Shown: piece after piece, positions 1 through 64,000 of the stretch
Layout of the letters: every line of letters starts with the position of its first letter
How positions within the stretch are numbered: position 1 is the stretch's first letter
DNA from: Trueperaceae bacterium
GTDB lineage: Bacteria; Deinococcota; Deinococci; Deinococcales; Trueperaceae
Reading direction: 5' to 3'
Assembly (NCBI GenBank): GCA_965213925.1
Contig: OZ243927.1
Span: 704,001 to 768,000, forward strand
DNA length: 64,000 nt
Program-made: the position numbers and the translations under genes
The notes under the pieces: model-generated
What the model was told of the DNA's origin: nothing
Seen by the model: the letters and a program-made list of their open reading frames with translations, nothing else
Database searches by the model: none

Positions 1-191
1 TTGATGACGCCGCCCTTGCCCGCCGCGTCGCGCCCCTCAAAGACCACCACGACTTTAAGTCTTTGCGCCCTAATCCACTCCTGCAACTTGACGAGTTCGA
101 TCTGTAAGCGCTCGAGTTCCTTCTCGTAGACCTTCTTGCTTGGTTTGGATTTAGCTGCGCCGCTGCTTTTAGACTTCTTGGACTTCGCCAC
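1..191 (-). CDS. ppk2: Polyphosphate kinase 2 (5' part; runs off the window edge)
   Basis: Manual translation from GTG at 191 (GAGGAGG upstream): ...[42 protein letters not shown], the PPK2 Walker A region. Not in the ORF track. Confidence 0.9.
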
Positions 192-444
192 CTGTGCCTC
201 CTCAGAGCCGAGTTATTAGACGTGATTTGTTAAAGTCTAACATTTTGGTATTTCGGGAGGGATTCAGCGCAGAACCGGCTGCAGGTTTGGTCTGACGCTA
301 GACCTCTTCGTCTTTCGCACCACGACTTCTAAAAAGTTGGTCCTTAGCGGAGGCTCGAGCGTAGCGTTTAGGACTTTTTCGGCGTGGCAAAGGCACCTAA
401 ATGTGCTCCGTAAGTCGACCGTAAGTCCGACCAGTTCGAGTCAG

Positions 445-2004
445 CTAGACCGCCTCGGGACGGCGACTCGGCGTGACGTAGACCGTCTTTTGCTGCGTGA
501 AATTCACCGCGCCAGCGGGCGCGCCTTTGGGTTTCCAGACGTTCTTTTTGAGGGTATAGTCCACGGGCACGTTGTCGGACCCTCCCGCTTTGGAGTACGC
601 GGCGGCGAGCTGGGCGGCGTAGAGAATCGTCTCGAAGGGAACCTCTTTATTCTCCGCCTGGACGATGACGTGCGAGCCCGTGTAGCCCTGCACGTGCAGC
701 CATACGTCGCGGCTGCGCGCCAAGCGGAAGGTGATGGTATCGTTGTCGCGAGCGTTGCGCCCGACGAGGACGCTATAACCCTGCGGGCTCCTGTAGCGGA
801 TGCCGGGTTGCGCCCTCACTTGCTTCTTAGGTTTGACGACGTAGGTTTCGCTCAGTTCGTCTAAACGGGTAGGGGAGAGGGACCCTAGTTCTCCCAAGAG
901 CCCCTCCACTTTTTCTAGCTCCGTGAAGAGATCGTCCTCTCTCGTTTCGGCTTGCGCGCGGCGCTGTTCGCGCTTCTTAGCGCGCCCGTAGAGCGTTTGG
1001 GCGTTGCCGATGGCGTCTAGGCGGGGCTCGAGCGTCACGGTCAGCGGCTCGCCCGAGAAGCCCGTGAGCGTCACCTCGCCCACGTTCGGCGGAACCTGCT
1101 TTTGAAACGCCATGAGCACGTCCGCCTGGGCGCGCAGCGCGTTCGCTTCAGCGGCGGCGCTGCGCGCCTTTTCTATGTCGTCCAAGCGTTTCTCCAGAAG
1201 CTGCCGCTGCTTCTCTAGCGCGCCTCTGAGCCGCTGGAGCGTAAGTTCACGCGCCTCTGTCTCGCGCACCGTCTCGATGTCGGGGAGACTTACGACTTCG
1301 CGCATCACGCGGCTCGGTTCTCGGGCGAGGCGGCGCAGGGCGGCGAGGAGCGTATCCACGTCCGCGCCCTCCACCTTGTGATCTTTCGCGAAACCCGTTT
1401 GCAGGCTGAGCGCCCGCGTCAAATTCGGTCCGACGCCGTCCACGACCTTGCGGACACTGTTCAATGTGCGACCTTCCAGCGCGTCTTGGAGCGCTTTACT
1501 AGGCGCGGTTCGCGGGTCTAACTTCTCATATGGGGGCGGCGGCTGATAGCGCAGCCCCGCCCGGAGTTGGCGAAAGCGGTTGATCTCAGAGGTGACCTCT
1601 CTGGCGACGCCCAAAATCAGCCCGTCCGTGTCGGTCAAGATGAGGTTGCAGTTGCGCCCGGTCAGCTCGGCGATGAGCACCACGGGCGGCGTGCTGACAA
1701 AGCCCTCGGCGGCGGCGAAGTGGAGCGATAAGGCGCGGTCGAGTTTGGGCTGAGTCACCTCGACAAGGTCGCCCGAAGCCCTCGCCACCAATAAATCTTG
1801 GAAGCCTGTGTGAGCGCCCGTTGCAGGGGGTAACTCGCTCCTAAACGCCGCTCGCGGGTTCGGCGGTTTGTTGTAGAGCCAGAGTGCGTCCTTTGAAAGA
1901 GGTAAAACGAACGTGTAAGGGTCGGGGAAACGCCAAGCGTAGTGTGGGGCGGGAAGCTGGGCCCTGAGCGTCCTAAGCTGCTCGGCAATGAGAAGACCTT
2001 CCAT
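445..2004 (-). CDS. rqcH: Rqc2/RqcH (FbpA/NFACT) ribosome quality control protein
   Basis: 519 aa; ELTGRNCNLIL, YQPPP and C-terminal VGRNARDND...WLHVQGYTGSHV...VDYT (NFACT-R) motifs; TAGACT 6 nt before ATG. Confidence 0.88.
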   Translation of the reverse strand: MEGLLIAEQLRTLRAQLPAPHYAWRFPDPYTFVLPLSKDALWLYNKPPNPRAAFRSELPPATGAHTGFQDLLVARASGDLVEVTQPKLDRALSLHFAAAEGFVSTPPVVLIAELTGRNCNLILTDTDGLILGVAREVTSEINRFRQLRAGLRYQPPPPYEKLDPRTAPSKALQDALEGRTLNSVRKVVDGVGPNLTRALSLQTGFAKDHKVEGADVDTLLAALRRLAREPSRVMREVVSLPDIETVRETEARELTLQRLRGALEKQRQLLEKRLDDIEKARSAAAEANALRAQADVLMAFQKQVPPNVGEVTLTGFSGEPLTVTLEPRLDAIGNAQTLYGRAKKREQRRAQAETREDDLFTELEKVEGLLGELGSLSPTRLDELSETYVVKPKKQVRAQPGIRYRSPQGYSVLVGRNARDNDTITFRLARSRDVWLHVQGYTGSHVIVQAENKEVPFETILYAAQLAAAYSKAGGSDNVPVDYTLKKNVWKPKGAPAGAVNFTQQKTVYVTPSRRPEAV

Positions 2005-2126
2005 GCCTCTAGTCTAAGCTGTAAACACACCGTTCTAAGCGGGGCAGGCGCACAACGCAAAAGGTTCTCAGGTGACCTGCTACGAACTACAAAGAAGCAG
2101 AACGCTTTACGTCGCAGGGAGGAAAC

Positions 2127-3539
2127 TCAGTTGAGCATCCGCTGATGCCCGCTCAAAAGCGTTTTTGCGTGCGCGATGTAGCCCTGTAGCAGCAGCGTCC
2201 ACTCGTTAAAGGGGGGCAGGTGGCGCAGCGCAGCTTCGGCGTGGTGGATGATTCTGTCGGGGTGCTTGTAGCCTTGCTGCACAAAGCTGTCCACGAGCAT
2301 CTCTTTGGCGAACACCCACTCGTAGTGACCCTCTACGCTCGCGCTCGCCGCCTTCTCGAACCAGACGATCGCCTCGTCGAAGCGGTAGTACTCATGGGCG
2401 ACGCTGCCGAGCGTCAAGCAGGCGGGCGCGGTTGCGCCTAGATCGAGGGCGCGGTGCGCGAGGTCGCTCGCGGCGCGCAAATCGCCGAGCTTGAGTTCGA
2501 CGTCGGCTAAGTCGGCGTAGACCTCGGCGTGGTAGTCGTAGTGCTCGTCGCTCGAGGCTTGCGCGAGCAAATCTTTAGCGCGCTCCAAGTCGTCTGCCTC
2601 CAACATCACCAGCGCGTATTCGTGGAGCGCCAGGGCGCGTTGCCGCTTGGAGGCGAGCGTGACCGCTTCGCGGTAGCACGCCTCAGCGCGGCGCGTCTTG
2701 CCGAGCAGGCTGTAGGTCTGACCGAGCGCGAGCTGTAAGCTGAACGAAGGGTCGCTGACGGCGCTCTCTAAAACGCTCGCCTCTAAAAAGAGGTTCAGGG
2801 CGGTGTTCGGGTTGCCGAGGGAGAGGTGGGCGCGTCCGGTCAGGTAGCGCTGCACCGCTCCGTCGGACGCGTTTTCGGGGGGCGCGGCGCGTTGCGCGCG
2901 CTCCAAGGCCTCTAGCGCTCCGATAGGTTGATGCGCCTCTAGGCGGTTCGCCGCTAGATTAAGCAGTTCACCAAACTTGTCCGCGCCCTGGCTCAGCGCG
3001 GCGGACCTCTCGAAAGCGTCCGCCGCTTCCTCATAGCGCCCCCCCGCCTCGTAGCTTCGTCCCAACAGGGACCAGTAGCGCCACTTGAGGTAGTCGGGCA
3101 GCGTACGGGCGTCAATCCCTAAAAGGACCTGCGCGGCGCGCCTAAAGGCGTGAATCGCGGCGAGGGCGCTCGCGGCGTGATAGGACGCGACGCCCTCGCC
3201 CGCGGCGGCCGCGGCGGCTGCGCCCCGCTTCACGTCGCCCGCCGCTTCGCCCCGGTACGCGGCGAACTCCCAGTAGAGCGCCCGGTAGAGCGGGGTGTGA
3301 GTGGCGGCTGCGTCCGCTTCGGCTGCGTCTGCGAGGTGCTCGAGCCCGCCCTCTAAACCGTCCTCCCCGTAAAGCGCATACGTCGCCGCGATATGAAGTT
3401 TGAGCTGCGCCTGAGCGCTGCGCTGCCGCTGCCGCTTCGCCGCGCCCTCCAAGAGCGCTAACGCCGCCTCATAGCGCCCTTCAGCCAGCGCCCGGTGAGC
3501 AGGCTCGATTTCAGCGGAGGGGGAGCGGCGGAAGAACAT
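2127..3539 (-). CDS. Tetratricopeptide repeat protein
   Basis: Repeated TPR-like helices (LGRSYEAGGRYEEAADAFERS, LGQTYSLLGKTRRAEACYREA); start moved to ATG 3539, 5 nt after TAGGCT. Confidence 0.8.
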   Translation of the reverse strand: MFFRRSPSAEIEPAHRALAEGRYEAALALLEGAAKRQRQRSAQAQLKLHIAATYALYGEDGLEGGLEHLADAAEADAAATHTPLYRALYWEFAAYRGEAAGDVKRGAAAAAAAGEGVASYHAASALAAIHAFRRAAQVLLGIDARTLPDYLKWRYWSLLGRSYEAGGRYEEAADAFERSAALSQGADKFGELLNLAANRLEAHQPIGALEALERAQRAAPPENASDGAVQRYLTGRAHLSLGNPNTALNLFLEASVLESAVSDPSFSLQLALGQTYSLLGKTRRAEACYREAVTLASKRQRALALHEYALVMLEADDLERAKDLLAQASSDEHYDYHAEVYADLADVELKLGDLRAASDLAHRALDLGATAPACLTLGSVAHEYYRFDEAIVWFEKAASASVEGHYEWVFAKEMLVDSFVQQGYKHPDRIIHHAEAALRHLPPFNEWTLLLQGYIAHAKTLLSGHQRMLN

Positions 3540-3641
3540 AATCAAGCCTAGCACGCCTTCTTCATGAGGCTGCAAGGAGTTTCATTTGTGAAGACAAATG
3601 CGAAGGCGAGTGAGGTGTTTCACAGAGGAGAAAGTGGCCAC

Positions 3642-3675
3642 GAGCAATGAGTCTAAAGGTTTTCACTCATTGCTC
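3642..3675. repeat. AGCAATG-type heptamer hairpin (empty form)
   Basis: GAGCAATGAGT...ACTCATTGCTC inverted repeat; same family as 13688, 22596, 32803, 44922, 45737. Confidence 0.8.
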
Positions 3676-3677
3676 TC

Positions 3678-4463
3678 TTACAACCAAGCCACCGTCCGCG
3701 GACCCTCCCCTTCAGGATAGCTAGGCTGGGCGCGGTGAAAGGATTCAACTAGGAGGCGGCGCGGGAAGGAGCGCATAAAGGTCAGGACGCTCCGCGCCTG
3801 CGTCTCGTGCTGCCCCATCGCCCGCAGTTTGTTCTCTACAAAGGGGCTCGCGTCGAAGAAGTGTGTAGGCGGTAAGTGCGAGGCGCGAATCTCTTTCGGG
3901 CTCAAAAAACCCTCTCGCGGCGCGGCGCTGTAAGGTTTTTCTGCGGCGAAGTAGTAGAGAGACTCGACTTTATGCTCGGCGCTCTCCAAAGCGCTCAGCA
4001 CAAAGCGGTTCGTGACCACATGGTCAGGATGACCGTTCGCGCCATTTGGCGGAAAGGTGATGAGCGCCCTCGGCTTATGGGTTTCCAAAAGTGAAACAAG
4101 GCGCGGGACGACCTCTTCCTCGCTTTCGCCGGCGAGCCCTCTGTTCGTCGCCATGCCTCTATCCGCCGCCGGGACGAAGTCGGGATAGTCGAAGATATGC
4201 ACGTCGCTCACGCCCAAAATATCCAACGACGCGCGAAGCTCTGCCTCGCGCACATTCGGTAGTTCGGCTTGCGGGCACATCCCTAGCGTGCGTCCCGCGC
4301 CGCCCCTTGTAAGCGTTACCGTGGCAACACGCCCGCCCGCGTCCGCCATCTTGGTGAAAATTCCGCCGCAGCTAAAAACCTCGTCGTCGGGATGAGGGAC
4401 GATGAGCATGAGGTCGACGTGTTCGGAGGAGGCGTGAGGTGGCGCGGCGTTTGAAAGAGACAT
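3678..4463 (-). CDS. PIG-L/LmbE family deacetylase
   Basis: PHPDDE, REAEL, GHPDH and HETQ motifs. Confidence 0.9.
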   Translation of the reverse strand: MSLSNAAPPHASSEHVDLMLIVPHPDDEVFSCGGIFTKMADAGGRVATVTLTRGGAGRTLGMCPQAELPNVREAELRASLDILGVSDVHIFDYPDFVPAADRGMATNRGLAGESEEEVVPRLVSLLETHKPRALITFPPNGANGHPDHVVTNRFVLSALESAEHKVESLYYFAAEKPYSAAPREGFLSPKEIRASHLPPTHFFDASPFVENKLRAMGQHETQARSVLTFMRSFPRRLLVESFHRAQPSYPEGEGPRTVAWL

Positions 4464-4591
4464 CTTTAAGGTTTAACACAGGTCGTTTTGGAGAAAGGTT
4501 GCGGACGTGAGGAGATAGCGTGATGGAAAAGAAGGGGAGAATATCCCTCGCTTTTCCTCCGCAGCCTCTTAATTGTCTCACCACAGGGAGA

Positions 4592-4842
4592 GTATAAACC
4601 CCCGACTTTCAGTCCAGTCGAGCTGGATGAACGATCGGCGGCTTGGAGCATAAGCTACACCGCCCTGCCTGCTTTCTCAGCCGAGGACTGACCAGCCGCG
4701 CTCCGGGGTCGGGCAGGCGAGTTCAACCAGGTGGGCGGAAGGTGTGAACACGCTTCGGGAAACCTCATGGCTTGATAGTCGAGTGCAGACAGGACGCTTC
4801 AGCGTCCCCTTCATTCCACCTGCTTTAGCTGGTAGTCAGTTG
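4592..4842. mobile_element. ORF-less IS200/IS605-like element (non-autonomous), highly structured
   Basis: Left hairpin AAACCCCCGACT-TTC-AGTCGGCGG once the 21-nt insert is removed; right hairpin CCACCTGC-TTTA-GCTGGTAG followed by CAGTTGA; several internal stems. Confidence 0.5.
4614..4634 (+). mobile_element. 21-nt micro-element copy A
   Basis: CCAGTCGAGCTGGATGAACGA flanked by T(4613)/T(4635); interrupts the CCGACT/AGTCGG stem. Confidence 0.75.
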
Positions 4843-4876
4843 AAATGACGGTAACGACAACGAAAGAACTTACCTA

Positions 4877-5293
4877 TTACCGCCGAGCCAGCGGATGGCC
4901 AGGCGCGAACTCGAGCAAATCCCACAGGTTTCCGTACAAATCCTTGAATACAGCCACCGTGCCATATTCGGCCTCTTTGGGTTCTCTTACGAATTCAACA
5001 CCTCTTGAGACCATCTCGTTAAAGTCGCGCCAAAAGTTATCGGTGCTGAGAAAGAGAAAGACCCTGCCGCCGGACTGGTTGCCGATGAAGGGTTCTTGCT
5101 CGGGCTTGGAAGCCCTGGCTAAAAGTAAGTTTGTCCCAGTGGAGCCTGGAGGCGTTACCACTACCCAGCGCTTATCTTGCTCGCTCTGGTAGGAGTCCTC
5201 GAGCAGTGTAAAGTGGAGCGTCTCGGTGTAGAACGCGATGGCTTCGTCGTAGTCTCTGACGACGAGTGCGACATGAGCGATAGACTGCTTCAT
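4877..5293 (-). CDS. VOC/glyoxalase family protein
   Basis: HVALVVRDYDEAIAFY...FKDLYGNLWDL. Confidence 0.92.
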   Translation of the reverse strand: MKQSIAHVALVVRDYDEAIAFYTETLHFTLLEDSYQSEQDKRWVVVTPPGSTGTNLLLARASKPEQEPFIGNQSGGRVFLFLSTDNFWRDFNEMVSRGVEFVREPKEAEYGTVAVFKDLYGNLWDLLEFAPGHPLARR

Positions 5294-5344
5294 GCGCCTC
5301 AGCGTAAAGCTGAAGAGGTCGCGCTTTCAACTCCCTGCGGTATT

Positions 5345-5641
5345 TTATAGAGAGCTATAGGCGGGGACGTATTCCCACAGCACGGGCGTCGGCGCGAAAA
5401 AAGGGTCGAAGACGAGGTGGAGTTCGTCCAGTGCGGCGCTGGTCAGCTCCGGGCTGAAAACTGCCCAGCCGAGCCCTTCACGCGCTCCTTCGTTGCCTTT
5501 CTCGAAACCGTAGTCGAGCAAGTCGCCGTGGCGAGCGTGCCAGACGGCTAAGGCTTTGAGTAAAAAGAGGTGTGCACCCTCTTTGATGTCGACGGCGACG
5601 AGGATGTGCTCGTCTAAGTAGCTGGGCGGTGAAACGTTCAT
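5345..5641 (-). CDS. Hypothetical protein
   Basis: ORF with host-like codon use from ATG 5641; no recognised motif. Confidence 0.5.
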   Translation of the reverse strand: MNVSPPSYLDEHILVAVDIKEGAHLFLLKALAVWHARHGDLLDYGFEKGNEGAREGLGWAVFSPELTSAALDELHLVFDPFFAPTPVLWEYVPAYSSL

Positions 5642-5817
5642 GGTCCGAGTGTAGAGGACGGTATCTGACAGAAGTCTGACAAAATTCTCAAGGGGGCTTA
5701 ACTTGAGAGAATCGTCACAGGCATCTGACTCAATGTTTTTGGTAGGTTCGGTGCTATACTGCTTGTTTAGACGTGCGGGTGGCACGTAAAATCTCTACAC
5801 CCAGCTAGGTGCACATC

Positions 5818-6993
5818 ATGACCCAGGTACGTAACTTTTTCTCTTGGCTCTTCACCGAGCTGCGCGACTCTTTGGTGGAGACCTTCGGGCTCTTTGACCC
5901 GGAGACTACAACAAGAGGTGTGCTCGCCGACGCGCTCAACCAACTGCTCGTTTCCACGCTCCTCGTTCTACTTTTCGTAGGCGTCTATATCGCACTCCGT
6001 TCAGGGCTGCGCTTCGTCTTAAAACGTACCAACCTGAGCAGCAGCATCACGGGACCGGTCACGGTGGCGCTACGCTACATGATGATCGTGCTCGGAGGCT
6101 TAGCGGTGATGTCGCAACTCGGCGTGCCCAACCAGTTTTCCGCGAACGCGGCGCGCGCCGCTGTAGTTGCGTTCCTCTTCTATTTAGGCTGGATCATCTC
6201 GCAAAAACTGCTTAGCAACGTGACGGGGCGCTACAGCCTCGATCAGTCTATCTTGCAGCTTCTACGCAACGTCGTCTCGGTGGTACTCGTCGCGTTCGGC
6301 GTCGCCGCAGTCCTTTCGCAGTTCGGGGTAGACATCGTGGCGGCGGTAGGGGCTCTAGGCATCGCGGGCATCGCGGTGGGCTTCGCGGCGCAAGACACGC
6401 TGTCGAACTTTATCTCGGGCGTGACCCTTCTTGTCGAGCGACCCTTTCGCATCGGTGATTGGGTCGAAATCAATGGGCAGGTCGGCAAGGTCAAAGAGAT
6501 CACGCTGCGCAACACGCTCCTCGTAACCCGCGACAACATCGTGACGCATATCCCCAACGCGAGCGTCGGCTCCTCGGATATCATCAACTTCAGCGCAGGG
6601 GGACCGCTCCGTATCAACGTGCCGATTGGCATCGCCTACAAAGAATCTGCAAAACACGCCCGCAAGGTCATCATGCCGATTCTTCAAGCGGACGAGCGCG
6701 TAATGCGTCTGCCCGCGCCGAGCGTCCGGCTGGTCGAACTCGGCGACTCGTCCGTAAACCTTATGATGGTCTACTGGATCGAGCCGAGCAACATCGCCAT
6801 CGAGCCGAAGATCAGCGCAGACATTTTAGAGGCGAGTAAAGAGGCGCTAGACGAAGCGGGCATCGAGATTCCCTTCCCGCATCTGCAGCTCTTCATCGAT
6901 GGAGCCAGCGGGCTCAAGCCCGTAATGGAGCCGCTTTACTCGGTGGAGCAGCCGCGGCAGGTTGCAAATTCAGCGAGTCAGCTCAGCAAGTAA
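5818..6993 (+). CDS. mscS: Small-conductance mechanosensitive channel (MscS family)
   Basis: GIAVGFAAQDTLSNFISG, RPFRIGDWV, GIEIPFP; extra N-terminal TM segments. Confidence 0.9.
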   Translation: MTQVRNFFSWLFTELRDSLVETFGLFDPETTTRGVLADALNQLLVSTLLVLLFVGVYIALRSGLRFVLKRTNLSSSITGPVTVALRYMMIVLGGLAVMSQLGVPNQFSANAARAAVVAFLFYLGWIISQKLLSNVTGRYSLDQSILQLLRNVVSVVLVAFGVAAVLSQFGVDIVAAVGALGIAGIAVGFAAQDTLSNFISGVTLLVERPFRIGDWVEINGQVGKVKEITLRNTLLVTRDNIVTHIPNASVGSSDIINFSAGGPLRINVPIGIAYKESAKHARKVIMPILQADERVMRLPAPSVRLVELGDSSVNLMMVYWIEPSNIAIEPKISADILEASKEALDEAGIEIPFPHLQLFIDGASGLKPVMEPLYSVEQPRQVANSASQLSK

Positions 6994-7012
6994 CTTGCTA
7001 TTCCTCTACATA

Positions 7013-8371
7013 TCAGAAGAAAAGGCTCAGCACAAACACCGTTGTCATCCCCGTCACCCCCGCTATCGCCGAGCCCACCGTCTGCAAGCGGTACGCCTGC
7101 GACACGTCCATCCCTGAAAATTGACTCACCACCCAGAAGAAGCTGTCGTTCGCGTGCGAGACCGTCATCGCGCCCGCGCCGATGGCTAGCGTGGTTAGCG
7201 CCAAGCCGACGCCAGACCCTAACCCAATCGTGCCCACAAGCGGCGCGACGATGGCGGCGGTGGTCACGATGGCAACCGTCGAGGAGCCTTGGGCCGTTTT
7301 GAGGGCTGCGGCGAGCAAAAAGGGCAGAAAGATACCGAGGCTGGCGAGAGCTAAGTTTTGCTCCAAAAAGTCCGTGATCGGCGTACTTCTAAGCACGCTC
7401 CCTAACGCCCCGCCTGCCCCAGTAATCAGGATAATCGGTCCGGCGATGCGCAGCGACCTCATGACCGCGTCTTGCGTCAACTCTTCTCCGCGCACCTGCG
7501 CCGTGACGAAAAACGCGACGAACACGCCGATGAGAAGCGCCGTATTGGGGTCGCCTAAGAACCTGAGCAGCGCGGCGAACGCGCCGTCGCCGAAGGGTGC
7601 AGCGGGCAGCGACGCGACCGAATTAAGCGCGATGAGAACGATCGGCAAGAGAATCGGCAGGAAGGCGCGCCACGCTGCGGGCGGATTTTCCGAGCGCGAT
7701 TTGGCAGTCTTCTCAGCTTGCGCTTCCCCTTCAGGTGTCGCGGTATCCGGGTCGATAAAGATGCGTTCGCCCATCCAGCGGGCAAAGAGGTAGGTCGTGA
7801 GCAAAACAGGTACAGTCGTGACGAGACCTAGGATAATGACGAGCCCAACGTCCGCGTTGAGCGTGCCCGCCGCCGCAATCGGACCCGGCGTCGGCGGCAC
7901 AAAGACGTGCGTGGTGTAGAGCCCCATACTAAGCGCTACGGCGTACACCGCCATCGAACGCTCCGCTTTGCTCGCGAGTGAGCGGGCGAGCGGCGCGAGG
8001 ATGACGAAGCCGGAGTCGCAGAACACAGGAATCGAAACGACCGAGCCCGTGATGCTCATCGCTAGCACCGAGCGAGCTTGACCGACCCAGCCGATGATCG
8101 TATCCGCCATGACCTGTGCGCCGCCGCTACGCTCCAGCACCACCCCGATGATCGTCCCTGCCGCGATGATAATGCCAATGGAGCCAATCGTCCCGCCGAA
8201 CCCATCCGTAATCGCGGTGAGAACCTCGCCGGGCGGAAGGCCTGCGAGTAGCCCCAAGCCGTACGCCGTCACAAGGAGAACGAGAAAGGGGTGGAGCCTG
8301 AACTGGGCTGTCGCAAAGACGATAAAGACGATCGCGGCGATGAGGAGTACAATCAGGAACCAACCGGACAT
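7013..8371 (-). CDS. GntP family permease
   Basis: LHPFL, IPVFCDSGFVIL, VPPTPGP, KTAQGSSTVA, SHANDSFFWVV; AAGGAGG before ATG 8371. Confidence 0.9.
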   Translation of the reverse strand: MSGWFLIVLLIAAIVFIVFATAQFRLHPFLVLLVTAYGLGLLAGLPPGEVLTAITDGFGGTIGSIGIIIAAGTIIGVVLERSGGAQVMADTIIGWVGQARSVLAMSITGSVVSIPVFCDSGFVILAPLARSLASKAERSMAVYAVALSMGLYTTHVFVPPTPGPIAAAGTLNADVGLVIILGLVTTVPVLLTTYLFARWMGERIFIDPDTATPEGEAQAEKTAKSRSENPPAAWRAFLPILLPIVLIALNSVASLPAAPFGDGAFAALLRFLGDPNTALLIGVFVAFFVTAQVRGEELTQDAVMRSLRIAGPIILITGAGGALGSVLRSTPITDFLEQNLALASLGIFLPFLLAAALKTAQGSSTVAIVTTAAIVAPLVGTIGLGSGVGLALTTLAIGAGAMTVSHANDSFFWVVSQFSGMDVSQAYRLQTVGSAIAGVTGMTTVFVLSLFF

Positions 8372-8540
8372 AAGCGCCTCCTTTTGGTCATGCACCTTTT
8401 ATCCACGTAACTTTTCATCCACGCAATTCTGTAGAGACGCTCATCATTAAGCAACGCCGCCACACGAATAGTAGCGCCATTTACAGAGATAGCCCTTTAC
8501 GGATATGTCGGTGAGCGTGACTTGTTTTACTACCTTATCC

Positions 8541-8990
8541 TTACTCGAGCTTCTCAAACTCTTCATCAAGCTCCGCATAGATAGTTTCAGCGAGGCGCTG
8601 CGCTTGCGGTGTTCCTTGAATAGAAACCCTCGTCCGCCTTTCCCCCGCTTCGCTCAGCCGGACGTCAATTTCATGCACGTCCGGCTCCGCATTGGAACCC
8701 AAAAACCCCGACGCGCTCGATTCGGCTTGCGCGGAGACGCTCTGCGGGGGGCTGCTCGAGGTAATCACCCAAGGTCCAGAGGGTGCACGTTCGTAACCGT
8801 CTAACCCACCAGGATTGTAAGTAGGCACGCCGGGCGAGGCGGAGATTGTTCGTAAGACGGTCTCGTAGACTTCCTCTTGTGCCCCTCGGTAAGTCACAGG
8901 CACAGGCACGACAGGTAGTTGTTCGGTTGCAGGGACGCAGCTTGTGAGGATGAGTAAACCGAAAATAACGGAGAGGTTAAGGCGCTTCAT
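8541..8990 (-). CDS. Putative lipoprotein
   Basis: Signal peptide with lipobox LTSC. Confidence 0.7.
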   Translation of the reverse strand: MKRLNLSVIFGLLILTSCVPATEQLPVVPVPVTYRGAQEEVYETVLRTISASPGVPTYNPGGLDGYERAPSGPWVITSSSPPQSVSAQAESSASGFLGSNAEPDVHEIDVRLSEAGERRTRVSIQGTPQAQRLAETIYAELDEEFEKLE

Positions 8991-9015
8991 GGTGTTTAGA
9001 GTTTAACAGAGCTTG

Positions 9016-9082
9016 TCAGCTAGTCAGCATTTCAGCCAGTCAAGTTTTCCTGATTAGCTGAAACGCTGACTAGCTGAAATGC
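9016..9082. repeat. TCAGC-unit short tandem repeat hairpin
   Basis: TCAGCTAGTCAGCATTTCAGC...GCTGAAACGCTGACTAGCTGA inverted arrangement. Confidence 0.75.
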
Positions 9083-9193
9083 TCCTCTACCTTAACCGCG
9101 GAACCTTTTGCGCCACTCTCAGACTGTGACGCCTTACCCCTTTGTCCCCTCTCCTCTACTTCTTCACGAAGCTTGGCGTTAGACTGTAGCATT

Positions 9194-10306
9194 ATGATCG
9201 AGAAGCTAGAAAACCTTAGAGGTGAGTTTGCGGCGCTCGAGCAGTCACTAGGCGATCCCGACTTGCTCAGCGACCAGACGCGCTACCGTGAGGCGATGCA
9301 GCGCTACAGCGAGTTGCAGAGCATCGTCAAAGTGTATACCGAATATAGAGATGTGCTCTCAGGGATAGAAAACGCGAGAGAAGCCTTGTCTGACCCTGAA
9401 TTAGAGGAGATGGCGCGGGAGGAGTTGGAGAGCTTAGAGGCGCAGAAAGTGGTGCTCGAGGATCGGCTCGAGACCCTCCTCTTACCCAAAGACCCCTTCG
9501 ACGACAAAAATGTCATCATCGAAATACGCGCCGCTGCGGGCGGCGACGAAGCGTCCCTCTTCGCCGCTGAAGTCTTGGGCATGTACCAGCGCTACGCCGA
9601 GGCGCTAGGGTTCAAAACGGAAGTCATCGACTCGTACGCCAACAGCGTCGGCGGGCTCAGCAAGGTCAACTTTGAGATCACGGGGCGCGGCGCGTACAGC
9701 AAGTTCAAGTTCGAATCGGGCGTGCATAGGGTCCAGCGCGTGCCCGAAACCGAGACGCAAGGGCGCATTCATACGAGTACGGTCACCGTTGCAGTCTTGC
9801 CCGAAGCCGAAGACGTGGACGTGAACCTCTCGCCGAGCGACTACCGCGTGGATGTCTACCGCTCGTCGGGACCGGGCGGGCAGTCGGTCAACACGACGGA
9901 TTCAGCGGTGCGCATCACCTATAAGCCCGGCACCTCCGATGAAATCGTCGTGACCTGTCAAGACGGTAAGAGTCAGATAAAAAACAAGGAGAAAGCGCTG
10001 ACCGTTCTCCGGGCGCGGCTTTTGGAGCGCGAGCGCGAGCGGGCGGCGTCGGAGGCGAGGGAGGCGCGGCTCGTGCAGATCGGCACGGGCGAGCGCAGCG
10101 AGAAGATTCGCACGTACAACTTCCCGCAGTCTCGCGTGACAGACCACCGCATCGGCTACACCACGCATAATCTTAATGACATCATGACGGGCAAGGTGAA
10201 CGAACTCACCGAAGTCTTGAGCGAGGCGGAGCAGGCGCAGCGTTTAGATGAGATGGGCAGTAATCAAGGTAGTGAGACCAGCCATGTGAGCCGTGGCGCG
10301 GCGTGA
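9194..10306 (+). CDS. prfA: Peptide chain release factor 1
   Basis: GVHRVQRVPETE (PxT motif) and GGQ (SSGPGGQSVNTTDSAVR). Confidence 0.97.
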   Translation: MIEKLENLRGEFAALEQSLGDPDLLSDQTRYREAMQRYSELQSIVKVYTEYRDVLSGIENAREALSDPELEEMAREELESLEAQKVVLEDRLETLLLPKDPFDDKNVIIEIRAAAGGDEASLFAAEVLGMYQRYAEALGFKTEVIDSYANSVGGLSKVNFEITGRGAYSKFKFESGVHRVQRVPETETQGRIHTSTVTVAVLPEAEDVDVNLSPSDYRVDVYRSSGPGGQSVNTTDSAVRITYKPGTSDEIVVTCQDGKSQIKNKEKALTVLRARLLERERERAASEAREARLVQIGTGERSEKIRTYNFPQSRVTDHRIGYTTHNLNDIMTGKVNELTEVLSEAEQAQRLDEMGSNQGSETSHVSRGAA

Positions 10307-10766
10307 GTTCGTCGTTGCCGCCGCAATCTTGCTCGACCCGAGGGGTCGGGTGCTTTTGGTCGGCAACGACTGGCAGGGCTACGGGCACGTCCGCTACACC
10401 TTGCCAGGGGGCGTGGTCGAGCGCGGCGAGTCCACGATTGACGCACTTTCCAGAGAGGTGATGGAAGAGACAGGACTGAGAGTGACGCACATCAAACACT
10501 TGGCGTACTCAGTTCATGTCGAGGACATGCGGCGCAACGACCGGGCGATTTCGTTCGCATTTGTCGCGGCGTATGACGGACTTTTGAACCCGCGCGACCC
10601 CGACGGCTTCATCGTCGAGGCGCGGTTCTTTCCGGTGGAAGAGGTCGAGACGCTGATTCCTATTCCGCCGCTACGTGAGCCACTTGCAAACTACCTGCGA
10701 GATGGTAAAACAGGGAGATTCTACACCTATGCAGGGTGGGACGGACGAGGGGGAAAACGAGTATGA
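10293..10766 (+). CDS. NUDIX hydrolase
   Basis: Nudix box GGVVERGESTIDALSREVMEETGL. Confidence 0.9.
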   Translation: MARREFVVAAAILLDPRGRVLLVGNDWQGYGHVRYTLPGGVVERGESTIDALSREVMEETGLRVTHIKHLAYSVHVEDMRRNDRAISFAFVAAYDGLLNPRDPDGFIVEARFFPVEEVETLIPIPPLREPLANYLRDGKTGRFYTYAGWDGRGGKRV

Positions 10767-11176
10767 GCGACTATTACAACAACGATAACACCAGCGGAAA
10801 CTACGGCTCCTACGACTACGGCAATGAGAAGTCCTTTCAGCGCGACCTCAACGAGATGCGCCGCCTAGCCGAACTCTTAGACGAGGCGATCAAAATTCCC
10901 GTTGTCAACTACCGTGTCGGCTTGGACGCACTTCTAGGGCTCGTGCCCGTGATCGGCGACTTTAGCGGCTTCGCGATTTCTAGCTACATCATCTTCAAGG
11001 CGCACAACATGGGCGTGCCGCGCGAGAAGGTCTCGCGAATGGTTTTTAACTCCTTAGTAGACGTGCTCGTCGGCAGCATCCCCTTAGTCGGCGATATTTT
11101 CGACCTCTTCTGGAAGTCGAACAAGCGCAACTTGCGCATCGTCGAGCGGCACTTCGCGTCGTACTCGGCGACCTAA
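10763..11176 (+). CDS. DUF4112 domain protein (copy 1)
   Basis: RVGLDALLGLVPVIGD...GSIPLVGDIFDLFWKSNKRN. Confidence 0.85.
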   Translation: MSDYYNNDNTSGNYGSYDYGNEKSFQRDLNEMRRLAELLDEAIKIPVVNYRVGLDALLGLVPVIGDFSGFAISSYIIFKAHNMGVPREKVSRMVFNSLVDVLVGSIPLVGDIFDLFWKSNKRNLRIVERHFASYSAT

Positions 11177-11270
11177 CTCGGGGACGCAACGTAGGAGCAG
11201 CGGCGGAGCTGCTCCTTTTTTACACGCTTTCTACACATGACGTTATCTCACAACGAAACCGTGATGACCT

Positions 11271-11810
11271 ATGCCTAGAAACATGCCTAAAAACACGCGC
11301 AAAAATACAACCGTAGATTCAGCTAAGAAGAGAGAGAAGCTCGAGACCTTAAAACAGCTCCGCAGCTTAACGCACACGCTGGATAACGCCTTTGAAATTC
11401 CGGGCACCGGCTACCGCGTGGGTTGGGACGCGATTGTCGGGCTCATTCCCGGTGTCGGCGACGCGATTATGCTCGTGCCGTCGGGTTATATCGTCTACCA
11501 AGCGTATCGCCTCGGCGCGCCGAGAAGCACGCTGGTACGGATGGTTTTTAACTTGGGTCTGGAAACGCTCGTAGGGAGCGTTCCCCTCATCGGCGACCTC
11601 TTCGACGCGACGTGGAAATCCAACATGAGGAACCTCTACCTCTTGGAACAGCACCTGGGACCGTCCGATGAGGTGATGTTCAAGAAGCCCTCGAGTAAAG
11701 GTCCGGTTCTCCTCTTGCTAGGCGCATTGGCGGTTTTAGGTGGCGGCATCGTACTCGTCGTTTGGCTTTTAGTGTGGCTTTTTCAGCGGATCAACTTTCC
11801 CTCAGCGTAA
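11271..11810 (+). CDS. DUF4112 domain protein (copy 2, C-terminal TM)
   Basis: RVGWDAIVGLIPGVGD...GSVPLIGDLFDATWKSNMRN. Confidence 0.85.
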   Translation: MPRNMPKNTRKNTTVDSAKKREKLETLKQLRSLTHTLDNAFEIPGTGYRVGWDAIVGLIPGVGDAIMLVPSGYIVYQAYRLGAPRSTLVRMVFNLGLETLVGSVPLIGDLFDATWKSNMRNLYLLEQHLGPSDEVMFKKPSSKGPVLLLLGALAVLGGGIVLVVWLLVWLFQRINFPSA

Positions 11811-11811
11811 A

Positions 11812-12459
11812 CTAGTCGCTCGCCACCCAACCCTGCGCCCATATTCCTCGGTTTTGCTGCCGCGCTAGGCGCGCCGCTTCGGTATAGAACTCGGCGTATT
11901 TGACGTTTGGCGGAACCGTCAAGGGGTCCGCCCAGCCCGCCTCGACTAGTTCTAGGTTGACCTGTTCGAAGTTCTCGTTCTCAAAGGTCCAGTCGCCGCC
12001 CGGCTCTAAGGTATACACATAGGCCAACAACCTCCCGTAGCGGTCCCTCTCTTCGGCGTCAAGCTCGAGGTAAACGTCTTGCCCTTCCATCAAATCCTTC
12101 GCATACGCCGTCGCCTCCTTGCCGAGCGAGCGCATCTCTTCACGGTTCAAGGGCGACGCTTCTACGTCGCGGTCGAGTTTAGAACTCGCAAAGGTCTCGG
12201 GCGTGTCGATGCCCGTAAGTCGCACCTTCTCCTCGCGCCCGCCAAGCATCACCGCGATGGTGTCACCGTCAGACACGCGCGTTACTTCCGCCGGACCCTG
12301 TAAGCCTGTGACACTCGGACCGCCACCTAAAAACTCGTCGAAGAGGTCGGCGATTTCACCCAGAAGGGGTACGTCGTCACCAAAAAGCCCCGCTAGGACG
12401 AAAACGACGACGGCGAGCAGGAGAACGGCGGGTGACTTTTTTGCCGTATCTCTATTCAT
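11812..12459 (-). CDS. Thermonuclease (SNase family)
   Basis: RVSDGDT, VRLTGIDTPE, DRYGRLLAYVY; N-terminal hydrophobic segment. Confidence 0.92.
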   Translation of the reverse strand: MNRDTAKKSPAVLLLAVVVFVLAGLFGDDVPLLGEIADLFDEFLGGGPSVTGLQGPAEVTRVSDGDTIAVMLGGREEKVRLTGIDTPETFASSKLDRDVEASPLNREEMRSLGKEATAYAKDLMEGQDVYLELDAEERDRYGRLLAYVYTLEPGGDWTFENENFEQVNLELVEAGWADPLTVPPNVKYAEFYTEAARLARQQNRGIWAQGWVASD

Positions 12460-12532
12460 GGTGAGAAGAGGATACCTCGAGCCCCGCCAGCTTACTTGGT
12501 TTAAGAGGTCACGACGAGTTCAACCCACCGCT

Positions 12533-13078
12533 TTATGCCCACCACTGAACAGGCTCGTCACCAAAAGACAAAGGTGCAACCTCCTGACCCTCTGAGTATG
12601 TCGCTAAAGAGGTGTAGCGCTCGTTCTGCGGGTTCCTGTAAACCTCTAACTGACTGTCTACAAGGTTGTGAATCCACACTTCTAAAATCCCTGCTCTTGC
12701 GTAAATTGGGAGTTTCTTGGCGCGGTCGTACTCTAAGGTGCTTTTGGAAACTTCGATGAGGAGCAAGACATCTTCCCCTATCGGTAAGCGAGACTGGTAT
12801 TGCTCTTTCGGCGGCTTGAGCAGCACAATGTCGGGTTCAGGTTCGCCATCAGGGGGTAGATGAAGAGGGCTTTGTGCCGCAAGTACTGCACGTCCACTGA
12901 ACCTAAGAACTAACTGCTCAATAAACTGCATGACTGAAAGGCTATGCTCTGGTCCAATGGGTGCCATGGGAAAGACCTCGCCATCAAGAAGTTCCACCCG
13001 TCTATCGTCCCAAACACCAGTACGCGCTGTTTGCTCATACTCTTCAATGCTAAAGCGGTAGGGTTTCGGTTGAATCAT
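12533..13078 (-). CDS. Uma2 family endonuclease (tandem copy 1)
   Basis: RVELLDGE, EPEPD, LLIEVSKSTLEYDR, KLPIYARAGI; TATAAT 6 nt before ATG 13078. Confidence 0.92.
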   Translation of the reverse strand: MIQPKPYRFSIEEYEQTARTGVWDDRRVELLDGEVFPMAPIGPEHSLSVMQFIEQLVLRFSGRAVLAAQSPLHLPPDGEPEPDIVLLKPPKEQYQSRLPIGEDVLLLIEVSKSTLEYDRAKKLPIYARAGILEVWIHNLVDSQLEVYRNPQNERYTSLATYSEGQEVAPLSFGDEPVQWWA

Positions 13079-13130
13079 AGTGAGATTATAGCAAAGGCAC
13101 ACTTAAATACACCTGCCCCAATATGCTTAC

Positions 13131-13676
13131 TTACGTCCACCACTGAACAAGCTCATCACTAAACGACGAGGGCGCAACCTCTTGACCCTCTTCGTACGTT
13201 GATAAAGAGGTGTAGCGCTCGTTCTGCGGGTTCTTGTAAACCTCTAACTGATTATCCACAAGGTTGTGAATCCACACTTCGGGAATTTCTGCTCTCGCGT
13301 AAATCGGGAGTTTTTTTGTGCGGTCATACTCGAGGGTGCTTTTGGAGACTTCAACGAGCAGGAGGACATCTTCTCCTGTCGGCAAACGAGACTGGTACTG
13401 CTCCCTAGGTAGCTCGAGCAGAACAACATCGGGTTCCGGTTCACCGTCCGGCGGCAGATGGAGCGAGCTTTGCGAGACAACCATCGCACGTTTGCCAAAC
13501 TGAAGAACGAATCGCTCGACAAAGCGTGCAACTGAAAAATTGTGTTCTGGACCCATCGGAGTCATCGTATAGATTTCGCCATCAAGAAGCTCGACCCTTT
13601 CGCCTTCACGCCACAGGCATTTCGCCAAGCCTTCGTATTCTTCGATGCTAAAGCGGTAGGGTTTAGGCTGAATCAT
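13131..13676 (-). CDS. Uma2 family endonuclease (tandem copy 2)
   Basis: Close paralog of the adjacent gene; TATAAT 6 nt before ATG 13676. Confidence 0.92.
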   Translation of the reverse strand: MIQPKPYRFSIEEYEGLAKCLWREGERVELLDGEIYTMTPMGPEHNFSVARFVERFVLQFGKRAMVVSQSSLHLPPDGEPEPDVVLLELPREQYQSRLPTGEDVLLLVEVSKSTLEYDRTKKLPIYARAEIPEVWIHNLVDNQLEVYKNPQNERYTSLSTYEEGQEVAPSSFSDELVQWWT

Positions 13677-13687
13677 TCTGTAATTAT

Positions 13688-13751
13688 AGCAATGAGCAAT
13701 GAGCAACGAGTCTAAATTTCACTCGTTGCTCATTGCTTTCAACTCATTGCT
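13688..13751. repeat. AGCAATG-type heptamer hairpin
   Basis: AGCAATGAGCAATGAGCAACGAGT...ACTCGTTGCTCATTGCTTTCAACTCATTGCT just after the icd stop. Confidence 0.85.
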
Positions 13752-13756
13752 AATTC

Positions 13757-15031
13757 CTACATATTCTCAATCAGCGCGTCCCCAAACTCGCTTGTCTTGA
13801 GCAGTTCTGCCCCTTCCATCTGCCGCTCGAAGTCATAGGTCACGCGCTTTTGCTCAATCGTCTTACCCATCGCTTCAATAATGAGCGCGGCGGCTTCGTC
13901 CCAACCGAGATGCCGAAACATCATCTCGCCTGAGAGGATGAGAGACGACGGGTTGACCTTGTCTTGGTCGGCGTACTTAGGCGCGGTGCCGTGCGTCGCT
14001 TCGAACACCGCGTGACCCGAGTCGTAGTTGATGTTCGCGCCCGGCGCGATGCCGATGCCGCCGACTTGCGCCGCGAGCGCGTCCGAGATGTAGTCGCCGT
14101 TCAAGTTCAAGGTCGCGATGCAGTTGTACTCGGCGGGGCGCAGGATGATCTGCTGGAGCATGGCGTCGGCGATCACATCTTTTACCGTGATTTCGGTGCC
14201 TGTATTCGGATTGTCGAAGGTGAGCCAGGGTCCGCCGTCGAGTTCGGTTGCGCCGAACTCCTCTTTCGCCACCGCGTAGCCCCAATCGCGGAAGGCACCC
14301 TCGGTGAACTTCATGATGTTGCCTTTATGGACGAGCGTGACCGTGGGCAGGTCGTTGTCGATGGCGTAGTTGATCGCGCCGCGCACCAAACGCGCCGTGC
14401 CCTCCTTCGAGACGGGTTTGAGGCCAATGCCCGAGGAGTCTGGAAAGCGAATCTTCCCGTACGACTCGGAGAAGTTCTCCTCTAAGAGGTTGAGAAACTT
14501 TTTCGCCTCATCCGAGCCCTCTTTGTACTCGATGCCCGCGTAAATATCTTCAGTGTTCTCGCGGAAAATCGTCATGTTGACCTCTTCGGGCTTTTTCATC
14601 GGGCTGGGCACGCCGTCGAAGTACTGTACGGGGCGCACGCAGGCGTAGAGGTCTAGGCGCTGGCGAATCGCCACGTTGATCGAGCGGATGCCGCCGCCGA
14701 CGGGCGTGGTGAGAGGTCCTTTGATGGCGACGAGATACTCTTTGAGGACATCCACCGTCTCTTCGGGCAGCCATAAGGTCTCGCCGTACACGTCGTTCGC
14801 TTTGTCGCCCGCATAGACCTCCATCCAGGCGATTTCGCGCTCGCCGCCATACGCTTTTTCTACCGCGGCGTCGAAGACGCGCTTCGAGGCTCGCCAGATG
14901 TCGGGACCGGTGCCGTCCCCTTCGATAAAGGCGACGATCGGTTTGTTGCTGACCTGCAGTTCGCCATTTTTGAGTGTAATCTTATCGCCCTCGGGAACGT
15001 CGACTTTTTGATAGCTCGTGCTGGTTGTCAT
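13757..15031 (-). CDS. icd: NADP-dependent isocitrate dehydrogenase
   Basis: [50 protein letters not shown]. Confidence 0.97.
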
Positions 15032-15119
15032 GATAGTTCTCCTTAATCTCTAGTATGAAAAATTTACGTGACGCAGCTTTGAGTCTAGCATGACTCTTCG
15101 GGACTGCTAAAGTGAGGCT

Positions 15120-16358
15120 GTGAACCAAAACTACAAAAGCCAAATTAGTGTAGATGAAGCGCTAGATAGTCTAAGAGCGAACGCTGAGCCGTTAGAGAGC
15201 GAAGAGGTTGACCTCTTGAACGCACTTGGAAGAACGCTCGCTGAGGACCTAACAAGCAAAGTGGACCACCCGAGCTGCGATAACTCTGCTCTGGACGGCT
15301 ACGCCTGCCGCGAAGAAGATACGCTAGACGCCGCTAAGCACAGTCCGGTCAAGCTCAGTCTTGTCGGAGATATTCCAGCAGGTAGCACCTTTTCGGGAGA
15401 GGTCGGCGCGGGCGAAGCGGTAGGCATCTATACGGGCGCACCCGTGCCGAGCGGAGCGAACGCGATTATCGGGGTGGAGTATACGGAGCAACGTTCGGGG
15501 CAAAGAGGTGAAGAGGTCTGGCTCAAGAAGCCAGCGAGTAAAGGAGATATCCGCCCGAGAGCGCAAGACTTGAAAAAAGGTCAGGTCTACTTGCAGAAAG
15601 GAACGCGCCTGACGCCTTCCTCAGTCGGCATCGCGGCTTCGATGGGCTATCCGACATTCAAGGTCACGAGAAAACCTAGAGTCGGCATCCTAGCGACAGG
15701 CGATGAGGTCATCGATCCTGGCGAGCCGATCCGGGACGGGCAGGTCTACAACTCGAACGCTTACTCGGTAGCGAGCCTTATAGAACAAGTGGGCAGCGTT
15801 CCTGTACTCCTACCGAAAGTCGAAGATAACCCTGAAAAACTCAAGGGCGCGTTGGAGGCTCTAGGCGGCGTAGACCTCTTGATTACCTCGGGCGGCGTCT
15901 CGATGGGCAAGTATGACTTCGTGCGCGACTTGCTCTTTGACGAGGGCACGGTGCACTTCTGGAAAGTTGCGATGAAACCGGGCGGGCCGGCGATGTTCGG
16001 CGAGTGGCGCGGCTTGCCGGTCTTTGGGCTGCCTGGAAATCCGGTCTCGAGCATGGTCGTCTTTTCCTTACTCACGAAGGTGTGGCTCGACACGGCGCTC
16101 GGCTCCACCGAACCGCCACTTTTTCACAAACGCATCACCGCCACTGCCGCCACACCCTTCAAGGGAACAAACCGCAAAGTCACCCTCAACCGCGCCGCGC
16201 TGAGTTTTGAACCCCAAAGAGGCTATCTCGCGCACAGCACGGGGAGCCAGAGTTCGGGCGTGCTGACCTCGATGTTGAATGCAGATGTGCTCGTCGTAGT
16301 GCCGCCTGATAGAAGGGTTGAGGAGGGGGATAGGCTCGAGGTCATCCCCCTACCTTGA
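15120..16358 (+). CDS. moeA: Molybdopterin molybdotransferase
   Basis: SALDGYA, IYTGAPVP, TGDEV, SGGVSMG, GLPGNPVS. Confidence 0.95.
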   Translation: MNQNYKSQISVDEALDSLRANAEPLESEEVDLLNALGRTLAEDLTSKVDHPSCDNSALDGYACREEDTLDAAKHSPVKLSLVGDIPAGSTFSGEVGAGEAVGIYTGAPVPSGANAIIGVEYTEQRSGQRGEEVWLKKPASKGDIRPRAQDLKKGQVYLQKGTRLTPSSVGIAASMGYPTFKVTRKPRVGILATGDEVIDPGEPIRDGQVYNSNAYSVASLIEQVGSVPVLLPKVEDNPEKLKGALEALGGVDLLITSGGVSMGKYDFVRDLLFDEGTVHFWKVAMKPGGPAMFGEWRGLPVFGLPGNPVSSMVVFSLLTKVWLDTALGSTEPPLFHKRITATAATPFKGTNRKVTLNRAALSFEPQRGYLAHSTGSQSSGVLTSMLNADVLVVVPPDRRVEEGDRLEVIPLP

Positions 16359-16988
16359 TTCTGGGTTCTCCCAGACGATGAGCGTCGCCCAGTTGTCAGA
16401 GGCCTCATCCTCCAAATACCCCTCCAAGAGCCCCTTGACCTCGAAGCCATTTTTAAGCTGAAACGTGAGCGTCGGGTCGGTAAGCTCACCTGCGACAACC
16501 TTTTCGACGTATTCAGGCACGCTCAGCTCGCCTTTATGCGCCGCGTAACCAGGCAGCACGCCGCCCGCAACGATGCCTTTAAGCCCTCTTTCTACGACCA
16601 GATTCTTCCGCGCTTCGTAGAGCATCTTGCCGATACCGTGACCCCTATAGTTCGGGTGAACGCTGATGTCGCCGCCGTAATACCAGTCGCCCTTCGGGTC
16701 GTGATGCGTGTAGTAGCCGCCCGCGATGATCTCCTGAAAGGTGTGATTAGGGGTGTCAAAGTCAAAGTCGATGAGAAAACCTGAGCCTAAACCGACCACG
16801 CACTCGCCCTCCGAGGTATCTAACGCGATAATATCGCCCTCGGGGAAAATGCGGCAGTGGCTCAAAAAATGCTCTTTTGTCATCAGTTCGTGGCGCGCTA
16901 GCGTGGGGAAGCACTCGAGCTGAAGTTGCTCTAACGCTTCGGCGTATTCGGGTTGAATCGTCGTGAGGCGAATTGTCGGTTGATTCAT
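16350..16988 (-). CDS. GNAT family N-acetyltransferase
   Basis: VHPNYRGHGIGKMLYEARK acetyl-CoA binding motif; DPTLTFQLKNGF. Confidence 0.88.
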   Translation of the reverse strand: MNQPTIRLTTIQPEYAEALEQLQLECFPTLARHELMTKEHFLSHCRIFPEGDIIALDTSEGECVVGLGSGFLIDFDFDTPNHTFQEIIAGGYYTHHDPKGDWYYGGDISVHPNYRGHGIGKMLYEARKNLVVERGLKGIVAGGVLPGYAAHKGELSVPEYVEKVVAGELTDPTLTFQLKNGFEVKGLLEGYLEDEASDNWATLIVWENPESR

Positions 16989-17073
16989 TCAGAATACCTA
17001 AGCTACCCAATACTTTTGCTTCCTACTTCTCGCTTCTTGCTCTTCCAATCGGCTGCTTACACATCCGCACTCA

Positions 17074-18213
17074 CTAACTCAGCAGCGTCGCATTCTCGTT
17101 CTGCCAGGAGACGCGCACCTTGTCGCCCTCTTTGAGCATCGAGCCGAAGCCGTGATGCAGGTTTTGCACGCGCACGGACAAGTCCACGTCGCTGCCGGAA
17201 ACGACGCGGTAGCGCGTGTCGGTACCGATGTAGAGGGCTTCGGCGATTTCAGCCTCGAGCATCGTCATGTTGTCTGCCGTGCTAGCCGTTCTTTCACCAG
17301 GCGCTGAACCGTTGAGAGACTCTAAAGCAATCTTCTCAGGGCGCACCGCTACGCTGACGCGCTCGCCCACCTCCGCGTCCAGCGCGTGACCTTTGAGCCG
17401 CCCCTCTAAGCGCCGCCCGTCGGACAGCTCGAGCACGCCCGAGTCGCCGTTTTTCTGTTGCAGTTTGCCCTCGATAAAGTTCGTCTCGCCGATGAAGTCC
17501 GCGACGAAGCGGTCGGCGGGGGCTTCGTAAATCTCGTCGGCACGCCCCACTTGCAGCACGCGCCCCCCCTTCATCACCGCGATGCGGTCCGCCATCGTCA
17601 TCGCCTCCTCTTGGTCGTGCGTGACGAACACGAAGGTAACGCCCACCTCGCGCTGCATAGTTTTAAGCTCCAACTGCATCTGTTGGCGGAGTTTGAGGTC
17701 GAGTGCGCCTAGTGGTTCATCCAAAAGGAGTACAGCAGGCTTGTTGACGAGCGCCCGCGCCAACGCGACGCGCTGCTGCTGCCCGCCAGAGAGTTGACTG
17801 GGTTTGCGGCTCGCGGTATGAGGGAGCTGGACCAACTCCAAAACCTCCATCGCCCGCTCTTTCGCGTCTTTTTTGGCGACTTTTGCCATGCGCAAGCCGA
17901 ACATCACGTTGTCTAAGACGCTCATGTGTGGGAAAAGTGCGTAGTCCTGAAATACGGTGTTAACGGGGCGGTGAAAAGGCGGAATCCCCTGCACCGCCTC
18001 GCCGCGAATCAAGACCTCGCCCGAGGTCGGTTGCTCAAAGCCTGCAATGGTGCGCAGCGTCGTCGTTTTACCGCAGCCCGAGGGTCCTAACAGGGCGAAA
18101 AACTCGCCGTCGGCAATTTGCAGCGAGACCTCATCGACCGCAGTGACTGACCCCTGCTGCGGGTCGCGGAAGGTTTTAGTGACCTCGATCAGTTCAACGG
18201 AGGGCGTAGACAT
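17074..18213 (-). CDS. PotA-like ABC transporter ATP-binding protein
   Basis: GPSGCGKT, LSGGQQQR, LLLDEPLGALDLKLR, TOBE-like tail; TATGCT 5 nt before ATG 18213. Confidence 0.9.
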   Translation of the reverse strand: MSTPSVELIEVTKTFRDPQQGSVTAVDEVSLQIADGEFFALLGPSGCGKTTTLRTIAGFEQPTSGEVLIRGEAVQGIPPFHRPVNTVFQDYALFPHMSVLDNVMFGLRMAKVAKKDAKERAMEVLELVQLPHTASRKPSQLSGGQQQRVALARALVNKPAVLLLDEPLGALDLKLRQQMQLELKTMQREVGVTFVFVTHDQEEAMTMADRIAVMKGGRVLQVGRADEIYEAPADRFVADFIGETNFIEGKLQQKNGDSGVLELSDGRRLEGRLKGHALDAEVGERVSVAVRPEKIALESLNGSAPGERTASTADNMTMLEAEIAEALYIGTDTRYRVVSGSDVDLSVRVQNLHHGFGSMLKEGDKVRVSWQNENATLLS

Positions 18214-18450
18214 AGCTGAGCATACCAATAGTAAGCGCGTGAGGAGTCGACGCACTAGGAGCCTGCGGCGAGCATTCCTTAGAATTCTTCGGCGCACCCG
18301 CGACGGCTCGCAACCAATTGTAGGTGGCTGCTACAGCTTAAAAAACTGCTGATGCACTTCGCTAATTTGATAGACGAACAGTAGGATTACGCTTCATTTT
18401 CAACCTGTCCGACTGACGGCGCAGGGACAATGCCCGCGTTATACTGCGTG

Positions 18451-19179
18451 ATGCGTATTCTTGTTTCCAACGACGACGGCATCTATAGCCCCGGCATCCG
18501 CGCCCTCGCTGAGGTCGCCGCTGACTTCGGTGAGGTGCGTATCGTCGCGCCCGCCGCCGAGCAGTCAGGGGTGGGTCACGCCATTACCATCTTGCGTCCG
18601 CTGCACTACCAAACCACGCCCATCGGTCCGTTCGAAGGCTACCGCATTGACGGCACGCCTGCAGACTGCGTGGCGCTAGGCGCGTATCAGTGGGACGCGG
18701 TGGATTTGGTGCTTTCGGGCATCAATCTCGGCACGAATTTGGGTAACGGCATCTGGCATTCGGGTACGGTAGCCGCCGCCAAGCAAGCGGCTTTTTTGAA
18801 CATCCCGTCGGTCGCGTTTAGCGCCCCTTTTGACGGCGCGACGCCTGACTACGATACGCTCAAACCTTACGTGGCGGAGGTCTTAGAGCTATTTCTCGCC
18901 GACGCCTCGCTCAGCCTCGTCAACGTCAACTTACCCGCCTCACCACGCGGCTTGCGCTGGACGCGCCAATCGGTGCGGCACTACGAGGGCGATGTGGTGC
19001 CCGGCGAAGACCCGATGGGGCGCAGTCACTTCTGGTTCGCCGCTAAGCCGCTTACGGGAGCCGAAGAGGGAACGGACCGCTGGGCGTTCGAGCAGGGCTT
19101 CGTGTCGCTTACACCTCTACGCTTAAACCTTACCGACGAAGAGCAGTTAGCCGCGCGAAAGGCGTCGCTCACCGCGTAG
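18451..19179 (+). CDS. surE: 5'/3'-nucleotidase SurE
   Basis: [29 protein letters not shown]. Confidence 0.95.
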
Positions 19180-19246
19180 ACGGCTACGTAGACCTCTGTG
19201 CGAAGAGGTCACAGGACCGTCGCCCGTTCGCGCTCATACAAGAGAA

Positions 19247-19267
19247 GACCCCGGTCATGCCGGGGTT
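19247..19267. terminator. Probable intrinsic terminator hairpin
   Basis: ACCCCGG-TCATG-CCGGGGT between convergent surE and the 81-aa ORF. Confidence 0.55.
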
Positions 19268-19444
19268 CTAAGCGGCGATGCCACCCAGCAAAGCCTTGCT
19301 AAGAGTGTAGCAAAGAGGAATAGTTCACACAGCGCGGCGGAAGCCTGTGTCATGACACAGGGTCAAGATGCTGTGTACGAACGCTCGAGAAATACTCCAT
19401 AATTTCCAACTGTACTGGATGATTCCAACAATCTGTCAATCTCG

Positions 19445-19690
19445 CTACTCCTGAAGTTCCGCCTCCTCCAATAGCTCTTCCGCTCTCTCCAGAAGCGCCT
19501 CCACCTCCTGCACCTTCTCGACCGCTTCGGTAGACGCGCCTTCTAACGCTTTCAGTTGCGAGGTGCGAAGCTGGACGTGCGCGATAAGGCTCTGCATCCT
19601 TTTGACTTCGTGGTCGAACTCCTCTTGCGTGGCTTTCCCGGTTTCTGTTTGCTCAGGCGTGTCTGACGCAGGTGACTTAGTCATCATCAA
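19445..19690 (-). CDS. Small acidic coiled-coil hypothetical protein
   Basis: 81-aa ORF, E/Q/A-rich helical composition. Confidence 0.55.
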   Translation of the reverse strand: MMMTKSPASDTPEQTETGKATQEEFDHEVKRMQSLIAHVQLRTSQLKALEGASTEAVEKVQEVEALLERAEELLEEAELQE

Positions 19691-19731
19691 AGGATAGGAG
19701 ACGAGCGAACGTCCTCTTTGTAGTGGAGACT

Positions 19732-19834
19732 AAAAAGACCCCCGCTCATTGAAGGGCCGGGGGAGAGAGGAGAGGCAGGGCGTAGATGAGGGTGCACGGT
19801 GCTATTTAGGTCGGTTCACGACGTTGCCCTGCCT
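19732..19834 (-). ncRNA. Candidate small RNA or attenuator leader
   Basis: TAAAGT -10 box 6 nt upstream of a 9-bp stem AGGCAGGGC/GCCCTGCCT, followed by a GC hairpin and T-run. Confidence 0.35.
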
Positions 19835-19875
19835 GAACGCACTTTAGAGCAACCCTTCTGACAGGATTCTTACAG

Positions 19876-20316
19876 TCAGCGAACGTTCACCGTACGCTCT
19901 ACCGTAATTACTCCTCCCTCAGGTTCGCTTCGCCCGCGAATAATAACAGTCGCCGTCCCTGTCCGCTCGAAACGCACTGACCCTACATGCTCATGAAACA
20001 ATATTATTGTGTTACAGGTAGTTCGTACACCTGTCTCCTCGTAATCGTAAGGTGTAATTGTAGCCTCCAAATTATTCGTATCTACGTTGGTTTCTCCTTT
20101 TTCTGTACATCCACCCCCATAGGTCGTCACGCTCACCTGGAACTCCTGACCTCGTTCTACCTCCTTAGGAACTTGCACCTGCACTGGCTCACCAGAAAGT
20201 TCAATGAGCCCAATGCTCCGGCTCCGGCCCTTAAACAAGCTACAAGCACTGAGCAAAATGAGAAGGATGCCTAATACGATTACTAACTTAGTAGAAACTA
20301 TAGCTTTAGACCTCAT
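19876..20316 (-). CDS. Putative lipoprotein (low-GC island)
   Basis: Lipobox LSAC; beta-rich domain with TYGGGC...C; AGGAG upstream. Confidence 0.75.
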   Translation of the reverse strand: MRSKAIVSTKLVIVLGILLILLSACSLFKGRSRSIGLIELSGEPVQVQVPKEVERGQEFQVSVTTYGGGCTEKGETNVDTNNLEATITPYDYEETGVRTTCNTIILFHEHVGSVRFERTGTATVIIRGRSEPEGGVITVERTVNVR

Positions 20317-20565
20317 CTTTTTTCTCCTTCACTTACGCGAATGACCTCAGAACTGAGTTTCATGATTTGAGTTCTAAAAGCCTTATCGAGGATATCGTCC
20401 TACTGATTCATTCGAGATAACAATAAGTAGTAATGAGCTTGTGCTCTACCCTCCTTTATACTCGCGGCAGACCACTGCACTGGGTACCTGCTTATCAGTA
20501 ACTCAATTCGATGCTCCACCAGGTTAGGTAGCCTATTCCTTGGCAGCCTGCAGAGGAAGCCATCG

Positions 20566-21598
20566 TCAATCTACATCAAGGTTCCCTAGATCAGCCTCTA
20601 CACCTTCGAAGGAGCTGAAGGTAAAGTAGATTCTTTTACCTGTAACAGTTGGTCTGACGTACCTTGCCCAATTGATGCCGTAAAGTGTATCGATGTCTCC
20701 AACGGACGAGGTTCTTAATACAGGTGAGCCACTGTCTCCACGTTCTGTATTGGCTCGGACGCGAGTTTGGCAGAGGAGGATGACATTTGAATTATCACGC
20801 CCAAAGTTAGCACAAGAGTTGGCAACAGCACCCTCAGTGTCACCAGTCGTTTGACCTACCTCATGTAGTCTAACGCCTACCCAATTTGAGTCTGGTAAAC
20901 CGCTCTTACTGCTATCTATTTATTCGGTGCGGTATATCTCGAGCGGGTCCGAAGTCGAAATTTCTGCCTTTTGCTTTGTAATAGCGTACCTTCTCGAGTT
21001 GCTGATCGAAGGCCGATACCGCACGAAGATACTGTCACTGTAGCGGCAGCGACTACCAGAGGAACAGCTTCCGCCCGTAAAGCCACTGTAATCCCTAGCT
21101 TCATCACCTATATAGTCACCACCCTGATAGAACCGAGTATTATCGTTTGCATCAGTACTACTACAATGCGAATTCGTAACAAAGCCGCTGGCGTTTAGAC
21201 CGTAGTGATAAGCATTGAAACCTAACGTACATGACCCAACATTACTGGATATTCTTACACCGCCTACTGTCGGGCGTACTCTATCATCTAAAGTAAGAAC
21301 AGGCTCAATCTTACCTTCTTCGAAAGTTACCGCCTCGCTAGGTATGTCAAGTTGGTCAAGTTTTTTTAATTTTGACAGCTACATCTTTACTCTCTACCCC
21401 GATCAAAACTCGGTTGTTTTGCTCATCAACGTCCGTAAAAATGACACTAGGGAACGAGAAGACATAGTTGTCGGCTTTCTGCCGCCACTGCGTAAGGCTC
21501 GAGAAATCGTATTTGCCCTGAAGCACCTTAATCTCACCTTCGGGAAGTTTTGGATGATTATTAGAAAAAATTCGTGTCGTATTTGTGAGATTTTTTAC
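20566..21598 (-). pseudogene. S1 (chymotrypsin-like, alpha-lytic-type) serine protease pseudogene
   Basis: Manual translation: QGKYDF pro-region, RVRPTVGG, SCTLGF, VTNSHC (His), CRYSDS (Asp), VGQTTG, GDSGSP (Ser); frameshift in the 7-nt homopolymer at 21361-21367 and in-frame TAA at 20920-20922. Confidence 0.85.
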
Positions 21599-21734
21599 AC
21601 TTCATCTTAATTATTATTTCACATTAGGTTGCGGGTGGTTAGGTTGCGCTTTGACTGCTATTTTGCGTCAACGGTATCTGCGAACTTGGGCTATGCTTCT
21701 AAGTCTTTGTAGCACCCAAAGCAACAGCTATTAG

Positions 21735-22214
21735 TCAGAAGAACTTAGGAAAGACCGTGATGCCAATCGCGATGACGATGAAGATTTTGGCGAACACCCC
21801 ACCGAGTGTGCCGACGAACGCGCCCAAGCCTGAGCGGAGCGCCTCTTTGAAGGTCCGCTTGGTGAGGAGTTCTGCGCCCACCGCGCCAACGACCGCGCCA
21901 ATCAAAAACCCGAAGGGCGGAAGGAAAAAGATACCCACCACCGAGCCGATGATGCTGCCCCACACGCCCGCCTGACTCGCCCCGTAGCGCCGCGCCCCAA
22001 TCACGCCCGCGACGTACTCGATAATTTGCGCGAGCACGGCGAACGCAGTGACGATGACGACGGAGGAGACTGGAATCTGCTCGAACCCCGTCATCCACCC
22101 CGCCAAAAGTGCGCCGAGCGCCGCGAGGGGAATCCCCGGCACAACAGGCAGAATGATGCCGACGATACTTACCAGATAGAAGAGGATGAAGACGAGCGCT
22201 GCGAGGATATCCAT
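21735..22214 (-). CDS. DUF456 family membrane protein
   Basis: GIILPVVPG...GARRYGAS...GSIIG. Confidence 0.85.
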   Translation of the reverse strand: MDILAALVFILFYLVSIVGIILPVVPGIPLAALGALLAGWMTGFEQIPVSSVVIVTAFAVLAQIIEYVAGVIGARRYGASQAGVWGSIIGSVVGIFFLPPFGFLIGAVVGAVGAELLTKRTFKEALRSGLGAFVGTLGGVFAKIFIVIAIGITVFPKFF

Positions 22215-22274
22215 ACGCTCAGCATGGCAGATGTAGCGCTCAGGTGTCTACTAGAAAGAAGAGGTGAAGTGGAG

Positions 22275-22552
22275 TACACCGTTAAGTAAGTTTTGCAACA
22301 CTGTTGTCACCCTGTTCACGCAGTTAGACGAAGTCCGGCGGGTCCGAATGGAGTGAGAACAATAATGGCGTAAGGGTCTCGTTTAGCTACGCTAAAACTC
22401 CATAATTGGCTACTGCCAAAACCTTGTAACTCGCAATCTCGGCTGGTTGGGAATGGAAGACGAGATTCTTTCATCAGGCGAAGCCTATCCTGTAAAGGGC
22501 TCCGCTTCGCTACGTTCAGAATGACATCACTCGTTTTTTGATTAACAGTGTA
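22275..22552. mobile_element. MITE-like element copy 1 (TA-flanked, imperfect ~15-bp terminal inverted repeats)
   Basis: TACACCGTTAAGTAA...TTGATTAACAGTGTA; inner TGTCA...GAGATTCTT...CAGAATGACA; homologous to 29380-29671. Confidence 0.65.
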
Positions 22553-22595
22553 TGGGGAATCTTTTTGAAAAGTAGCGAGCGGTAATAAGAAAAGA

Positions 22596-22713
22596 AGCAA
22601 TGAGTTGAAAGCAATGAGCAATCCAGTCAAGCTGGTTACGCAGTCTCCCGAAGGGAACGAACGGTGAGTCTAAAGCCTTTCACTCATTGCTCATTGCTCG
22701 TTACTCATTGCTC
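22596..22713. repeat. AGCAATG heptamer hairpin carrying 21-nt micro-element copy B (22623-22664) with nested 21-nt insert (22636-22656)
   Basis: AGCAAT-CCAGTCAAGCTGG[TTACGCAGTCTCCCGAAGGGA]ACGAACGG-TGAG. Confidence 0.85.
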
Positions 22714-22714
22714 G

Positions 22715-23221
22715 TTAGTGCCAATCCTGCGGCGCACTCAGCTCGCCGCGCTTATTCCCTTTGATGAGGTCGACGGCGTGCGGCAAGATGTCGATAATGG
22801 CTTCCAAGGACTCCTGCGCCCCTTTGGGGCTACCTGGCAAGTTGACGATCAAGGTGCCACGTCGGACGCCCGCGACGCCGCGAGAGAGCGCCGCCTTGCG
22901 GTTTTGCTGCATTCCCGTAAGGCGCATCAGTTCGGGCAACCCTGGCACTTCGCGCTCGATGACCTCTAAGGTAGCGTCCGGCGTGCGGTCACGGAGCGCT
23001 AAGCCTGTGCCGCCTGTGGTCAACACGAGGTCGACGGCGTCCGACTCCGACCAGACGCGCAGTTTCGAGCGGATGACGGCTTGCTCGTCGGGGACGACTT
23101 GATAGTCCACTTCGGTGAAAGGTCCGGTGGCTAAAAGCTGGCGAATTTCCAAAGCGGAGGTGTCGGCGCGTTCGCCTTTTGCGCCCTTGTCGCTGGCGGT
23201 TAAAATAGCGGTTCGAATCAT
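22715..23221 (-). CDS. mog: Molybdopterin adenylyltransferase (MogA/MoaB family)
   Basis: TTGGTG, RDRTPDAT, LSRGVAG, NLPGSPKG; TATGCT 6 nt before ATG 23221. Confidence 0.92.
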   Translation of the reverse strand: MIRTAILTASDKGAKGERADTSALEIRQLLATGPFTEVDYQVVPDEQAVIRSKLRVWSESDAVDLVLTTGGTGLALRDRTPDATLEVIEREVPGLPELMRLTGMQQNRKAALSRGVAGVRRGTLIVNLPGSPKGAQESLEAIIDILPHAVDLIKGNKRGELSAPQDWH

Positions 23222-23340
23222 GGGCTTAGCATACAGGGGTCTTCGACTTTTTGTCATTGTAAAAAACCATATCGGGAAGCTCGAGTTTCACGCTGACATA
23301 GAGTGCAAGGATATATGCGCAGTACCGGGCTTTTAGTGAT

Positions 23341-23379
23341 TAGCTTTTAGGTTTTAGCTAACGGCTAAAAGCTAAGAGC
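23341..23379. repeat. GCTAA-heptamer hairpin
   Basis: TAGCTTTTAGGTTTTAGCTAACGGCTAAAAGCTAAGAGC. Confidence 0.6.
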
Positions 23380-23547
23380 CTTTGCGCTGAGGGATGCGTT
23401 CACAAAAACTCGAGTCAAGAGATGGACGTAGAATCTCCTCTTTTGTACGTCCCCGTCCGCAACGTTTTACTACACGCCCGTCAGCGCGGTAGGCTAGAGC
23501 GTTTGTTAAGGTCATCTTTACGCATCCAACGATAAGGAGAACGAACG

Positions 23548-24774
23548 TTGAACATTCACGAATATCAAGCCAAAGAGCTGATGAAGGCGCGCGGCATCGC
23601 CGTGCCTGAAGGACAGGTCGCCGCCTCCCCCAACGAAGCCGTATCAGCGGTGCGTCCCCTCATCGAAAACAGCGGCAATAAGGTTGTCGTGGTCAAGTCG
23701 CAGATTCATGCGGGCGGACGCGGCAAGGGTCGCTTCAAAGAGCACGAGGACGTGGCGGGCGTCAACGTGGTGACGGACGGGTTAGGCGGTGGCGTCAAGG
23801 CGGCCGAAGAGAAGGTGCGCGAGCTAGCCAAGAAGATGCTCGGCTCGACGCTCGTCACCGTGCAGACGGGCGAAGAGGGCAAAGAGGTCAGTAGGCTCTA
23901 TATCGAGCAGGGCATCGACATCGAGAAGGAACTCTACCTCTCTATCGTCTTGGACCGCGCTCACGCCCGCAACGTCGTGATGGTCTCGACGGAGGGCGGC
24001 ACCGAAATCGAAGAGGTCGCCGAGAAGACGCCCGAGAAGATTCAGCGCGTGGTGATTGACCCGGCGGTGGGGCTGACGGATTTTCAGGCGCGAGAGCTTG
24101 CCTTTGCCCTGGAGCTTTCCGGCGACGCCTTTAAGAACGGCGTCAAGTTCATGAAAGCGGTGACGAAGGCGGCTAGGGAATTAGACACCGACATGCTCGA
24201 GATCAACCCGCTCGTCGTCACCAAACAGGGTCAAGTGATGGCTTTAGACGGCAAGATGAGCTTCGACAGCAACGCGCTCTTCCGCCACAAGGACGTGTTG
24301 GAGATGCGCGACAAGTCCGAGGAGGACCCCGCTGAGGTCGAGGCGGACAAGTACGGCTTGTCCTTCATCAAACTAGACGGCAACATCGGCTGCTTGGTCA
24401 ACGGCGCAGGTTTAGCCATGTCCACGATGGACATCATCAAGCACGAGGGCGGCGAGCCCGCGAACTTCTTGGACGTAGGCGGCGGCGCGACCACGGAAAA
24501 CGTGACGGCGGCGTTTAAGATCATCACCCGTGACCCCAGCGTCAAAGGCATCTTCGTGAATATCTTCGGCGGCATCATGCGCTGCGACACGATTGCGAAC
24601 GGCGTCGTCGAGGCGGTTAAAGAGGTCGGTTTGGAGGTGCCTTTAGTCGTGCGTTTAGAAGGCACGAACGTCGAGCTAGGCAAAGAGATCATTCAAAACG
24701 CGGGCATCGAGGGTGTGGTCAGCGCCGACGATATGAAGGACGGCGCACGTAAGATTGTGGAGTTGGCGCAGTGA
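23548..24774 (+). CDS. sucC: Succinyl-CoA synthetase beta subunit
   Basis: [41 protein letters not shown] start after AGGAG. Confidence 0.97.
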
Positions 24775-25712
24775 GCATTTTAGTTGATAAAAATACGAAG
24801 GTCATTATTCAAGGTTTAGGCAACACGGGTAAATTTCATACGGACAAAGCAATCGCCTACGGTACGAACATGGTCGGCGCGGTTCACCCCGGTCGCGGTG
24901 GTGAAACGGAACGTTTCGAGGGCGAGACGGACCATAGCGGTGTAACCGGACGAGATGACACCTACAGCGTGGATGTGCCAATTTTCAATACCGTGAAGGA
25001 GGCGGTTGAGGAGACAGGCGCGAACGCTTCAGTCATCTACGTCCCCCCGCCCTTCGCCGCTGACGCTATCATGGAAGCCGCGAGCGCCGACATCCCACTT
25101 ATCATCACCATCACCGAGGGTATCCCCATCGAGGATATGGTTAAAGCGCGGCGCTACATGGAGGGCAGACCCTCGCGTCTGGTCGGTCCGAATTGCCCCG
25201 GCGTCATCACGCCGCATGAATGCAAAATTGGCATTATGCCTGGCTACATCCACAAGGGCGGCAAGATCGGCGTCGTGAGCCGCTCCGGGACGCTCACCTA
25301 TGAGGCGGTGCATCAGCTTACGAATAACGGTTTAGGACAGACGACGGCGGTGGGCATCGGCGGCGACCCTGTACACGGCACGAATTTCTTGGACGTGTTG
25401 AAGCTCTTCAACGACGACCCCGAGACCGAAGGCGTCATTATGATTGGCGAAATCGGCGGCACGGCGGAAGAGGAGGCGGCGGCGTGGGTCAAGGACAACA
25501 TGACCAAGCCCGTCGCGGGCTTTATCGCTGGGACGACCGCGCCGCCAGGCAAGCGCATGGGGCACGCGGGGGCGATTATCTCCGGGGGTAAGGGGACAGC
25601 AGAGGATAAGATCGCCGCTTTGGAAGACGCGGGTGTGGTGGTCGCGCCGACGCCTACGGACATGGGCTCGGCGATGATGGAGGCGATGGAGAAGGCGGGG
25701 GTAGAGGCTTAG
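24771..25712 (+). CDS. sucD: Succinyl-CoA synthetase alpha subunit
   Basis: [28 protein letters not shown]. Confidence 0.97.
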
Positions 25713-25806
25713 GGCTTTGGCTCGAGCCTCCAACTATCCCGAACATCAAGAGGTCAATGACGGTTTTTCAACGCGCCACCCAATTTTTCTCAAGTACATT
25801 AGATAA

Positions 25807-26854
25807 ATGAGCGACCTGCATATCTACGGGCTACTGCGTGACTGACATGCTAATAAGTAGCAATACTTGCTTAACGGTGCACTTAGTTTTATACGTTAAG
25901 AGGTGAATATGCCTATTAAGGAATATTTCTATATTTTTCTTAGCGGTATTTACGAGCAAGCCGCGCCGCGCCAAGCCGATCACGTGTGTTCACGCGCGGC
26001 TTGGCGGTGACGTGCTAGATGTGCAGCAGCTCGAGCCGCTTCTTAACTTCCAGGCGTTCGAGTCTCTTTTAGCGCGTCCTGGTCCCTGGACGATGGGCAT
26101 CGACGCGCCTTTCGCGCAGCCGCGGCGCTTGGTCGAAGTGCTGGGTTGGTCTCCTAGCTGGGACGACTATGTCGAAGAGGTCGCGGTGCTCGGCAAGGGA
26201 GGGTTTGAGCGGACCTTAAAGGACTATATCGCCGCCCAGCCTGGAGGCGACAAGCTCCACCGCCGCCGGGTGGACGAACGCGCGAAAGCCGTAAGCCCGA
26301 TGTCGCTCGCTTACGTTCCTGTAGGCAAGATGTTTTATGAGCTTGCGCCGCGGCTGCTGCGCACGAACCTCAACCTCCCGCTGCTCCGCGAAACGGCGGA
26401 GGATAGAACCGCTTTAGAGGTTTATCCCGCGCTCATCGTCAGGCAGCTTATCGGCAAGCGGAAGTATAAGAGCGACACCAAGCAGCAGCAGACCGAGGGG
26501 ATGAGGGAGGTGCGGCGCGAGGTGATCGAAACGCTGCGCTCGGGGGTGTACGGAATGAGGCTCGAGCTTGGCGGCGTGCTGAGCGCGTACCTCTTGGACG
26601 ACGCGACGGGGGACGCGCTCGACGCGACCCTCTGCGCGGTGCAAGCGGCGTGGGCAGCGAGGCAAGAGAATTACGGAATACCGGACGGAGTGGACAGGCT
26701 CGAGGGGTGGATTGTCGATCCGACACTTAAAAGCCCTTTACGTTTGGATCAGTTCAACGCAAGACTATCAGGAAAAAAGCGGCGTGAGCACCTAGAGGGC
26801 ACCTTTCTATTTGCTGAGTACGCTTTGCCTGACGCAACTCGCCATGTTTGTTGA
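25807..26854 (+). pseudogene. DUF429-like (predicted RNase H-fold nuclease) gene interrupted by an insertion
   Basis: MSDLHIYGL from ATG 25807 joins in frame to FTSKPRRAKPIT at 25949; downstream GIDAPF, LEVYPAL, DALDATLCA, EGWI. Confidence 0.75.
25834..25948. mobile_element. ~115-bp AT-rich TA-flanked insertion
   Basis: TA|CTGCGTGA...TTAGCGG|TA; removal restores the DUF429 frame; contains CTTGCTTAACGGTG, the reverse complement of the MITE left end. Confidence 0.6.
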
Positions 26855-26909
26855 CTGGGCTCGAGCTATACCCTACCGAACTACTCAAGATTTCTGTTAT
26901 AGTAAAACC

Positions 26910-28037
26910 GTGAAAGACGTCGTGCCCGCCGCTTCTCTTAGGTCCAGCACCGAACCTCTTGCAAGCTACCCTGCGGAACCTGCGGCGCTGACGCTTCACG
27001 CCCTCACCAAAAGCTATCAAGACCCCAAGCATCCGGCGGTCGCCGACTTCAACTTAGAGGTCAAGAAGGGCGAGATTTTGGCGCTCTTGGGGCCGTCAGG
27101 CTGCGGCAAAACGACGCTCTTGCGCCTTATCGCGGGCTTCGAAGTTCCGGACAAAGGTCACATCGAGGTCGCGGGCACCCAGGTCGCAGGACCGGACACG
27201 TGGCTCCAACCCGAGCGGCGCAACATCGGCTTCGTCTTTCAGGATTACGCGCTCTTTCCGCACCTAGACGTGCTGCAAAACGTCGCGTTCGGACTGGCGG
27301 GGCTACCCCGAAAGAAACGTATCGAGCGGGCGAAGGCGGTCTTGGACTTAGTCGGCCTCACCATCTTTAGCCGCCGCTATCCGCACCAGCTTTCGGGCGG
27401 TCAGCAGCAGCGTGTGGCGTTGGCGCGGGCGTTAGCGCCTGAGCCCGAGGTCATCCTTTTAGACGAGCCCTTTAGCAACCTAGACGCCGCCCTGCGCGGC
27501 TCGACGCGGCGCGAGGTGCGGCGCATCTTAGAAGCGTCCGGGGCGACGACGATCCTAGTCACCCACGATCAAGAGGAAGCGATGACCTTTGCCGACAGGC
27601 TCGCCGTGATGCGCGCGGGGCACCTTGAACAGGTGGGCGTGCCGGAGCGTGTCTACTTGCGCCCGCGCACGGCGTTCGTCGCCAACTTCTTAGGGACGAC
27701 CAACCTCATTCGCGGGACGGGTCGCGAACACGTCGCCGATACGCTTTTGGGCACGCTTCAAGTCGCGCAGCCCGTGATGGGGTCGGCGCTGCTCTCGTTG
27801 CGCCCCGAAGACCTGACCTTCGGCGAGAGGGGTGTGAGCGTGAGCGTCTTGAACCGCGACTTTAAGGGACACGACCTGACCTACACCTGCCGCGTGATCG
27901 CCGAGCCCGACCAGGTAGGGCAGACCTTTGTGGTGCAGACTGGACCGGAATGCACGGTGCAAGTTGGCGACGTCACGCGCCTCTCGAGCCGGGGCGTCGC
28001 GGTGCCCCTTGAAGGCAGCACGAGCAAGCCTCTCTGA
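26910..28037 (+). CDS. ABC transporter ATP-binding protein (Fe3+/FbpC-like)
   Basis: GPSGCGKT, PERRNIGFVFQDYALFPHL, LLDEPFSNLDA; TATAGT 6 nt before GTG 26910. Confidence 0.88.
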   Translation: MKDVVPAASLRSSTEPLASYPAEPAALTLHALTKSYQDPKHPAVADFNLEVKKGEILALLGPSGCGKTTLLRLIAGFEVPDKGHIEVAGTQVAGPDTWLQPERRNIGFVFQDYALFPHLDVLQNVAFGLAGLPRKKRIERAKAVLDLVGLTIFSRRYPHQLSGGQQQRVALARALAPEPEVILLDEPFSNLDAALRGSTRREVRRILEASGATTILVTHDQEEAMTFADRLAVMRAGHLEQVGVPERVYLRPRTAFVANFLGTTNLIRGTGREHVADTLLGTLQVAQPVMGSALLSLRPEDLTFGERGVSVSVLNRDFKGHDLTYTCRVIAEPDQVGQTFVVQTGPECTVQVGDVTRLSSRGVAVPLEGSTSKPL

Positions 28038-28298
28038 AAAATTAGTGAACGACGAGGAGAACCTCGGCTCGAGATTAAAACTATCTAAACGAATCGGGCG
28101 CGCGAAGTGCTTTGCTCGTAAGCAAGCCGCCACCACAAGGAGAAACCGATTCACTCTTTTGGTCACTGCGTGAAGGCACTGTCATCTTTTTATCAGATAG
28201 AAGAGGTTGTGCAGGCATAAGATATAGATAGTGAATTACGAATGTACATCCAGCACACTCCAAACACAACGCAACGCAACCTCAACAGGAGAATTGCT

Positions 28299-29063
28299 AT
28301 GTCACCATTAAGGTATTCCCTCAGCATGTTGTTAGGACTTTTGCTCGTGACCTTCAGCCTCGCCGCAAGTCAAAACGACCGAGATGGGGAAAATTTCTAC
28401 GACTCGGGCTCGGCCCAAGGTTGGACGCGCGAGTTCTCCGCAGGGCGCTCCTACAGCGTCAAAAGCGTGAGCGCACCGACGCGGCGTGGCGGCAGGGCGC
28501 TGCGCATGGAAACGCGCTACGGCGACCGAGAAAACAGCTACCATTCGGAGTTGGAGATGCACGGCGCGGGCGAGCCCGGCGAGCGCGCGTGGTACGGCTT
28601 TAGCACGTACGTCCCGACCTCTTGGGTTGATAGCGAGCAAACTGTGATCACCGCACAGTGGTGGAGCCATAGCCGCGCGAGCCCCCCGCTCGGCATCGAA
28701 ATCGAGGGCGACGAGTGGGTCGTCTTTCAGCGCTGGGACGAGGGGGACGAGGGTCTCTCTAAGCGCGCCGTAGGCACCGTGCGCAAAGGGGAATGGACCG
28801 ACTGGGTCGTCGAAGCGTATTGGTCGGACCGAAGGAACGGTTACGTAAAAGTCTGGCGTAACGGCGAGGTCGTTTACGAGCGCGAGGGGCCGAGCGTCTA
28901 TAGAAAAACGGAGCGTCTGCGCTTCAAGTTAGGGGTCTACGCCTGGCCCTGGAAGTACGACCGCCCCTCGCCCAGGAGGAGCAGCCCGCGCGTCATCTAT
29001 CACGACGAAATTCGCATCGGCGGCGAGAACTCGAGCTACAACGCCGTGAGCCCGAGAGACTAG
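28299..29063 (+). CDS. Secreted polysaccharide lyase-like protein
   Basis: Signal peptide; WYGFSTYVP, ITAQW, GEWTDW, GYVKVWRNG, FKLGVY, IYHDEIRIG. Confidence 0.72.
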   Translation: MSPLRYSLSMLLGLLLVTFSLAASQNDRDGENFYDSGSAQGWTREFSAGRSYSVKSVSAPTRRGGRALRMETRYGDRENSYHSELEMHGAGEPGERAWYGFSTYVPTSWVDSEQTVITAQWWSHSRASPPLGIEIEGDEWVVFQRWDEGDEGLSKRAVGTVRKGEWTDWVVEAYWSDRRNGYVKVWRNGEVVYEREGPSVYRKTERLRFKLGVYAWPWKYDRPSPRRSSPRVIYHDEIRIGGENSSYNAVSPRD

Positions 29064-29287
29064 CGCAAAACGAGCGGCAACCGCACTTCGCGTAAGGTGC
29101 CGGCCTCGTCAACGCAGAGTTCCCACACCGCAAGCTCGGGGCGCAATTCGTAGGCTCGCAGCTCGAGCTGCCGCCAAAACTCCGCGTCCCACAGGTGCCG
29201 ATGTTCGATGAGGTGCTCTAAAAAGCGCGGCGGCGAGGAGCCCCCGAGTGTGAAGTCGAGCACCTCGAGTAGATCACGTTTATTCAT
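29060..29287 (-). CDS. Small hypothetical protein
   Basis: 75-aa ORF with TATGAT box upstream. Confidence 0.55.
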   Translation of the reverse strand: MNKRDLLEVLDFTLGGSSPPRFLEHLIEHRHLWDAEFWRQLELRAYELRPELAVWELCVDEAGTLREVRLPLVLR

Positions 29288-29379
29288 CTTGCTGCATCAT
29301 ACCGCGCCGCCATCTCCAACGTTGTTTCGGAAGGCGCGGTAGGCAGAGTTCACCTGTTGAGTAGGAAACCGAAATTAAG

Positions 29380-29671
29380 TACATCGTTAAGCAAGGAATG
29401 CGGCACGGTTGTCACCCCGTTCACGAAGTACGGCGAAGCACGGTTGTCGAAGGGTCCCGTTTGGCTATGCCAAAACTCCGTAATTAGCTGTGCTAAAACT
29501 TCATAACTTGCAATCTCAGCTAGAGGAGAAGGCGAATGCAGAGATTCTTTCACGGAATCCTACGTTCATCGTAGGGCGGAGTCTATCCTACACTCGCCAT
29601 AGGGTGGAGTCTATCCTATAGCTCGCTGTAGGGTTCAGAATGACATACTTCATTTTTTAGCTGACAGTGTG
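29380..29671. mobile_element. MITE-like element copy 2
   Basis: TACATCGTTAAGCAA...TTAGCTGACAGTGTG; shares internal sequence with 22275-22552; three tandem hairpin units at 29553-29633. Confidence 0.65.
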
Positions 29672-29672
29672 C

Positions 29673-30476
29673 TCACTCCGCTTCCAACGACAACTCATAC
29701 GCCAAATTGCGAGGCGCACCAAAGGTCATCAAGGCTTTTCTGAGGTCGCGCCCGCTGAGCCCTTCGGCGGCGAGTTCCTTGGCTTTCGCTGCGAAGTCGG
29801 TTTCTTCGGGCTGAGGATTTGGCGACACGACCACGACGACTTCACCGCGCACCTCACCCTGGGAAAGCTGCGCCTGAACCTTTTGCAGGGTTCCCCGGTA
29901 GGTCGTCTCAAAGCGTTTGGAAAGCTCGCGGCTGACGCTGACTCGTCTCGTCTCACCACAGACCTCTCCTAAATCTCTAAGCGTGGCGAGCAACCTTTTG
30001 GGCGACTCGTAAAAAGCGAGCGTCACCTCGCTCTTGGCAATCTGAGAGAGAACCTCGCGCCGCGCCGAACCTTTGCGCGGCAGAAAGCCTAAAAAGGTGA
30101 AGCTTCCGAGCGGCAAGCCGGAAAGGACGAGCGCGGGAATTAGGGCGGTAGGACCGGGCAGAACCTCTACCGTATCGCCGCGCTTGAGTGCGATTTGCAA
30201 GAGGTCCGCGCCGGGGTCAGACAGTCCAGGTGTACCCGCGTCGGTGACAAAAGCGACACGCCCATGCTCGCTCAAGACGCCTTCGCCCCTTGTTGGAATC
30301 GTGTGCGCGTCTAGGCGCACGAGCGGCTTGTCTATCTCGAAGTGGTTGAGCAGCGTGCGGCTGTGGCGGGTGTCCTCGGCGGCGATGAGGTCAGCCTCGC
30401 GGAGCGCCCGGAGCGCCCGCAGCGTGATGTCCTCTAAGTTGCCAATGGGCGTAGGGACGAGGACGAGGTGGGCCAT
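29673..30476 (-). CDS. rsmI: 16S rRNA (cytidine1402-2'-O)-methyltransferase
   Basis: PTPIGNLEDITLRA, AAEDTR, DAGTPGLSDPG, YESPKR, RELSKRFE. Confidence 0.95.
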   Translation of the reverse strand: MAHLVLVPTPIGNLEDITLRALRALREADLIAAEDTRHSRTLLNHFEIDKPLVRLDAHTIPTRGEGVLSEHGRVAFVTDAGTPGLSDPGADLLQIALKRGDTVEVLPGPTALIPALVLSGLPLGSFTFLGFLPRKGSARREVLSQIAKSEVTLAFYESPKRLLATLRDLGEVCGETRRVSVSRELSKRFETTYRGTLQKVQAQLSQGEVRGEVVVVVSPNPQPEETDFAAKAKELAAEGLSGRDLRKALMTFGAPRNLAYELSLEAE

Positions 30477-30504
30477 AGCGGAGGGTGAGAAAATTCTGAA
30501 GAAG

Positions 30505-30699
30505 TTAGACGCCGACCATGTCGGGCGCGGTTCGTCCTCGGCTGCGGCGGCGGGCGTTGCGCTTTAGAGCAGCGCGCATCTTTGCCCGCAGCATCTCCAC
30601 CTCGCCTACAGTGACGGTAACTTCCGCGCCTTCGGGCAGCGTCACGCCCTCGGGTAAGATAATCACGCCTCTTTCTACCAGTCCTTTATAAGCTCGCAT
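30505..30699 (-). CDS. Small hypothetical protein (beta-rich N-terminus, basic tail)
   Basis: YKGLVERGVIILPEGVTLPEGAEVTVTV; GGAGG upstream; overlaps the upstream gene. Confidence 0.7.
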   Translation of the reverse strand: MRAYKGLVERGVIILPEGVTLPEGAEVTVTVGEVEMLRAKMRAALKRNARRRSRGRTAPDMVGV

Positions 30700-31117
30700 T
30701 CTGTTCCTCCTCAGCTAGCTCGAGCCGCAGCGCGGCGATCACTGTCTCGGTGGCTTCCGTGTCCTGTCCCGCTCTCCCTAACACACGTCTGTAAGACTCG
30801 AAAACGCGCAGGGCTTCGCGGGGGCGTCCGACTTCGATGAGCAAGTCGCCTAGATGCTCACCGTAGGAGAGAAAAGCGGCGGGGTCGCCCGCCCTAACGC
30901 GGCGTTTCGCTTGAATGGCGGCGATGCGCTCCTCTAAAATCTGGCGGCGCTCCACGCGGCTGCGCACCACGCCCCACGCGACAAGAAAAATCGCCGCCGC
31001 TACGGTTGTTATTATACTAAACCCTCTAGGCACCCCTAGCTCTTCGGCCAAGTTCACTAGGAAGGGAAAGGTAAAAGCGAGCGCCGCCAAAAGCGCGATG
31101 AGCGCGGCGTAGTTCAT
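30686..31117 (-). CDS. Membrane protein with TPR-like C-terminus
   Basis: Two TM segments then HLGDLLIEVGRPREALRVF. Confidence 0.7.
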   Translation of the reverse strand: MNYAALIALLAALAFTFPFLVNLAEELGVPRGFSIITTVAAAIFLVAWGVVRSRVERRQILEERIAAIQAKRRVRAGDPAAFLSYGEHLGDLLIEVGRPREALRVFESYRRVLGRAGQDTEATETVIAALRLELAEEEQNASL

Positions 31118-31186
31118 CTAAAATCCAGAGGTCAGTTTGACCGCGCTACTCGTGTTCATCTGGTCCACGACGCTACTTTCTTCCAT
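31118..31186 (-). CDS. Candidate leaderless upstream ORF (22 aa)
   Basis: TAAGAT 6 nt before ATG 31186; MEESSVVDQMNTSSAVKLTSGF, with TAG directly adjoining the next ATG. Confidence 0.4.
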   Translation of the reverse strand: MEESSVVDQMNTSSAVKLTSGF

Positions 31187-31258
31187 CCCCTCATCTTAAC
31201 GCGTTTTTGACCCCGTCATATCTTCATTTCGTCGGGTGCGTGCTAAAATAGCCGGAAT

Positions 31259-31987
31259 GTGAAGTCGGCGCAGCCAACCCCACCCACCGTACCTAGTGTG
31301 GAGAAGCCGGGGTCAACCCCCGAGCCCGCCGAAGTGCGCCGCGTACCCATGAGTTACGAGGCGTACCTGAGCTATGAGAATGAAAGCGTCCGTAGCGAAT
31401 GGGTGGACGGAGAGGTCGTCGTCTATGTGCCGCCGAAAGCCGAGCACCAACGTATTCTTGCTTTTCTCGAGCGTCTTCTCGCCCTCTTTGTCAATCTAAA
31501 AGGTTTAGGTGAGGTCAATATCGCGCCTTTCGAGGTCAAGCTGTGGGAGGAGGGTCCCTCGAGAGAGCCCGATATCTTCTTCGTCAGCCAGGCGTCGCGC
31601 TCCAGATTCAGCCCCGAGCGCTTTAGCGGCGCACCCGAACTCGTCACAGAGATTATCTCACCGAGCAGCCTCCATATCGACCGAAACACGAAACCCCGCG
31701 AGTACGAGCGGGCGGGCGTGAAGGAGTACTGGGTCATCGACTCGAGACCCGACAAGGCGCGCGCGGACTTCTTCAAATTAGATGACACGAACCGCTATGA
31801 CCTCTTCGCTACTGAGACCGATGAGACGGTCACGTCCGAGGTCGTAGAGGGCTTTTGGTTGCGCCCTGAGTGGCTCTGGCAACCTGACCTTAATTCCCTA
31901 AAAGCGCTTGCAGAAATCGTCGGCAAAGAGGCGCTGATCGAGGCGTTGCAGAGTGATATGGAGGAGGGCTCAAGCGAACCCTCCTAA
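31259..31987 (+). CDS. Uma2 family endonuclease
   Basis: SEWVDGEV, REPDIFFV, GAPELVTEIISPSS, YERAGVKEYWVID. Confidence 0.9.
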   Translation: MKSAQPTPPTVPSVEKPGSTPEPAEVRRVPMSYEAYLSYENESVRSEWVDGEVVVYVPPKAEHQRILAFLERLLALFVNLKGLGEVNIAPFEVKLWEEGPSREPDIFFVSQASRSRFSPERFSGAPELVTEIISPSSLHIDRNTKPREYERAGVKEYWVIDSRPDKARADFFKLDDTNRYDLFATETDETVTSEVVEGFWLRPEWLWQPDLNSLKALAEIVGKEALIEALQSDMEEGSSEPS

Positions 31988-32078
31988 TTCCCGACAAGGA
32001 GTTGCAACCTACTTTTTCCGTTATCGGGTGCGCGTACGTAGAACCTCGAGCCGACCGTTTCACGCTGAACGTGCTCAG

Positions 32079-32098
32079 ATACCCCAGTGGGATATAAT
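32079..32098 (+). promoter_or_regulatory. CsoR-type operator overlapping a -10 box
   Basis: ATACCCCAGTGGGATAT pseudo-palindrome with C/G tracts, running into TATAAT (32093-32098). Confidence 0.6.
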
Positions 32099-32127
32099 GA
32101 GATAAATTGCAGAGCGGAGGGCGTTTC

Positions 32128-32421
32128 ATGGCACAGGCTGAGTTAGAGAAACAGGAAAAAGGCGGTTCGGCGGCGCAGAAGACGAAGGTATTGAACCGGC
32201 TGCGGCGGCTCGAGGGGCAGGTGCGCGGCTTACAAAAGATGGTGGACGACGAGCGGAGTTGTCAAGAGGTTTTGACGCTGCTCGCGGGCGTGCGTAGCGC
32301 GCTAAACGCCACCGCCGATGTGATCTTGGAAAGTTACCTAGATAAATGCCAGGCGGACTTCAAGGGTGGCGAGGGCGATGTGTCCGAACTGCTCCGCGCC
32401 GTCAAACTCGCCAGAGGTTGA
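32128..32421 (+). CDS. CsoR/RcnR family transcriptional repressor
   Basis: LNRLRRLEGQVRGLQKMV...SCQEVLTLLAGVRSAL; GGAGG before ATG 32128. Confidence 0.9.
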   Translation: MAQAELEKQEKGGSAAQKTKVLNRLRRLEGQVRGLQKMVDDERSCQEVLTLLAGVRSALNATADVILESYLDKCQADFKGGEGDVSELLRAVKLARG

Positions 32422-32432
32422 GCGTCAAGAGG

Positions 32433-32663
32433 TCAAGCAAAAGTGCGGTAAAAGGCGGCTTTGTGCCGCTCACCCATCTGCTGATAAGCAGTCACTAACT
32501 TCGCCGCAAAAAAGCGCACCGCCCGCTCGTCACGCGCGCCGCGCGCCTCTTCAAAGCAGTACAAACAGTGCTGCACGACGATATGCCACTGCGCACCCTG
32601 CTCGGCGAGCACAGCGCGTAAATAAGCTTGTCGAACGTCGATGATAGGAGAACGTAAACTCAT
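32433..32663 (-). CDS. Small hypothetical helical protein
   Basis: ORF with plausible codon use; no recognised motif. Confidence 0.5.
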   Translation of the reverse strand: MSLRSPIIDVRQAYLRAVLAEQGAQWHIVVQHCLYCFEEARGARDERAVRFFAAKLVTAYQQMGERHKAAFYRTFA

Positions 32664-32802
32664 CGTATAACCTTTAGAGACGGTAGCACGGCGTACACTT
32701 TTCAAAGGGGACATATCTCACCAAGAGCTGATATTAGCGTCTTTTTTCTCTTTTGACTAGGGGCGAACGTAGATGCAATGCGGTATGGTGGCACTAGTAC
32801 TG

Positions 32803-32874
32803 AGCAATGAGCAACCCAGTCAAGCTGGTTACGCGGTCTCCCGAAGGGAACGAACGGCGAGCGACGAGCAACGA
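32803..32874. repeat. AGCAAYG heptamer array with 21-nt micro-element copy C (32816-32857) and nested insert (32829-32849)
   Basis: AGCAAC-CCAGTCAAGCTGG[TTACGCGGTCTCCCGAAGGGA]ACGAACGG-CGAG. Confidence 0.85.
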
Positions 32875-33000
32875 GTCGAAGAGCGCTGCCATTGACCTCT
32901 TAGCTCGAGCTAAAAGGTGTTCCGTCCTACGCGCACACGCTTAGGCTCCGCGTAGCTTTGCGCACAAAATGTGGATACGCTAGTCATTTAGGAGGCAACG

Positions 33001-33846
33001 ATGTTTCAAGAGGGTTTGCTTAAAGATAAGGTCGTGTTGGTCACGGGGGGCGGCACGGGCTTAGGTCGTTCGATGTGTGAGCGGTTTTTGGCGCTCGGGG
33101 CGCGGATTGCCATCTCGAGCCGCCGTCAAGAGGTCTTGGACCAGGCCGCGCAGGAGATGATGGACGCTACAGGTGGCGAGGTCTTCACCACCACCGTAGA
33201 CGTGCGCGATCCCGAACAGGTGAAGGGGATGATGGACGCCGTCGAGGGTCACTTCGGGCGAATCGACGTGCTCCTCAACAATGCCGCCGGTAACTTCATC
33301 TCGCCTACCGAACGCTTATCTCACCGTGCGGTTGACGCTGTACTCAATATCGTTCTCCACGGAACCTTTTACTGCACCTTAGACCTCGGCAAGCGCTGGA
33401 TCGAAAAGAAGCAGCCGGGCGTCGTGCTGAATATCGCCACGACCTACGCTATGACCGGCTCGGGCTACGTCGCGCCCTCTGCTGCCGCTAAAGCGGGCGT
33501 CGTGAGCCTTACCAAATCGCTCGCGGCGGAGTGGGGCAAGTACAATATCCGCCTCAACGCCATCGCCCCCGGACCCTTCCCCACCGAGGGCGCGTGGAGC
33601 CGCCTCATGCCCACCGATGAGATTCAAGAACTCTTTGAAAAGCGCATTCCGCTAGGGCGCGTCGGGCGACACGAAGAACTCGCCAACCTCGCCTCATACC
33701 TCATCTCGGACGCTTCGGGGTTTATTACCGGCGACCTCATTCACATTGATGGGGGCGAGACGACGTGGGGGGCGGGGGAGTTTAATATTTTGGATGAGGT
33801 GACGAGCGAGCAGTGGGATAAGTTGGCGGAGATGAGGAAGGGGTAG
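33001..33846 (+). CDS. SDR oxidoreductase, 2,4-dienoyl-CoA reductase-like
   Basis: TGGGTGLG, NNAAGNF, SAAAKAGV, NAIAPGP. Confidence 0.9.
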   Translation: MFQEGLLKDKVVLVTGGGTGLGRSMCERFLALGARIAISSRRQEVLDQAAQEMMDATGGEVFTTTVDVRDPEQVKGMMDAVEGHFGRIDVLLNNAAGNFISPTERLSHRAVDAVLNIVLHGTFYCTLDLGKRWIEKKQPGVVLNIATTYAMTGSGYVAPSAAAKAGVVSLTKSLAAEWGKYNIRLNAIAPGPFPTEGAWSRLMPTDEIQELFEKRIPLGRVGRHEELANLASYLISDASGFITGDLIHIDGGETTWGAGEFNILDEVTSEQWDKLAEMRKG

Positions 33847-33908
33847 CCCTGAGATTCACATCTGACTTCAGATTGGTAGTGGTCGCACCCCGAATGCTAT
33901 AGTAGGGC

Positions 33909-34187
33909 ATGGTTACGAAGACACTCACCTGTTACCACTGCGACAGCGAGAACATCGTCAAGAACGGCGTAGCGCCGAATGGGAAGCAGAAGTATCGCTG
34001 TAAGGACTGTAAAAAGCAGAGCCGTGAGGAGCCGAGTCCGAATGGCTACACTGAGCCGCGCAAAGAGGAGATTTTAAGCGCGTATGAGGAGCGTTCCAGT
34101 TTAAGAGGGCTTGAGCGCACCTTCGGGGTGGCGCGTAGCACGGTGAGTCGCTGGCTCAAAAAAAACGAAGAAAACTCCCCGCACTGA
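33909..34187 (+). CDS. insA: IS1 InsA (zinc finger plus HTH)
   Basis: CYHC...KNG...QKYRCKDC, SLRGLERTFGVARSTVSRW; A8C slippery site 34158-34166. Confidence 0.9.
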   Translation: MVTKTLTCYHCDSENIVKNGVAPNGKQKYRCKDCKKQSREEPSPNGYTEPRKEEILSAYEERSSLRGLERTFGVARSTVSRWLKKNEENSPH

Positions 34188-34636
34188 AAGACACCCTTGT
34201 CAGGTTCGATGTTCCTCAGCGCGTGGAGCTAGAGCTTGATGAGTTGCACTCGTTTGTGCAGAAGAAAGCGAAGAAACGCTGGGTGTGGATCGCTTTATGC
34301 AAGCAGACTCGTCAAGTGGTTGCTTGCGTCATAGGTGGGCGCGGCGCAGCCACCTGTAAGCAACTCTGGAAGGGCATTCCTGAAAACTACAAGCAAGGTC
34401 TTCGTTACAGCGACTTCTGGGAAGCCTATCAGAGCGTACTGCCAGACGAACACCACCAAGCTGTCAGTAAAGCTACAGGTCTTACTTCCCACGTTGAGCG
34501 CTTCAACAACACACTCAGGCAACGTCTTGCTCGCTTCGTGCGCAAGACGTTGGCATTCTCTAAGTCCGAGCATATGCATCTTACCTGTCTACACCGCTTC
34601 CTCGTCCGTTACAACCTGGAGATCATTCGGGATTGA
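34166..34636 (+). CDS. insB: IS1 InsB DDE domain (-1 frameshift fusion partner)
   Basis: ELDELHSFV, SDFWEAY, VERFNNTLRQRLARFVRKT; open in the -1 frame from the A-run. Confidence 0.9.
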   Translation, partial: RRKLPALKDTLVRFDVPQRVELELDELHSFVQKKAKKRWVWIALCKQTRQVVACVIGGRGAATCKQLWKGIPENYKQGLRYSDFWEAYQSVLPDEHHQAVSKATGLTSHVERFNNTLRQRLARFVRKTLAFSKSEHMHLTCLHRFLVRYNLEIIRD

Positions 34637-34742
34637 ACCACTACCTTCAGATTTACAAAAGCTAAAATTGCTGTTCCTGACGCAGTACTGCAATGTACGG
34701 TTGGCTCTAAGAAAGCACCTTATATTGCTCTATACTGTGTAT

Positions 34743-34762
34743 ACTGTTAGGGTACTAACAGT
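34743..34762. promoter_or_regulatory. Palindromic putative operator
   Basis: ACTGTTAG-GGTA-CTAACAGT next to TATACT boxes, upstream of the DUF4258-like gene. Confidence 0.45.
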
Positions 34763-34822
34763 TAAAAGAATGTGTGGGCTCCGTAAACTGCTGATAAGGG
34801 AAAGGAGTAGGGCAAGTTATAG

Positions 34823-35194
34823 ATGGATGAAGCCTCGAGTCAGCCCACGCGCCTTGAAGAAGCATTTGACTTTGACACATCCGAGGTTCTTCCTTGGGAG
34901 AAAGAAGCGATACAACAAGCCATCTCATCACGTAAACTTCTGATCAACCAGAAGTGGCACGCTGGACAACGAGCGTTACAGCGCGAGTTTACCGTGAAGG
35001 ACATTATCAACTGTATTGCACATGGGAGAGCAAAAAGTAAAGACCCTATTCCTTGGGACCCCGAAGAAAAGGGAGTAAGAAAGGCGGGAATTAACTATGA
35101 TGGAGTTTCTTCGAAAGGAGTAGGGATGCGTGTAAAGGTTGGTTGGACAAAGTACGGTTATACCGTAGTGACAGTGCACAAACGTAAACGATGA
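34823..35194 (+). CDS. DUF4258-like putative RNase toxin
   Basis: HAGQRALQREFTVKDIINCIAHG...MRVKV...VVTVH pattern; low GC; ATGA overlap with the next gene. Confidence 0.65.
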   Translation: MDEASSQPTRLEEAFDFDTSEVLPWEKEAIQQAISSRKLLINQKWHAGQRALQREFTVKDIINCIAHGRAKSKDPIPWDPEEKGVRKAGINYDGVSSKGVGMRVKVGWTKYGYTVVTVHKRKR

Positions 35195-36267
35195 TTGAAC
35201 TAGAAAACGATAAAACGACTGTTACTCATACTCAGCATATTGACAATGGCTCGGTTGTCGTTATTACCGATGTGCCCGCCTATGTTTGGGAAGAAGATGG
35301 TGAAGAGCAAACTGTATATGACATGGATGTTGCATTAAAAATTGACGATTTCGTAGCAAGTATTTTTGAAGAAAGCTCAGAACCCAATAGCGTTCTTACT
35401 TACTCCTTTCAATATTTAGATGCAAGCTTATATGCTGATGCGCAAATTAGAATGACTGGCTCGAGTCGTGTCAGCTTTGGTAGCGCTACAACAAAAGAGT
35501 GGAAAGATAGCATTGACGCTATCCATAGAAGCATCTTATTTTTGAAAGATGCACTTAAATCTGTATATAAGAGCGCTACTATAGAGGACCCTGTTTTAGT
35601 TCCTGCGCCTGGCAGTCTTTTATTCAACTTACAAACGGCTGAGCCTACAAGGGCGACTCAGAATTCAATATTACCTGTTCCAAATCGCTTAGAGATACAA
35701 ATTCTCGAACTACTAATGGATGGCTATAATTTTGCGGTTGATGATGATGTGCGTAACGCACTTATAGAAGAGTATCCTCAATTTAAGATTGCAACACTAA
35801 AAGCTATTGAGCGTCTATCACCTCATAAAAGTTCCGAGATAGAAAAAGTCGAAATTATTCCTTTGAGTGAGTCTCTAAAAGAGTTTGAACCTATTACCTT
35901 AACGAAAACAACGCGCGAAATAGCTAGAAATAAGCGTTCTTGGTTGGAATCGGGCTCTGAAAAATCTGATGTAAGAGAAGTTATCATTATTGGTCAAGTT
36001 GCGCAACTCGCTAGGGATTCAACCTTTACAATTTCGGATATTGAATACAACTATCCCGAAGGTAGAAAGTACCGCACCAAAGCGCTTTACTATTCAAGAA
36101 TTTTTAAGCAGTTGGGAGAGCTATTTCTGAACAAGAAACGAGTCGTCTTCCGAGGTATTGAGTATAGAATCAATGGCAAATGGAGCAGTATTCCGAACAT
36201 TAGAGAGGTTAAAGAGTTTAATGGGGAAGTTCCGTCAGATAACAAACCTATTCCCAAACATCTTTGA
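35191..36267 (+). CDS. Hypothetical protein: degenerate YgiT-like N-terminus plus large uncharacterised domain(s)
   Basis: VVVITDVPAYVWEEDGE resembles YgiT-type VxNVPAxVCxxCGE without the cysteines; low GC. Confidence 0.6.
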   Translation: MIELENDKTTVTHTQHIDNGSVVVITDVPAYVWEEDGEEQTVYDMDVALKIDDFVASIFEESSEPNSVLTYSFQYLDASLYADAQIRMTGSSRVSFGSATTKEWKDSIDAIHRSILFLKDALKSVYKSATIEDPVLVPAPGSLLFNLQTAEPTRATQNSILPVPNRLEIQILELLMDGYNFAVDDDVRNALIEEYPQFKIATLKAIERLSPHKSSEIEKVEIIPLSESLKEFEPITLTKTTREIARNKRSWLESGSEKSDVREVIIIGQVAQLARDSTFTISDIEYNYPEGRKYRTKALYYSRIFKQLGELFLNKKRVVFRGIEYRINGKWSSIPNIREVKEFNGEVPSDNKPIPKHL

Positions 36268-36337
36268 CTCTCCTTTCCCGAGACTCCAAGCATTACCCAC
36301 ACCATGCCCTGAACCCATCTCAACATAAGCTCTCCAA

Positions 36338-37483
36338 GTGAGCACTCAAACTTTTACGCGCACTCGCTTCACCTGGCTCGCCTACGGGATGCTGGCGTAC
36401 TTCGCCCTCTCGCAGTCGGTGTTCGCGCCCATCATGCCTTTTTTGCGCCGCGAGCTGAGCCTTAGTTATACGGTTGGCGGGTTTCACCCTAGCGCCTTCG
36501 CCCTCGGCATGGTCCTCATCGGTCTTTTTGGCGACGGGGCTATAGAGAGGCTCGGGCAGCGCCGCGCTTTTTGGGGCGGCGGCGCAGGTATGGCGGTCGG
36601 GACGCTGCTCTTAGCGACGGGACAAAATGCTTATATGACCATCACTGGCGCTCTGATTATGGGCACGCTCGGCACGTTGCTGTTCGTCATCATTCAAGCG
36701 ACGCTCGCGAATGCGCATCAGTATTTTCGCCCCGTCGCCTTTATGGAGGCGAACCTCGCGGCGGCGGTGAGCGTGAGTTTTTTGCCGCTGCTGGTGGGTG
36801 GCTTCGAAGAGGTTGGTCTCGGTTGGCGCGTCGCGCTCTTCCTCGTCGTAACGCTATGGCTGGCGATGGTATTTAGCTTGCGCGAGACGCCCTTTCCGCG
36901 ACCTCTTCGAGATGAGGATGAAACAAAAGAGAGGCTACCCCGTATCTTCTGGCTCTACTGGACGATTATCTTTTTAGGCGTGTCGGCGGAGTGGTGCGTG
37001 GCGCTCTGGAGCGCGGACTTTTTGATCTCGAGCCTCACCCTCACCGAGAGCCGCGCCGCCTCGCTCATCTTTGTCTTTGTCGGTGCGGGTGCACTAGGGC
37101 GTTTGGTCGGGAGTCGGTTGGCGAGGAGGTCGAGCAGCCGAAACCTCTTACTCATCTACCTCTTTATCCTCTTGGGCGGCTTTCCGCTCTTTTGGTTAGG
37201 AACAACTTTAACGCTTAAAATGATCGGGCTTACCATCGTCGGCTTCGGTGCGGCGGGGCTTTTCCCGCTCGGTTTAGCTACCGCGACGGACGCTTTGCCG
37301 ACCTACGCCGACCTCATCAGCGCCCGCAGTTCGTTTGCAAGCGGTTTAGCCATCTTGGTCAACCCGCAGCTTTTGGGGATGAGCGCGGACCTCTTCGGCA
37401 TCGGGCGGGCGTTTAGTTTGGTGCTGTTGCTCGGCGGATTGGCGGTGGTGCTTACAATTATTGCGGGGAGAATCGAACGTTAA
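36338..37483 (+). CDS. MFS transporter
   Basis: About 12 hydrophobic segments; GRLVGSRLARR motif-A-like loop. Confidence 0.88.
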   Translation: MSTQTFTRTRFTWLAYGMLAYFALSQSVFAPIMPFLRRELSLSYTVGGFHPSAFALGMVLIGLFGDGAIERLGQRRAFWGGGAGMAVGTLLLATGQNAYMTITGALIMGTLGTLLFVIIQATLANAHQYFRPVAFMEANLAAAVSVSFLPLLVGGFEEVGLGWRVALFLVVTLWLAMVFSLRETPFPRPLRDEDETKERLPRIFWLYWTIIFLGVSAEWCVALWSADFLISSLTLTESRAASLIFVFVGAGALGRLVGSRLARRSSSRNLLLIYLFILLGGFPLFWLGTTLTLKMIGLTIVGFGAAGLFPLGLATATDALPTYADLISARSSFASGLAILVNPQLLGMSADLFGIGRAFSLVLLLGGLAVVLTIIAGRIER

Positions 37484-37899
37484 AGCTGATCGCCCGTCGG
37501 CAGTTCCAAGCGGAAGGTGCCCGAGGCGTCCTCTAAGATCAACCTTACGCGGTAGATTCCCTGACCTCTTTTAAGCATCTGCGAGAGGTTGACCTCTTCG
37601 CCCTCCCCGTAAATCTGTCTGAACAGGACGCGCTCAGGCTCGCCCGCTTTACCGGTCTGAAAGCTGCTCGGTTTTTCGTATGTTCCCTCGACGGTGAGCA
37701 GGCCGCGTCTGACTTCGCCGTTCAGCTCCAAGGGAAACCCGTCCGCCGAAGAGACGCGCCGCACGTAAGAGGCGTCCGTCGTCGTTTTGTAGGCAAAAAT
37801 AGGCGTCTGCGGCGGAATACCTACGTACCAGCCGCGCCACTCGCCCACGCCGAAGAAAACCACGGCGCAGAAGACGAGAAAGACGAGAAAGTCGCGCAT
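37480..37899 (-). CDS. Hypothetical membrane-anchored protein
   Basis: N-terminal TM then beta-rich domain; TATAGT 6 nt before ATG 37899. Confidence 0.7.
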   Translation of the reverse strand: MRDFLVFLVFCAVVFFGVGEWRGWYVGIPPQTPIFAYKTTTDASYVRRVSSADGFPLELNGEVRRGLLTVEGTYEKPSSFQTGKAGEPERVLFRQIYGEGEEVNLSQMLKRGQGIYRVRLILEDASGTFRLELPTGDQL

Positions 37900-38205
37900 A
37901 GCCCAACTATAGAGCGCTGCTCTAACGCACGCTCGTAAATTTTTCGCTAACGCTAGGGCGCGTAAACGAGGTGTGACGCGCGCCACGCCGCGGTGATAGA
38001 GGATGCATCTCATCTTCCTAAAACTTCGCTAAGCTCGCGCGCTAAACCCCACGTTAAGCTGCGTGTGAAGTATTACATAGAGGCGCAGCCAAGATACGCT
38101 ATACAAAGGAAAGACAGCCTCGAGACCCTGTCAAAACACCCTGTAGAAAGCTCTATATGCCGAAATTAGGTGAGACTCGCCCGAAGCGGCTCGAAAGGAA
38201 AAGAG

Positions 38206-39111
38206 ATGCGTAATATTACCCTTAGCCCTGGTACGTCAGCGAGCGATTCCTCGAACGGCAGCGTGAGCGAAGGTCGCCTTCCTGACTTCGTCATTATCGG
38301 CGCGATGAAGTGCGGCACGACGAGCCTCTACGACTACCTGAACTTGCACCCTGAAGTCTCGATGTCGCACCCTAAAGAACTCAACTTCTTCACCCAGCAT
38401 CAGCGCTGGAGGTTAGGGGTCGACTGGTACAAAGACCGTTTTGCCCCTAAAGATGAGGCGTGCGCGGCGCGTGTGAGGGGCGAAGCGTCGCCCAATTACA
38501 CCCGCCATCCGCTCTTTCCCGGCGTGCCCGAGCGGATGTGTCAGGTTGTGCCGAACGCTAAACTTATCTACTGCGTGCGCGACCCGGTTTCGCGCGCCAT
38601 GTCACACTACGTCCACGACTACTCGATAGGCGAGCAAGACAGACCCTTCGCCGAAGCGGTGCTCGACGAGAAAGAGGCGTACCTCTGGTGTAGTCGCTAC
38701 TTTCATCAGCTAGAGCAGTACTTAAAGGTTTACGATGCGTCGCAGATCAAGGTCGTCGTGTTGGAGGATATGAAAGAAAAGCCGTATGAGACGCTGGGTG
38801 AGGTGTTCGCGTTTTTGGGCGTGGACCCGAGCTACCGAGACGAGCGTTTTAGGTCGTCCTCCGGCACGATGCCGAGCGCGAAGGCGCGGCGGCGCAACTT
38901 CGTTAAGAGCTGGATGCGGCGCAACGGTGTGCGCGGTATGTATTGGCTCGAGCGCAACCTCCCGTGGGTTCTCGGCCGCCCCATCAAGCAGCCTGAAATC
39001 AACGAGGAACTCCACCGAAAGCTGCTCGGGGCGCTAGAGGACGACACCCAAGCCTTTCGCGCATTGACGGGGCTCGAGCTTCCGTGCTGGCGCTGGGTTC
39101 CGCCCCGGTGA
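38206..39111 (+). CDS. Sulfotransferase
   Basis: PDFVIIGAMKCGTTSL (5'-PSB), GEASPNY, RDPVSRAMSHY (3'-PB). Confidence 0.92.
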   Translation: MRNITLSPGTSASDSSNGSVSEGRLPDFVIIGAMKCGTTSLYDYLNLHPEVSMSHPKELNFFTQHQRWRLGVDWYKDRFAPKDEACAARVRGEASPNYTRHPLFPGVPERMCQVVPNAKLIYCVRDPVSRAMSHYVHDYSIGEQDRPFAEAVLDEKEAYLWCSRYFHQLEQYLKVYDASQIKVVVLEDMKEKPYETLGEVFAFLGVDPSYRDERFRSSSGTMPSAKARRRNFVKSWMRRNGVRGMYWLERNLPWVLGRPIKQPEINEELHRKLLGALEDDTQAFRALTGLELPCWRWVPPR

Positions 39112-39161
39112 GCGGGCGCTCGGATTTACTCAGGCTCGAGCGTACAGGTTATAAGGCGTCG

Positions 39162-39968
39162 CTAAAATTCGTCGGGGAAGTTGAACCCGCCCGCCGGACG
39201 TACAGGTTCCCTTTCGGAGTCTGAGCGGCTATCCTCTTGCCAGTCGCGACTTGCAAACGCGGCGACCTTTTCGCGGCGTTCGCGCTGCGCCTCTTGCGCT
39301 TGGCGCTCCTGCCAAGAGCGCTCGCGCAGCCTGCTGACGTGGGCGCTCGCGAGTTGCCGAAAAGGGGTCAGGGTTTGACCCAAGGGTGAGACTTTGTAGC
39401 GGGCATCCCAGGGTTCGAATTCGAAGCTCGCTTGCAGCGAGACGTAGCGTTTGCTGCTCCCCGAGAGGTAGAAGTAGAGCGTGAGCTTGCCCTCTTCGCC
39501 GTCGAACTGTGGCAGGGTCTCTTTAACCACCACCGACGCCTCGGGACCGACGATTTGCGCGGTTTCCAAGGTGAGCGGCACGTCCATGTCGGGCGTTTTT
39601 AGGGCGACCTCTAAGAGTTGAACGGGGTACATGTTGAGGTTGCTGACCGTCATGCGCAGGGCGTGACTGACAGGGCGCATAAGTGCGTTGCCGCGCCCCT
39701 TCTCGTCTTGTTCGACGTAGTCCTCGAGCACGCGGATTTCGCCTAGCGACACCAGCAGTTCGGGTTTGCTCGGCGCGGGCTCTTCAGGACGGCGGCGGCG
39801 CAGAAGCATCGAGAGAAGTAGAAGGATGAGGAGCCCGACAGCGACCATGCCCCACGTCAGCGGGTCTAAACGCTGCAAGGTAGACTGTGCCGTGGGCGAC
39901 AAGAGGGTCCAGAGGTTGGAGAAAAATGACGTGACGCTGTTCCACATCATCTCGAGCGTGCGTACCAT
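39162..39968 (-). CDS. Hypothetical membrane-anchored protein
   Basis: Single TM followed by RRRRP; TAAGCT 5 nt before ATG. Confidence 0.72.
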   Translation of the reverse strand: MVRTLEMMWNSVTSFFSNLWTLLSPTAQSTLQRLDPLTWGMVAVGLLILLLLSMLLRRRRPEEPAPSKPELLVSLGEIRVLEDYVEQDEKGRGNALMRPVSHALRMTVSNLNMYPVQLLEVALKTPDMDVPLTLETAQIVGPEASVVVKETLPQFDGEEGKLTLYFYLSGSSKRYVSLQASFEFEPWDARYKVSPLGQTLTPFRQLASAHVSRLRERSWQERQAQEAQRERREKVAAFASRDWQEDSRSDSEREPVRPAGGFNFPDEF

Positions 39969-40204
39969 ACCCTAGCTTATACCGCACAGAGGTGAAAGAG
40001 GCGTAAGTGCGGGGCAAATCCCCTCTTTTTTAAGGTTCTATGAAGTTTTTCACCGCCGTAGCAGGTATGATTTGGTCATAAACGCGCTCAGAAGACATCC
40101 TTTCGCACGTGCGTTCAGGGACGATGTCCGCGCGATGTGAACTCAGTAAGGTTGAAAGACCTTTTATTGATTCCAATTCTCAGCGAATGTATAGCCGAGC
40201 ATAT

Positions 40205-41200
40205 TCAACGCTCGAGTTTAGGCCACGTACCGGGCTTAGCGTGTTCGGGTCGCCAGTCGTGCGGAACGCGGTGCTCCGCCGCCGCGACTAAGCGGCGTTC
40301 TTTCGTCCCTTGCTCGACTCGCCAACGCGCCGCCTCGGAGCGCTGCATCTCCCTAAGCAAAGGTGCGATGAGGTCTTCGGGTGCTAACTCGAACACGTGC
40401 GCGCTGTAGTCTCTGAACCAGGGGCTCGAGCCCAGATACTCCGCCACCTCGCCCTCCAAAAGTCCGTCATTGAGCATCAGGGCGTAGGCGAAGATGCGCT
40501 TCATGCCGTGCCAAGCGACGCGTTCAGGCTCCCGCGTCCACCGCTCGTAGCGCTGCAGCGCCGCCCTAAGTGCCACGTTCGGCTCCGTCATCGGCGCGCC
40601 GTGCCCCGAGCACGCCCAGCGTGCCCGCAGCCGTAAAAGCCGCTCCAGAGAGTCCATCGCCCGCTCGACCGCGCCGACGCCCTCCCGGAACGGGTTGAGC
40701 CACGCCACGTCGTCACCGTGCACCGCGTCGCCGCAGATCAGGGTTTTTTCGCGCTCCTCGAAGAGTGAAATATGTCCGAGCGTATGCCCCGGTGTATGGA
40801 GCACACGCAGCATCACGCCGCCCGCTGAAATCTCGTCGCCATCGGTGAGAAACCGGTTCACCGTGTAAGGTTCGATGGGTTGACGCAGCCACCTCGCGCC
40901 GCACGCCTCTTTGTCGCGGTTATTCACAACGCCCGCTTCCCAGCGGTGCGCGGCGATGGGCAGGCTGTAGCGCGTCTGCAAATCGAAGTTGCCGCCCGCG
41001 TGGTCGCTGTGATAGTGCGTGTTTACGATCAGCGCTAGGCGTTCGGCAGGCACGCCCGCGCTGTAGAGCAGCGCCCGCGTCTGCGCGGCGTCGCTACCGA
41101 AACCCGTGTCGATGAGCACAGGGGTCTCGCCTCTGACCAAGACCATGTTCGCGCTCAGGAAGGTGCGCTCGAAGAGGTGGAGCCAGGCGGGTTGAGCCAT
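40205..41200 (-). CDS. Metallo-beta-lactamase fold hydrolase
   Basis: THYHSDHAGG, HTPGHT, GDA, GHG. Confidence 0.92.
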   Translation of the reverse strand: MAQPAWLHLFERTFLSANMVLVRGETPVLIDTGFGSDAAQTRALLYSAGVPAERLALIVNTHYHSDHAGGNFDLQTRYSLPIAAHRWEAGVVNNRDKEACGARWLRQPIEPYTVNRFLTDGDEISAGGVMLRVLHTPGHTLGHISLFEEREKTLICGDAVHGDDVAWLNPFREGVGAVERAMDSLERLLRLRARWACSGHGAPMTEPNVALRAALQRYERWTREPERVAWHGMKRIFAYALMLNDGLLEGEVAEYLGSSPWFRDYSAHVFELAPEDLIAPLLREMQRSEAARWRVEQGTKERRLVAAAEHRVPHDWRPEHAKPGTWPKLER

Positions 41201-41291
41201 GCCTTAGTGTAACGCCTTTAGCCGACGGGGGTTTTGGTGTCCGTCCTCGAGACCTGCTCTTTTCCACGCAGAGCTACTAATTTAGCCGCCC

Positions 41292-41837
41292 TCACGCTCG
41301 AGAGTTCATGTGAAGTAAAAGCCCGGTGAGCGCTAGACCGTCCGTTATCTCGCGCTTTCGTATCCGTTCCCTAAGCTCGTTTAGCCTAAACCACCGCACG
41401 CCCTGTATCTCGTTCTCGTCAATAGCGCCGCCTTTCTGCCCTGCTCTGCACCTCACGATGTGGACGGTCATGTTCGATATACCGTTGAGCGGGTTGTAGG
41501 TGTAGAGATGTTCGAAATCATGAGTGTCGTAACCCGTCTCTTCACGGACCTCCCTAACCGCCGCGTCTACAACAGTCTCGCCCTCTTCTACGCCACCTGC
41601 AGGCAACTCCCAGCGGCTCTGGGTCGGATAATGCGCGACGCGCTCCACAAGGATGTGTCCCTCGCTGTCTTCGACGATCACCGCGACTGCGCCGCGCTCA
41701 AAGTCTAAGAGGTGATAATGCTCAATGAGGTGTCCGTTAGGCATCGCCACCTTGTCCCGGTAAAGATTCACCCACGGACTTTCGTAGATGACGACTCTGC
41801 TAAGACGCTTCGGCAATGGTTCGCTAGAAGAACTCAT
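41292..41837 (-). CDS. NUDIX hydrolase (ADP-ribose pyrophosphatase-like)
   Basis: WELPAGGVEEGETVVDAAVREVREETGY. Confidence 0.9.
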   Translation of the reverse strand: MSSSSEPLPKRLSRVVIYESPWVNLYRDKVAMPNGHLIEHYHLLDFERGAVAVIVEDSEGHILVERVAHYPTQSRWELPAGGVEEGETVVDAAVREVREETGYDTHDFEHLYTYNPLNGISNMTVHIVRCRAGQKGGAIDENEIQGVRWFRLNELRERIRKREITDGLALTGLLLHMNSRA

Positions 41838-41853
41838 CTAAACGTTGCGGACC

Positions 41854-43203
41854 TTACCGCGCTTCGGCTAAGCGCTTCGCCTCTAACCAGTCGTGCACCG
41901 CGTCTACATTGTCGGGCGTGGTGACGATGAAGAGGTGGTCGCCGTGCTGGATTTTCGTCTCGCCGTCGGGGATAAACACGTCGTTTTTGCGCAGCACTGC
42001 CCCGATGAGGCTGTCGGGGGGTGCGCCTAGGTCGCGGATGCGCCCGGTTTCGCATTGGTAGGGATACGAGACCTCCATCACTTCGGCGCGGTCTTCGATG
42101 CTGGCTAAGTGGTCGACGGCGTCCGCCTCTAACCAGTTCAAGACCTCTTGTACGGCGGCGGTGCGCGGCGCTAAAGAGGTGTCGATGCCGACGCGCTCGA
42201 AGAGGCGGCGGTTGCGCGCCCTGGCGACGCGCGTAATGACTTTGGGGATGCCTAACTGCTTGCCCAAAAGCGAGGTGAGCAGGTTTTTGCTGTCGTCGTT
42301 CGTGACCGCGACGAGCACGTCGGCGTCCTCGACGCGCTCCTGCTCTAAAAGCTCTAAGTCGGTGCCGTCGCCGCGCAGTACGAGCACTTTGGGCAGAAAC
42401 CGCGCCAAATCCTCGCTGCGTTTTTCGTCCATTTCGATGACGGTGATGCGGGCTTGGCTCTCCTGGAGCTTCTCCGCCACCATAAAGCCGACGTTGCCGC
42501 CGCCGACGATGGTCACGTTCGGGCGGCGTTTGCGCGGCGCGAAGCGCGACTCGACCTCCCTCATGCTCGGCACGGTGCCCATAAAGATAACCTTATCGTC
42601 GGGGCAGAGCACCGTCTTACCCGAGGGAATAATAAAGGACTCGCCGCGAATCGAACCGACGATAAGCGCGCTTTTTGGTAGCTTGATGTCGCTCAAGGGT
42701 TTGCCTGTAAAGGGGTCTCCCTCTTCTAATTTGTACTCCAAAAGCTGAATCTTTTTGCCCGCGAAAAAGGTGCTGTCCACGGCTCTAGGCACCTGCACGA
42801 TGTCCACGATTTGATTCGCCAAGATGCGTTGGGGCCAGAGCATCCGGTCGATCATCAGCCCGACGCCCTCCATCATGCCCGCCTCGGCGAACGCCTCGAC
42901 GTAGCGCTTGCGCGTCACGAACGCCATCGTCTCCTTTGCGCCTAAGCCCTTCGCGGCTAAGCACGCGAGCACGTTGATGTCGTCATTCACCGTGCACGCG
43001 ATAAAGGCGTCCGCCTTATCCGCGCCTGCGACGCGCAGGTCTTTGGGGTCTGCGCCGTTACCCTGGATAAAACGCACGTCAATCGTTTCGAAGGCGTTCG
43101 AGCGCTCTCCATTTGTGTCAATTACCGTCACGCTATGCGCGTGTTGCAGCGCCTCTGCAACCTGCGAGCCGATTTCACCACCACCAACAAGCACGACATT
43201 CAT
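41854..43203 (-). CDS. trkA: Trk system K+ uptake protein TrkA
   Basis: Two RCK_N/RCK_C pairs (GGGEIG, GGGNVG), 449 aa. Confidence 0.92.
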   Translation of the reverse strand: MNVVLVGGGEIGSQVAEALQHAHSVTVIDTNGERSNAFETIDVRFIQGNGADPKDLRVAGADKADAFIACTVNDDINVLACLAAKGLGAKETMAFVTRKRYVEAFAEAGMMEGVGLMIDRMLWPQRILANQIVDIVQVPRAVDSTFFAGKKIQLLEYKLEEGDPFTGKPLSDIKLPKSALIVGSIRGESFIIPSGKTVLCPDDKVIFMGTVPSMREVESRFAPRKRRPNVTIVGGGNVGFMVAEKLQESQARITVIEMDEKRSEDLARFLPKVLVLRGDGTDLELLEQERVEDADVLVAVTNDDSKNLLTSLLGKQLGIPKVITRVARARNRRLFERVGIDTSLAPRTAAVQEVLNWLEADAVDHLASIEDRAEVMEVSYPYQCETGRIRDLGAPPDSLIGAVLRKNDVFIPDGETKIQHGDHLFIVTTPDNVDAVHDWLEAKRLAEAR

Positions 43204-43573
43204 GGGCTAAGCATACACGATGACGGGAGGGTCCGCCGGGTTATGTGCGTCATGCTGAGTAGATTCAAGAAGAAAGAATACAGAAGGCAGAATAGAAGCG
43301 CCTTCCCCTTCTTTATGTTGTATCTTCTCTACACTCGGCTGACTTTCGGAACATTACCCACTAAGAATTCAGAGTTTTACTCGAGGCCCGAAACTCCATC
43401 ACAACTGCGCTATAGAACCCGTACAATCTGCTCTAAGTAGCTGTTTGGCGAGGAAAATGTTACCGAGAGGTTGCTCGAGCTAAGGCTTGCGCGAACGTCT
43501 CCGAGCCGACAGGTGATAAGCTGCGAGCTGTGCGGCGCACTCCTTTAGACCACATCACTCGGCGGACCATTTC

Positions 43574-44917
43574 ATGAGCGGGCGTCCGACCCGCAGAACC
43601 CTCTCGCCTGCTACGGTTATCGCGCTTTCGTTCGGCATCACCGGGCTTATCGGTACGCTCCTCTTGTGGCTGCCCTGGTCGCACGCGCCGGGCGAAGATT
43701 TGACGCTCCTGGACGCGCTTTTTACCGCCTCGAGCGCGCTGTGTGTCACCGGGCTCATCGTCGTAGATACGGGCACCGCCTGGAGCCCCTTTGGTCAGAG
43801 CGTCATCATGATCTTGATTCAACTGGGCGGTTTGGGGCTCATCACCTTCGGCACGCTCTTCGCGCTGGCGCTGGGGCGGCGCGTCGGCTTTGGCGAAAGG
43901 ATGCGCGTCGCGGAGCAGGTCAAAGCTTTTCAGGTGGGCGGCGTGGTGCAGTTGGTACGCAACATCGTCCTGCTCTCGCTGGGCGTGGAATTCGTCGGCG
44001 CGCTGCTCCTCTACCCCGCGTTCGCCGCCGAGGAGGGCGCGGGCGCAGGCGCGTTCTACGCCCTCTTTCACAGCGTCAGCGCCTCGAACAACGCGGGCTT
44101 CGCCTTTTACGGCGACTCCTTGTCGCGCTTCGTCGGCGATCCGCTCGTAAACATCGTGATCACTGGGCTTTTTATTTTAGGTGGGCTCGGCTTCATCGTG
44201 CAGGTGAATTTGATCGGCTACGCGCGAAATAGGCGGCAGAACCGCCTGACGCTGCACACCAAGATCGTCCTAGTCGTGACGGCGGTGCTCTGCTTGCTGG
44301 GCTTTGGGGTGGTGGCGGCGCTCGAGTGGAACAACCCCGCCACGCTAGGCGAGTTGCCCTCAGGCGCAAAGCTTTGGGGCGCGTTCTTTCAGGGCGTGAC
44401 CCCACGCACGGCGGGGTTTAATACGGTCGACATCGGCTCGATGGAGAACCCCACCCTCATCTTCACCATGCTGCTGATGTTCATCGGCGGCTCGCCGGGC
44501 TCGACGGCGGGCGGCATCAAAACGGCGACGTTCTTCGTGCTCGCAGCGAGCGCCTGGAGCATGGTGCGTGGTTACGGCGAGCTGACGATCTTCGGGCGGC
44601 GCGTCAGCTCGCAGACTGCGATGAAAGCCGACACCGTCGTCCTGCTGAGCAGCGGCATCGTCATCGCGGCGCTTTTTCTTCTAAGCATCACCGAGAGCGT
44701 CGAACTCCTGCCCCTCGCCTTCGAGACGATGTCCGCCTTCGGCACGGTAGGGCTTTCGATGGGCTCGACGGGCGAGTTGAGTGTGGTCGGTCAGCTTGTC
44801 GTCATCGCGCTGATGTATCTGGGGCGCGTCGGTCCTCTGACGTTCGCGCTCGCGATCGTGCAAGAGCCGCGCGGAGGTGACATCAAGCATCCGGAGGAAG
44901 AGGTGCTTATCAGTTAG
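43574..44917 (+). CDS. ktrB: KtrB-type K+ uptake membrane protein
   Basis: SALCVTGL, SASNNAGF, PRTAGF, SAFGTVGLS pore motifs. Confidence 0.92.
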   Translation: MSGRPTRRTLSPATVIALSFGITGLIGTLLLWLPWSHAPGEDLTLLDALFTASSALCVTGLIVVDTGTAWSPFGQSVIMILIQLGGLGLITFGTLFALALGRRVGFGERMRVAEQVKAFQVGGVVQLVRNIVLLSLGVEFVGALLLYPAFAAEEGAGAGAFYALFHSVSASNNAGFAFYGDSLSRFVGDPLVNIVITGLFILGGLGFIVQVNLIGYARNRRQNRLTLHTKIVLVVTAVLCLLGFGVVAALEWNNPATLGELPSGAKLWGAFFQGVTPRTAGFNTVDIGSMENPTLIFTMLLMFIGGSPGSTAGGIKTATFFVLAASAWSMVRGYGELTIFGRRVSSQTAMKADTVVLLSSGIVIAALFLLSITESVELLPLAFETMSAFGTVGLSMGSTGELSVVGQLVVIALMYLGRVGPLTFALAIVQEPRGGDIKHPEEEVLIS

Positions 44918-44921
44918 AAGA

Positions 44922-45023
44922 AGCAATGAGTACCGAGCAACGAGCAATGAGTGAACCTCAGAAGCTTTTCACTTTCAACTCACCGTTCGTCCAGCTCGAC
45001 TGGATTGCTCGTTGCTCATTGCT
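44922..45023. repeat. AGCAAYG heptamer hairpin with 21-nt micro-element copy D (44983-45003, minus)
   Basis: Reverse strand AGCAAT-CCAGTCGAGCTGGACGAACGG-TGAG; no nested insert. Confidence 0.85.
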
Positions 45024-45075
45024 AAAATACTTCTGAATGTGAAGCATAAGGAAAGGTCTCGAGGTATCTACAATC

Positions 45076-45732
45076 ATGAAAACGAAACAGTTTCTCGTTA
45101 TCGGCGCGGGCCGCTTCGGCTCGGCGCTCGCGACTACTCTCTACGATTTAGGACACGAGGTCGTCGTTGTGGACTCCCGTGAAGACGCCGTCGAGACGAT
45201 CATGAACGGTGTGACGCACGCCGCTATCTTGGACGCGACGGATGAAGAGGCGCTTACGAAGCTCGGCTTAGACACCTTTGACCAGGTCATCGTCGCTATA
45301 GGCAACAACTTTGAAGCGAACATCCTCGCCACCGTCGCCGCGAAGAATCAGGGCGCGAAGCGCGTCGTGAGCAAGGCGACGAGCAATATGGCTGCGAAGG
45401 TCCTTTCGCAAGTCGGCGCAGACGAGGTCATTCGCCCGGAGCACGATATGGGCGTGCGGCTCGCCAAGCAGCTCGCCACACCGGGCATCGTGGACGCCTT
45501 TAACTTAGGCGATGACCATGAAGTTATCGAGTTCGAAGCGCAGAGCAAGCTCTGCGGACGCTTAGATCAACTCAAGCTCACCAACCGCTTCGGCGTGCAA
45601 GTCGTCGCGGTCAACCGGGACGGTAAGTTGGAGGTGAGCCCACGGGCTGACTTTGAAATTCGCCCGAAAGACCGCGTTGTGCTTATTGGCGAGTCCGATT
45701 CTATTGAGAGCTTGCGCAACTATCTCGAGTAA
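45076..45732 (+). CDS. ktrA: KtrA-type K+ uptake regulatory subunit
   Basis: GAGRFG, single RCK_N plus RCK_C, PEHDMG. Confidence 0.9.
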   Translation: MKTKQFLVIGAGRFGSALATTLYDLGHEVVVVDSREDAVETIMNGVTHAAILDATDEEALTKLGLDTFDQVIVAIGNNFEANILATVAAKNQGAKRVVSKATSNMAAKVLSQVGADEVIRPEHDMGVRLAKQLATPGIVDAFNLGDDHEVIEFEAQSKLCGRLDQLKLTNRFGVQVVAVNRDGKLEVSPRADFEIRPKDRVVLIGESDSIESLRNYLE

Positions 45733-45736
45733 GGCA

Positions 45737-45869
45737 GCAATGAGGAACGAGCAATGAGTGAAAATCTTTAGACTCATTGCTCACCGTTCGTTCCTTTCGC
45801 ATTCGCGAAAACTACGTAAGCGGAAGCTAAAGCCACCAGCTTGACTGGATTGCTTTCAACTCATTGCTT
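45737..45869. repeat. AGCAATG heptamer hairpin with micro-element copy E (45784-45848, minus) and 44-nt nested insert (45792-45835)
   Basis: Reverse strand AGCAAT-CCAGTCAAGCTGG[44 nt]ACGAACGG-TGAG. Confidence 0.85.
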
Positions 45870-47469
45870 CTTTTTTCACCACCTGCAAAACGCCGAATCC
45901 AAGCGCAAAGATGGCGAGTAGGATGATAAGTACGTCGCCGAAACGCACGTAAAGCGTCTCGCCTTCACGTAAGCGGTAGTTTACCAGCAAGGTGTCTTGC
46001 ACGCCCCTTGGGAGCCGCGCCTCTACTTCCCCGAAAGGGTTGACGAGCGCTGTAATCCCGTCGTTGCCCGCCCGCAAGAGGTAGCGCCGCGTCTCAATTG
46101 CCCTCATGTTGCCCATCTCGAAGTGCTGCCGCGCCCCCTGCCCGCGCCCGAACCAGGCGTCGTTGGAGATGTTGACCAAAACTTCCGCCCCTTGCGTCAC
46201 CATCTGCCGCGTGACGTGCGGAAAGACCGACTCGTAGCAGATGTAGACGGCGGCGTCCGTATTGGGCAGTCTCAAAGAGGTCACTTCGTCACCGGGCGGG
46301 CGGCTGCTCAAAAGGGGTAGACCGAGCTGCGCGAAGATAAAGCTGTAAAGAGGTTCTAAAGGACCGATGAAGGGGAAGACCTCGCCGAAAGGGACAAGGT
46401 AGACTTTGTCGTAGCGGTCCATGACCTCGCCGTCCGCGATGCTAAAGGCGCTATTGTAGGAGCTGAACTGCGGTCTGGGGTCCCTCGCTCCACCCCCCGC
46501 GATAACGTTCGCTTGAAGCGCACTCCGCTGTATCTGCGCGGCGGCGGCAAGGTCTTGTGAGAGGTCAACCTCGAGCGCCGCCCCCTCAGGCCACACCACC
46601 AAGTCGGGAACGTTTTCTGCTTCTCTTATCCCTCCTTGCGTCAGGCTTTCGTAAAGCGCTACTTCACCCCCAGGTGTCGTGACGCGGCTCAGAGGGTCAG
46701 TGTTGCCCTGGACGAGTAACGCGCTCTGGTTCGTGGGGGGGAGGGGACTCTGTCTAGCTAGGCCATAAATTAATCCGGTAGTGAGGAGTAGCGCTGCACC
46801 CGCAGGCGGAAGCCAACGAATCACCCGTGACACCTCGGGACGCATCAAAAAAGGAACCGCGAGCAGCGACGCGGCGCACGTCGTCAGTAAGCTCAACCCA
46901 TAAACGCCCGCGATATCGGCAAGCTGCGCCAGCGGCGTATCTGCCCAGATATACCCAAGTGTCCCCCAAGGAAAGGCGAAAAGCCCCTGCGAGCGTGCCC
47001 ACTCCATCAGCACCCATAGGGCGGGAAGCATGACGAGCGTGCCCGCACCTCTTCGTCCAACCCACCGACTCAAGCCCGTGACGATGCCCCAAAAGCAACC
47101 CAGGATGGTGAGCAAAAAGGGATAGAGTAGCCAGAAGAAGGGACCGTAGAGGTCTGCGAAGCTCTGCGGCAGCCAGATGATGTGCAGCGCAAAACAGGCA
47201 ACGCCGAAAAAGAAGCCGTAACCGAACGCCGCCCTGACGCGGCGACTATGCGCCACCAAAATAAAGAGCGGCGTGAGCATGGTAAAGAAAATCCAGAGGT
47301 TCGGCGTCGGCAGCGCCACGCTGAGGAGCGCGCCGCAGCCTACGCAAACGAGGACGCGCTGCCAGAACATGCCCTCTCTCTCGCCTTCCGCTCGAGGGTC
47401 AGCCGCTATTCCTGGTTTATCTTGAGACTGAGTAAAGGCGTGAAACCACCTGGAAAGACTGCTGAACAC
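45856..47469 (-). CDS. lnt: Apolipoprotein N-acyltransferase
   Basis: FPWGTLGY, VVWPEG, YDKVYLVPFGE, ICYESVFP, SNDAWF. Confidence 0.95.
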   Translation of the reverse strand: MFSSLSRWFHAFTQSQDKPGIAADPRAEGEREGMFWQRVLVCVGCGALLSVALPTPNLWIFFTMLTPLFILVAHSRRVRAAFGYGFFFGVACFALHIIWLPQSFADLYGPFFWLLYPFLLTILGCFWGIVTGLSRWVGRRGAGTLVMLPALWVLMEWARSQGLFAFPWGTLGYIWADTPLAQLADIAGVYGLSLLTTCAASLLAVPFLMRPEVSRVIRWLPPAGAALLLTTGLIYGLARQSPLPPTNQSALLVQGNTDPLSRVTTPGGEVALYESLTQGGIREAENVPDLVVWPEGAALEVDLSQDLAAAAQIQRSALQANVIAGGGARDPRPQFSSYNSAFSIADGEVMDRYDKVYLVPFGEVFPFIGPLEPLYSFIFAQLGLPLLSSRPPGDEVTSLRLPNTDAAVYICYESVFPHVTRQMVTQGAEVLVNISNDAWFGRGQGARQHFEMGNMRAIETRRYLLRAGNDGITALVNPFGEVEARLPRGVQDTLLVNYRLREGETLYVRFGDVLIILLAIFALGFGVLQVVKKEAMS

Positions 47470-47653
47470 GTCGCCAATTTATCACGCGCTAGGGTGAGAA
47501 GCGCGGTGATTTGAGACGTTTTACATCTAGTAGCGGTCATCAAGACGAGAGAGGTTGATCCAGCTTTGGAAGGTAGCAACATTCGAAGTTGGCTGGATGA
47601 GCTAGGCTCGAGTCCGTTGCGCTCATTCAAAAGGTGGGCGCTAGGAGGTCGAG

Positions 47654-47980
47654 ATGTCGCTTGCGTGGGTGTGGTTGCTACTAGCGGGGCTGCTCGAGGT
47701 CACGTGGGCGCTCTCGCTCAAATATTCAGAGGGCTTCACGCGCTTCGTCCCGAGCGTGGTGACGCTCACGGCGCTTGCGCTCAGTATGGTGCTGCTGAGC
47801 GTAGCGGTTCGCACATTGCCGATTGGAACGGCGTACGGGGTGTGGGTCGGTATCGGAGCGTTGGGGGCGGCGGTGCTGGGTGTGGTGCTTTTCGACGAGC
47901 CGCTGTCGGCGGCTCGAGTTTTCTTTCTCGCTCTTCTTCTGGTCGCAATTATCGGGCTGAGGTTGACGAGCCGGGCTTAG
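47654..47980 (+). CDS. sugE: SMR family exporter (SugE/Gdx)
   Basis: AWVWLLLAGLLEVTWALSLKYSEGFTR, LPIGTAYGVWVGIG. Confidence 0.9.
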   Translation: MSLAWVWLLLAGLLEVTWALSLKYSEGFTRFVPSVVTLTALALSMVLLSVAVRTLPIGTAYGVWVGIGALGAAVLGVVLFDEPLSAARVFFLALLLVAIIGLRLTSRA

Positions 47981-48080
47981 AGGGCTGAGCCAAAATGTTG
48001 TGAAGTCGCTCTTGATCGTACAAACGAGACCCAAGACACCTTCTTCGTGCACACACGCTCCCCATAGGGTAATCTAGTGC

Positions 48081-49544
48081 GTGCGCGGACGCTTTGCTCC
48101 TTACATCGTCGGTTTCGGTCTCTTGGGTTTAGCGGCTATCATGCTCTTCTTCTGCGTCTACGCCGCACTTTTGGGCGAAAGTATCGTAGGCTTCGCGGTT
48201 ACATTAGGCCTATGTACCGCGCTCGGGGGCACGCTCATCTGGCTCGGCACGAGTGAGGCGGAACCCACGCGGCGCGAAGCGTTAATTGGCGTTTTGCTGC
48301 TCTGGTTTAGCGTGCCGATGTTCGGCGCAGTTCCCTACGTGATTATGGGCGGCTTCTCGCCGCTCAACGCGATGTTCGAATCCATGAGCGGCTTTACCAC
48401 CACTGGGGCGACGGTGCTGCGTAACTTTGATGAGTTCCCTATCAGCCTCTTCATGTGGCGAGCGCTGACGCAGTGGATCGGCGGCGTGGGCATTATCGTC
48501 CTCTTCATCGCGGTTTTTCCGCAGCTCGCCATCGCGGGGCGGCAGCTCTTCTTCGCAGAAGCGCCCGGTCCTACCGAGGAACGCCTTACGCCGCGCTTGC
48601 GCAACACAGCGAGTGCGGTACTTATCGTCTACGTGGGGCTCACCGTTCTCTGCGGGCTCGCCTACTGGCTCGCCGGGATGACGCCCTACAATGCGGTGGC
48701 GCACACCTTCACGACGCTTGCCGCAGGCGGGTTTAGCCCCAATGGACTCTCTTTTGATGGGTTTAACAGCCCCGCTATCGACTGGGTCGCGATCGTTTTC
48801 ATGACCTTTGCGGGCGCGAACTTCTCGTTGCAATACCAAGCGGTTGTCGGACGTCCTAAAGACCTCTTTCGTGACGCCGAAGTCCGCGCCTACCTCACGA
48901 TTCTCCTAATCGCCGCAGGGTTCCTCGCGGTAACGTTGTGGGGCGATTACGGAGCTGTTGAGGCGGTGCGTCACGCCCTCTTCCAAGTCATCAGCATCCT
49001 GACCACGACGGGCTACGCTTCGGTGGATTTTATCGAATGGTCGCAGCAAGGGCAGATGATCTTGCTGGTCCTTATGTTCGTCGGCGGCAGCGCGGGCAGC
49101 GCGGCGGGCGGTATTAAGGTCATCCGCTGGCTTATCATCACGCGCAACATGGCGCGGGAGGTGCGCCGCGCCCTCCACCCAAAAGCGGTCTTGCCCGTGC
49201 GCGTGGGTAGCCGCCCAATTGGAGAGGAGGTGCTTAGGGCGGTCGCCGCCTTTTTAACGCTCTATTTGAGTCTCTTCGCCGTCACCGCGGCGGTCGTCAT
49301 TTGGCTGGGCGCGGACATCATCACGGGAACAACCGCCGCGATCGCTTGCATCGGCAACATCGGTCCCGGACTCGGCGAGGTCGGACCGATGCTCAACTTT
49401 GCAGACTTGCATCCCGTCAGCCGTGGGCTACTTATCTTTGCGATGTACGCAGGGCGCTTGGAGGTTGTCACGGTCTTCATCGTCTTCAACCGTGACTTCT
49501 GGCGACTTCCCAAAAGGGGCGCGTTTCAGCGGCGTTCTCTGTAG
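48081..49544 (+). CDS. trkH: TrkH K+ uptake membrane protein (copy 1)
   Basis: ESMSGFTTTG, AAGGFS, TTTGY, GNIGPG, GRLE. Confidence 0.93.
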   Translation: MRGRFAPYIVGFGLLGLAAIMLFFCVYAALLGESIVGFAVTLGLCTALGGTLIWLGTSEAEPTRREALIGVLLLWFSVPMFGAVPYVIMGGFSPLNAMFESMSGFTTTGATVLRNFDEFPISLFMWRALTQWIGGVGIIVLFIAVFPQLAIAGRQLFFAEAPGPTEERLTPRLRNTASAVLIVYVGLTVLCGLAYWLAGMTPYNAVAHTFTTLAAGGFSPNGLSFDGFNSPAIDWVAIVFMTFAGANFSLQYQAVVGRPKDLFRDAEVRAYLTILLIAAGFLAVTLWGDYGAVEAVRHALFQVISILTTTGYASVDFIEWSQQGQMILLVLMFVGGSAGSAAGGIKVIRWLIITRNMAREVRRALHPKAVLPVRVGSRPIGEEVLRAVAAFLTLYLSLFAVTAAVVIWLGADIITGTTAAIACIGNIGPGLGEVGPMLNFADLHPVSRGLLIFAMYAGRLEVVTVFIVFNRDFWRLPKRGAFQRRSL

Positions 49545-49649
49545 AGCCGGTCAGTATTTCAGCACAGGTTAGAGCGACGTTCGGTGATGAAAATCCGACT
49601 TCGCATCAAAAGGTGCGTCACCTCCTTCTCATCTACGGTAGTCTAGTGC

Positions 49650-51113
49650 GTGCGCGGACGCTTTGCTCCCTACATCGTCGGGCTCGGTCTCTTAGGACTC
49701 GCCGTTATCACGCTTTTTTTCTGTGTCTACGCCTTTTTGCTCAGTGAGAGTGTTGTCGGCTTCGCAGCGACTTGTGTTCTCTCCGCCGCGCTAGGCGCAC
49801 CTCTCGTTTGGATAGGAACGAGCAACGCTGGACCGACGCGCCGGGAAGCGTTAGTCGGTGTATTGCTGCTCTGGTTCGTTTTGCCAATTGTTGGCATGAT
49901 TCCTTACGTGGAGTCAGGGGCGTTTTCGCCGCTCAACGCGCTTTTCGAGTCGACGAGCGGCTTTACCGCTACAGGCGCGACGGCGCTGCGCAACTTTTCA
50001 GAGGTCTCGGATAGCCTCTTTATGTACCGCGCCTTGTCGCAGTGGCTCGGCGGCATCGGCATCATCGTTCTCTTTATCGCGGTTTTTCCGCAACTTGCCA
50101 TCGCGGGGCGGCAGCTCTTCTTCGCCGAAGCGCCCGGTCCTTCCGAGGAAAAACTCACGCCTAGATTGCGCAACACGGCGGGCGCTGTTTTGCTCGTCTA
50201 CGTGGGGCTCAGCCTCCTCTGCGGGCTCGCCTACTGGCTCGCCGGCATGACGCCTTATAACGCGGTAGCGCACACCTTTACGACGCTCGCCGCGAGCGGC
50301 TTTAGCCCGGACCCGCTCTCCTTCGCGGGCTTCGACAACCTTGCAATTGACCTGGTTGCGATTTTGTTCATGACCTTTGCAGGGGTGAGCTTCGCGCTGC
50401 AATATCAGGCGGTCATGGGGCGTCCTAAAGACCTCTTGCGTGACACCGAAGTTCGCGCGTATCTCGCGATTCTTTTGGTCGCGGCGGCGCTCCTCACCTT
50501 TGCCCTGAGAGATACGTATGCGCCCCTCGAGGCGGTGCGCCACGCCACTTTCCAAGCGGTCAGCATCATGACAACGACGGGCTACGCCTCCGCCAACTTC
50601 GCGGAGTGGTCACAGCAAGCCCAAGTCGTGCTCTTAGTCCTTATGTTCATCGGCGGCAGCGCGGGCAGCGCGGCGGGCGGTGTCAAGGTGATCCGCTGGC
50701 TCATCGTCGCGCAGAACATGGCGCGCGAAGTGCGCCGCGCCCTCCACCCTAAGGCGGTCTTGCCCGTGCGCGTCGGCAACCACTTAGTCGAAGAGGAGGT
50801 GCTCCGGGCGGTGGCGGCGTTTCTGACGCTCTACTTGAGCCTCTTCGCTGTGATTGCGGGCGTCGTCATCTGGCTGGGGGCGGATATCGTTACCGGACTC
50901 ACGGCGTCGATTGCCTGCCTCGGTAACGTCGGTCCTGGGCTCGGCGAGGTTGGACCGATGCTGAGCTTCGCGGACTTGCACCCGGTGAGCCGCGCGCTGC
51001 TTATCTTTGCGATGTACGCGGGGAGGCTGGAAGTCGTCACGGTCTTTATCGTCTTCAACCGTGACTTTTGGTACCTGCCCAAAAGGAGGACGTTTCAGCG
51101 GGGGTTTCGCTAG
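49650..51113 (+). CDS. trkH: TrkH K+ uptake membrane protein (tandem copy 2)
   Basis: Same length (487 aa) as copy 1; ESTSGFTATG, AASGFS, TTTGY, GNVGPG. Confidence 0.93.
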   Translation: MRGRFAPYIVGLGLLGLAVITLFFCVYAFLLSESVVGFAATCVLSAALGAPLVWIGTSNAGPTRREALVGVLLLWFVLPIVGMIPYVESGAFSPLNALFESTSGFTATGATALRNFSEVSDSLFMYRALSQWLGGIGIIVLFIAVFPQLAIAGRQLFFAEAPGPSEEKLTPRLRNTAGAVLLVYVGLSLLCGLAYWLAGMTPYNAVAHTFTTLAASGFSPDPLSFAGFDNLAIDLVAILFMTFAGVSFALQYQAVMGRPKDLLRDTEVRAYLAILLVAAALLTFALRDTYAPLEAVRHATFQAVSIMTTTGYASANFAEWSQQAQVVLLVLMFIGGSAGSAAGGVKVIRWLIVAQNMAREVRRALHPKAVLPVRVGNHLVEEEVLRAVAAFLTLYLSLFAVIAGVVIWLGADIVTGLTASIACLGNVGPGLGEVGPMLSFADLHPVSRALLIFAMYAGRLEVVTVFIVFNRDFWYLPKRRTFQRGFR

Positions 51114-51524
51114 CTGCTTCCCGGCAACTCGGTCTCGTCCCCTAACGTGTCTTGAACGTAGAGTATCTTGACGAGGACGAGGAGGACCGCGACGAGGGGC
51201 GATCAGCACGCCTACAAAGCTGAACAGCGTGCCCATCAAGAAGATGGCGAAGAGCAGCAGCGCGGGCGGCAGCTGGATCATGCGCTGCTGCACGAGCGGC
51301 AAGAGCACGTTGCCCTCTAAAAGCTCTAAAGCGATGAACAAAATAGCCACCCAAAGTGCCGCCGAGCCGCCCTGCGTCAGCGCGACGAGCACCGCCGGGA
51401 TGCCCGCCAGCCAAGGACCGATGGTCGGAATGAACTCGAACAAAAAGGCGATAAAGCCGAGCCCGAATGCGAAAGGTACCCCTAGCAACCAGAGCCCTAG
51501 CCCAATCAGCGTGCCGACGCCAAA
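51110..51524 (-). pseudogene. AI-2E family transporter 3' remnant
   Basis: [10 protein letters not shown]...FIPTIGP...LEGNVLLP...GVLIA, then a frameshift to LVAVLLVLVKILYVQD; 5' part absent. Confidence 0.75.
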
Positions 51525-51526
51525 GG

Positions 51527-51646
51527 ATGGGCGTAGGCTTGACGGTGGCGAAGGGCTTGGTCGAGGCGATGGGTGGGACCATAGGGATGGAGAGCACGCC
51601 GGGAGAGGGGAGCGCCTTCTTTTTCACGCTGCCTAGAGCGACGTAG
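51527..51646 (+). pseudogene. Sensor histidine kinase C-terminal (HATPase) remnant
   Basis: [35 protein letters not shown], the G2-box tail. Confidence 0.75.
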
Positions 51647-51709
51647 TTTCAGTGCGAAGCGAGCGCGAGCCGCACCTGAGCGCGCCCGCGCTTTAAGGTA
51701 CAGTTGAGG

Positions 51710-52612
51710 ATGGTCGTCCTTAGACGCATTCTCCTCGCGCTGTTCGCGGTCGTCGCTTTCCTGCTTGTGTGGTCACTCGCCGAGCCCTACGTCATCGACG
51801 AAGAGCAGTTGAGCGTTTCCCTAGCTAATCTTCCCGAAGCGTGGGAGGGCGAGCGCGTCGCGGTGCTCGCTGACTTTCAAGTGGGGATGTGGCTGGATAA
51901 TACCTGGACGATTAGGCGCATCGTAAACCGACTTATTGAAGACCGTCCCGCCGCCGTACTCATCGCAGGCGACTTCGTTTACCATCCCAGCACGAGCGAG
52001 AACAACGAATCAGCGAAAGCGGCTGAATTTCTTAGACCTTTAGTAGACGCGGGCATACCGGTCTACGCCGTTTTAGGCAACCACGACTACGGAATGCCTA
52101 CCGCCAAAGCGCGCAAGGACGAGGCGTTGGCTGAGGATGTGCGTACGGCGTTAGAAGGCGTAGGGGTGCGAGTTCTCCAGAATGAGGCAGTGGCGCTATC
52201 CCCTACAGGCAACGCTTCGTCCCCTCTTTACCTCATCGGCGTCGGACCTCACATCGCGGACGAGAGCAACCCCGAAGCGGCGCTTTCACAACTGCCCGAA
52301 GGCGCACCTCGCCTCGCCCTGATGCACCACCCCGCCTCGTTCACGCAGTTTCCAGCGGGCACTGCGCCTCTGGCGTTCGGGGCGCACACGCACGGCGGGC
52401 AGCTCAGCTTGCCCTTTACGCCTTCTTGGAGCTACATGGCGTATATCGAGGAAGACACCGTCCACGCGGACGGTTGGGTCAATAACTACGGCGCGGCGAA
52501 CAACCGTCTTTACGTAAACCGGGGCATCGGCTTTAGTGTCATCCCTATGAGGTTCAACGCAGCACCAGAACTTACGCTCGTCACGCTAAAACGTGAAGGT
52601 GTGACAAACTAA
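51710..52612 (+). CDS. Metallophosphoesterase (YkuE-like)
   Basis: ADFQ, AGDFV, VLGNHDY, HHP, AHTHGGQ, VNRGIG. Confidence 0.9.
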   Translation: MVVLRRILLALFAVVAFLLVWSLAEPYVIDEEQLSVSLANLPEAWEGERVAVLADFQVGMWLDNTWTIRRIVNRLIEDRPAAVLIAGDFVYHPSTSENNESAKAAEFLRPLVDAGIPVYAVLGNHDYGMPTAKARKDEALAEDVRTALEGVGVRVLQNEAVALSPTGNASSPLYLIGVGPHIADESNPEAALSQLPEGAPRLALMHHPASFTQFPAGTAPLAFGAHTHGGQLSLPFTPSWSYMAYIEEDTVHADGWVNNYGAANNRLYVNRGIGFSVIPMRFNAAPELTLVTLKREGVTN

Positions 52613-52667
52613 AGAGGTGGATGAAAGGTGCGTAGAGAGCACAAAACGTTTTACTATATAGCTATCT

Positions 52668-53174
52668 ATGACTCAGGCAACCCTCACTAAGGAAGACAGG
52701 TCTGTTAGCGTCACCTTGGAGCGCGGTGACTTCATGTACTACACCTGGACGTCGGCGTTAGAGCGCCCCATCCTCCCCTTTTTCATCTACACCTTTACGG
52801 CGCTCGTCTTGGTGAGCCTCACTGGGCTCTGGCCTACAGGCAGCCTCTACGCCTTCGCTGTGATGATTCCCCTCGTAGGCTACACGCTCTTCGTCTGGCT
52901 GAGCGCCTGGCTGACGTGGCGGCGCTTTCCGATGATTCGCGAGCCTAAGCGCTACGTTTTCAAGGAGAAGTCGTACCTTTTAGAAGAGAGCGGCAAAAAG
53001 ACGCCCGTTGCCTACGAAGAGGTAGACGTGCTCACCTCTCGTCGCGGAATTTACCTCTTGCGGCGCACGGGGAGTGCGGACCTCTTGCCGAAGCGAAGCG
53101 TGGAGGATATAGAGAGGTTATTGGCGTTTTTGGAGCAAAAAACAGGCGAGGCGAGAACGTCAAACTTCCTTTAA
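52668..53174 (+). CDS. YcxB-like membrane protein
   Basis: Two TM segments, then a beta-rich C-terminus with LLPKR. Confidence 0.6.
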   Translation: MTQATLTKEDRSVSVTLERGDFMYYTWTSALERPILPFFIYTFTALVLVSLTGLWPTGSLYAFAVMIPLVGYTLFVWLSAWLTWRRFPMIREPKRYVFKEKSYLLEESGKKTPVAYEEVDVLTSRRGIYLLRRTGSADLLPKRSVEDIERLLAFLEQKTGEARTSNFL

Positions 53175-53413
53175 GGTTCTACTTCCGCACCTTCGACCTC
53201 TTCACAGACCATCTTGAAAAACGGAAGCGATTGGCTCAACGTCTTTTTGCACTGCAAGTTGCCTAGTGTCACGTCTGCTGAGGCTTCACCCGCTTGAACG
53301 CTGATGTCCGTTTGAACGTTATCGGTGACGGCGAAAATGAGGGCGACGACGAGCCACACCGTAAGGACGAGGGCAGCTAACCCTAGCATCATGCGGCGTT
53401 TGCGGGGTGCCAT
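53171..53413 (-). CDS. Small hypothetical membrane/secreted protein
   Basis: Basic N-terminus, TM, two Cys. Confidence 0.55.
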   Translation of the reverse strand: MAPRKRRMMLGLAALVLTVWLVVALIFAVTDNVQTDISVQAGEASADVTLGNLQCKKTLSQSLPFFKMVCEEVEGAEVEP

Positions 53414-53522
53414 CTTGTTTCACTATAAACCTTGCGCCTGTAGGCTTCGCGTTTGTATCGGGGGCTCGAGCCGAACAAGAAAAGAGGAGCCAGCTTGTAG
53501 CTAACTCCTCGGTGGATTCAAC

Positions 53523-53540
53523 AAGGGGTTTCAACCCCTT
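53523..53540. repeat. REP-like palindrome copy 1
   Basis: AAGGGGTTTCAACCCCTT just after the actP stop. Confidence 0.7.
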
Positions 53541-53548
53541 ACTTTAAC

Positions 53549-55222
53549 CTAGTCGTGCGCGGTTGCCGACACCGAACCTCTCGGATAGCGGATATCTTCC
53601 ACGAATTCCTGAATGTCAGCGGGCGGCTCCGCTGTCGCCCTAGACACCACGTACATCACGATGAAGCTGATAATCATCCCGACCGCGCCGATGCCCTGCG
53701 CGGTGATGCCGAACAAGAAGGGGTCGATATCAAGCATCCGGTCGGCGGTCAAGACGATGTAGGTGCCCGTAAAGATGAGCCCAACTGCCATCCCCGCAAT
53801 CGCCCCCTCTTTGTTCGCACGTTTGTCGAAAATCCCCATGACGATAACGGGGAAGAAACTTGCCGCCGCTAAGCCGAAGGCAAAGGCGACCACCTCCGCG
53901 ACGTAGCCGCCCGGATTGACGCCGAAGTAGCCCGCGATAAAGACCGCTACGAGCACCGAGACCCTCGCGACGACCAACTCGTGTTGCTCCGAGGCGTCGG
54001 GTTTGATAAGGCGTTTATAGATGTCGTGCGAGAACGACGAGCCTACCACCAAGAGAAGCCCCGACGCCGTCGAAAGCGCCGCCGCTAACCCCCCCGCCGC
54101 GACGATGCCCACAACCCAGGCGGGCAAGCCCGCAATTTCGGGATTCGCAAGCACCAAGATGTCAGGGCTAATCGTGACTTCGTTGTCTTCACCGTTGGTG
54201 TATTGGGCAATACCGTCATTGTTGAGGTCATTGACGGAGAAAAGCGTCGCGTCGGACTCGCCCCAAGTCTGCGTCCAGGAGGGAAGCTCGGCGATGGGCA
54301 CGCCGTTGACGCCCTCGATGAGGTTGGTTTTGGCGAACACCGCTACTGCGGGCGCGGTCGTGTAGAGAAGCCCGATGCAGACCAGCGCCCAGAAGCCCGT
54401 CCAGCGCGCGCCCTTAACCGACTTGGCCGTGTAGAAGCGGACGATCACGTGAGGTAAGCCGGCTGTGCCGCACATGAGCGTCATCGCGATCAAAAAGACG
54501 TTGAGACCACTTATGTTGGTAAAAGGTGAAGTGTAGACGCCGAAGCCCAACTCCTCTTGAATGCCGTTGAGCCGCGTCGCCACTTCGCCGAAGGCGAGCT
54601 GCGGCACGGGGTTACCTGTGAGCGCCGCCGCAATCGCAATCGCGGGAATCGCGTAGGCGATCATCAGCACGACGTACTGGGCGACCTGCGTGTAAGTGAT
54701 GCCCTTCATGCCGCCTAAAATGGCGTAAATCGCGACGATGACCATGCCGATGATGATGCCAATAGTGATATCCACCTGCAAAAAGCGGCTAAAGGCGATG
54801 CCGACGCCGCGCATCTGCCCAGCGACGTAGGTGAGTGAAACCGTCACGGCGCACGCCGCCGCGACGATACGCGCCGTGCGCGAGTAGTACCTGTCGCCGA
54901 CGAACTCGGGCACGGTGTACTTGCCGAACTTGCGTAAATAGGGCGCTAAAAGGAGCGCCAAGAGGACGTAACCGCCCGTCCAGCCGAGCAGGTAGATCGC
55001 GCCGTCGAAGCCGTTGAGGGCGATAAGCCCCGCCATCGAGATGAAGGACGCCGCGCTCATCCAGTCCGCGCCGACCGCCATGCCGTTTAAGACCGAGGGG
55101 ACGCCCTGACCCGCGACGTAGAAACCCGCCGTCGACGAAACCCGCGCCCATACCGCAATGCCGATATACAAGCTGAAGGTGCCAACGACGAAGATGAGCG
55201 TCCAGAGAAAAATGGGGTCCAT
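53549..55222 (-). CDS. actP: Sodium:solute symporter, acetate permease-like
   Basis: GADWMSAASF, GTAGLPHVIVRFYT, LAAALSTASGLL; next to DUF4212 and acs. Confidence 0.85.
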   Translation of the reverse strand: MDPIFLWTLIFVVGTFSLYIGIAVWARVSSTAGFYVAGQGVPSVLNGMAVGADWMSAASFISMAGLIALNGFDGAIYLLGWTGGYVLLALLLAPYLRKFGKYTVPEFVGDRYYSRTARIVAAACAVTVSLTYVAGQMRGVGIAFSRFLQVDITIGIIIGMVIVAIYAILGGMKGITYTQVAQYVVLMIAYAIPAIAIAAALTGNPVPQLAFGEVATRLNGIQEELGFGVYTSPFTNISGLNVFLIAMTLMCGTAGLPHVIVRFYTAKSVKGARWTGFWALVCIGLLYTTAPAVAVFAKTNLIEGVNGVPIAELPSWTQTWGESDATLFSVNDLNNDGIAQYTNGEDNEVTISPDILVLANPEIAGLPAWVVGIVAAGGLAAALSTASGLLLVVGSSFSHDIYKRLIKPDASEQHELVVARVSVLVAVFIAGYFGVNPGGYVAEVVAFAFGLAAASFFPVIVMGIFDKRANKEGAIAGMAVGLIFTGTYIVLTADRMLDIDPFLFGITAQGIGAVGMIISFIVMYVVSRATAEPPADIQEFVEDIRYPRGSVSATAHD

Positions 55223-55600
55223 TCAGTTGCCGTCCTGTTCTTCCACGCCGAACTCTTCGTCCAGCTTGTTCATGCGTAGCGCGTAAATGAGAATCAGCAG
55301 CACGAAGACGTAAATCGCGCCGTTTTGCGCCATCCAGAAGCCCAGAGGCGCACCTAAAAAGGTGAAGTTGTTGAGCCAGGGCGCGAGAATAATCGAGATG
55401 ATGTAGCCGACCACGAACCAAACTGCTAAAAGGCTTAGCGTCAAGCTGATGTTGCGCTTCCAGTAGTTTTGGAGCATCTCCTTGTTTTCGCTGCTGAACG
55501 AGCCCGTTTTACTTGCCTCGTTGCCGTCCTTGTCTCCACCGCCGCGCTGAACGCTGACGACGCCCTCTTTTCTCTTTTTCTTGCCTTTTGTACTCACCAT
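55223..55600 (-). CDS. DUF4212 small membrane subunit of SSS transporter
   Basis: YWKRNI...PLGFWMAQNGAIYVFV...MNKLDEEFGV; GGAGGT before ATG 55600. Confidence 0.85.
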   Translation of the reverse strand: MVSTKGKKKRKEGVVSVQRGGGDKDGNEASKTGSFSSENKEMLQNYWKRNISLTLSLLAVWFVVGYIISIILAPWLNNFTFLGAPLGFWMAQNGAIYVFVLLILIYALRMNKLDEEFGVEEQDGN

Positions 55601-55700
55601 ACCTCCTAAGTGCGAAACCACCTTCGCGTTGCGTATGTTTTTAACGTTTTACGCTTTTAATGTTGACGTGCCGCTAGGGTTTTGCCCTAACACCCGAGCT

Positions 55701-56120
55701 TTAAGAAGTCGGCGCACTGCCGCTTCGTGTTTTAGGGAGTCCGTCTACAAAGGTCACCTCCGCTAGCGTTGCAACCGGACCATGCTCGAGGTGAACATGG
55801 CGGAAAAGGTTTTGGGTAATCTCAACATCTTTACGCAGCACCACTTCACGCAGCACCACGGCTCGAGTCGCCTCGCCCTCACTTTCGCCTAACGCAACAG
55901 GTGCCGACTCGAGAAGGGTTGGACCGACGTGGCGTCGGGCTCCACTGAATAAGGCTTCACCTCGAGAGGTGCGCCGCATAAACCCTTCAACCTCCCGAAA
56001 CGCCTCTTTCCTTTCGGTAGAGCAGCAGACCGCCTCATATTCTTGCAAAGCGGCACATGCTTTAACCTCGCTAGACGGTCTAAAAATGACTTGCTCTTGT
56101 AAACGTGCATCTTGCCCCAC
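55701..56120 (-). pseudogene. Miniature, internally deleted acetyl-CoA synthetase-like ORF
   Basis: N-terminus LQEQVIFRPS...EYE and C-terminus LLESAPVA...EVTFVDGLPKTRSG match both ends of the adjacent Acs. Confidence 0.55.
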
Positions 56121-56367
56121 GCGCTCACCGCCTCATTTCTTGCTCGCAACCGCTCGAGAGGAAAGATACAAACAACGTTTCTCTCCTCAGATAGACCGAA
56201 CAAAGATAGGTATAAAAACTGAACTTAGAGGTAATCTTATCGCTTCACTTTGCAGCACGTCAAGGACGCCTAAGCACCGAAGAGTACTCAGACACCTTGT
56301 TTGGATGTGCCACGTTATGCTAGCTTTTACATCGTCAATATAAAGTTTCATGTTTTGGAGGCAAATT

Positions 56368-58314
<1,947 letters not shown>

Positions 58315-58354
58315 GTTGGTGGTGTCTTTATCTGGAACGGCGCGGACGCCAAAG

Positions 58355-58374
58355 CAAGGGGTTTCAACCCCTTG
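58355..58374. repeat. REP-like palindrome copy 2
   Basis: CAAGGGGTTTCAACCCCTTG after the acs stop. Confidence 0.7.
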
Positions 58375-58509
58375 TTCACTCCCCTGTTCAGTATGTAGAG
58401 ATAGCAGAGGGAGCGCGTAGCAGCGCTCGACTCAGAACCGCTACCGCGGTGTTGCTCAAGCCCCCCGTAAGTTCTGCACTCCAAACAAAGCGTATAGGTC
58501 AGAGGATGG

Positions 58510-59385
58510 TCAAGCGATCCTCTGACCTTCTTTTTGACCAGCCTGAGGTTGAGCCGACTTCCACCGCACCTCGCTTATCAGCATCGCAACGACGATGAGC
58601 GCGCCGCCCAACCAACCTAATAGCCCGAGCGTCTCACCGCGCACGAAGTAGGCAAAAATCGCCGCGAAAACAGGCTCTAAAACGAAGATGAGCGCGGCGA
58701 GATAGGCAGGCACGACCCGCTGCGCCGACACCTGCAACACCGAGATGAGTGCTGTGGCAACGACGGCGAGATAGAGAATCGCGCTATACGTCCCTAGTGG
58801 GACCGAAGCGAGCGTACCGATTTGCGGCAGCGCCCAGACCCACGCGAGCGCCGCCATGAGCCAGAGCTGCACCGCGCTGAGCGCCCACACGCTGTGCTGC
58901 GCTGCGACCTCTCCCAAATAGACAATATAGAGTGCGTACGCCAGCGCCGTGCCGAGTACCCAGATATCTCCCGTGGTGACGCCTACCGGTCCTGTCAACG
59001 TCATTAAACCTAGACCTGCGAGCGCAACGCAGGCAGCGAGAAAAGCTTTCGGCGGTACGCGGTTGCCGAACCACGCCGCGCTGACTATAGGGGTAAGCAC
59101 GACGCTCAGCCCAGTGATAAAGGCGGCTTTCGAAGCTGTCGTGCTCACCAGCCCGAGCGTCTGCGTCGCGAAGCCCGCGAAGGTGAGTAGCCCTAAGATT
59201 AGACCCGGTACGAGCGTTTGACGCGGCGGTCTCACCCAGCTAAAGAGCAGCCCCGCCGCGCTGAAACGCAGCGCGAGTAACAGCGCAGGGGAGAGGGTCT
59301 CCAAGGCGTCTTTAACGACGACGAACGTCGTTCCCCAAACCAAGGTGATAAAAACGAGCGTGAGGATACCGAGCGCGGGAGACAT
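58510..59385 (-). CDS. EamA/DMT family transporter
   Basis: VWGTTFVVVK, TTASKAAFITGL, LEPVFAAIF. Confidence 0.9.
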   Translation of the reverse strand: MSPALGILTLVFITLVWGTTFVVVKDALETLSPALLLALRFSAAGLLFSWVRPPRQTLVPGLILGLLTFAGFATQTLGLVSTTASKAAFITGLSVVLTPIVSAAWFGNRVPPKAFLAACVALAGLGLMTLTGPVGVTTGDIWVLGTALAYALYIVYLGEVAAQHSVWALSAVQLWLMAALAWVWALPQIGTLASVPLGTYSAILYLAVVATALISVLQVSAQRVVPAYLAALIFVLEPVFAAIFAYFVRGETLGLLGWLGGALIVVAMLISEVRWKSAQPQAGQKEGQRIA

Positions 59386-59460
59386 AGAGAGAATTGTGGC
59401 ACGTTCGTACGGGGGCTGTCGCTTCACGGTGAACGTTCGGTCATGCCGTAAAATAGACCT

Positions 59461-59934
59461 ATGAATTTTCGTATCGGTTTTGGCGAAGACGCGCACAGGT
59501 TAGCCGCAGGGCGTCCTCTTGTGGTTGGCGGGGTGGAGATTGAAAGCGAACGCGGTGCGGTGGCGCATAGTGATGGGGACGTACTTTTACACGCGCTGGC
59601 GGACGCGCTACTCTCGAGCCTCTCCCTAGGCGACATCGGTCTCTACTTTCCCCCATCCAACCCCGAGTTTAAGGATTTAGATAGCACTAGTATCGTGCGG
59701 CGTGTGCTAGACCTTTTGCGAGAACGTGGACCTCTTGCGATAGGCAACGTTGCCGTTGTCGTCACCCTCGACAAACCCAAGCTCGGCGCTTATCGGGAGC
59801 GGATTCAACAGAACGTTGCGGACCTCTTGGGTGTAAACCCGCGAGATGTCGGCGTTGGTTTCAAGACGAGCGAAGGACTCGCGCCGGGGCATATTCAAGC
59901 AAGGGCAACCGTTCTCCTTCATCCACCGTCGTAA
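59461..59934 (+). CDS. ispF: 2-C-methyl-D-erythritol 2,4-cyclodiphosphate synthase
   Basis: [34 protein letters not shown]. Confidence 0.95.
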
Positions 59935-59955
59935 ACTCAGCTAGGAGGTTTACCC

Positions 59956-60414
59956 ATGAGTGTAACGGTTGGAGAAAAAGCGCCGGACTTCACGCTGAAG
60001 TCCACCTTGGACAAAGAGGTCAGTTTGGAGGACTACCGGGGAGAAAAGAACGTCGTGCTGGTCTTCTACCCGCTCGATTTCTCACCGACGTGCAGTATGC
60101 AACTCCCCGAATATTCGGGGCGCAAGGACGACTTCGCGGAGATGGACGCGGAGGTTGTCGGCGTGAACCGTGACAGCGTCTATACGCACAAGGCGTGGTC
60201 TAAGGAGTTCAACATCGAGATTCCGCTGCTGGCAGATATGACGGGCGACGCAGCAAAAGCGTACAACGTTTATATGCCCGAGCGCGGCATTAGCAAGAGA
60301 GCGGTTTTTATCATCGACAAAGAGGGCGGGCTGCGCTTTAAGCACGTCGAGGAGACGCCGGGGGACTTTACGCTTCACGCAGACGATATTTTGGCGGAGT
60401 TGCAGAAGCTCTAG
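59956..60414 (+). CDS. Peroxiredoxin (AhpC/TSA, 1-Cys)
   Basis: APDFTL, FYPLDFSPTC, RAVFIIDKEG. Confidence 0.9.
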   Translation: MSVTVGEKAPDFTLKSTLDKEVSLEDYRGEKNVVLVFYPLDFSPTCSMQLPEYSGRKDDFAEMDAEVVGVNRDSVYTHKAWSKEFNIEIPLLADMTGDAAKAYNVYMPERGISKRAVFIIDKEGGLRFKHVEETPGDFTLHADDILAELQKL

Positions 60415-60426
60415 ACGAACCGGCAC

Positions 60427-60471
60427 AAAAAAATAAAAAGAAGACCCTCGAGCCTAAGCTCGAGGGTCTTC
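60427..60471 (-). terminator. Intrinsic terminator built from two CTCGAG sites
   Basis: GAAGACCCTCGAGC-CTAA-GCTCGAGGGTCTTC with an A-rich run at 60427-60439 (U-tract on minus). Confidence 0.85.
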
Positions 60472-60497
60472 CCCTGCTAATCTTCTGTTAGCTTTGC

Positions 60498-61553
60498 TTA
60501 GAAGCGGTAGTTGAGACCTGCTGCAACGGTCGGGTAGATGTCTTCGTAGTCATCGGTTCCGTCAAGCTCGGGGTCATCGAGGTAGTAGTCGACCATACCT
60601 TCGACGAAGATGCCGATTTTACCGAAGAGCGCATATTCAGCGCCTAAGAGACCACTGATGAAAAGCGCATCTGCCGTGTCGGTGTCGAAGATGAGGTTCT
60701 CGAACTGGTAGCCTGCACCTGCGCCGACATACGCGCGGATGTTCGGACCGCCGAGCGTGTAGGTCAGGTGACCTATCGCCGCAAACGTGCCCTCATCGAG
60801 CGGCGTCTGGCGGGCGTAGTCCGCTGTGGCGCGAAGACCGATGCCGCCGAAGATTTTGTCGATGCCGAGAACTGCGCGCACACCGAAATCTTCGCTCAAC
60901 TCATTGAGACCGCCGAGGCCGAAATAGAGACCGCCGCCGCCGCCGGCGCTAGGCGCTTCGACTTCTGCGGGCTGAACCTCGGTGACTTCGGGTTGAGGGG
61001 TGACTTCGGCCGTACCAGGTTCACCTGGAGGACCCTGCGGACCTTCCGGACCCTGCGGACCTTCCGGACCCTGCGGACCTTCCGGACCTTGGAGCGCACC
61101 GGAGTCGATCTGGGCGCGGAGCGATTCTAATTCTGCGCTCAGCTGGTCGACTTGCTGCTGAAGCTCTTCGCTACCTCCCGCTTGCACGCTCTCTTCGAGC
61201 GAAGAGACGCGGCTGCTGAGCGAATCGAGGTCGGACGAGACTTCTTGTACGGCGTTGCGCAGTGAAGCGATGTCCTCTTCGCTGCCCGCTCCCGCTTGCG
61301 CGTAGTTCTCGTCGATGTAGTCGAGCACGCGGCTGATGACGAGCGCGGCTTGGTAGCGTGTGAAGCTCTCATTACCGCCGAAGGTGCCGTCAGGGAAACC
61401 TAGAATGATGCCTAGGTCCGAAAGGCGCGCTACGGCGTCCTCAGCGTAAGAGCCCGCGGGAACGTCCGGGAAGGGCGTGGAGCCGCCCGTCGTTTGAGCG
61501 TACGACCCGCTCGCAAAGGCCATGATAAGCATGGTTAGTAACAGTTTCTTCAT
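60498..61553 (-). CDS. SLH-domain envelope protein with coiled coil, collagen-like segment and C-terminal beta-barrel
   Basis: Signal peptide, FPDVP...GFPDGTF...TRYQAA (SLH), heptads, GPEGPQ repeats, terminal GLNYRF. Confidence 0.85.
61030..61088. repeat. 18-bp tandem repeat (about 3 copies) encoding Gly-Pro-X
   Basis: GGACCCTGCGGACCTTCC x3. Confidence 0.85.
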
Positions 61554-61952
61554 ATCATCCTCTCTCGTTGAACTTAGGTTGAAATACGTCTGTTTGAGCT
61601 TGCTGAGGCTCATCAACCCCCTTTCAAGGCGTCTGCATGAAGTGCAAACTCGCACGGTAGTCTTACACAGTTACTCAAACATGTGATGAAGAGATGGTGA
61701 GAGTCATGCCCTGCAGAGGGATTATGTAGACCAGCGTACTCAGATTTGCCACCGCTTTAGAAATCGTTGAAACAGTGGACTATATCCCTGTCAAACCTAA
61801 CAACCGTGCACTGGCGCAACACTAAGCTACCCTACAAAGGAATGACGGTGTCGCTTTGATGCGGGTAGCCTTGGAAGAGATGAGTGAAATAGCTCACAGC
61901 GGATGAACGCTGAGTTGCGACCCAACAGTAGGTTGAAAACGACGTGTCGCGT

Positions 61953-62270
61953 TCAGTTCTCCTGATAATCAATGAAGACTTTGCTGTCTTCAACCCTCGT
62001 TTGATAAAGCCGTACCTTTTTCACAGCGGGCATCGTCGGGCGTCCATTTTTAAGGTTGAACTTCGCGCCGTGCCGCTCGCACTTCACCGCGCCCTCCAGA
62101 AGTTCACCGTCATGTAAGATGCCGTTATCGTGCGTACAGCGGTCCTCTAAGGCGTAAAATTCACCCTTTTGGTGGACGAGCAAGACAGGCTTACCCCCTA
62201 TTTGGAAAGGGTGCATGGAGTTGTCGGGGAAGTCGGCGACGCTGCCGACCTCTAAGCTGGCTGTGGTCAT
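61953..62270 (-). CDS. Rieske-type ferredoxin (suf-associated)
   Basis: CTH...CERH 2Fe-2S ligands. Confidence 0.9.
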   Translation of the reverse strand: MTTASLEVGSVADFPDNSMHPFQIGGKPVLLVHQKGEFYALEDRCTHDNGILHDGELLEGAVKCERHGAKFNLKNGRPTMPAVKKVRLYQTRVEDSKVFIDYQEN

Positions 62271-62294
62271 AAAATCCTTTCGGGTTAAAAGAGA

Positions 62295-62343
62295 AAAGGA
62301 CTGAGCGTTTCTACTTTCACCTCAGTCCTCAGTCCTTTCACCT
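62295..62343. repeat. GGACTGA heptamer hairpin copy 1
   Basis: AAAGGACTGAG...CTCAGTCCTCAGTCCTTT between sufD and the Rieske gene. Confidence 0.8.
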
Positions 62344-62365
62344 CGTTACAACTGAATCCAACATC

Positions 62366-63688
62366 TCAAAGTTTTTCTTCGACCCCTGGAACTCCCAACT
62401 TCGCCTGCACAACCCGCTCCACGTATTCCGCTACCTTGGGCAGCGTCACGCGGCTCGTGACCTCATGCAAGAAGCCTGTAACGAGCACGTGCTCGGCGAC
62501 CTCGGGCTTGAGACCGCGACTCATAAGGTAAAAGCGCTGGTCTTCGGGAACAGGGGAGACCGTCGAGCCGTGCGAACAGCGCACGTCATTCGCGGCGATT
62601 TCTAGCTGCGGGATCGAGACCGCTTCGCTCTCTTCATCTAGGAGCAAGTTGCGGTTCGTCTGGTAGGCGTCGGTCTTCTGCGCGTTTTCGTCCACTACAA
62701 TATTGCCAGAGTAGACCGCCTCTGAGGAATCGCGCAGTGCGCCCTTAAATAAGAGGTCACTAAACGCATGGTCCGAGGCGTGGTGCTGCAAGGTGTACTG
62801 GTTGTAGTGCTGACCCTTATCCGCAAAGTAGAGCCCTAGCATCTCGGACTCGGAGCCTGGACCGGACAAGACGGACTCGACTTCAGCGCGCGCCGCGTCC
62901 GCGCCGAGCGAGACGGTCAGCGATTCTAAGCGGCTGTTGCGTCCAACTTTGGCGCGAATCTTGTTCAGGTGAACGACGCTGCGGCTCCAGTTTTGCAAGC
63001 TCACGTAGCGGAGCTTCGCGCCGTCGCCTAAGACGATCTCCGCGCCGCCCGAGACGAACAGCCGCTCGCCGAACTCCTCCGAAGTGTACTCGTCGATAAA
63101 GGTGGCTTTGGCGTTCGCCTCCAAGATGATCAGCGTGCGCGGCGCGGTGATGCCGCCCGCGTCGGCTGAGTTGAACGCGCCTAGCGGCAAGCTCACCTCG
63201 ACGTTACGAGGGACATACACGAACGTGCCGTTCTCCCAAAAGGCTGAGTTGAGCGCCGTGTATTTCGTCTGCTGCGCGTTGATGACGCTGAAGAGGTGCG
63301 CTTTGACGAGGTCTTCGTGCTCGCGCAGCGCGGTGCGGAGGTCCGTAAAAATGACGCCCGCTTCGCTGATCTTGCTGTTGCGGTAGACGATTTCGTTGCC
63401 CTTATGGACCAAGATGCCCTCTGCGTCCGAGTCTTCAATCCTCATCTGGATGCGCTCGGAGACGTTGCGGTCTTTGGGTGCGCCAACGGGCTCGAGCCCC
63501 TCTAACGAAAACCGCTCGAGCTGCGTGTAGCGCCACACCTCATCGCGGCGGGTAGGAAAGGGCGTCGCCTCATAGGTGCGAAACGCCGCGCGGCGCTCTT
63601 CGGCAAGCCAGGCGGGTTCACTATGCTTTTGGATTAAAGCTTCGACGGTATCGGCGGATAGGGTGGGGTTTGCGACTAAGTCTGCCAT
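62366..63688 (-). CDS. sufD: Fe-S cluster assembly protein SufD
   Basis: DEVWRYT, QKTDAYQTNRNLLL, PQLEIAANDVRCSHGST, FYLMSRG. Confidence 0.93.
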   Translation of the reverse strand: MADLVANPTLSADTVEALIQKHSEPAWLAEERRAAFRTYEATPFPTRRDEVWRYTQLERFSLEGLEPVGAPKDRNVSERIQMRIEDSDAEGILVHKGNEIVYRNSKISEAGVIFTDLRTALREHEDLVKAHLFSVINAQQTKYTALNSAFWENGTFVYVPRNVEVSLPLGAFNSADAGGITAPRTLIILEANAKATFIDEYTSEEFGERLFVSGGAEIVLGDGAKLRYVSLQNWSRSVVHLNKIRAKVGRNSRLESLTVSLGADAARAEVESVLSGPGSESEMLGLYFADKGQHYNQYTLQHHASDHAFSDLLFKGALRDSSEAVYSGNIVVDENAQKTDAYQTNRNLLLDEESEAVSIPQLEIAANDVRCSHGSTVSPVPEDQRFYLMSRGLKPEVAEHVLVTGFLHEVTSRVTLPKVAEYVERVVQAKLGVPGVEEKL

Positions 63689-63704
63689 AATGCTTCGCAA
63701 GAGA

Positions 63705-63759
63705 AAAGGACTGAGGACTGAGGTCAAAGACTTTTCTCTCAGTCCTCAGTCCTTTTACC
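63705..63759. repeat. GGACTGA heptamer hairpin copy 2
   Basis: AAAGGACTGAGGACTGAG...CTCAGTCCTCAGTCCTTT between sufB and sufD. Confidence 0.8.
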
Positions 63760-63764
63760 TGCTT

Positions 63765-64000
63765 TTACCCCACGCTCCCTTCCATCTCGAGTTCGATCAA
63801 GCGGTTTAACTCGACGGCGTACTCGAGCGGCAACTCTTTCGCCACAGGCTCTAAAAATCCACGCACGATCAGCGCGGCGGCTTCAGCTTCTTCTAAACCG
63901 CGCGACTGCAGGTAGAAAATCTGCTCGTCGTTGAGCTTCGAAACCGTCGCCTCGTGACCGACGTGCGCGGTCTTTTCGTTAATTTGGATGTACGGATAGG
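63765..64000 (-). CDS. sufB: Fe-S cluster assembly protein SufB (3' end)
   Basis: Manual translation: HEATVSKLNDEQIFYLQSRG...KELPLEYAVELNRLIELEMEGSVG*. Confidence 0.93.
   Translation of the reverse strand, partial: YPYIQINEKTAHVGHEATVSKLNDEQIFYLQSRGLEEAEAAALIVRGFLEPVAKELPLEYAVELNRLIELEMEGSVG

Follow-up and report, generated by a model that had tools for sequence, protein, structure and literature searches.

The stretch of DNA analysed here (the window, 64,000 nucleotides of contig OZ243927.1 from a Trueperaceae bacterium) contains five copies of a non-coding sequence of 22 nt, which we have called family A, all of them located between open reading frames of at least 120 amino acids. A pattern search of the window with the 21-mer, in which up to two mismatches were allowed and the chance level was taken from 100 shuffles, returned contiguous matches only at 4614-4634 (plus strand) and 44983-45003 (minus strand). 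Since 0.00 matches were expected from the shuffles, these do not occur by chance. The first-pass annotation of this DNA had listed five 21-nt copies, and all five loci are real, but the contiguous 21-mer exists in only two of them. At the other three the unit is genuine and is split internally at CTGG^A by other micro-elements of 20-24 nt, nested up to three deep, with the left half CCAGTCAAGCTGG and the tail ACGAACGG lying 21 or 44 nt apart.

Copy 1 (4613-4634, plus strand) is an intact 22-mer (T + CCAGTCGAGCTGGATGAACGA) of the T15/A21 variant, with a T next to it at 4635, and is inserted in the 3' arm (CAG^TCGG) of a host hairpin at 4602-4638 (plus strand). Without the unit, this host reads by eye as a 6-bp stem CCGACT/AGTCGG with the loop TTC, as the annotation had proposed. 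Copy 2 (22622-22664, plus strand) lies in the left arm of a heptamer palindrome at about 22596-22717 and is split at CTGG^A by a micro-element of 21 nt, family B (TTACGCAGTCTCCCGAAGGGA, 22636-22656, plus strand). Copy 3 (32815-32857, plus strand), a C0 variant with C/C flanks, is split at the same point by another 21-nt family B element (TTACGCGGTCTCCCGAAGGGA, 32829-32849, plus strand). Copy 4 (44983-45004, minus strand) is, like copy 1, a 22-mer without interruption; it occupies the right arm of a heptamer palindrome at 44915-45030. The most complex arrangement is that of copy 5 (45784-45849, minus strand), with three levels of nesting: the 44-nt spacer at 45792-45835 (minus strand) is a family C element (TGGCTTTAGCTTCCGC...AGGA) nested at CTGG^A, and its triloop carries in turn a 24-nt family F element (TTACGTAGTTTTCGCGAATGCGAA, 45796-45819, minus strand). 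A heptamer hairpin at 3642-3676 and a heptamer palindrome at 13688-13755 (no strand assigned to either) are empty, as had been reported, and represent unoccupied targets.

The same base stands on either side of every copy (T/T at four loci, C/C at 32815/32858), and in four cases removal of the unit plus one base gives back, by eye, a host sequence GAGCAATGAG or GAGCAACGAG; both points agree with the annotation. The latter had also interpreted the repeated base as a 1-nt target duplication. One base of terminal identity is indeed present, but a duplication is not separable from a shared crossover or microhomology base, because the identity extends over just one base; this base also belongs to the stem.

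The best frame for family A is the 22-mer T-CCAG-TCRAG-CTGG-A + YGAACGR, that is, a hairpin with a 5-bp stem (TCCAG-TCRAG-CTGGA) followed by a 7-nt tail (YGAACGR). The predicted energy of the stem is -3.5 kcal/mol, which does not differ significantly from shuffled sequences (z -1.0 to -1.7). The left-hand T or C (position 0) extends the stem and co-varies with position 14 (T:A or C:G), G14 being found in 8 of the 19 C0 copies versus 2 of the 117 T0 copies (six mis-parsed copies set aside). It is this compensatory change in the stem that defines the true 22-nt unit. The ends of the unit (TCCAG... and ...GAACGR) are not inverted repeats and the junctions share at most one base. The base preceding the unit, tabulated against Y15/R21 (A+C..G 82, G+T..A 19, G+C..G 16, A+T..A 14), shows a trend only, confounded by self-nesting and tandem arrays, and we have discounted it.

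Filled and empty sites in sister genomes

The focal genome (G000) was compared with two sister genomes of the same genus (G001 and G002), which together represent three species. Between orthologous sites with and without the insert, the difference is exactly 22 nt for family A and 21 nt for family B. At site 4, G001 lacks exactly the 22 nt, site 5 is missing from both sister genomes, and at site 3 the uninterrupted unit of G002, from which the family B element is missing, corresponds in G000 to the unit plus its 21-nt nested insert. Site 1 has no orthologue because synteny is broken there in both G001 and G002. G000 and G001 also possess independent copies in the mirror arms of the same heptamer palindromes. 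Family A amounts in G000 to 21 exact copies and to about 70 when the split ones are included. Paralogous hosts too come in filled and empty versions, and the GAGCAA[T/C]GAG sites of G000 are 242 empty versus 19 filled. One copy splits an IS982-like gene within its DDE transposase domain (PF13612), between profile positions 133 and 134, and another is located inside an IS3-like gene. The exact-unit empty sites in two sister genomes and the independent mirror-arm copies show that family A is mobile, and that insertion has been repeated since the three species of the genus diverged.

The flanking bases were equal in 115 of the 136 copies as parsed (T/T in 105 and C/C in 10, genome and fetched loci together), and six more, nested copies that had been mis-parsed, are likewise T/T. 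The boundaries of the insertions are invariant to the base in more than 130 copies from several phyla. Insertion is base-exact; the ends share one base at most and are not inverted. The view of these copies as mobile DNA, originally taken from the window, is supported: empty orthologous sites exist in the sister genomes, flank identity is far above chance genome-wide, and the hosts are of several types and not one longer repeat. Orientation relative to the flanking genes in G000 showed no significant bias (9 copies co-directional and 18 opposite, p = 0.12). The GC skew of the main contig of G000 is flat, and the origin and terminus are not placeable from it.

Targets, nested families and distribution

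At least 55 of the 74 copies in the genus are found at GCAA^TGAG of the heptamer repeats. The hosts range from heptamer arrays and the two IS transposase genes to further repeat families and micro-elements. Nearly all of these targets are hairpin-forming repeats, as anticipated by the annotation, which had suggested that hairpin or repeat DNA is targeted. The nesting involves all six families (B to F in A, F in B and C, A in B and in A itself), and every nested family obeys an exact target rule, those of families B to F being distinct (CTGG^A, GC^A in triloops). In Anaerolineae the element forms head-to-tail arrays with a period of 22 nt, together with self-insertion at CCAG^TCAAG. All copies in G041 and G045 are located in cassette-array-like loci, and both assemblies encode an integron integrase; in G043 and G044 copies appear in REP-like repeats beside RAYT-like Y1 genes. 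As the best explanation of the whole, we consider it probable that families A to F constitute a layered system in which hairpin elements of 20-24 nt insert with precision both into each other and into the palindromes of the heptamer repeat, with family A as one member, a non-autonomous mobile micro-element of 22 nt.

The 21-mer is present in the three genomes of the genus and in none of the 38 other relatives, and it is found again, without a letter changed, in scattered Chloroflexota and Zixibacteria, with one of the 81 sampled Anaerolineae genomes enriched in the element. In a public scan, a MAG labelled Trueperaceae turned up with the same element, again in the heptamer context, in keeping with the Deinococcota placement given by the annotation; among the matches listed (80 loci) there were no cyanobacterial records. 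Two matches to viral contigs shared the same coding-like context and were rejected as not being the element. Among the public runs listed as containing the element none was of RNA, and their assembled contigs break at the repeats. Descriptions of such elements from Deinococcota or Chloroflexota did not turn up in the literature searched. The scattered occurrence among phyla and the letter-perfect conservation imply, as far as the sequences can tell, that the element spreads horizontally and is recognised by a sequence-specific factor. Presence in 3/3 genomes of the genus versus 0/38 relatives makes an unbiased search for co-occurring genes realistic.

Comparison with known small elements

To our knowledge, the movement of elements of 20-27 nt, which at this length can neither code for anything nor synapse as duplexes, has been an open question since their description in cyanobacteria in 2008. 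When compared by description, the closest known system appears to be that of the small dispersed repeats SDR1-8 of Nostocaceae, with a size range of about 21-27 nt. SDRs are said to be inserted in tandem heptamer repeats and in other SDRs, and reportedly share a hairpin structure and occur in only some copies of otherwise identical repeats. Family A is similarly a dispersed non-coding unit (22 nt, about 70 copies in G000) that sits in tandem heptamer repeats, nests with other micro-elements, and is present in some and missing from other equivalent sites, both orthologous and paralogous. Papers that cite Elhai et al., 2008 (Genome Res 18:1484), give a length of 21 nt for SDR5, describe precise insertion of SDRs at one defined position of a short host motif and, in their account of them, mention reports only from Nostocaceae. 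The two types of element therefore have in common the size class, the non-coding nature, the precise insertion at a fixed point of a motif and the open mode of movement. In contrast to the Nostocaceae-only record in these papers, family A is found in Deinococcota, Chloroflexota and Zixibacteria, with the same 21-mer letter for letter across phyla, and has cassette-array-like loci and 22-nt tandem arrays. This locus adds Deinococcota and Chloroflexota to the carriers of such elements, and it offers clean pairs of filled and empty alleles from sister species, a compensatory stem change that fixes the 22-nt unit, an exact target rule for every nested family, and a cross-phylum 21-mer that nevertheless one genus carries while 38 relatives are without it.

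REP and REPIN sequences are outlined by Bertels and Rainey (2011, PMC3116915) as short non-coding hairpin repeats mobilised by RAYTs (Y1 HUH enzymes). Like family A, they are short, non-coding, hairpin-forming and non-autonomous, and are presumed to move as single strands with an enzyme supplied in trans; some family A copies lie in REP-like repeats adjoining RAYT-like genes (G043 and G044). However, no cognate Y1 gene is found in G000, G002 or G042, and only in G043 and G044 is there one near copies. Besides, family A consists of one 22-nt hairpin in place of a doublet and is found nested and arrayed in tandem, and its occurrence is patchy, whereas inheritance of the REPIN-RAYT system is described as vertical in the RAREFAN preprint.

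MITEs are also non-autonomous, dispersed and present in some but not all copies of a host repeat, but they measure 50-500 bp, end in inverted repeats and are bordered by duplications of 2-10 bp, and family A agrees with them in none of these respects. Elements of the IS200/IS605 family lack inverted ends and multi-base target duplications, have a sub-terminal hairpin with the cleavage site a few bases off, and insert into single-strand targets beside a short specific motif; their two hairpin ends differ from each other, and the genome usually contains a TnpA gene. Family A resembles them in having neither inverted ends nor a multi-base duplication, and in its hairpin and short-motif target. 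A miniature derivative of this kind is nevertheless a poor match, as family A has a single hairpin, which in the IS200/IS605 scheme would have to serve both ends, and G000 has no TnpA. Folded single-strand hairpins are the sites to which integron attC recombination, and the IS and group II introns that target attC or REP, are directed, and family A shares with attC- and REP-targeting elements the preference for hairpin-forming targets. An attC site is, though, an imperfect palindrome of about 60 nt or more that works with an integrase, while family A measures 22 nt and the integron integrase (TIGR02249) is missing from five of its carriers (under the cut-off in G000-G002, no match at E 1e-40 in G042 and G044).

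Candidate enzymes and routes of insertion

Co-occurrence with candidate enzymes, put forward in the first-pass annotation, did not materialise for the families profiled. Y1 transposases (Y1_Tnp, PF01797) were rejected as the mobiliser, with none in G000, G002 and G042, and so were reverse transcriptases (RVT_1, PF00078), present in only one of the five carriers profiled (G000, G001, G002, G042 and G044), namely G000, which has four group-II-intron-like genes of this type. The best hit of three Y1 proteins against G000 by tblastn had E = 0.012, and the one Y1_Tnp copy of G001 is a domain within a methyltransferase-like ORF. In G043 and G044, the Y1 genes close to copies share only about 34% identity and lie amid many other repeats, and their proximity may merely reflect the preference of the element for REP-like targets. 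The mobiliser of family A is not a recognisable Y1 transposase in G000. The Rpn/PD-(D/E)XK putative transposases (TIGR01784) appeared in none of the five carriers, and Y2_Tnp (PF04986) had no match there in a search whose control was equally silent. The genes of G000 bracketed by pairs of copies are ordinary genes and an IS3-like gene only, and its multi-copy ORFs (IS982/IS5-like, IS1, IS3, ISL3 and group II reverse transcriptase) include no HUH enzyme. In an unbiased tblastn screen of 575 kb (about 19%) of G042 against G000, 145 of 1494 ORFs matched, with an aldo/keto reductase on top (66.5% identity) and no nucleic-acid enzyme prominent. Of the 96 ORFs lying no more than 2.5 kb from a copy in G042, 68 were analysed with Pfam and gave accessory genes (GNAT, PEMT/ICMT, beta-lactamase fold and others), among them a TatD as the sole nuclease.

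A unit so short, and with no inverted ends, would argue against synapsis of double strands, and we tentatively propose, with somewhat less than even confidence, that the family A unit moves as single-stranded DNA by means of an enzyme acting in trans. This enzyme would recognise the hairpin plus tail, cut both ends of the unit and join it ahead of an unpaired T, rarely C, in target DNA that would itself be prone to hairpin extrusion, namely the heptamer palindromes, the other micro-elements and the repeats of attC-like and REP-like type. It would resemble an HUH-type strand transferase working on a minimal substrate of hairpin and cleavage tail. More doubtful is a wider proposal, in which A and its nested partners would be minimal substrates (hairpin plus 7-nt tail) of an undescribed single-strand insertion system, spread horizontally among Deinococcota, Chloroflexota, Zixibacteria and the cyanobacterial SDRs, with an enzyme outside the tested transposase families. 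If this were true, the genus (3/3 versus 0/38) would provide a clean comparative handle to find the enzyme.

A rather improbable alternative does without transposition: short-patch homologous recombination, gene conversion or single-strand annealing would transfer the unit between similar repeats, and new places would be reached by rare, illegitimate events. Most copies in the genus do occupy the same position of near-identical, mutually homologous heptamer units, several non-heptamer hosts are repeat families with filled and empty members, and some non-heptamer flanks are heptamer-like on the right (for example TGAGCGAC in the IS3-like gene). Against such exchange stand the insertions in unrelated sequence (the IS982-like ORF, TTTCGA^TGATGAAC, and the hairpin at 4602), in attC-like and REP-like repeats of other phyla and in the loop of the unit itself, and the 22-nt tandem arrays. 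The mirror-arm insertions would require strand-specific site recognition, and families B to F are equally exact at different targets.

We also find it improbable, and less credible than the former, that host replication or repair is responsible, by a polymerase that, where hairpin DNA is nicked or a fork has stalled, switches to another copy as template and then returns, the hairpins setting start and stop. No dedicated enzyme would then be needed, and none was found in the five carriers; the targets are hairpin-prone, and the single base of junction identity could be microhomology. Against it stand the invariant boundaries described above and the very patchy occurrence among close relatives with a shared replication machinery (0/38 relatives, and 80 of the 81 sampled Anaerolineae not enriched), and letter-perfect conservation across phyla would be surprising without a specific recogniser.

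Transcription of the unit and its return by a reverse transcriptase, through retro-insertion or a process similar to reverse splicing, is very unlikely. The G042 copies are on the same strand as nearly all neighbouring genes and G000 has its four reverse transcriptase genes, but RVT_1 is restricted to that carrier among the five profiled, the copies of G000 show no orientation bias, and no Rfam family matches within the window. Finally, an immobile binding site or terminator module under selection, with deletions behind the differences between genomes, would agree with the exact cross-phylum conservation and the intergenic position beside terminator-like palindromes, but is hardly tenable given copies that interrupt two transposase genes and other copies of the unit, sister genomes with copies in different arms of the same palindrome, and the large excess of empty over filled target sites. 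In practice, the family A units interrupt transposase genes, reshape terminator-like palindromes and, wherever a copy lies, fragment short-read assemblies.

Filled and empty sites in the window and its relatives

A 21-nt element had been described at five loci in the window (first-pass annotation). All five are real, but the element is contiguous only at 4614-4634 (+) and 44983-45003 (-), and a degenerate version of the 21-mer pattern gives two contiguous matches in the window against 0.00 in shuffled sequence. The three remaining loci have both parts of the element, a left half (CCAGTCAAGCTGG) and a tail (ACGAACGG), but apart. The separators, of 21 nt in site 2 (22636-22656), 21 nt in site 3 (32829-32849) and 44 nt in site 5 (45792-45835), are small repeats themselves, namely family B (TTACGCAGTCTCCCGAAGGGA) and family C (TGGCTTTAGCTTCCGC...AGGA), with family F (TTACGTAGTTTTCGCGAATGCGAA) within the loop of C, so that these three loci are nested composites. 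Every copy in the window (5/5) is intergenic. Other features reported earlier were found as described: the identical base on either side (T/T four times, C/C once), the host restored on removing the unit and one base (at 4602-4638 a 6-bp stem, elsewhere GAGCAA[T/C]GAG), and the empty heptamer hairpins at about 3642 and at 13688.

Two sister genomes of the same genus, G001 and G002, share synteny with the window (72-92% DNA identity across matched pieces), and aligning filled and empty orthologous loci with the focal genome (G000), as had been proposed, revealed exact empty alleles at site 4 and, for family B, at site 3. At site 4 (44983-45004, minus) G000 has the unit and G001 lacks it, the difference being exactly 22 nt, while the palindrome's other arm carries a composite of families A and C in G001 and is empty in G000. 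The same mirror-arm pattern is seen at site 2 (22622-22664, plus). At site 3 (32815-32857, plus) G002 has an unsplit family A and G000 has family A with B, giving for B a filled and an empty allele that differ by exactly 21 nt. Site 5 (45784-45849, minus) is missing in both relatives, and site 1 (4613-4634, plus) has no orthologue in either because it falls at a synteny break. The heptamer targets of G000 comprise 190 empty GAGCAATGAG and 52 empty GAGCAACGAG versus 19 filled, and further host repeat families also have filled as well as empty members. Judging from these alignments, family A has moved.

The unit proved to be 22 nt long rather than 21. One copy in G001 reads AAGCAA-C-CCAGTCGAGCTGG-G-CGAACGG-TGAG at a site that is empty in G000 (GAGCAA joined to TGAG), which indicates that the extra left base (position 0) travels with the unit; head-to-tail arrays in Anaerolineae have a period of 22 nt. 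After nine coding-like chance matches had been removed, G000 and the fetched loci together gave 136 unique copies, 117 with T and 19 with C as the left base. Position 14 is G in 8/19 of the C0 copies and in 2/117 of the T0 copies (six mis-parsed E-nested copies set aside). Read as covariation, this pairing is a compensatory change lengthening the stem to TCCAG/CTGGA or CCCAG/CTGGG. The 5-bp stem is predicted at -3.5 kcal/mol (DNA folding), weak alone (z -1.0 to -1.7). The base 3' of the unit equals its first base in 115/136 copies as parsed; such identity may stem from the proposed 1-nt target duplication or from a shared crossover or microhomology base.

Copy number, nesting and targets

The focal genome holds about 70 copies of family A (66 under another filter). 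A search with the left half gave 100 matches, 54 with a recognisable tail and 18 or 19 more that look genuine by their flanks, the remainder being chance or coding. Among the 54 tailed copies, 23 are intact; the other 31 are split, nearly always exactly at CTGG^A, by inserts of 19-24 nt that start with T, end with A and belong to families B, C, D or E, all of which have a 3' hairpin whose loop has three bases. Families C, D and E were seen solely inside family A, which itself also occurs within B following TTAYGTAA; family F occupies three-base loops, following GC or GG, in B, in C and in other hairpins. Nesting reaches four levels. Every family A target shares just one base, the junction T (rarely C); in 62/74 copies from the genus, the base before it is A.

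Two types of transposase gene have been hit as well. A 995-bp IS982-like element (L087; G000:C1:3607411-3608405 and three others) exists in four copies, 99.8-99.9% identical, all with the 22-mer inside the transposase ORF, causing a frameshift within the DDE domain (the pieces match PF13612 positions 2-133 and 134-154). G000 has no intact copy, and the element is missing from G001 and G002. Its spread despite the broken gene could be due to trans-mobilisation, to conversion or to a single hot site having been hit repeatedly. The other is an IS3-family transposase gene, broken by a copy at G000:C1:1242271 (...ACGCCA^TGAGCGAC...).

Other short repeats are abundant in G000, among them CCAGATGATACCTGCTA (~80 copies), ATGTCATTCTGAAC/GAGC (~65), AGGACTG heptamer arrays, the palindrome GTAGGGGCGATTCATGAATCGCCCCTAC (~30) and CGGAGTCTATCCTA (33 copies; in the window, part of a 28-nt tandem repeat). 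In the window, short repeats of this kind lie at 62320-62336, 63707-63753 and 29572-29633.

Distribution across genomes

The exact 21-mer has 21 copies in G000, 11 in G001 and 26 in G002, and none in 38 other members of their family and order (reversed-pattern controls, 0). A cross-species scan with one genome per species returned at least 86 loci. Among the 80 matches listed, about 61 were from Anaerolineae, Chloroflexia and other Chloroflexota, five from a Trueperaceae MAG, three from a Zixibacteria MAG and one from a MAG labelled Alphaproteobacteria; about 10 were coding-like chance matches without T/T flanks (actinomycetes and others). Family A is rare even among Anaerolineae, since in a sample of 81 only G042 was enriched in the tail motif (30 matches versus 7 in the control). 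Many further modules in Chloroflexota carry the same tail behind other hairpins. In two carriers outside the genus, G041 and G045, all copies (8 and 6) lie on one strand at a single locus per genome (L122, G041:C6:36000-54000; L123, G045:C31:118000-132024), where mosaics, 350-450 nt long, of small hairpin modules with a common ACGAACGG-type tail separate short unrelated ORFs, all on the same strand, with toxin-antitoxin-like and acetyltransferase-like genes among them. Both assemblies encode an integron integrase elsewhere, and for this reason the two loci are probably cassette arrays.

Papers citing the original work describe the small dispersed repeats of Nostocaceae as elements of a 21-nt class that insert at fixed points and have no known function, and state that none was found outside Nostocaceae. 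Going by those descriptions, family A behaves in the same way. Our literature searches found no report of such elements from Deinococcota or Chloroflexota. We regard family A as a new family of an already recognised kind, found in phyla new to it, and the evidence for it is unusually clean.

Insertion mechanism and candidate enzymes

Family A is small and, as first reported, has no terminal inverted repeats; both ends are exact, its own hairpin lies at a fixed distance from the 3' end, and nearly all its targets form hairpins. Taken together, these properties suggest that family A inserts as a single strand, into DNA that is single-stranded or extruded, through the action in trans of a hairpin-recognising strand transferase; we favour this reading tentatively, at somewhat less than even chances. 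Gene conversion among repeats appears unlikely, and template switching by host polymerases slightly more so; an RNA route is very improbable, and a non-mobile motif hardly credible.

No candidate for the mobilising enzyme emerged from searches of carrier genomes, including a partial unbiased screen and neighbourhood scans. Integron integrase and reverse transcriptase do not track family A, and Y1 transposases were not found in G000, G002 or G042. G000 has four group-II-intron-like reverse transcriptase ORFs of ~620-640 aa (C1:291528, 2670406, 3430718 and 3475506), and RVT_1 had no match in G001 or G002. A Y2 search gave no match, its control being silent as well. Rpn-type nucleases were rejected as their presence does not track family A.

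Y1 is present in G043 and G044 (an Anaerolineae genome), their proteins sharing only about 34% identity, and some copies there lie 0.4-3 kb from RAYT-like genes, within REP-like repeats that also exist in empty versions. At L191 (G043:C113:12500-19500) a RAYT-like Y1 gene is found between REP-like composite repeats; beside the gene the repeat is empty (GGACGATGCCCTAAAGGG joined to TGCTTCGCG), and three instances of it 2-3 kb off hold family A.

A separate observation concerns L106 (G001:C4:3784734-3788051, minus), a type IIG restriction-modification-like ORF with Eco57I, N6_Mtase and TaqI_C domains. It contains an in-frame Y1_Tnp (IS200-like/RAYT-like) domain at residues 467-571, apparently a transposase gene lodged within a host enzyme without breaking its reading frame. 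KGLKPL/KGLQPL peptide repeats border the domain and may be the counterpart of the AAGGGGTTGCAACCCCTT palindrome, which G000 has in about 30 copies.

Follow-up and report, generated by a model that had tools for sequence, protein, structure and literature searches.

The 64,000-nt stretch of a Trueperaceae genome analysed here (hereafter, the window, to which all positions refer) probably contains part of a genus-wide set of 19–24-nt modular repeats that insert precisely, in a single orientation, and nested within one another. A module comprises a short, conserved head at the 5′ end and, behind it, a hairpin of its own, and modules of 19, 20, 21, 22 and 24 nt are each present in tens of copies. 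From comparison of the sequences, we infer that the modules are mobile and that the composites they form can move as units; their behaviour resembles that of mobile DNA, at a size among the smallest known. The modules lack terminal inverted repeats, and the duplication at the insertion point is 0 nt for the inner modules and at most 1 nt for the outer one, which sets them apart from MITEs. Below, the source genome is denoted G000, and two sister species of the same genus are denoted G001 and G002.

The outer element is composed of two halves, TCCAGTCAAGCTGG and ACGAACGG, with the insertion point for further modules between CTGG and ACGAACGG. Its stem is CCAG/CTGG (4–5 bp), and its opposite strand carries the head CCGTTCGT. 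With at most 2 mismatches, the 13-mer half of this element is found 5 times in the window compared to 1.40 expected (a count of 5 was reached in 1 of 100 shuffles), and 64 times across G000, against 5 for the reversed control. The preliminary description presented a 21-nt outer element; the element itself is real, but the net insertion is 22 nt, that is, 21 nt and one T of ambiguous placement, according to a census of filled and empty sites, to which GC-rich coding DNA also contributes numerous chance pairs. The element comes in A and G subtypes that accommodate the same inner families, and these families also sit in hosts with unrelated outer flanks. Neither copy A nor copy D holds an insert, as originally described; copy A is a variant with the tail ATGAACGA that is not located in a heptamer hairpin (Table 1).

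Table 1 Repeat modules and their host hairpins in the window
Feature	Position	Strand	Description
Copy A	4614..4634	+	Empty variant outer element, tail ATGAACGA, outside any heptamer hairpin
Insert-free heptamer hairpin	13686..13752	+	Empty target; −25.3 kcal/mol, z −10
Heptamer-repeat hairpin, host of copy B	22596..22718	+	GCAATGA-type arms; tandem repeats, fold
Copy B	22622..22664	+	Outer element (TCCAGTCAAGCTGG/ACGAACGG), filled, left hairpin arm
Inner 21-mer TTACGCAGTCTCCCGAAGGGA in copy B	22636..22656	+	TTAC-head family, hairpin TCCC-GAA-GGGA
Copy C	32816..32857	+	Outer element, filled
Inner 21-mer TTACGCGGTCTCCCGAAGGGA in copy C	32829..32849	+	Exact match, filled/empty census
Heptamer hairpin, host of copy D	44918..45024	-	Between TrkH-like and KtrA/TrkA-like genes
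Copy D	44983..45004	-	Empty outer element, 22-nt net insertion, right hairpin arm
Heptamer hairpin, host of copy E	45729..45872	-	−32.2 kcal/mol, z −5.95
Copy E	45784..45849	-	Outer element with 44-nt composite insert
44-nt insert of copy E	45792..45835	-	20-mer TGGCTTTAGCTTCCGC+AGGA, split by a 24-mer
Fourth-tier 24-mer TTACGTAGTTTTCGCGAATGCGAA	45796..45819	-	TTAC family, within the loop of the 20-mer

The 21-nt insert originally noted in copies B and C between CTGG and ACGAACGG is indeed there: the window contains exact matches to the 21-mer TTACGCRGTCTCCCGAAGGGA at two positions only, both flanked by CCAGTCAAGCTGG on one side and ACGAACGG on the other, with no matches in 100 dinucleotide shuffles. 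In the census, its boundaries are exact (0 nt ambiguity), and the copy B composite measures 43 nt with a 1-nt ambiguity. The corresponding insert of copy E, flanked by the two outer halves as in B and C, is 44 nt long, again as first reported. This insert, however, is not a longer homologue of the 21-mer with 16 extra 5′ bases, as had been proposed, but a different 20-mer, split into two pieces (45792–45795 and 45820–45835) by a nested 24-mer of the TTAC type. The census yields filled/empty pairs for both the 44-nt insert and the nested 24-nt insert, and the genome has 6 further 20-mers that occupy this site uninterrupted. The tiers of nesting, initially counted as at least three, are real and number four in the window. 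The composite of the outer element, the 20-mer and the 24-mer is present in four copies, and copy E probably arrived pre-assembled. Because composites recur in several copies, independent nesting events are fewer than nested copies. Reciprocal nesting is observed at C1:2054307.

The reuse of a single fixed site, as claimed at the outset, extends to the entire genome. The 64 outer elements of G000 comprise 30 empty and 34 filled ones, with all fills located at CTGG^; the fills belong to at least five unrelated families of 19–24 nt, all in one orientation, so that the "second 21-mer" originally taken for the insert is merely one of these families. The inner 21-mer has 9 full-length matches with at most 3 substitutions, and only 5 of these lie in the outer element. 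The remaining 4 bear out the expectation that relatives occur outside it: one sits at the equivalent point of a second outer type, two are located in the loop of that type, and one lies within another TTAC element.

The inner 21-mer is a member of this larger TTAC family, which is characterized by the head TTACNNAGT followed by a hairpin with a covarying stem. The head alone occurs 376 times compared to 195 in the reversed control, and 77 TTAC copies have a perfect 6-bp stem (5.0 expected from shuffles), with position 4 of the stem occupied by GC in 32 cases, CG in 32, AT in 6, and TA in 6. In G000, the family is found in 42–54 unrelated contexts, the only common feature of which is A(C/G)G; the insert lies directly 5′ of this motif in 36 of 42 distinct contexts and in 70 of 77 copies.

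One alternative is that nesting occurred once and spread by short-tract conversion or recombination between dispersed repeats, with no element-specific enzyme involved. Deinococcota are noted for efficient recombinational repair, and the recurrence of entire composites, such as the four copies of the outer element with the 20-mer and the 24-mer, would fit this scenario. So would the confinement of four of the five inner families (the 20-mer, the TTATGTAAT type and two 24-mers), the whole units of which are found almost exclusively behind CTGG-type hosts, at CTGG^ACG. However, the available homology amounts to just 13 + 8 nt, the same inner families occupy both the A and the G outer subtypes as well as unrelated outer flanks, relatives of the inner 21-mer are found in three other kinds of host, and the 24-nt TTAC modules share only A(C/G)G across their contexts. 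Templated conversion also leaves the first insertions unexplained, along with the entry of the 22-nt element into an insertion sequence that has no counterpart in the sister species (see below). We therefore consider this scenario unlikely.

The hosts of the outer element are hairpins with arms of tandem heptamer repeats; on contig C1, the element is present in 26 of the 84 two-armed heptamer hairpins. In the predicted folds, every module forms a separate side hairpin while the host stem remains paired; for instance, in the copy B hairpin (−27.5 kcal/mol, z −5.6), the heptamer arms pair and the inserts protrude as side hairpins. Strong hairpins of this kind could also stall or be cut, with the gap patched by microhomology-mediated template switching from other repeats, and the absence of target duplication at the inserts is compatible with such filler DNA. 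This origin appears improbable given that boundaries are base-identical in dozens of copies and that copies always comprise whole units in a single orientation. Conservation of the head and covariation of the stem suggest instead that a defined module is recognized. Furthermore, TTAC modules have no general preference for hairpin loops: loops account for 10 of 54 contexts compared to 735 of 5000 control sites.

The outer element is also inserted into a protein-coding gene. In an IS982-like transposase, the 22-nt element causes a frameshift and breaks the match to DDE_Tnp_1_3 after profile position 133 and before position 134; the insert is present in all 4 copies of this IS in G000. The IS982-like element was not found in G001 or G002, in an apparent case of recent activity. 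Removal of the insert in silico restores the reading frame and the Pfam profile; likewise, removal of inserts restores the heptamer register at the heptamer hosts. Disruption of transposase genes by the modules is hard to reconcile with the possibility that these are parts of functional RNAs or terminators that diversified in place and are immobile. Many copies do lie directly downstream of genes, and the hairpin stems covary, as would be expected of such parts; nevertheless, no Rfam match at the gathering score was detected within the window, and the differences between orthologous intergenic spacers consist of exact whole units. Of all the explanations considered here, we give this one the least credence.

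In a comparison of 41 genomes, only one Trueperaceae genus is rich in the outer element, in TTAC modules and in the hosting heptamer hairpins. The outer 13-mer is present in 64, 44 and 65 copies in G000, G001 and G002, respectively, and in 0–1 copies in each of the 38 other relatives. The 24-nt TTAC pattern is found 64, 61 and 68 times in the same three genomes, once in total in the other 38 relatives, and not at all in the controls, and the heptamer array 41, 68 and 46 times, with 4 occurrences in G003 and none in the remaining 37 genomes. Within the genus, at least one pair of the three species differs in occupancy at each of the 8 comparable loci, and the distinction between empty and filled states, drawn originally from one genome stretch, is borne out by exact whole-unit differences at orthologous loci in the sister species. 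In the compared genes, identity is 89–93% between G000 and G001, 83% between G000 and G002, and 81–82% between G001 and G002, so that G002 serves as the outgroup. At site E, the hairpin is filled in G000, and uninterrupted and free of the insert in G001 and G002; similarly, the locus C1:664270 is filled in G000 and empty in both sister species. Polarized by the outgroup, these two differences are gains. At site C, the inner 21 nt are all that distinguishes the G000 locus from its counterpart in G002, where the outer element is empty; this would be compatible with either a gain in G000 or a loss in G002. At site D, the corresponding arm is empty in G001, and a filled outer element resides in the opposite arm; the orthologue of the insert-free hairpin at 13686–13752 carries, in G001, another outer type with a 24-mer. 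The loci C1:663111 and C1:4506590/4507454, where the sister genomes have other repeat families, were left out of the comparison.

These comparisons bear on the possibility that the long forms are ancestral, with the empty copies (A, D and others) produced by precise deletion from decaying elements. Slippage can remove segments bounded by hairpins, and site C could be read in this way. However, at site E and C1:664270, the heptamer hairpin is uninterrupted in the sister species and the outgroup alike, removal of the inserts restores the heptamer register as well as the IS982-like frame and Pfam profile, and the IS in question was not found in the sister species. We thus deem precise deletion very improbable, with the outgroup indicating gain rather than deletion at two loci. 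The two observations that the preliminary description named as speaking against it, an inner unit found nowhere else and an ancestral long form, are countered by the 4 of 9 matches outside the outer element and by these two gains.

Outside the sequenced relatives, one match to the 21-mer was detected in viral contigs (two records of identical sequence), in low-GC DNA and without the usual flanks; this match is probably due to chance. In metagenome contigs, no match to the outer element in the heptamer context was obtained; 5 stretches match one subtype of the 24-nt TTAC module, near the chance level by a rough estimate, and 4 of these 5 resemble ordinary hairpins. The two sequencing runs that carry the sequence are represented by Logan contigs of a mixed sample; contigs from four runs are fragmentary and contain repeat-derived joints. 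Fresh insertions, excised modules and polymorphism within a population were not observed.

In the window, nesting runs from the outside inward: a heptamer-repeat hairpin receives the 22-nt outer element at GCAA^TGAG, the outer element receives a 19–24-nt module at CTGG^ACGA, and this module can in turn receive a TTAC-head 24-mer within its own loop. As the mechanism, we tentatively prefer, with less than even confidence, a putative structure-specific enzyme (nuclease or transposase) that acts in trans and recognizes the head and hairpin in single-stranded form; its cut-and-join reaction, without target duplication, would follow the logic of IS200/IS605, RAYT-REP or Ssn-NTS, though with other enzymes. 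A more specific version, to which we attach still more reserve, is that an unrecognised machinery without Y1/HUH, TnpB or a dedicated Ssn pastes single-stranded modules beside 3–4-nt targets, in one orientation and without duplication, belongs to the same class as that of the small dispersed repeats (SDRs) of Nostoc, is still active in this genus, having hit IS elements gained since the species diverged, and moves composites as units.

Candidate movers were surveyed across the 41 genomes, and none of Y1_Tnp, TnpB, IS110 and GIY-YIG is both common to the three genomes of the genus and confined to them. Y1_Tnp (PF01797) has no matches in G000 (96.9% complete) or G002, and one weak match in G001; TnpB (PF07282) has none in G000 or in G002. 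IS110 was rejected as the mover given that it is present in all three genomes, yet also in other genera. The three genomes have a single small GIY-YIG protein in common, which is UPF0213-like and, in G000, matches the UPF0213 structures 1zg2 and 1ywl. This protein was set aside as well, being encoded in a conserved gene order, without bracketing cognate repeats, in the three genomes inspected. One GIY-YIG gene, seen in G002 alone, we take to be Ssn-like from its sequence features. As markers of replication-strand bias, cumulative GC skew proved weak and irregular, and no polarity is evident in the abundant asymmetric octamer pair GACCTCTT/AAGAGGTC.

The genus thus represents an independent tiny-repeat system, in another phylum than Nostoc, and its three near-complete genomes, 81–93% identical in the compared genes, are a resource for studying it. 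Since orthologous sites occur in clear empty, filled and doubly filled forms and each module has a defined target, the question of what moves a 21-nt element becomes directly testable in this genus. The modules also matter for annotation, as they remodel hairpins at the 3′ end of genes and render IS transposases inactive.

Several known systems share some of these features. Elements of the IS200/IS605 family transpose as single strands, require TnpA (Y1), and have a hairpin at each end. Like these elements, the modules insert without target duplication, in one orientation and beside a short specific target, with hairpins rather than inverted ends as the apparent recognition feature; unlike them, each module has one hairpin, and TnpA and TnpB are absent from the G000 and G002 search results. 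REP and REPIN sequences, as described in PMC3116915 and PMC3733652, similarly combine a short, unpaired head with a hairpin whose stem varies in a compensated manner, and are chiefly extragenic with occasional intragenic copies. They differ in the described GTAG head, in place of TTACNNAGT or of CCGTTCGT on the other strand of the outer element; in the Y1_Tnp gene of the described REP/REPIN-RAYT systems, with none in G000 or G002 and the one weak match in G001; and in the organization of REPINs, described as inverted dimers, whereas the modules here are singlets placed inside other units.

The CGTC REP is a further parallel in form, given that the other strand of the outer element reads CGTC with an adjoining hairpin and a short tail. 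In the description of PMC3733652, CGTC REPs have a stem of 8–9 bp with A/T in the first two positions, a 4–5-nt loop and a CCA-like tail, and are without a dedicated transposase; the stem here is 4–5 bp and does not start with A/T, which separates the outer element from the CGTC REPs. Ssn GIY-YIG nucleases, which cut the NTS/SRM repeats, are described as small proteins that recognize a tag and hairpin in single-stranded DNA (PMC11893778, Chenal et al. 2025). The SRM consensus given there has A or T after CGTC, compared to C, by inspection, in the outer element (PMC11893778). Moreover, judged by sequence features, no Ssn-type gene appears to be common to G000, G001 and G002. Within the same phylum, Deinococcota, the account of the Deinococcus radiodurans SNRs in PMC1978522 gives 295 repeats of at least nine types, with an "unusual, mosaic structure", found in one species and missing from a close relative, and the likeness to the modules is one of description. 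Truepera is unmentioned among the top full-text literature matches on repeats.

The most extensive parallel is with the SDRs. In 2008, Elhai and colleagues reportedly described tiny nested mobile repeats (SDR1–8) in Nostoc punctiforme and its relatives, which are said to have a common hairpin structure with compensatory changes. In the portion of the literature citing the 2008 description that was covered, no mover of these repeats is named. The SDR hosts belong to the Nostocaceae rather than the Deinococcota and are cyanobacteria, whereas G000 lacks a photosynthetic reaction centre gene (Photo_RC) and has merely 93 occurrences of HIP1, on which grounds a cyanobacterial source was rejected; the described sequences and targets also appear to differ, with GCAA^TGAG, CTGG^ACGA and N^A(C/G)G used here. 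According to the relevant passages, SDR5 is inserted between the 3rd and 4th nucleotides of HIP1 (PMC4390886), and no SDR-like repeats are reported outside Nostocaceae among HIP1-rich cyanobacteria (PMC5861425). In the features described, the similarities are far-reaching: dispersed repeats of approximately 21–27 nt (here, 19–24 nt) that are nested in each other and in tandem heptamer repeats (here, to four tiers in copy E), precise insertion at a fixed position of a short motif (here, CTGG^ with 0 nt ambiguity), compensatory stem changes (here, 77 perfect TTAC stems compared to 5.0 expected), and presence/absence differences among related genomes. Compared by these described features, the modules of the Trueperaceae genus and the Nostoc SDRs appear to be one type of system, here in a different phylum.

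The nested inserts that the preliminary description had noticed in copies B, C and E of the outer element, a short repeat that in some copies sits in heptamer-repeat hairpins, were confirmed in the window, as were the empty copies A and D. The inner 21-mer of copies B and C (TTACGCRGTCTCCCGAAGGGA) has two exact occurrences in the window (0 of 100 shuffles gave a match), both flanked by CCAGTCAAGCTGG on one side and ACGAACGG on the other; the same halves are contiguous in copy D and separated in copy E. Copies B, D and E each lie in one arm of long hairpins built of GCAATGA-type heptamer repeats.

The tiers and the site-specific insertion proposed earlier are real, but the reading of the copy E insert as a longer relative of the insert in B and C was a misparsing and can be ruled out. 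A whole-genome census of filled and empty sites, in which 12+12-nt flanks are contiguous at one place and 12-100 nt apart at another, recovers copy E as two nested pairs, with a 44-nt insert enclosing a 24-nt insert. Removal of the 24-mer leaves a 20-mer (TGGCTTTAGCTTCCGC-AGGA) that other outer elements carry uninterrupted at this position, in six copies. Thus, copy E consists of four tiers, namely, heptamer hairpin, outer element, 20-mer and 24-mer.

In the source genome (G000; 4.75 Mb, 6 contigs, 58% G+C), the outer 13-mer CCAGTCRAGCTGG is present in 64 copies, compared with 5 for the reversed control, and the filled/empty census gives a net insertion of 22 nt, with one T ambiguous. Thirty of the 64 elements are empty, 30 parse as filled at CTGG^, and 4 are complex, starting with a known inner-family head. 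The fills at CTGG^ represent at least five families: TTACGCRGT plus hairpin (19-21 nt), the 20-mer, TTATGTAATCTTGCGAAGCAA, TACACGCTAGTTCTTGYGAAGCAA, and TGTACGTAAGTCCTCACGTAGTGA. All share a single orientation and terminate in a small hairpin with an A after it. Another insertion site, ACGA^ACGG, is occupied by TTAC-type 24-mers, and in one case an outer element is located within a TTATGTAAT-type inner element that itself lies within an outer element. On contig C1, 26 of the 84 two-armed heptamer hairpins contain the outer element. The commonest octamer in the genome is GCTCGAGC (1751 copies); the asymmetric pair GACCTCTT/AAGAGGTC (about 1500 each) has no strand polarity along the chromosome, the cumulative GC skew of which is weak and irregular. 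In two IMG/VR records of the same sequence (L107 and L108), positions 201-221 match the empty outer element exactly over 21 nt; the surrounding viral DNA has a low GC content and lacks the usual T flanks, and the match may be due to chance.

The insert of copies B and C is one member of a wider family in which the head TTACNNAGT precedes a hairpin (the TTAC family). Selection by the head alone yields 376 copies, compared with 195 for the reversed control, and 77 of the head-selected copies have a perfect 6-bp stem, against an expectation of 5.0 based on shuffles. Covariation is seen in the stem (position 4: GC 32, CG 32, AT 6, TA 6), and the loops vary freely. These 77 copies occupy 42 distinct 5+5-nt contexts, among them a MITE-like repeat, the AGGACTG heptamer family, hairpin loops, the outer element, the 20-mer and other TTAC units; in 36 of the 42 contexts (70 of the 77 copies), the insert is directly 5' of A(C/G)G. 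No preference of TTAC inserts for hairpin loops emerged: loops make up 10 of the 54 contexts, compared with 735 of the 5000 G^A(C/G)G sites used as a control. The search for the inner 21-mer outside the outer element was positive: among nine full-length matches with up to three substitutions, five are at CTGG^...^ACG. Of the other four, a second outer type (CCCTTTCGGGG^ACGAACGG) holds three, one inserted at the corresponding position and two in its loop, and another TTAC unit holds the last. Whole units of the 20-mer and two 24-mer families are found almost only behind CTGG-type hosts.

A MITE-like composite near copy B, a block of about 400 nt, is absent from the orthologous spacers of both sister species, G001 and G002. 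A 28-nt unit repeated 2.2 times includes a 29-nt module (TAGGATAGACTCCGCCC...) that, according to the filled/empty census, occurs as an insert at other places in the genome as well. AGGACTG/CAGTCCT arrays, the second heptamer-hairpin family in the window, host TTAC-type 24-mers elsewhere in G000 as well.

Pairwise identities of two genes (G000-G001, 89-93%; G000-G002, 83%; G001-G002, 81-82%) identify G002 as the outgroup. At each of the eight comparable loci, at least two species differ in occupancy; two further loci, outside this comparison, hold other repeat families in the sister genomes. By parsimony, locus E and C1:664270 represent gains in the G000 lineage, and locus C is a clean case of change confined to the inner module. 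The inner stems of G000 and G002 at C1:3145848 differ by one compensatory pair. At three orthologous hairpins (D, B and C1:3145848), the outer element of G001 is in the arm opposite to that of G000; because the loop of hairpin D retains its orientation, a simple hairpin flip does not explain this.

Positions of the modules, their hosts and associated genes, with the state of the comparable loci in the source genome and two sister species (unprefixed positions refer to the window)
Feature	Position	Strand	G000	G001	G002
Copy A	4614		empty variant, tail ATGAACGA; outside any heptamer hairpin		
GCAATGA-type hairpin	13686-13752		uninterrupted	second outer type + TTAC 24-mer	
MITE-like composite, upstream of B	22300-22560				
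Two adjacent TTAC units in composite	22383-22429	minus			
26-nt module in composite	22474-22499				
Copy B, inner 21-mer	22636-22656		filled outer, left arm	empty variant outer, right arm	56-nt spacer (467 nt in G000)
28-nt unit	29572-29633				
Copy C, inner 21-mer	32829-32849		outer + inner 21-mer	neither	empty outer, same place (CCAGTCTAGCTGG/ACGAACGG)
Copy D	44983-45003	minus	empty outer, right arm	outer + 20-mer, left arm	no such hairpin
Copy E	45784-45848	minus	three nested inserts; halves exactly 44 nt apart	uninterrupted hairpin	uninterrupted hairpin
44-nt insert of E	45792-45835				
24-nt insert of E	45796-45819				
AGGACTG/CAGTCCT hairpins	62300-62340; 63700-63755				
Nested locus	C1:664270		outer + inner + further 22-mer	arm empty	arm empty
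Outer within inner within outer	C1:2054307				
Nested locus	C1:3145848		outer + inner, stem TCTC/GAGA	same arm empty, complex nest in other arm	outer + inner, stem TCCC/GGGA
Nested locus	C1:3147162		three tiers	empty	gene order broken
IS982-like element	C1:3607411-3608405; C1:2309091-2310085; C1:2404920-2405914; C1:2431680-2432674				
Outer elements in putative IS3-type sequence	C1:1241293; C1:1242271				
IS110-family ORF	C1:2645669-2646930				
Y1_Tnp-like match	G001:C4:3786234-3786551				

A composite of the outer element, 20-mer and 24-mer is present four times in G000, with minor differences, and the same 24-mer sequence adjoins outer elements in G002, which indicates that nests are propagated intact as well; copy E was probably pre-assembled on arrival. 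Outer elements are also found in insertion sequences. The four copies of an IS982-like element are 99.8-100% identical over 995 nt, and each carries a 22-nt outer element that breaks the Pfam DDE_Tnp_1_3 profile of the transposase at the junction of positions 133 and 134 and causes a frameshift, the clearest display of the net size of the outer element. This IS982-like element was not found in G001 or G002. Elsewhere, two outer elements about 1 kb apart, one with the 20-mer, are surrounded by sequence that, judged by eye, resembles the two ORFs of an IS3-type element. An IS110-family transposase ORF is seemingly broken close to its 3' end by a short hairpin-bearing insert, with an outer-like sequence with a variant tail about 120 nt downstream.

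Among the genomes searched, the whole system is confined to the genus, as indicated by the counts of the outer 13-mer (G000, 64; G001, 44; G002, 65; 0-1 in each of the other 38 relatives, 12 of which have one match, control-like), the TTAC-24 pattern (64, 61 and 68; one match in total in the other 38; controls, 0) and the heptamer array (41, 68 and 46; four in a further relative, G003, and none in the other 37). The genome itself is that of a member of Deinococcota, given that it has no photosynthetic reaction-centre gene and just 93 HIP1 sites, and that the nearest relatives of its KtrA-like protein are Trueperaceae proteins (73% at best).

The modules have exact ends, cause no duplication and always face the same way with respect to their target, which is short and asymmetric; next to the unpaired head, which is conserved, stands a hairpin that is free to vary in sequence but retains its pairing. 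Together, these features are the signature of proteins that read hairpins in single-stranded DNA. The TnpA transposase of IS200/IS605 is such a reader. Others are RAYT with REPs (PMC3116915, PMC3733652) and, for NTS/SRM repeats, the GIY-YIG nucleases of the Ssn type (PMC11893778). Profile searches with PF01797 and PF07282 gave no matches in G000 or G002. The sole Y1_Tnp-like match in the genus (E 5e-14) is within a 1322-aa open frame, an unusual setting for this domain. A small GIY-YIG gene common to the three genomes is UPF0213-like (PDB 1zg2, 1ywl), with a conserved gene order and no bracketing repeats; IS110 is not genus-specific. One gene, which we take to be Ssn-like from its sequence features, was seen in G002 only. 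Thus, none of the RAYT, TnpA and Ssn-type enzymes appears to explain these modules. We consider the modules likely to be mobile. Of the main rivals, conversion between copies, which the preliminary description had allowed for, appears unlikely, and an origin as repair filler is more improbable still. For mobile modules, a tentative candidate for the mover would be a single-strand, structure-specific enzyme of none of the known types.

When the opposite strand of the outer element is read, CGTC immediately precedes the hairpin, comparable to the CGTC-tagged REPs, which, according to PMC3733652, "apparently lack a dedicated transposase"; however, its stem is 4-5 bp, compared with 8-9 bp in the REPs described there. 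In D. radiodurans, a member of the same phylum, 'mosaic' small noncoding repeats number 295 and fall into at least nine types (PMC1978522). No description of nested repeats of the present kind in Truepera or Deinococcota was found in the literature searched. The closest described system is that of the Nostoc small dispersed repeats (SDRs). As reportedly described by Elhai in 2008, these are nested in heptamer repeats and show compensatory structure. The sister genomes provide a good basis for experiments on such mobile DNA, and, compared with the SDRs, the modules described here would be a deeper-nested form of a rare, unexplained kind of mobile DNA, in a phylum new for it.
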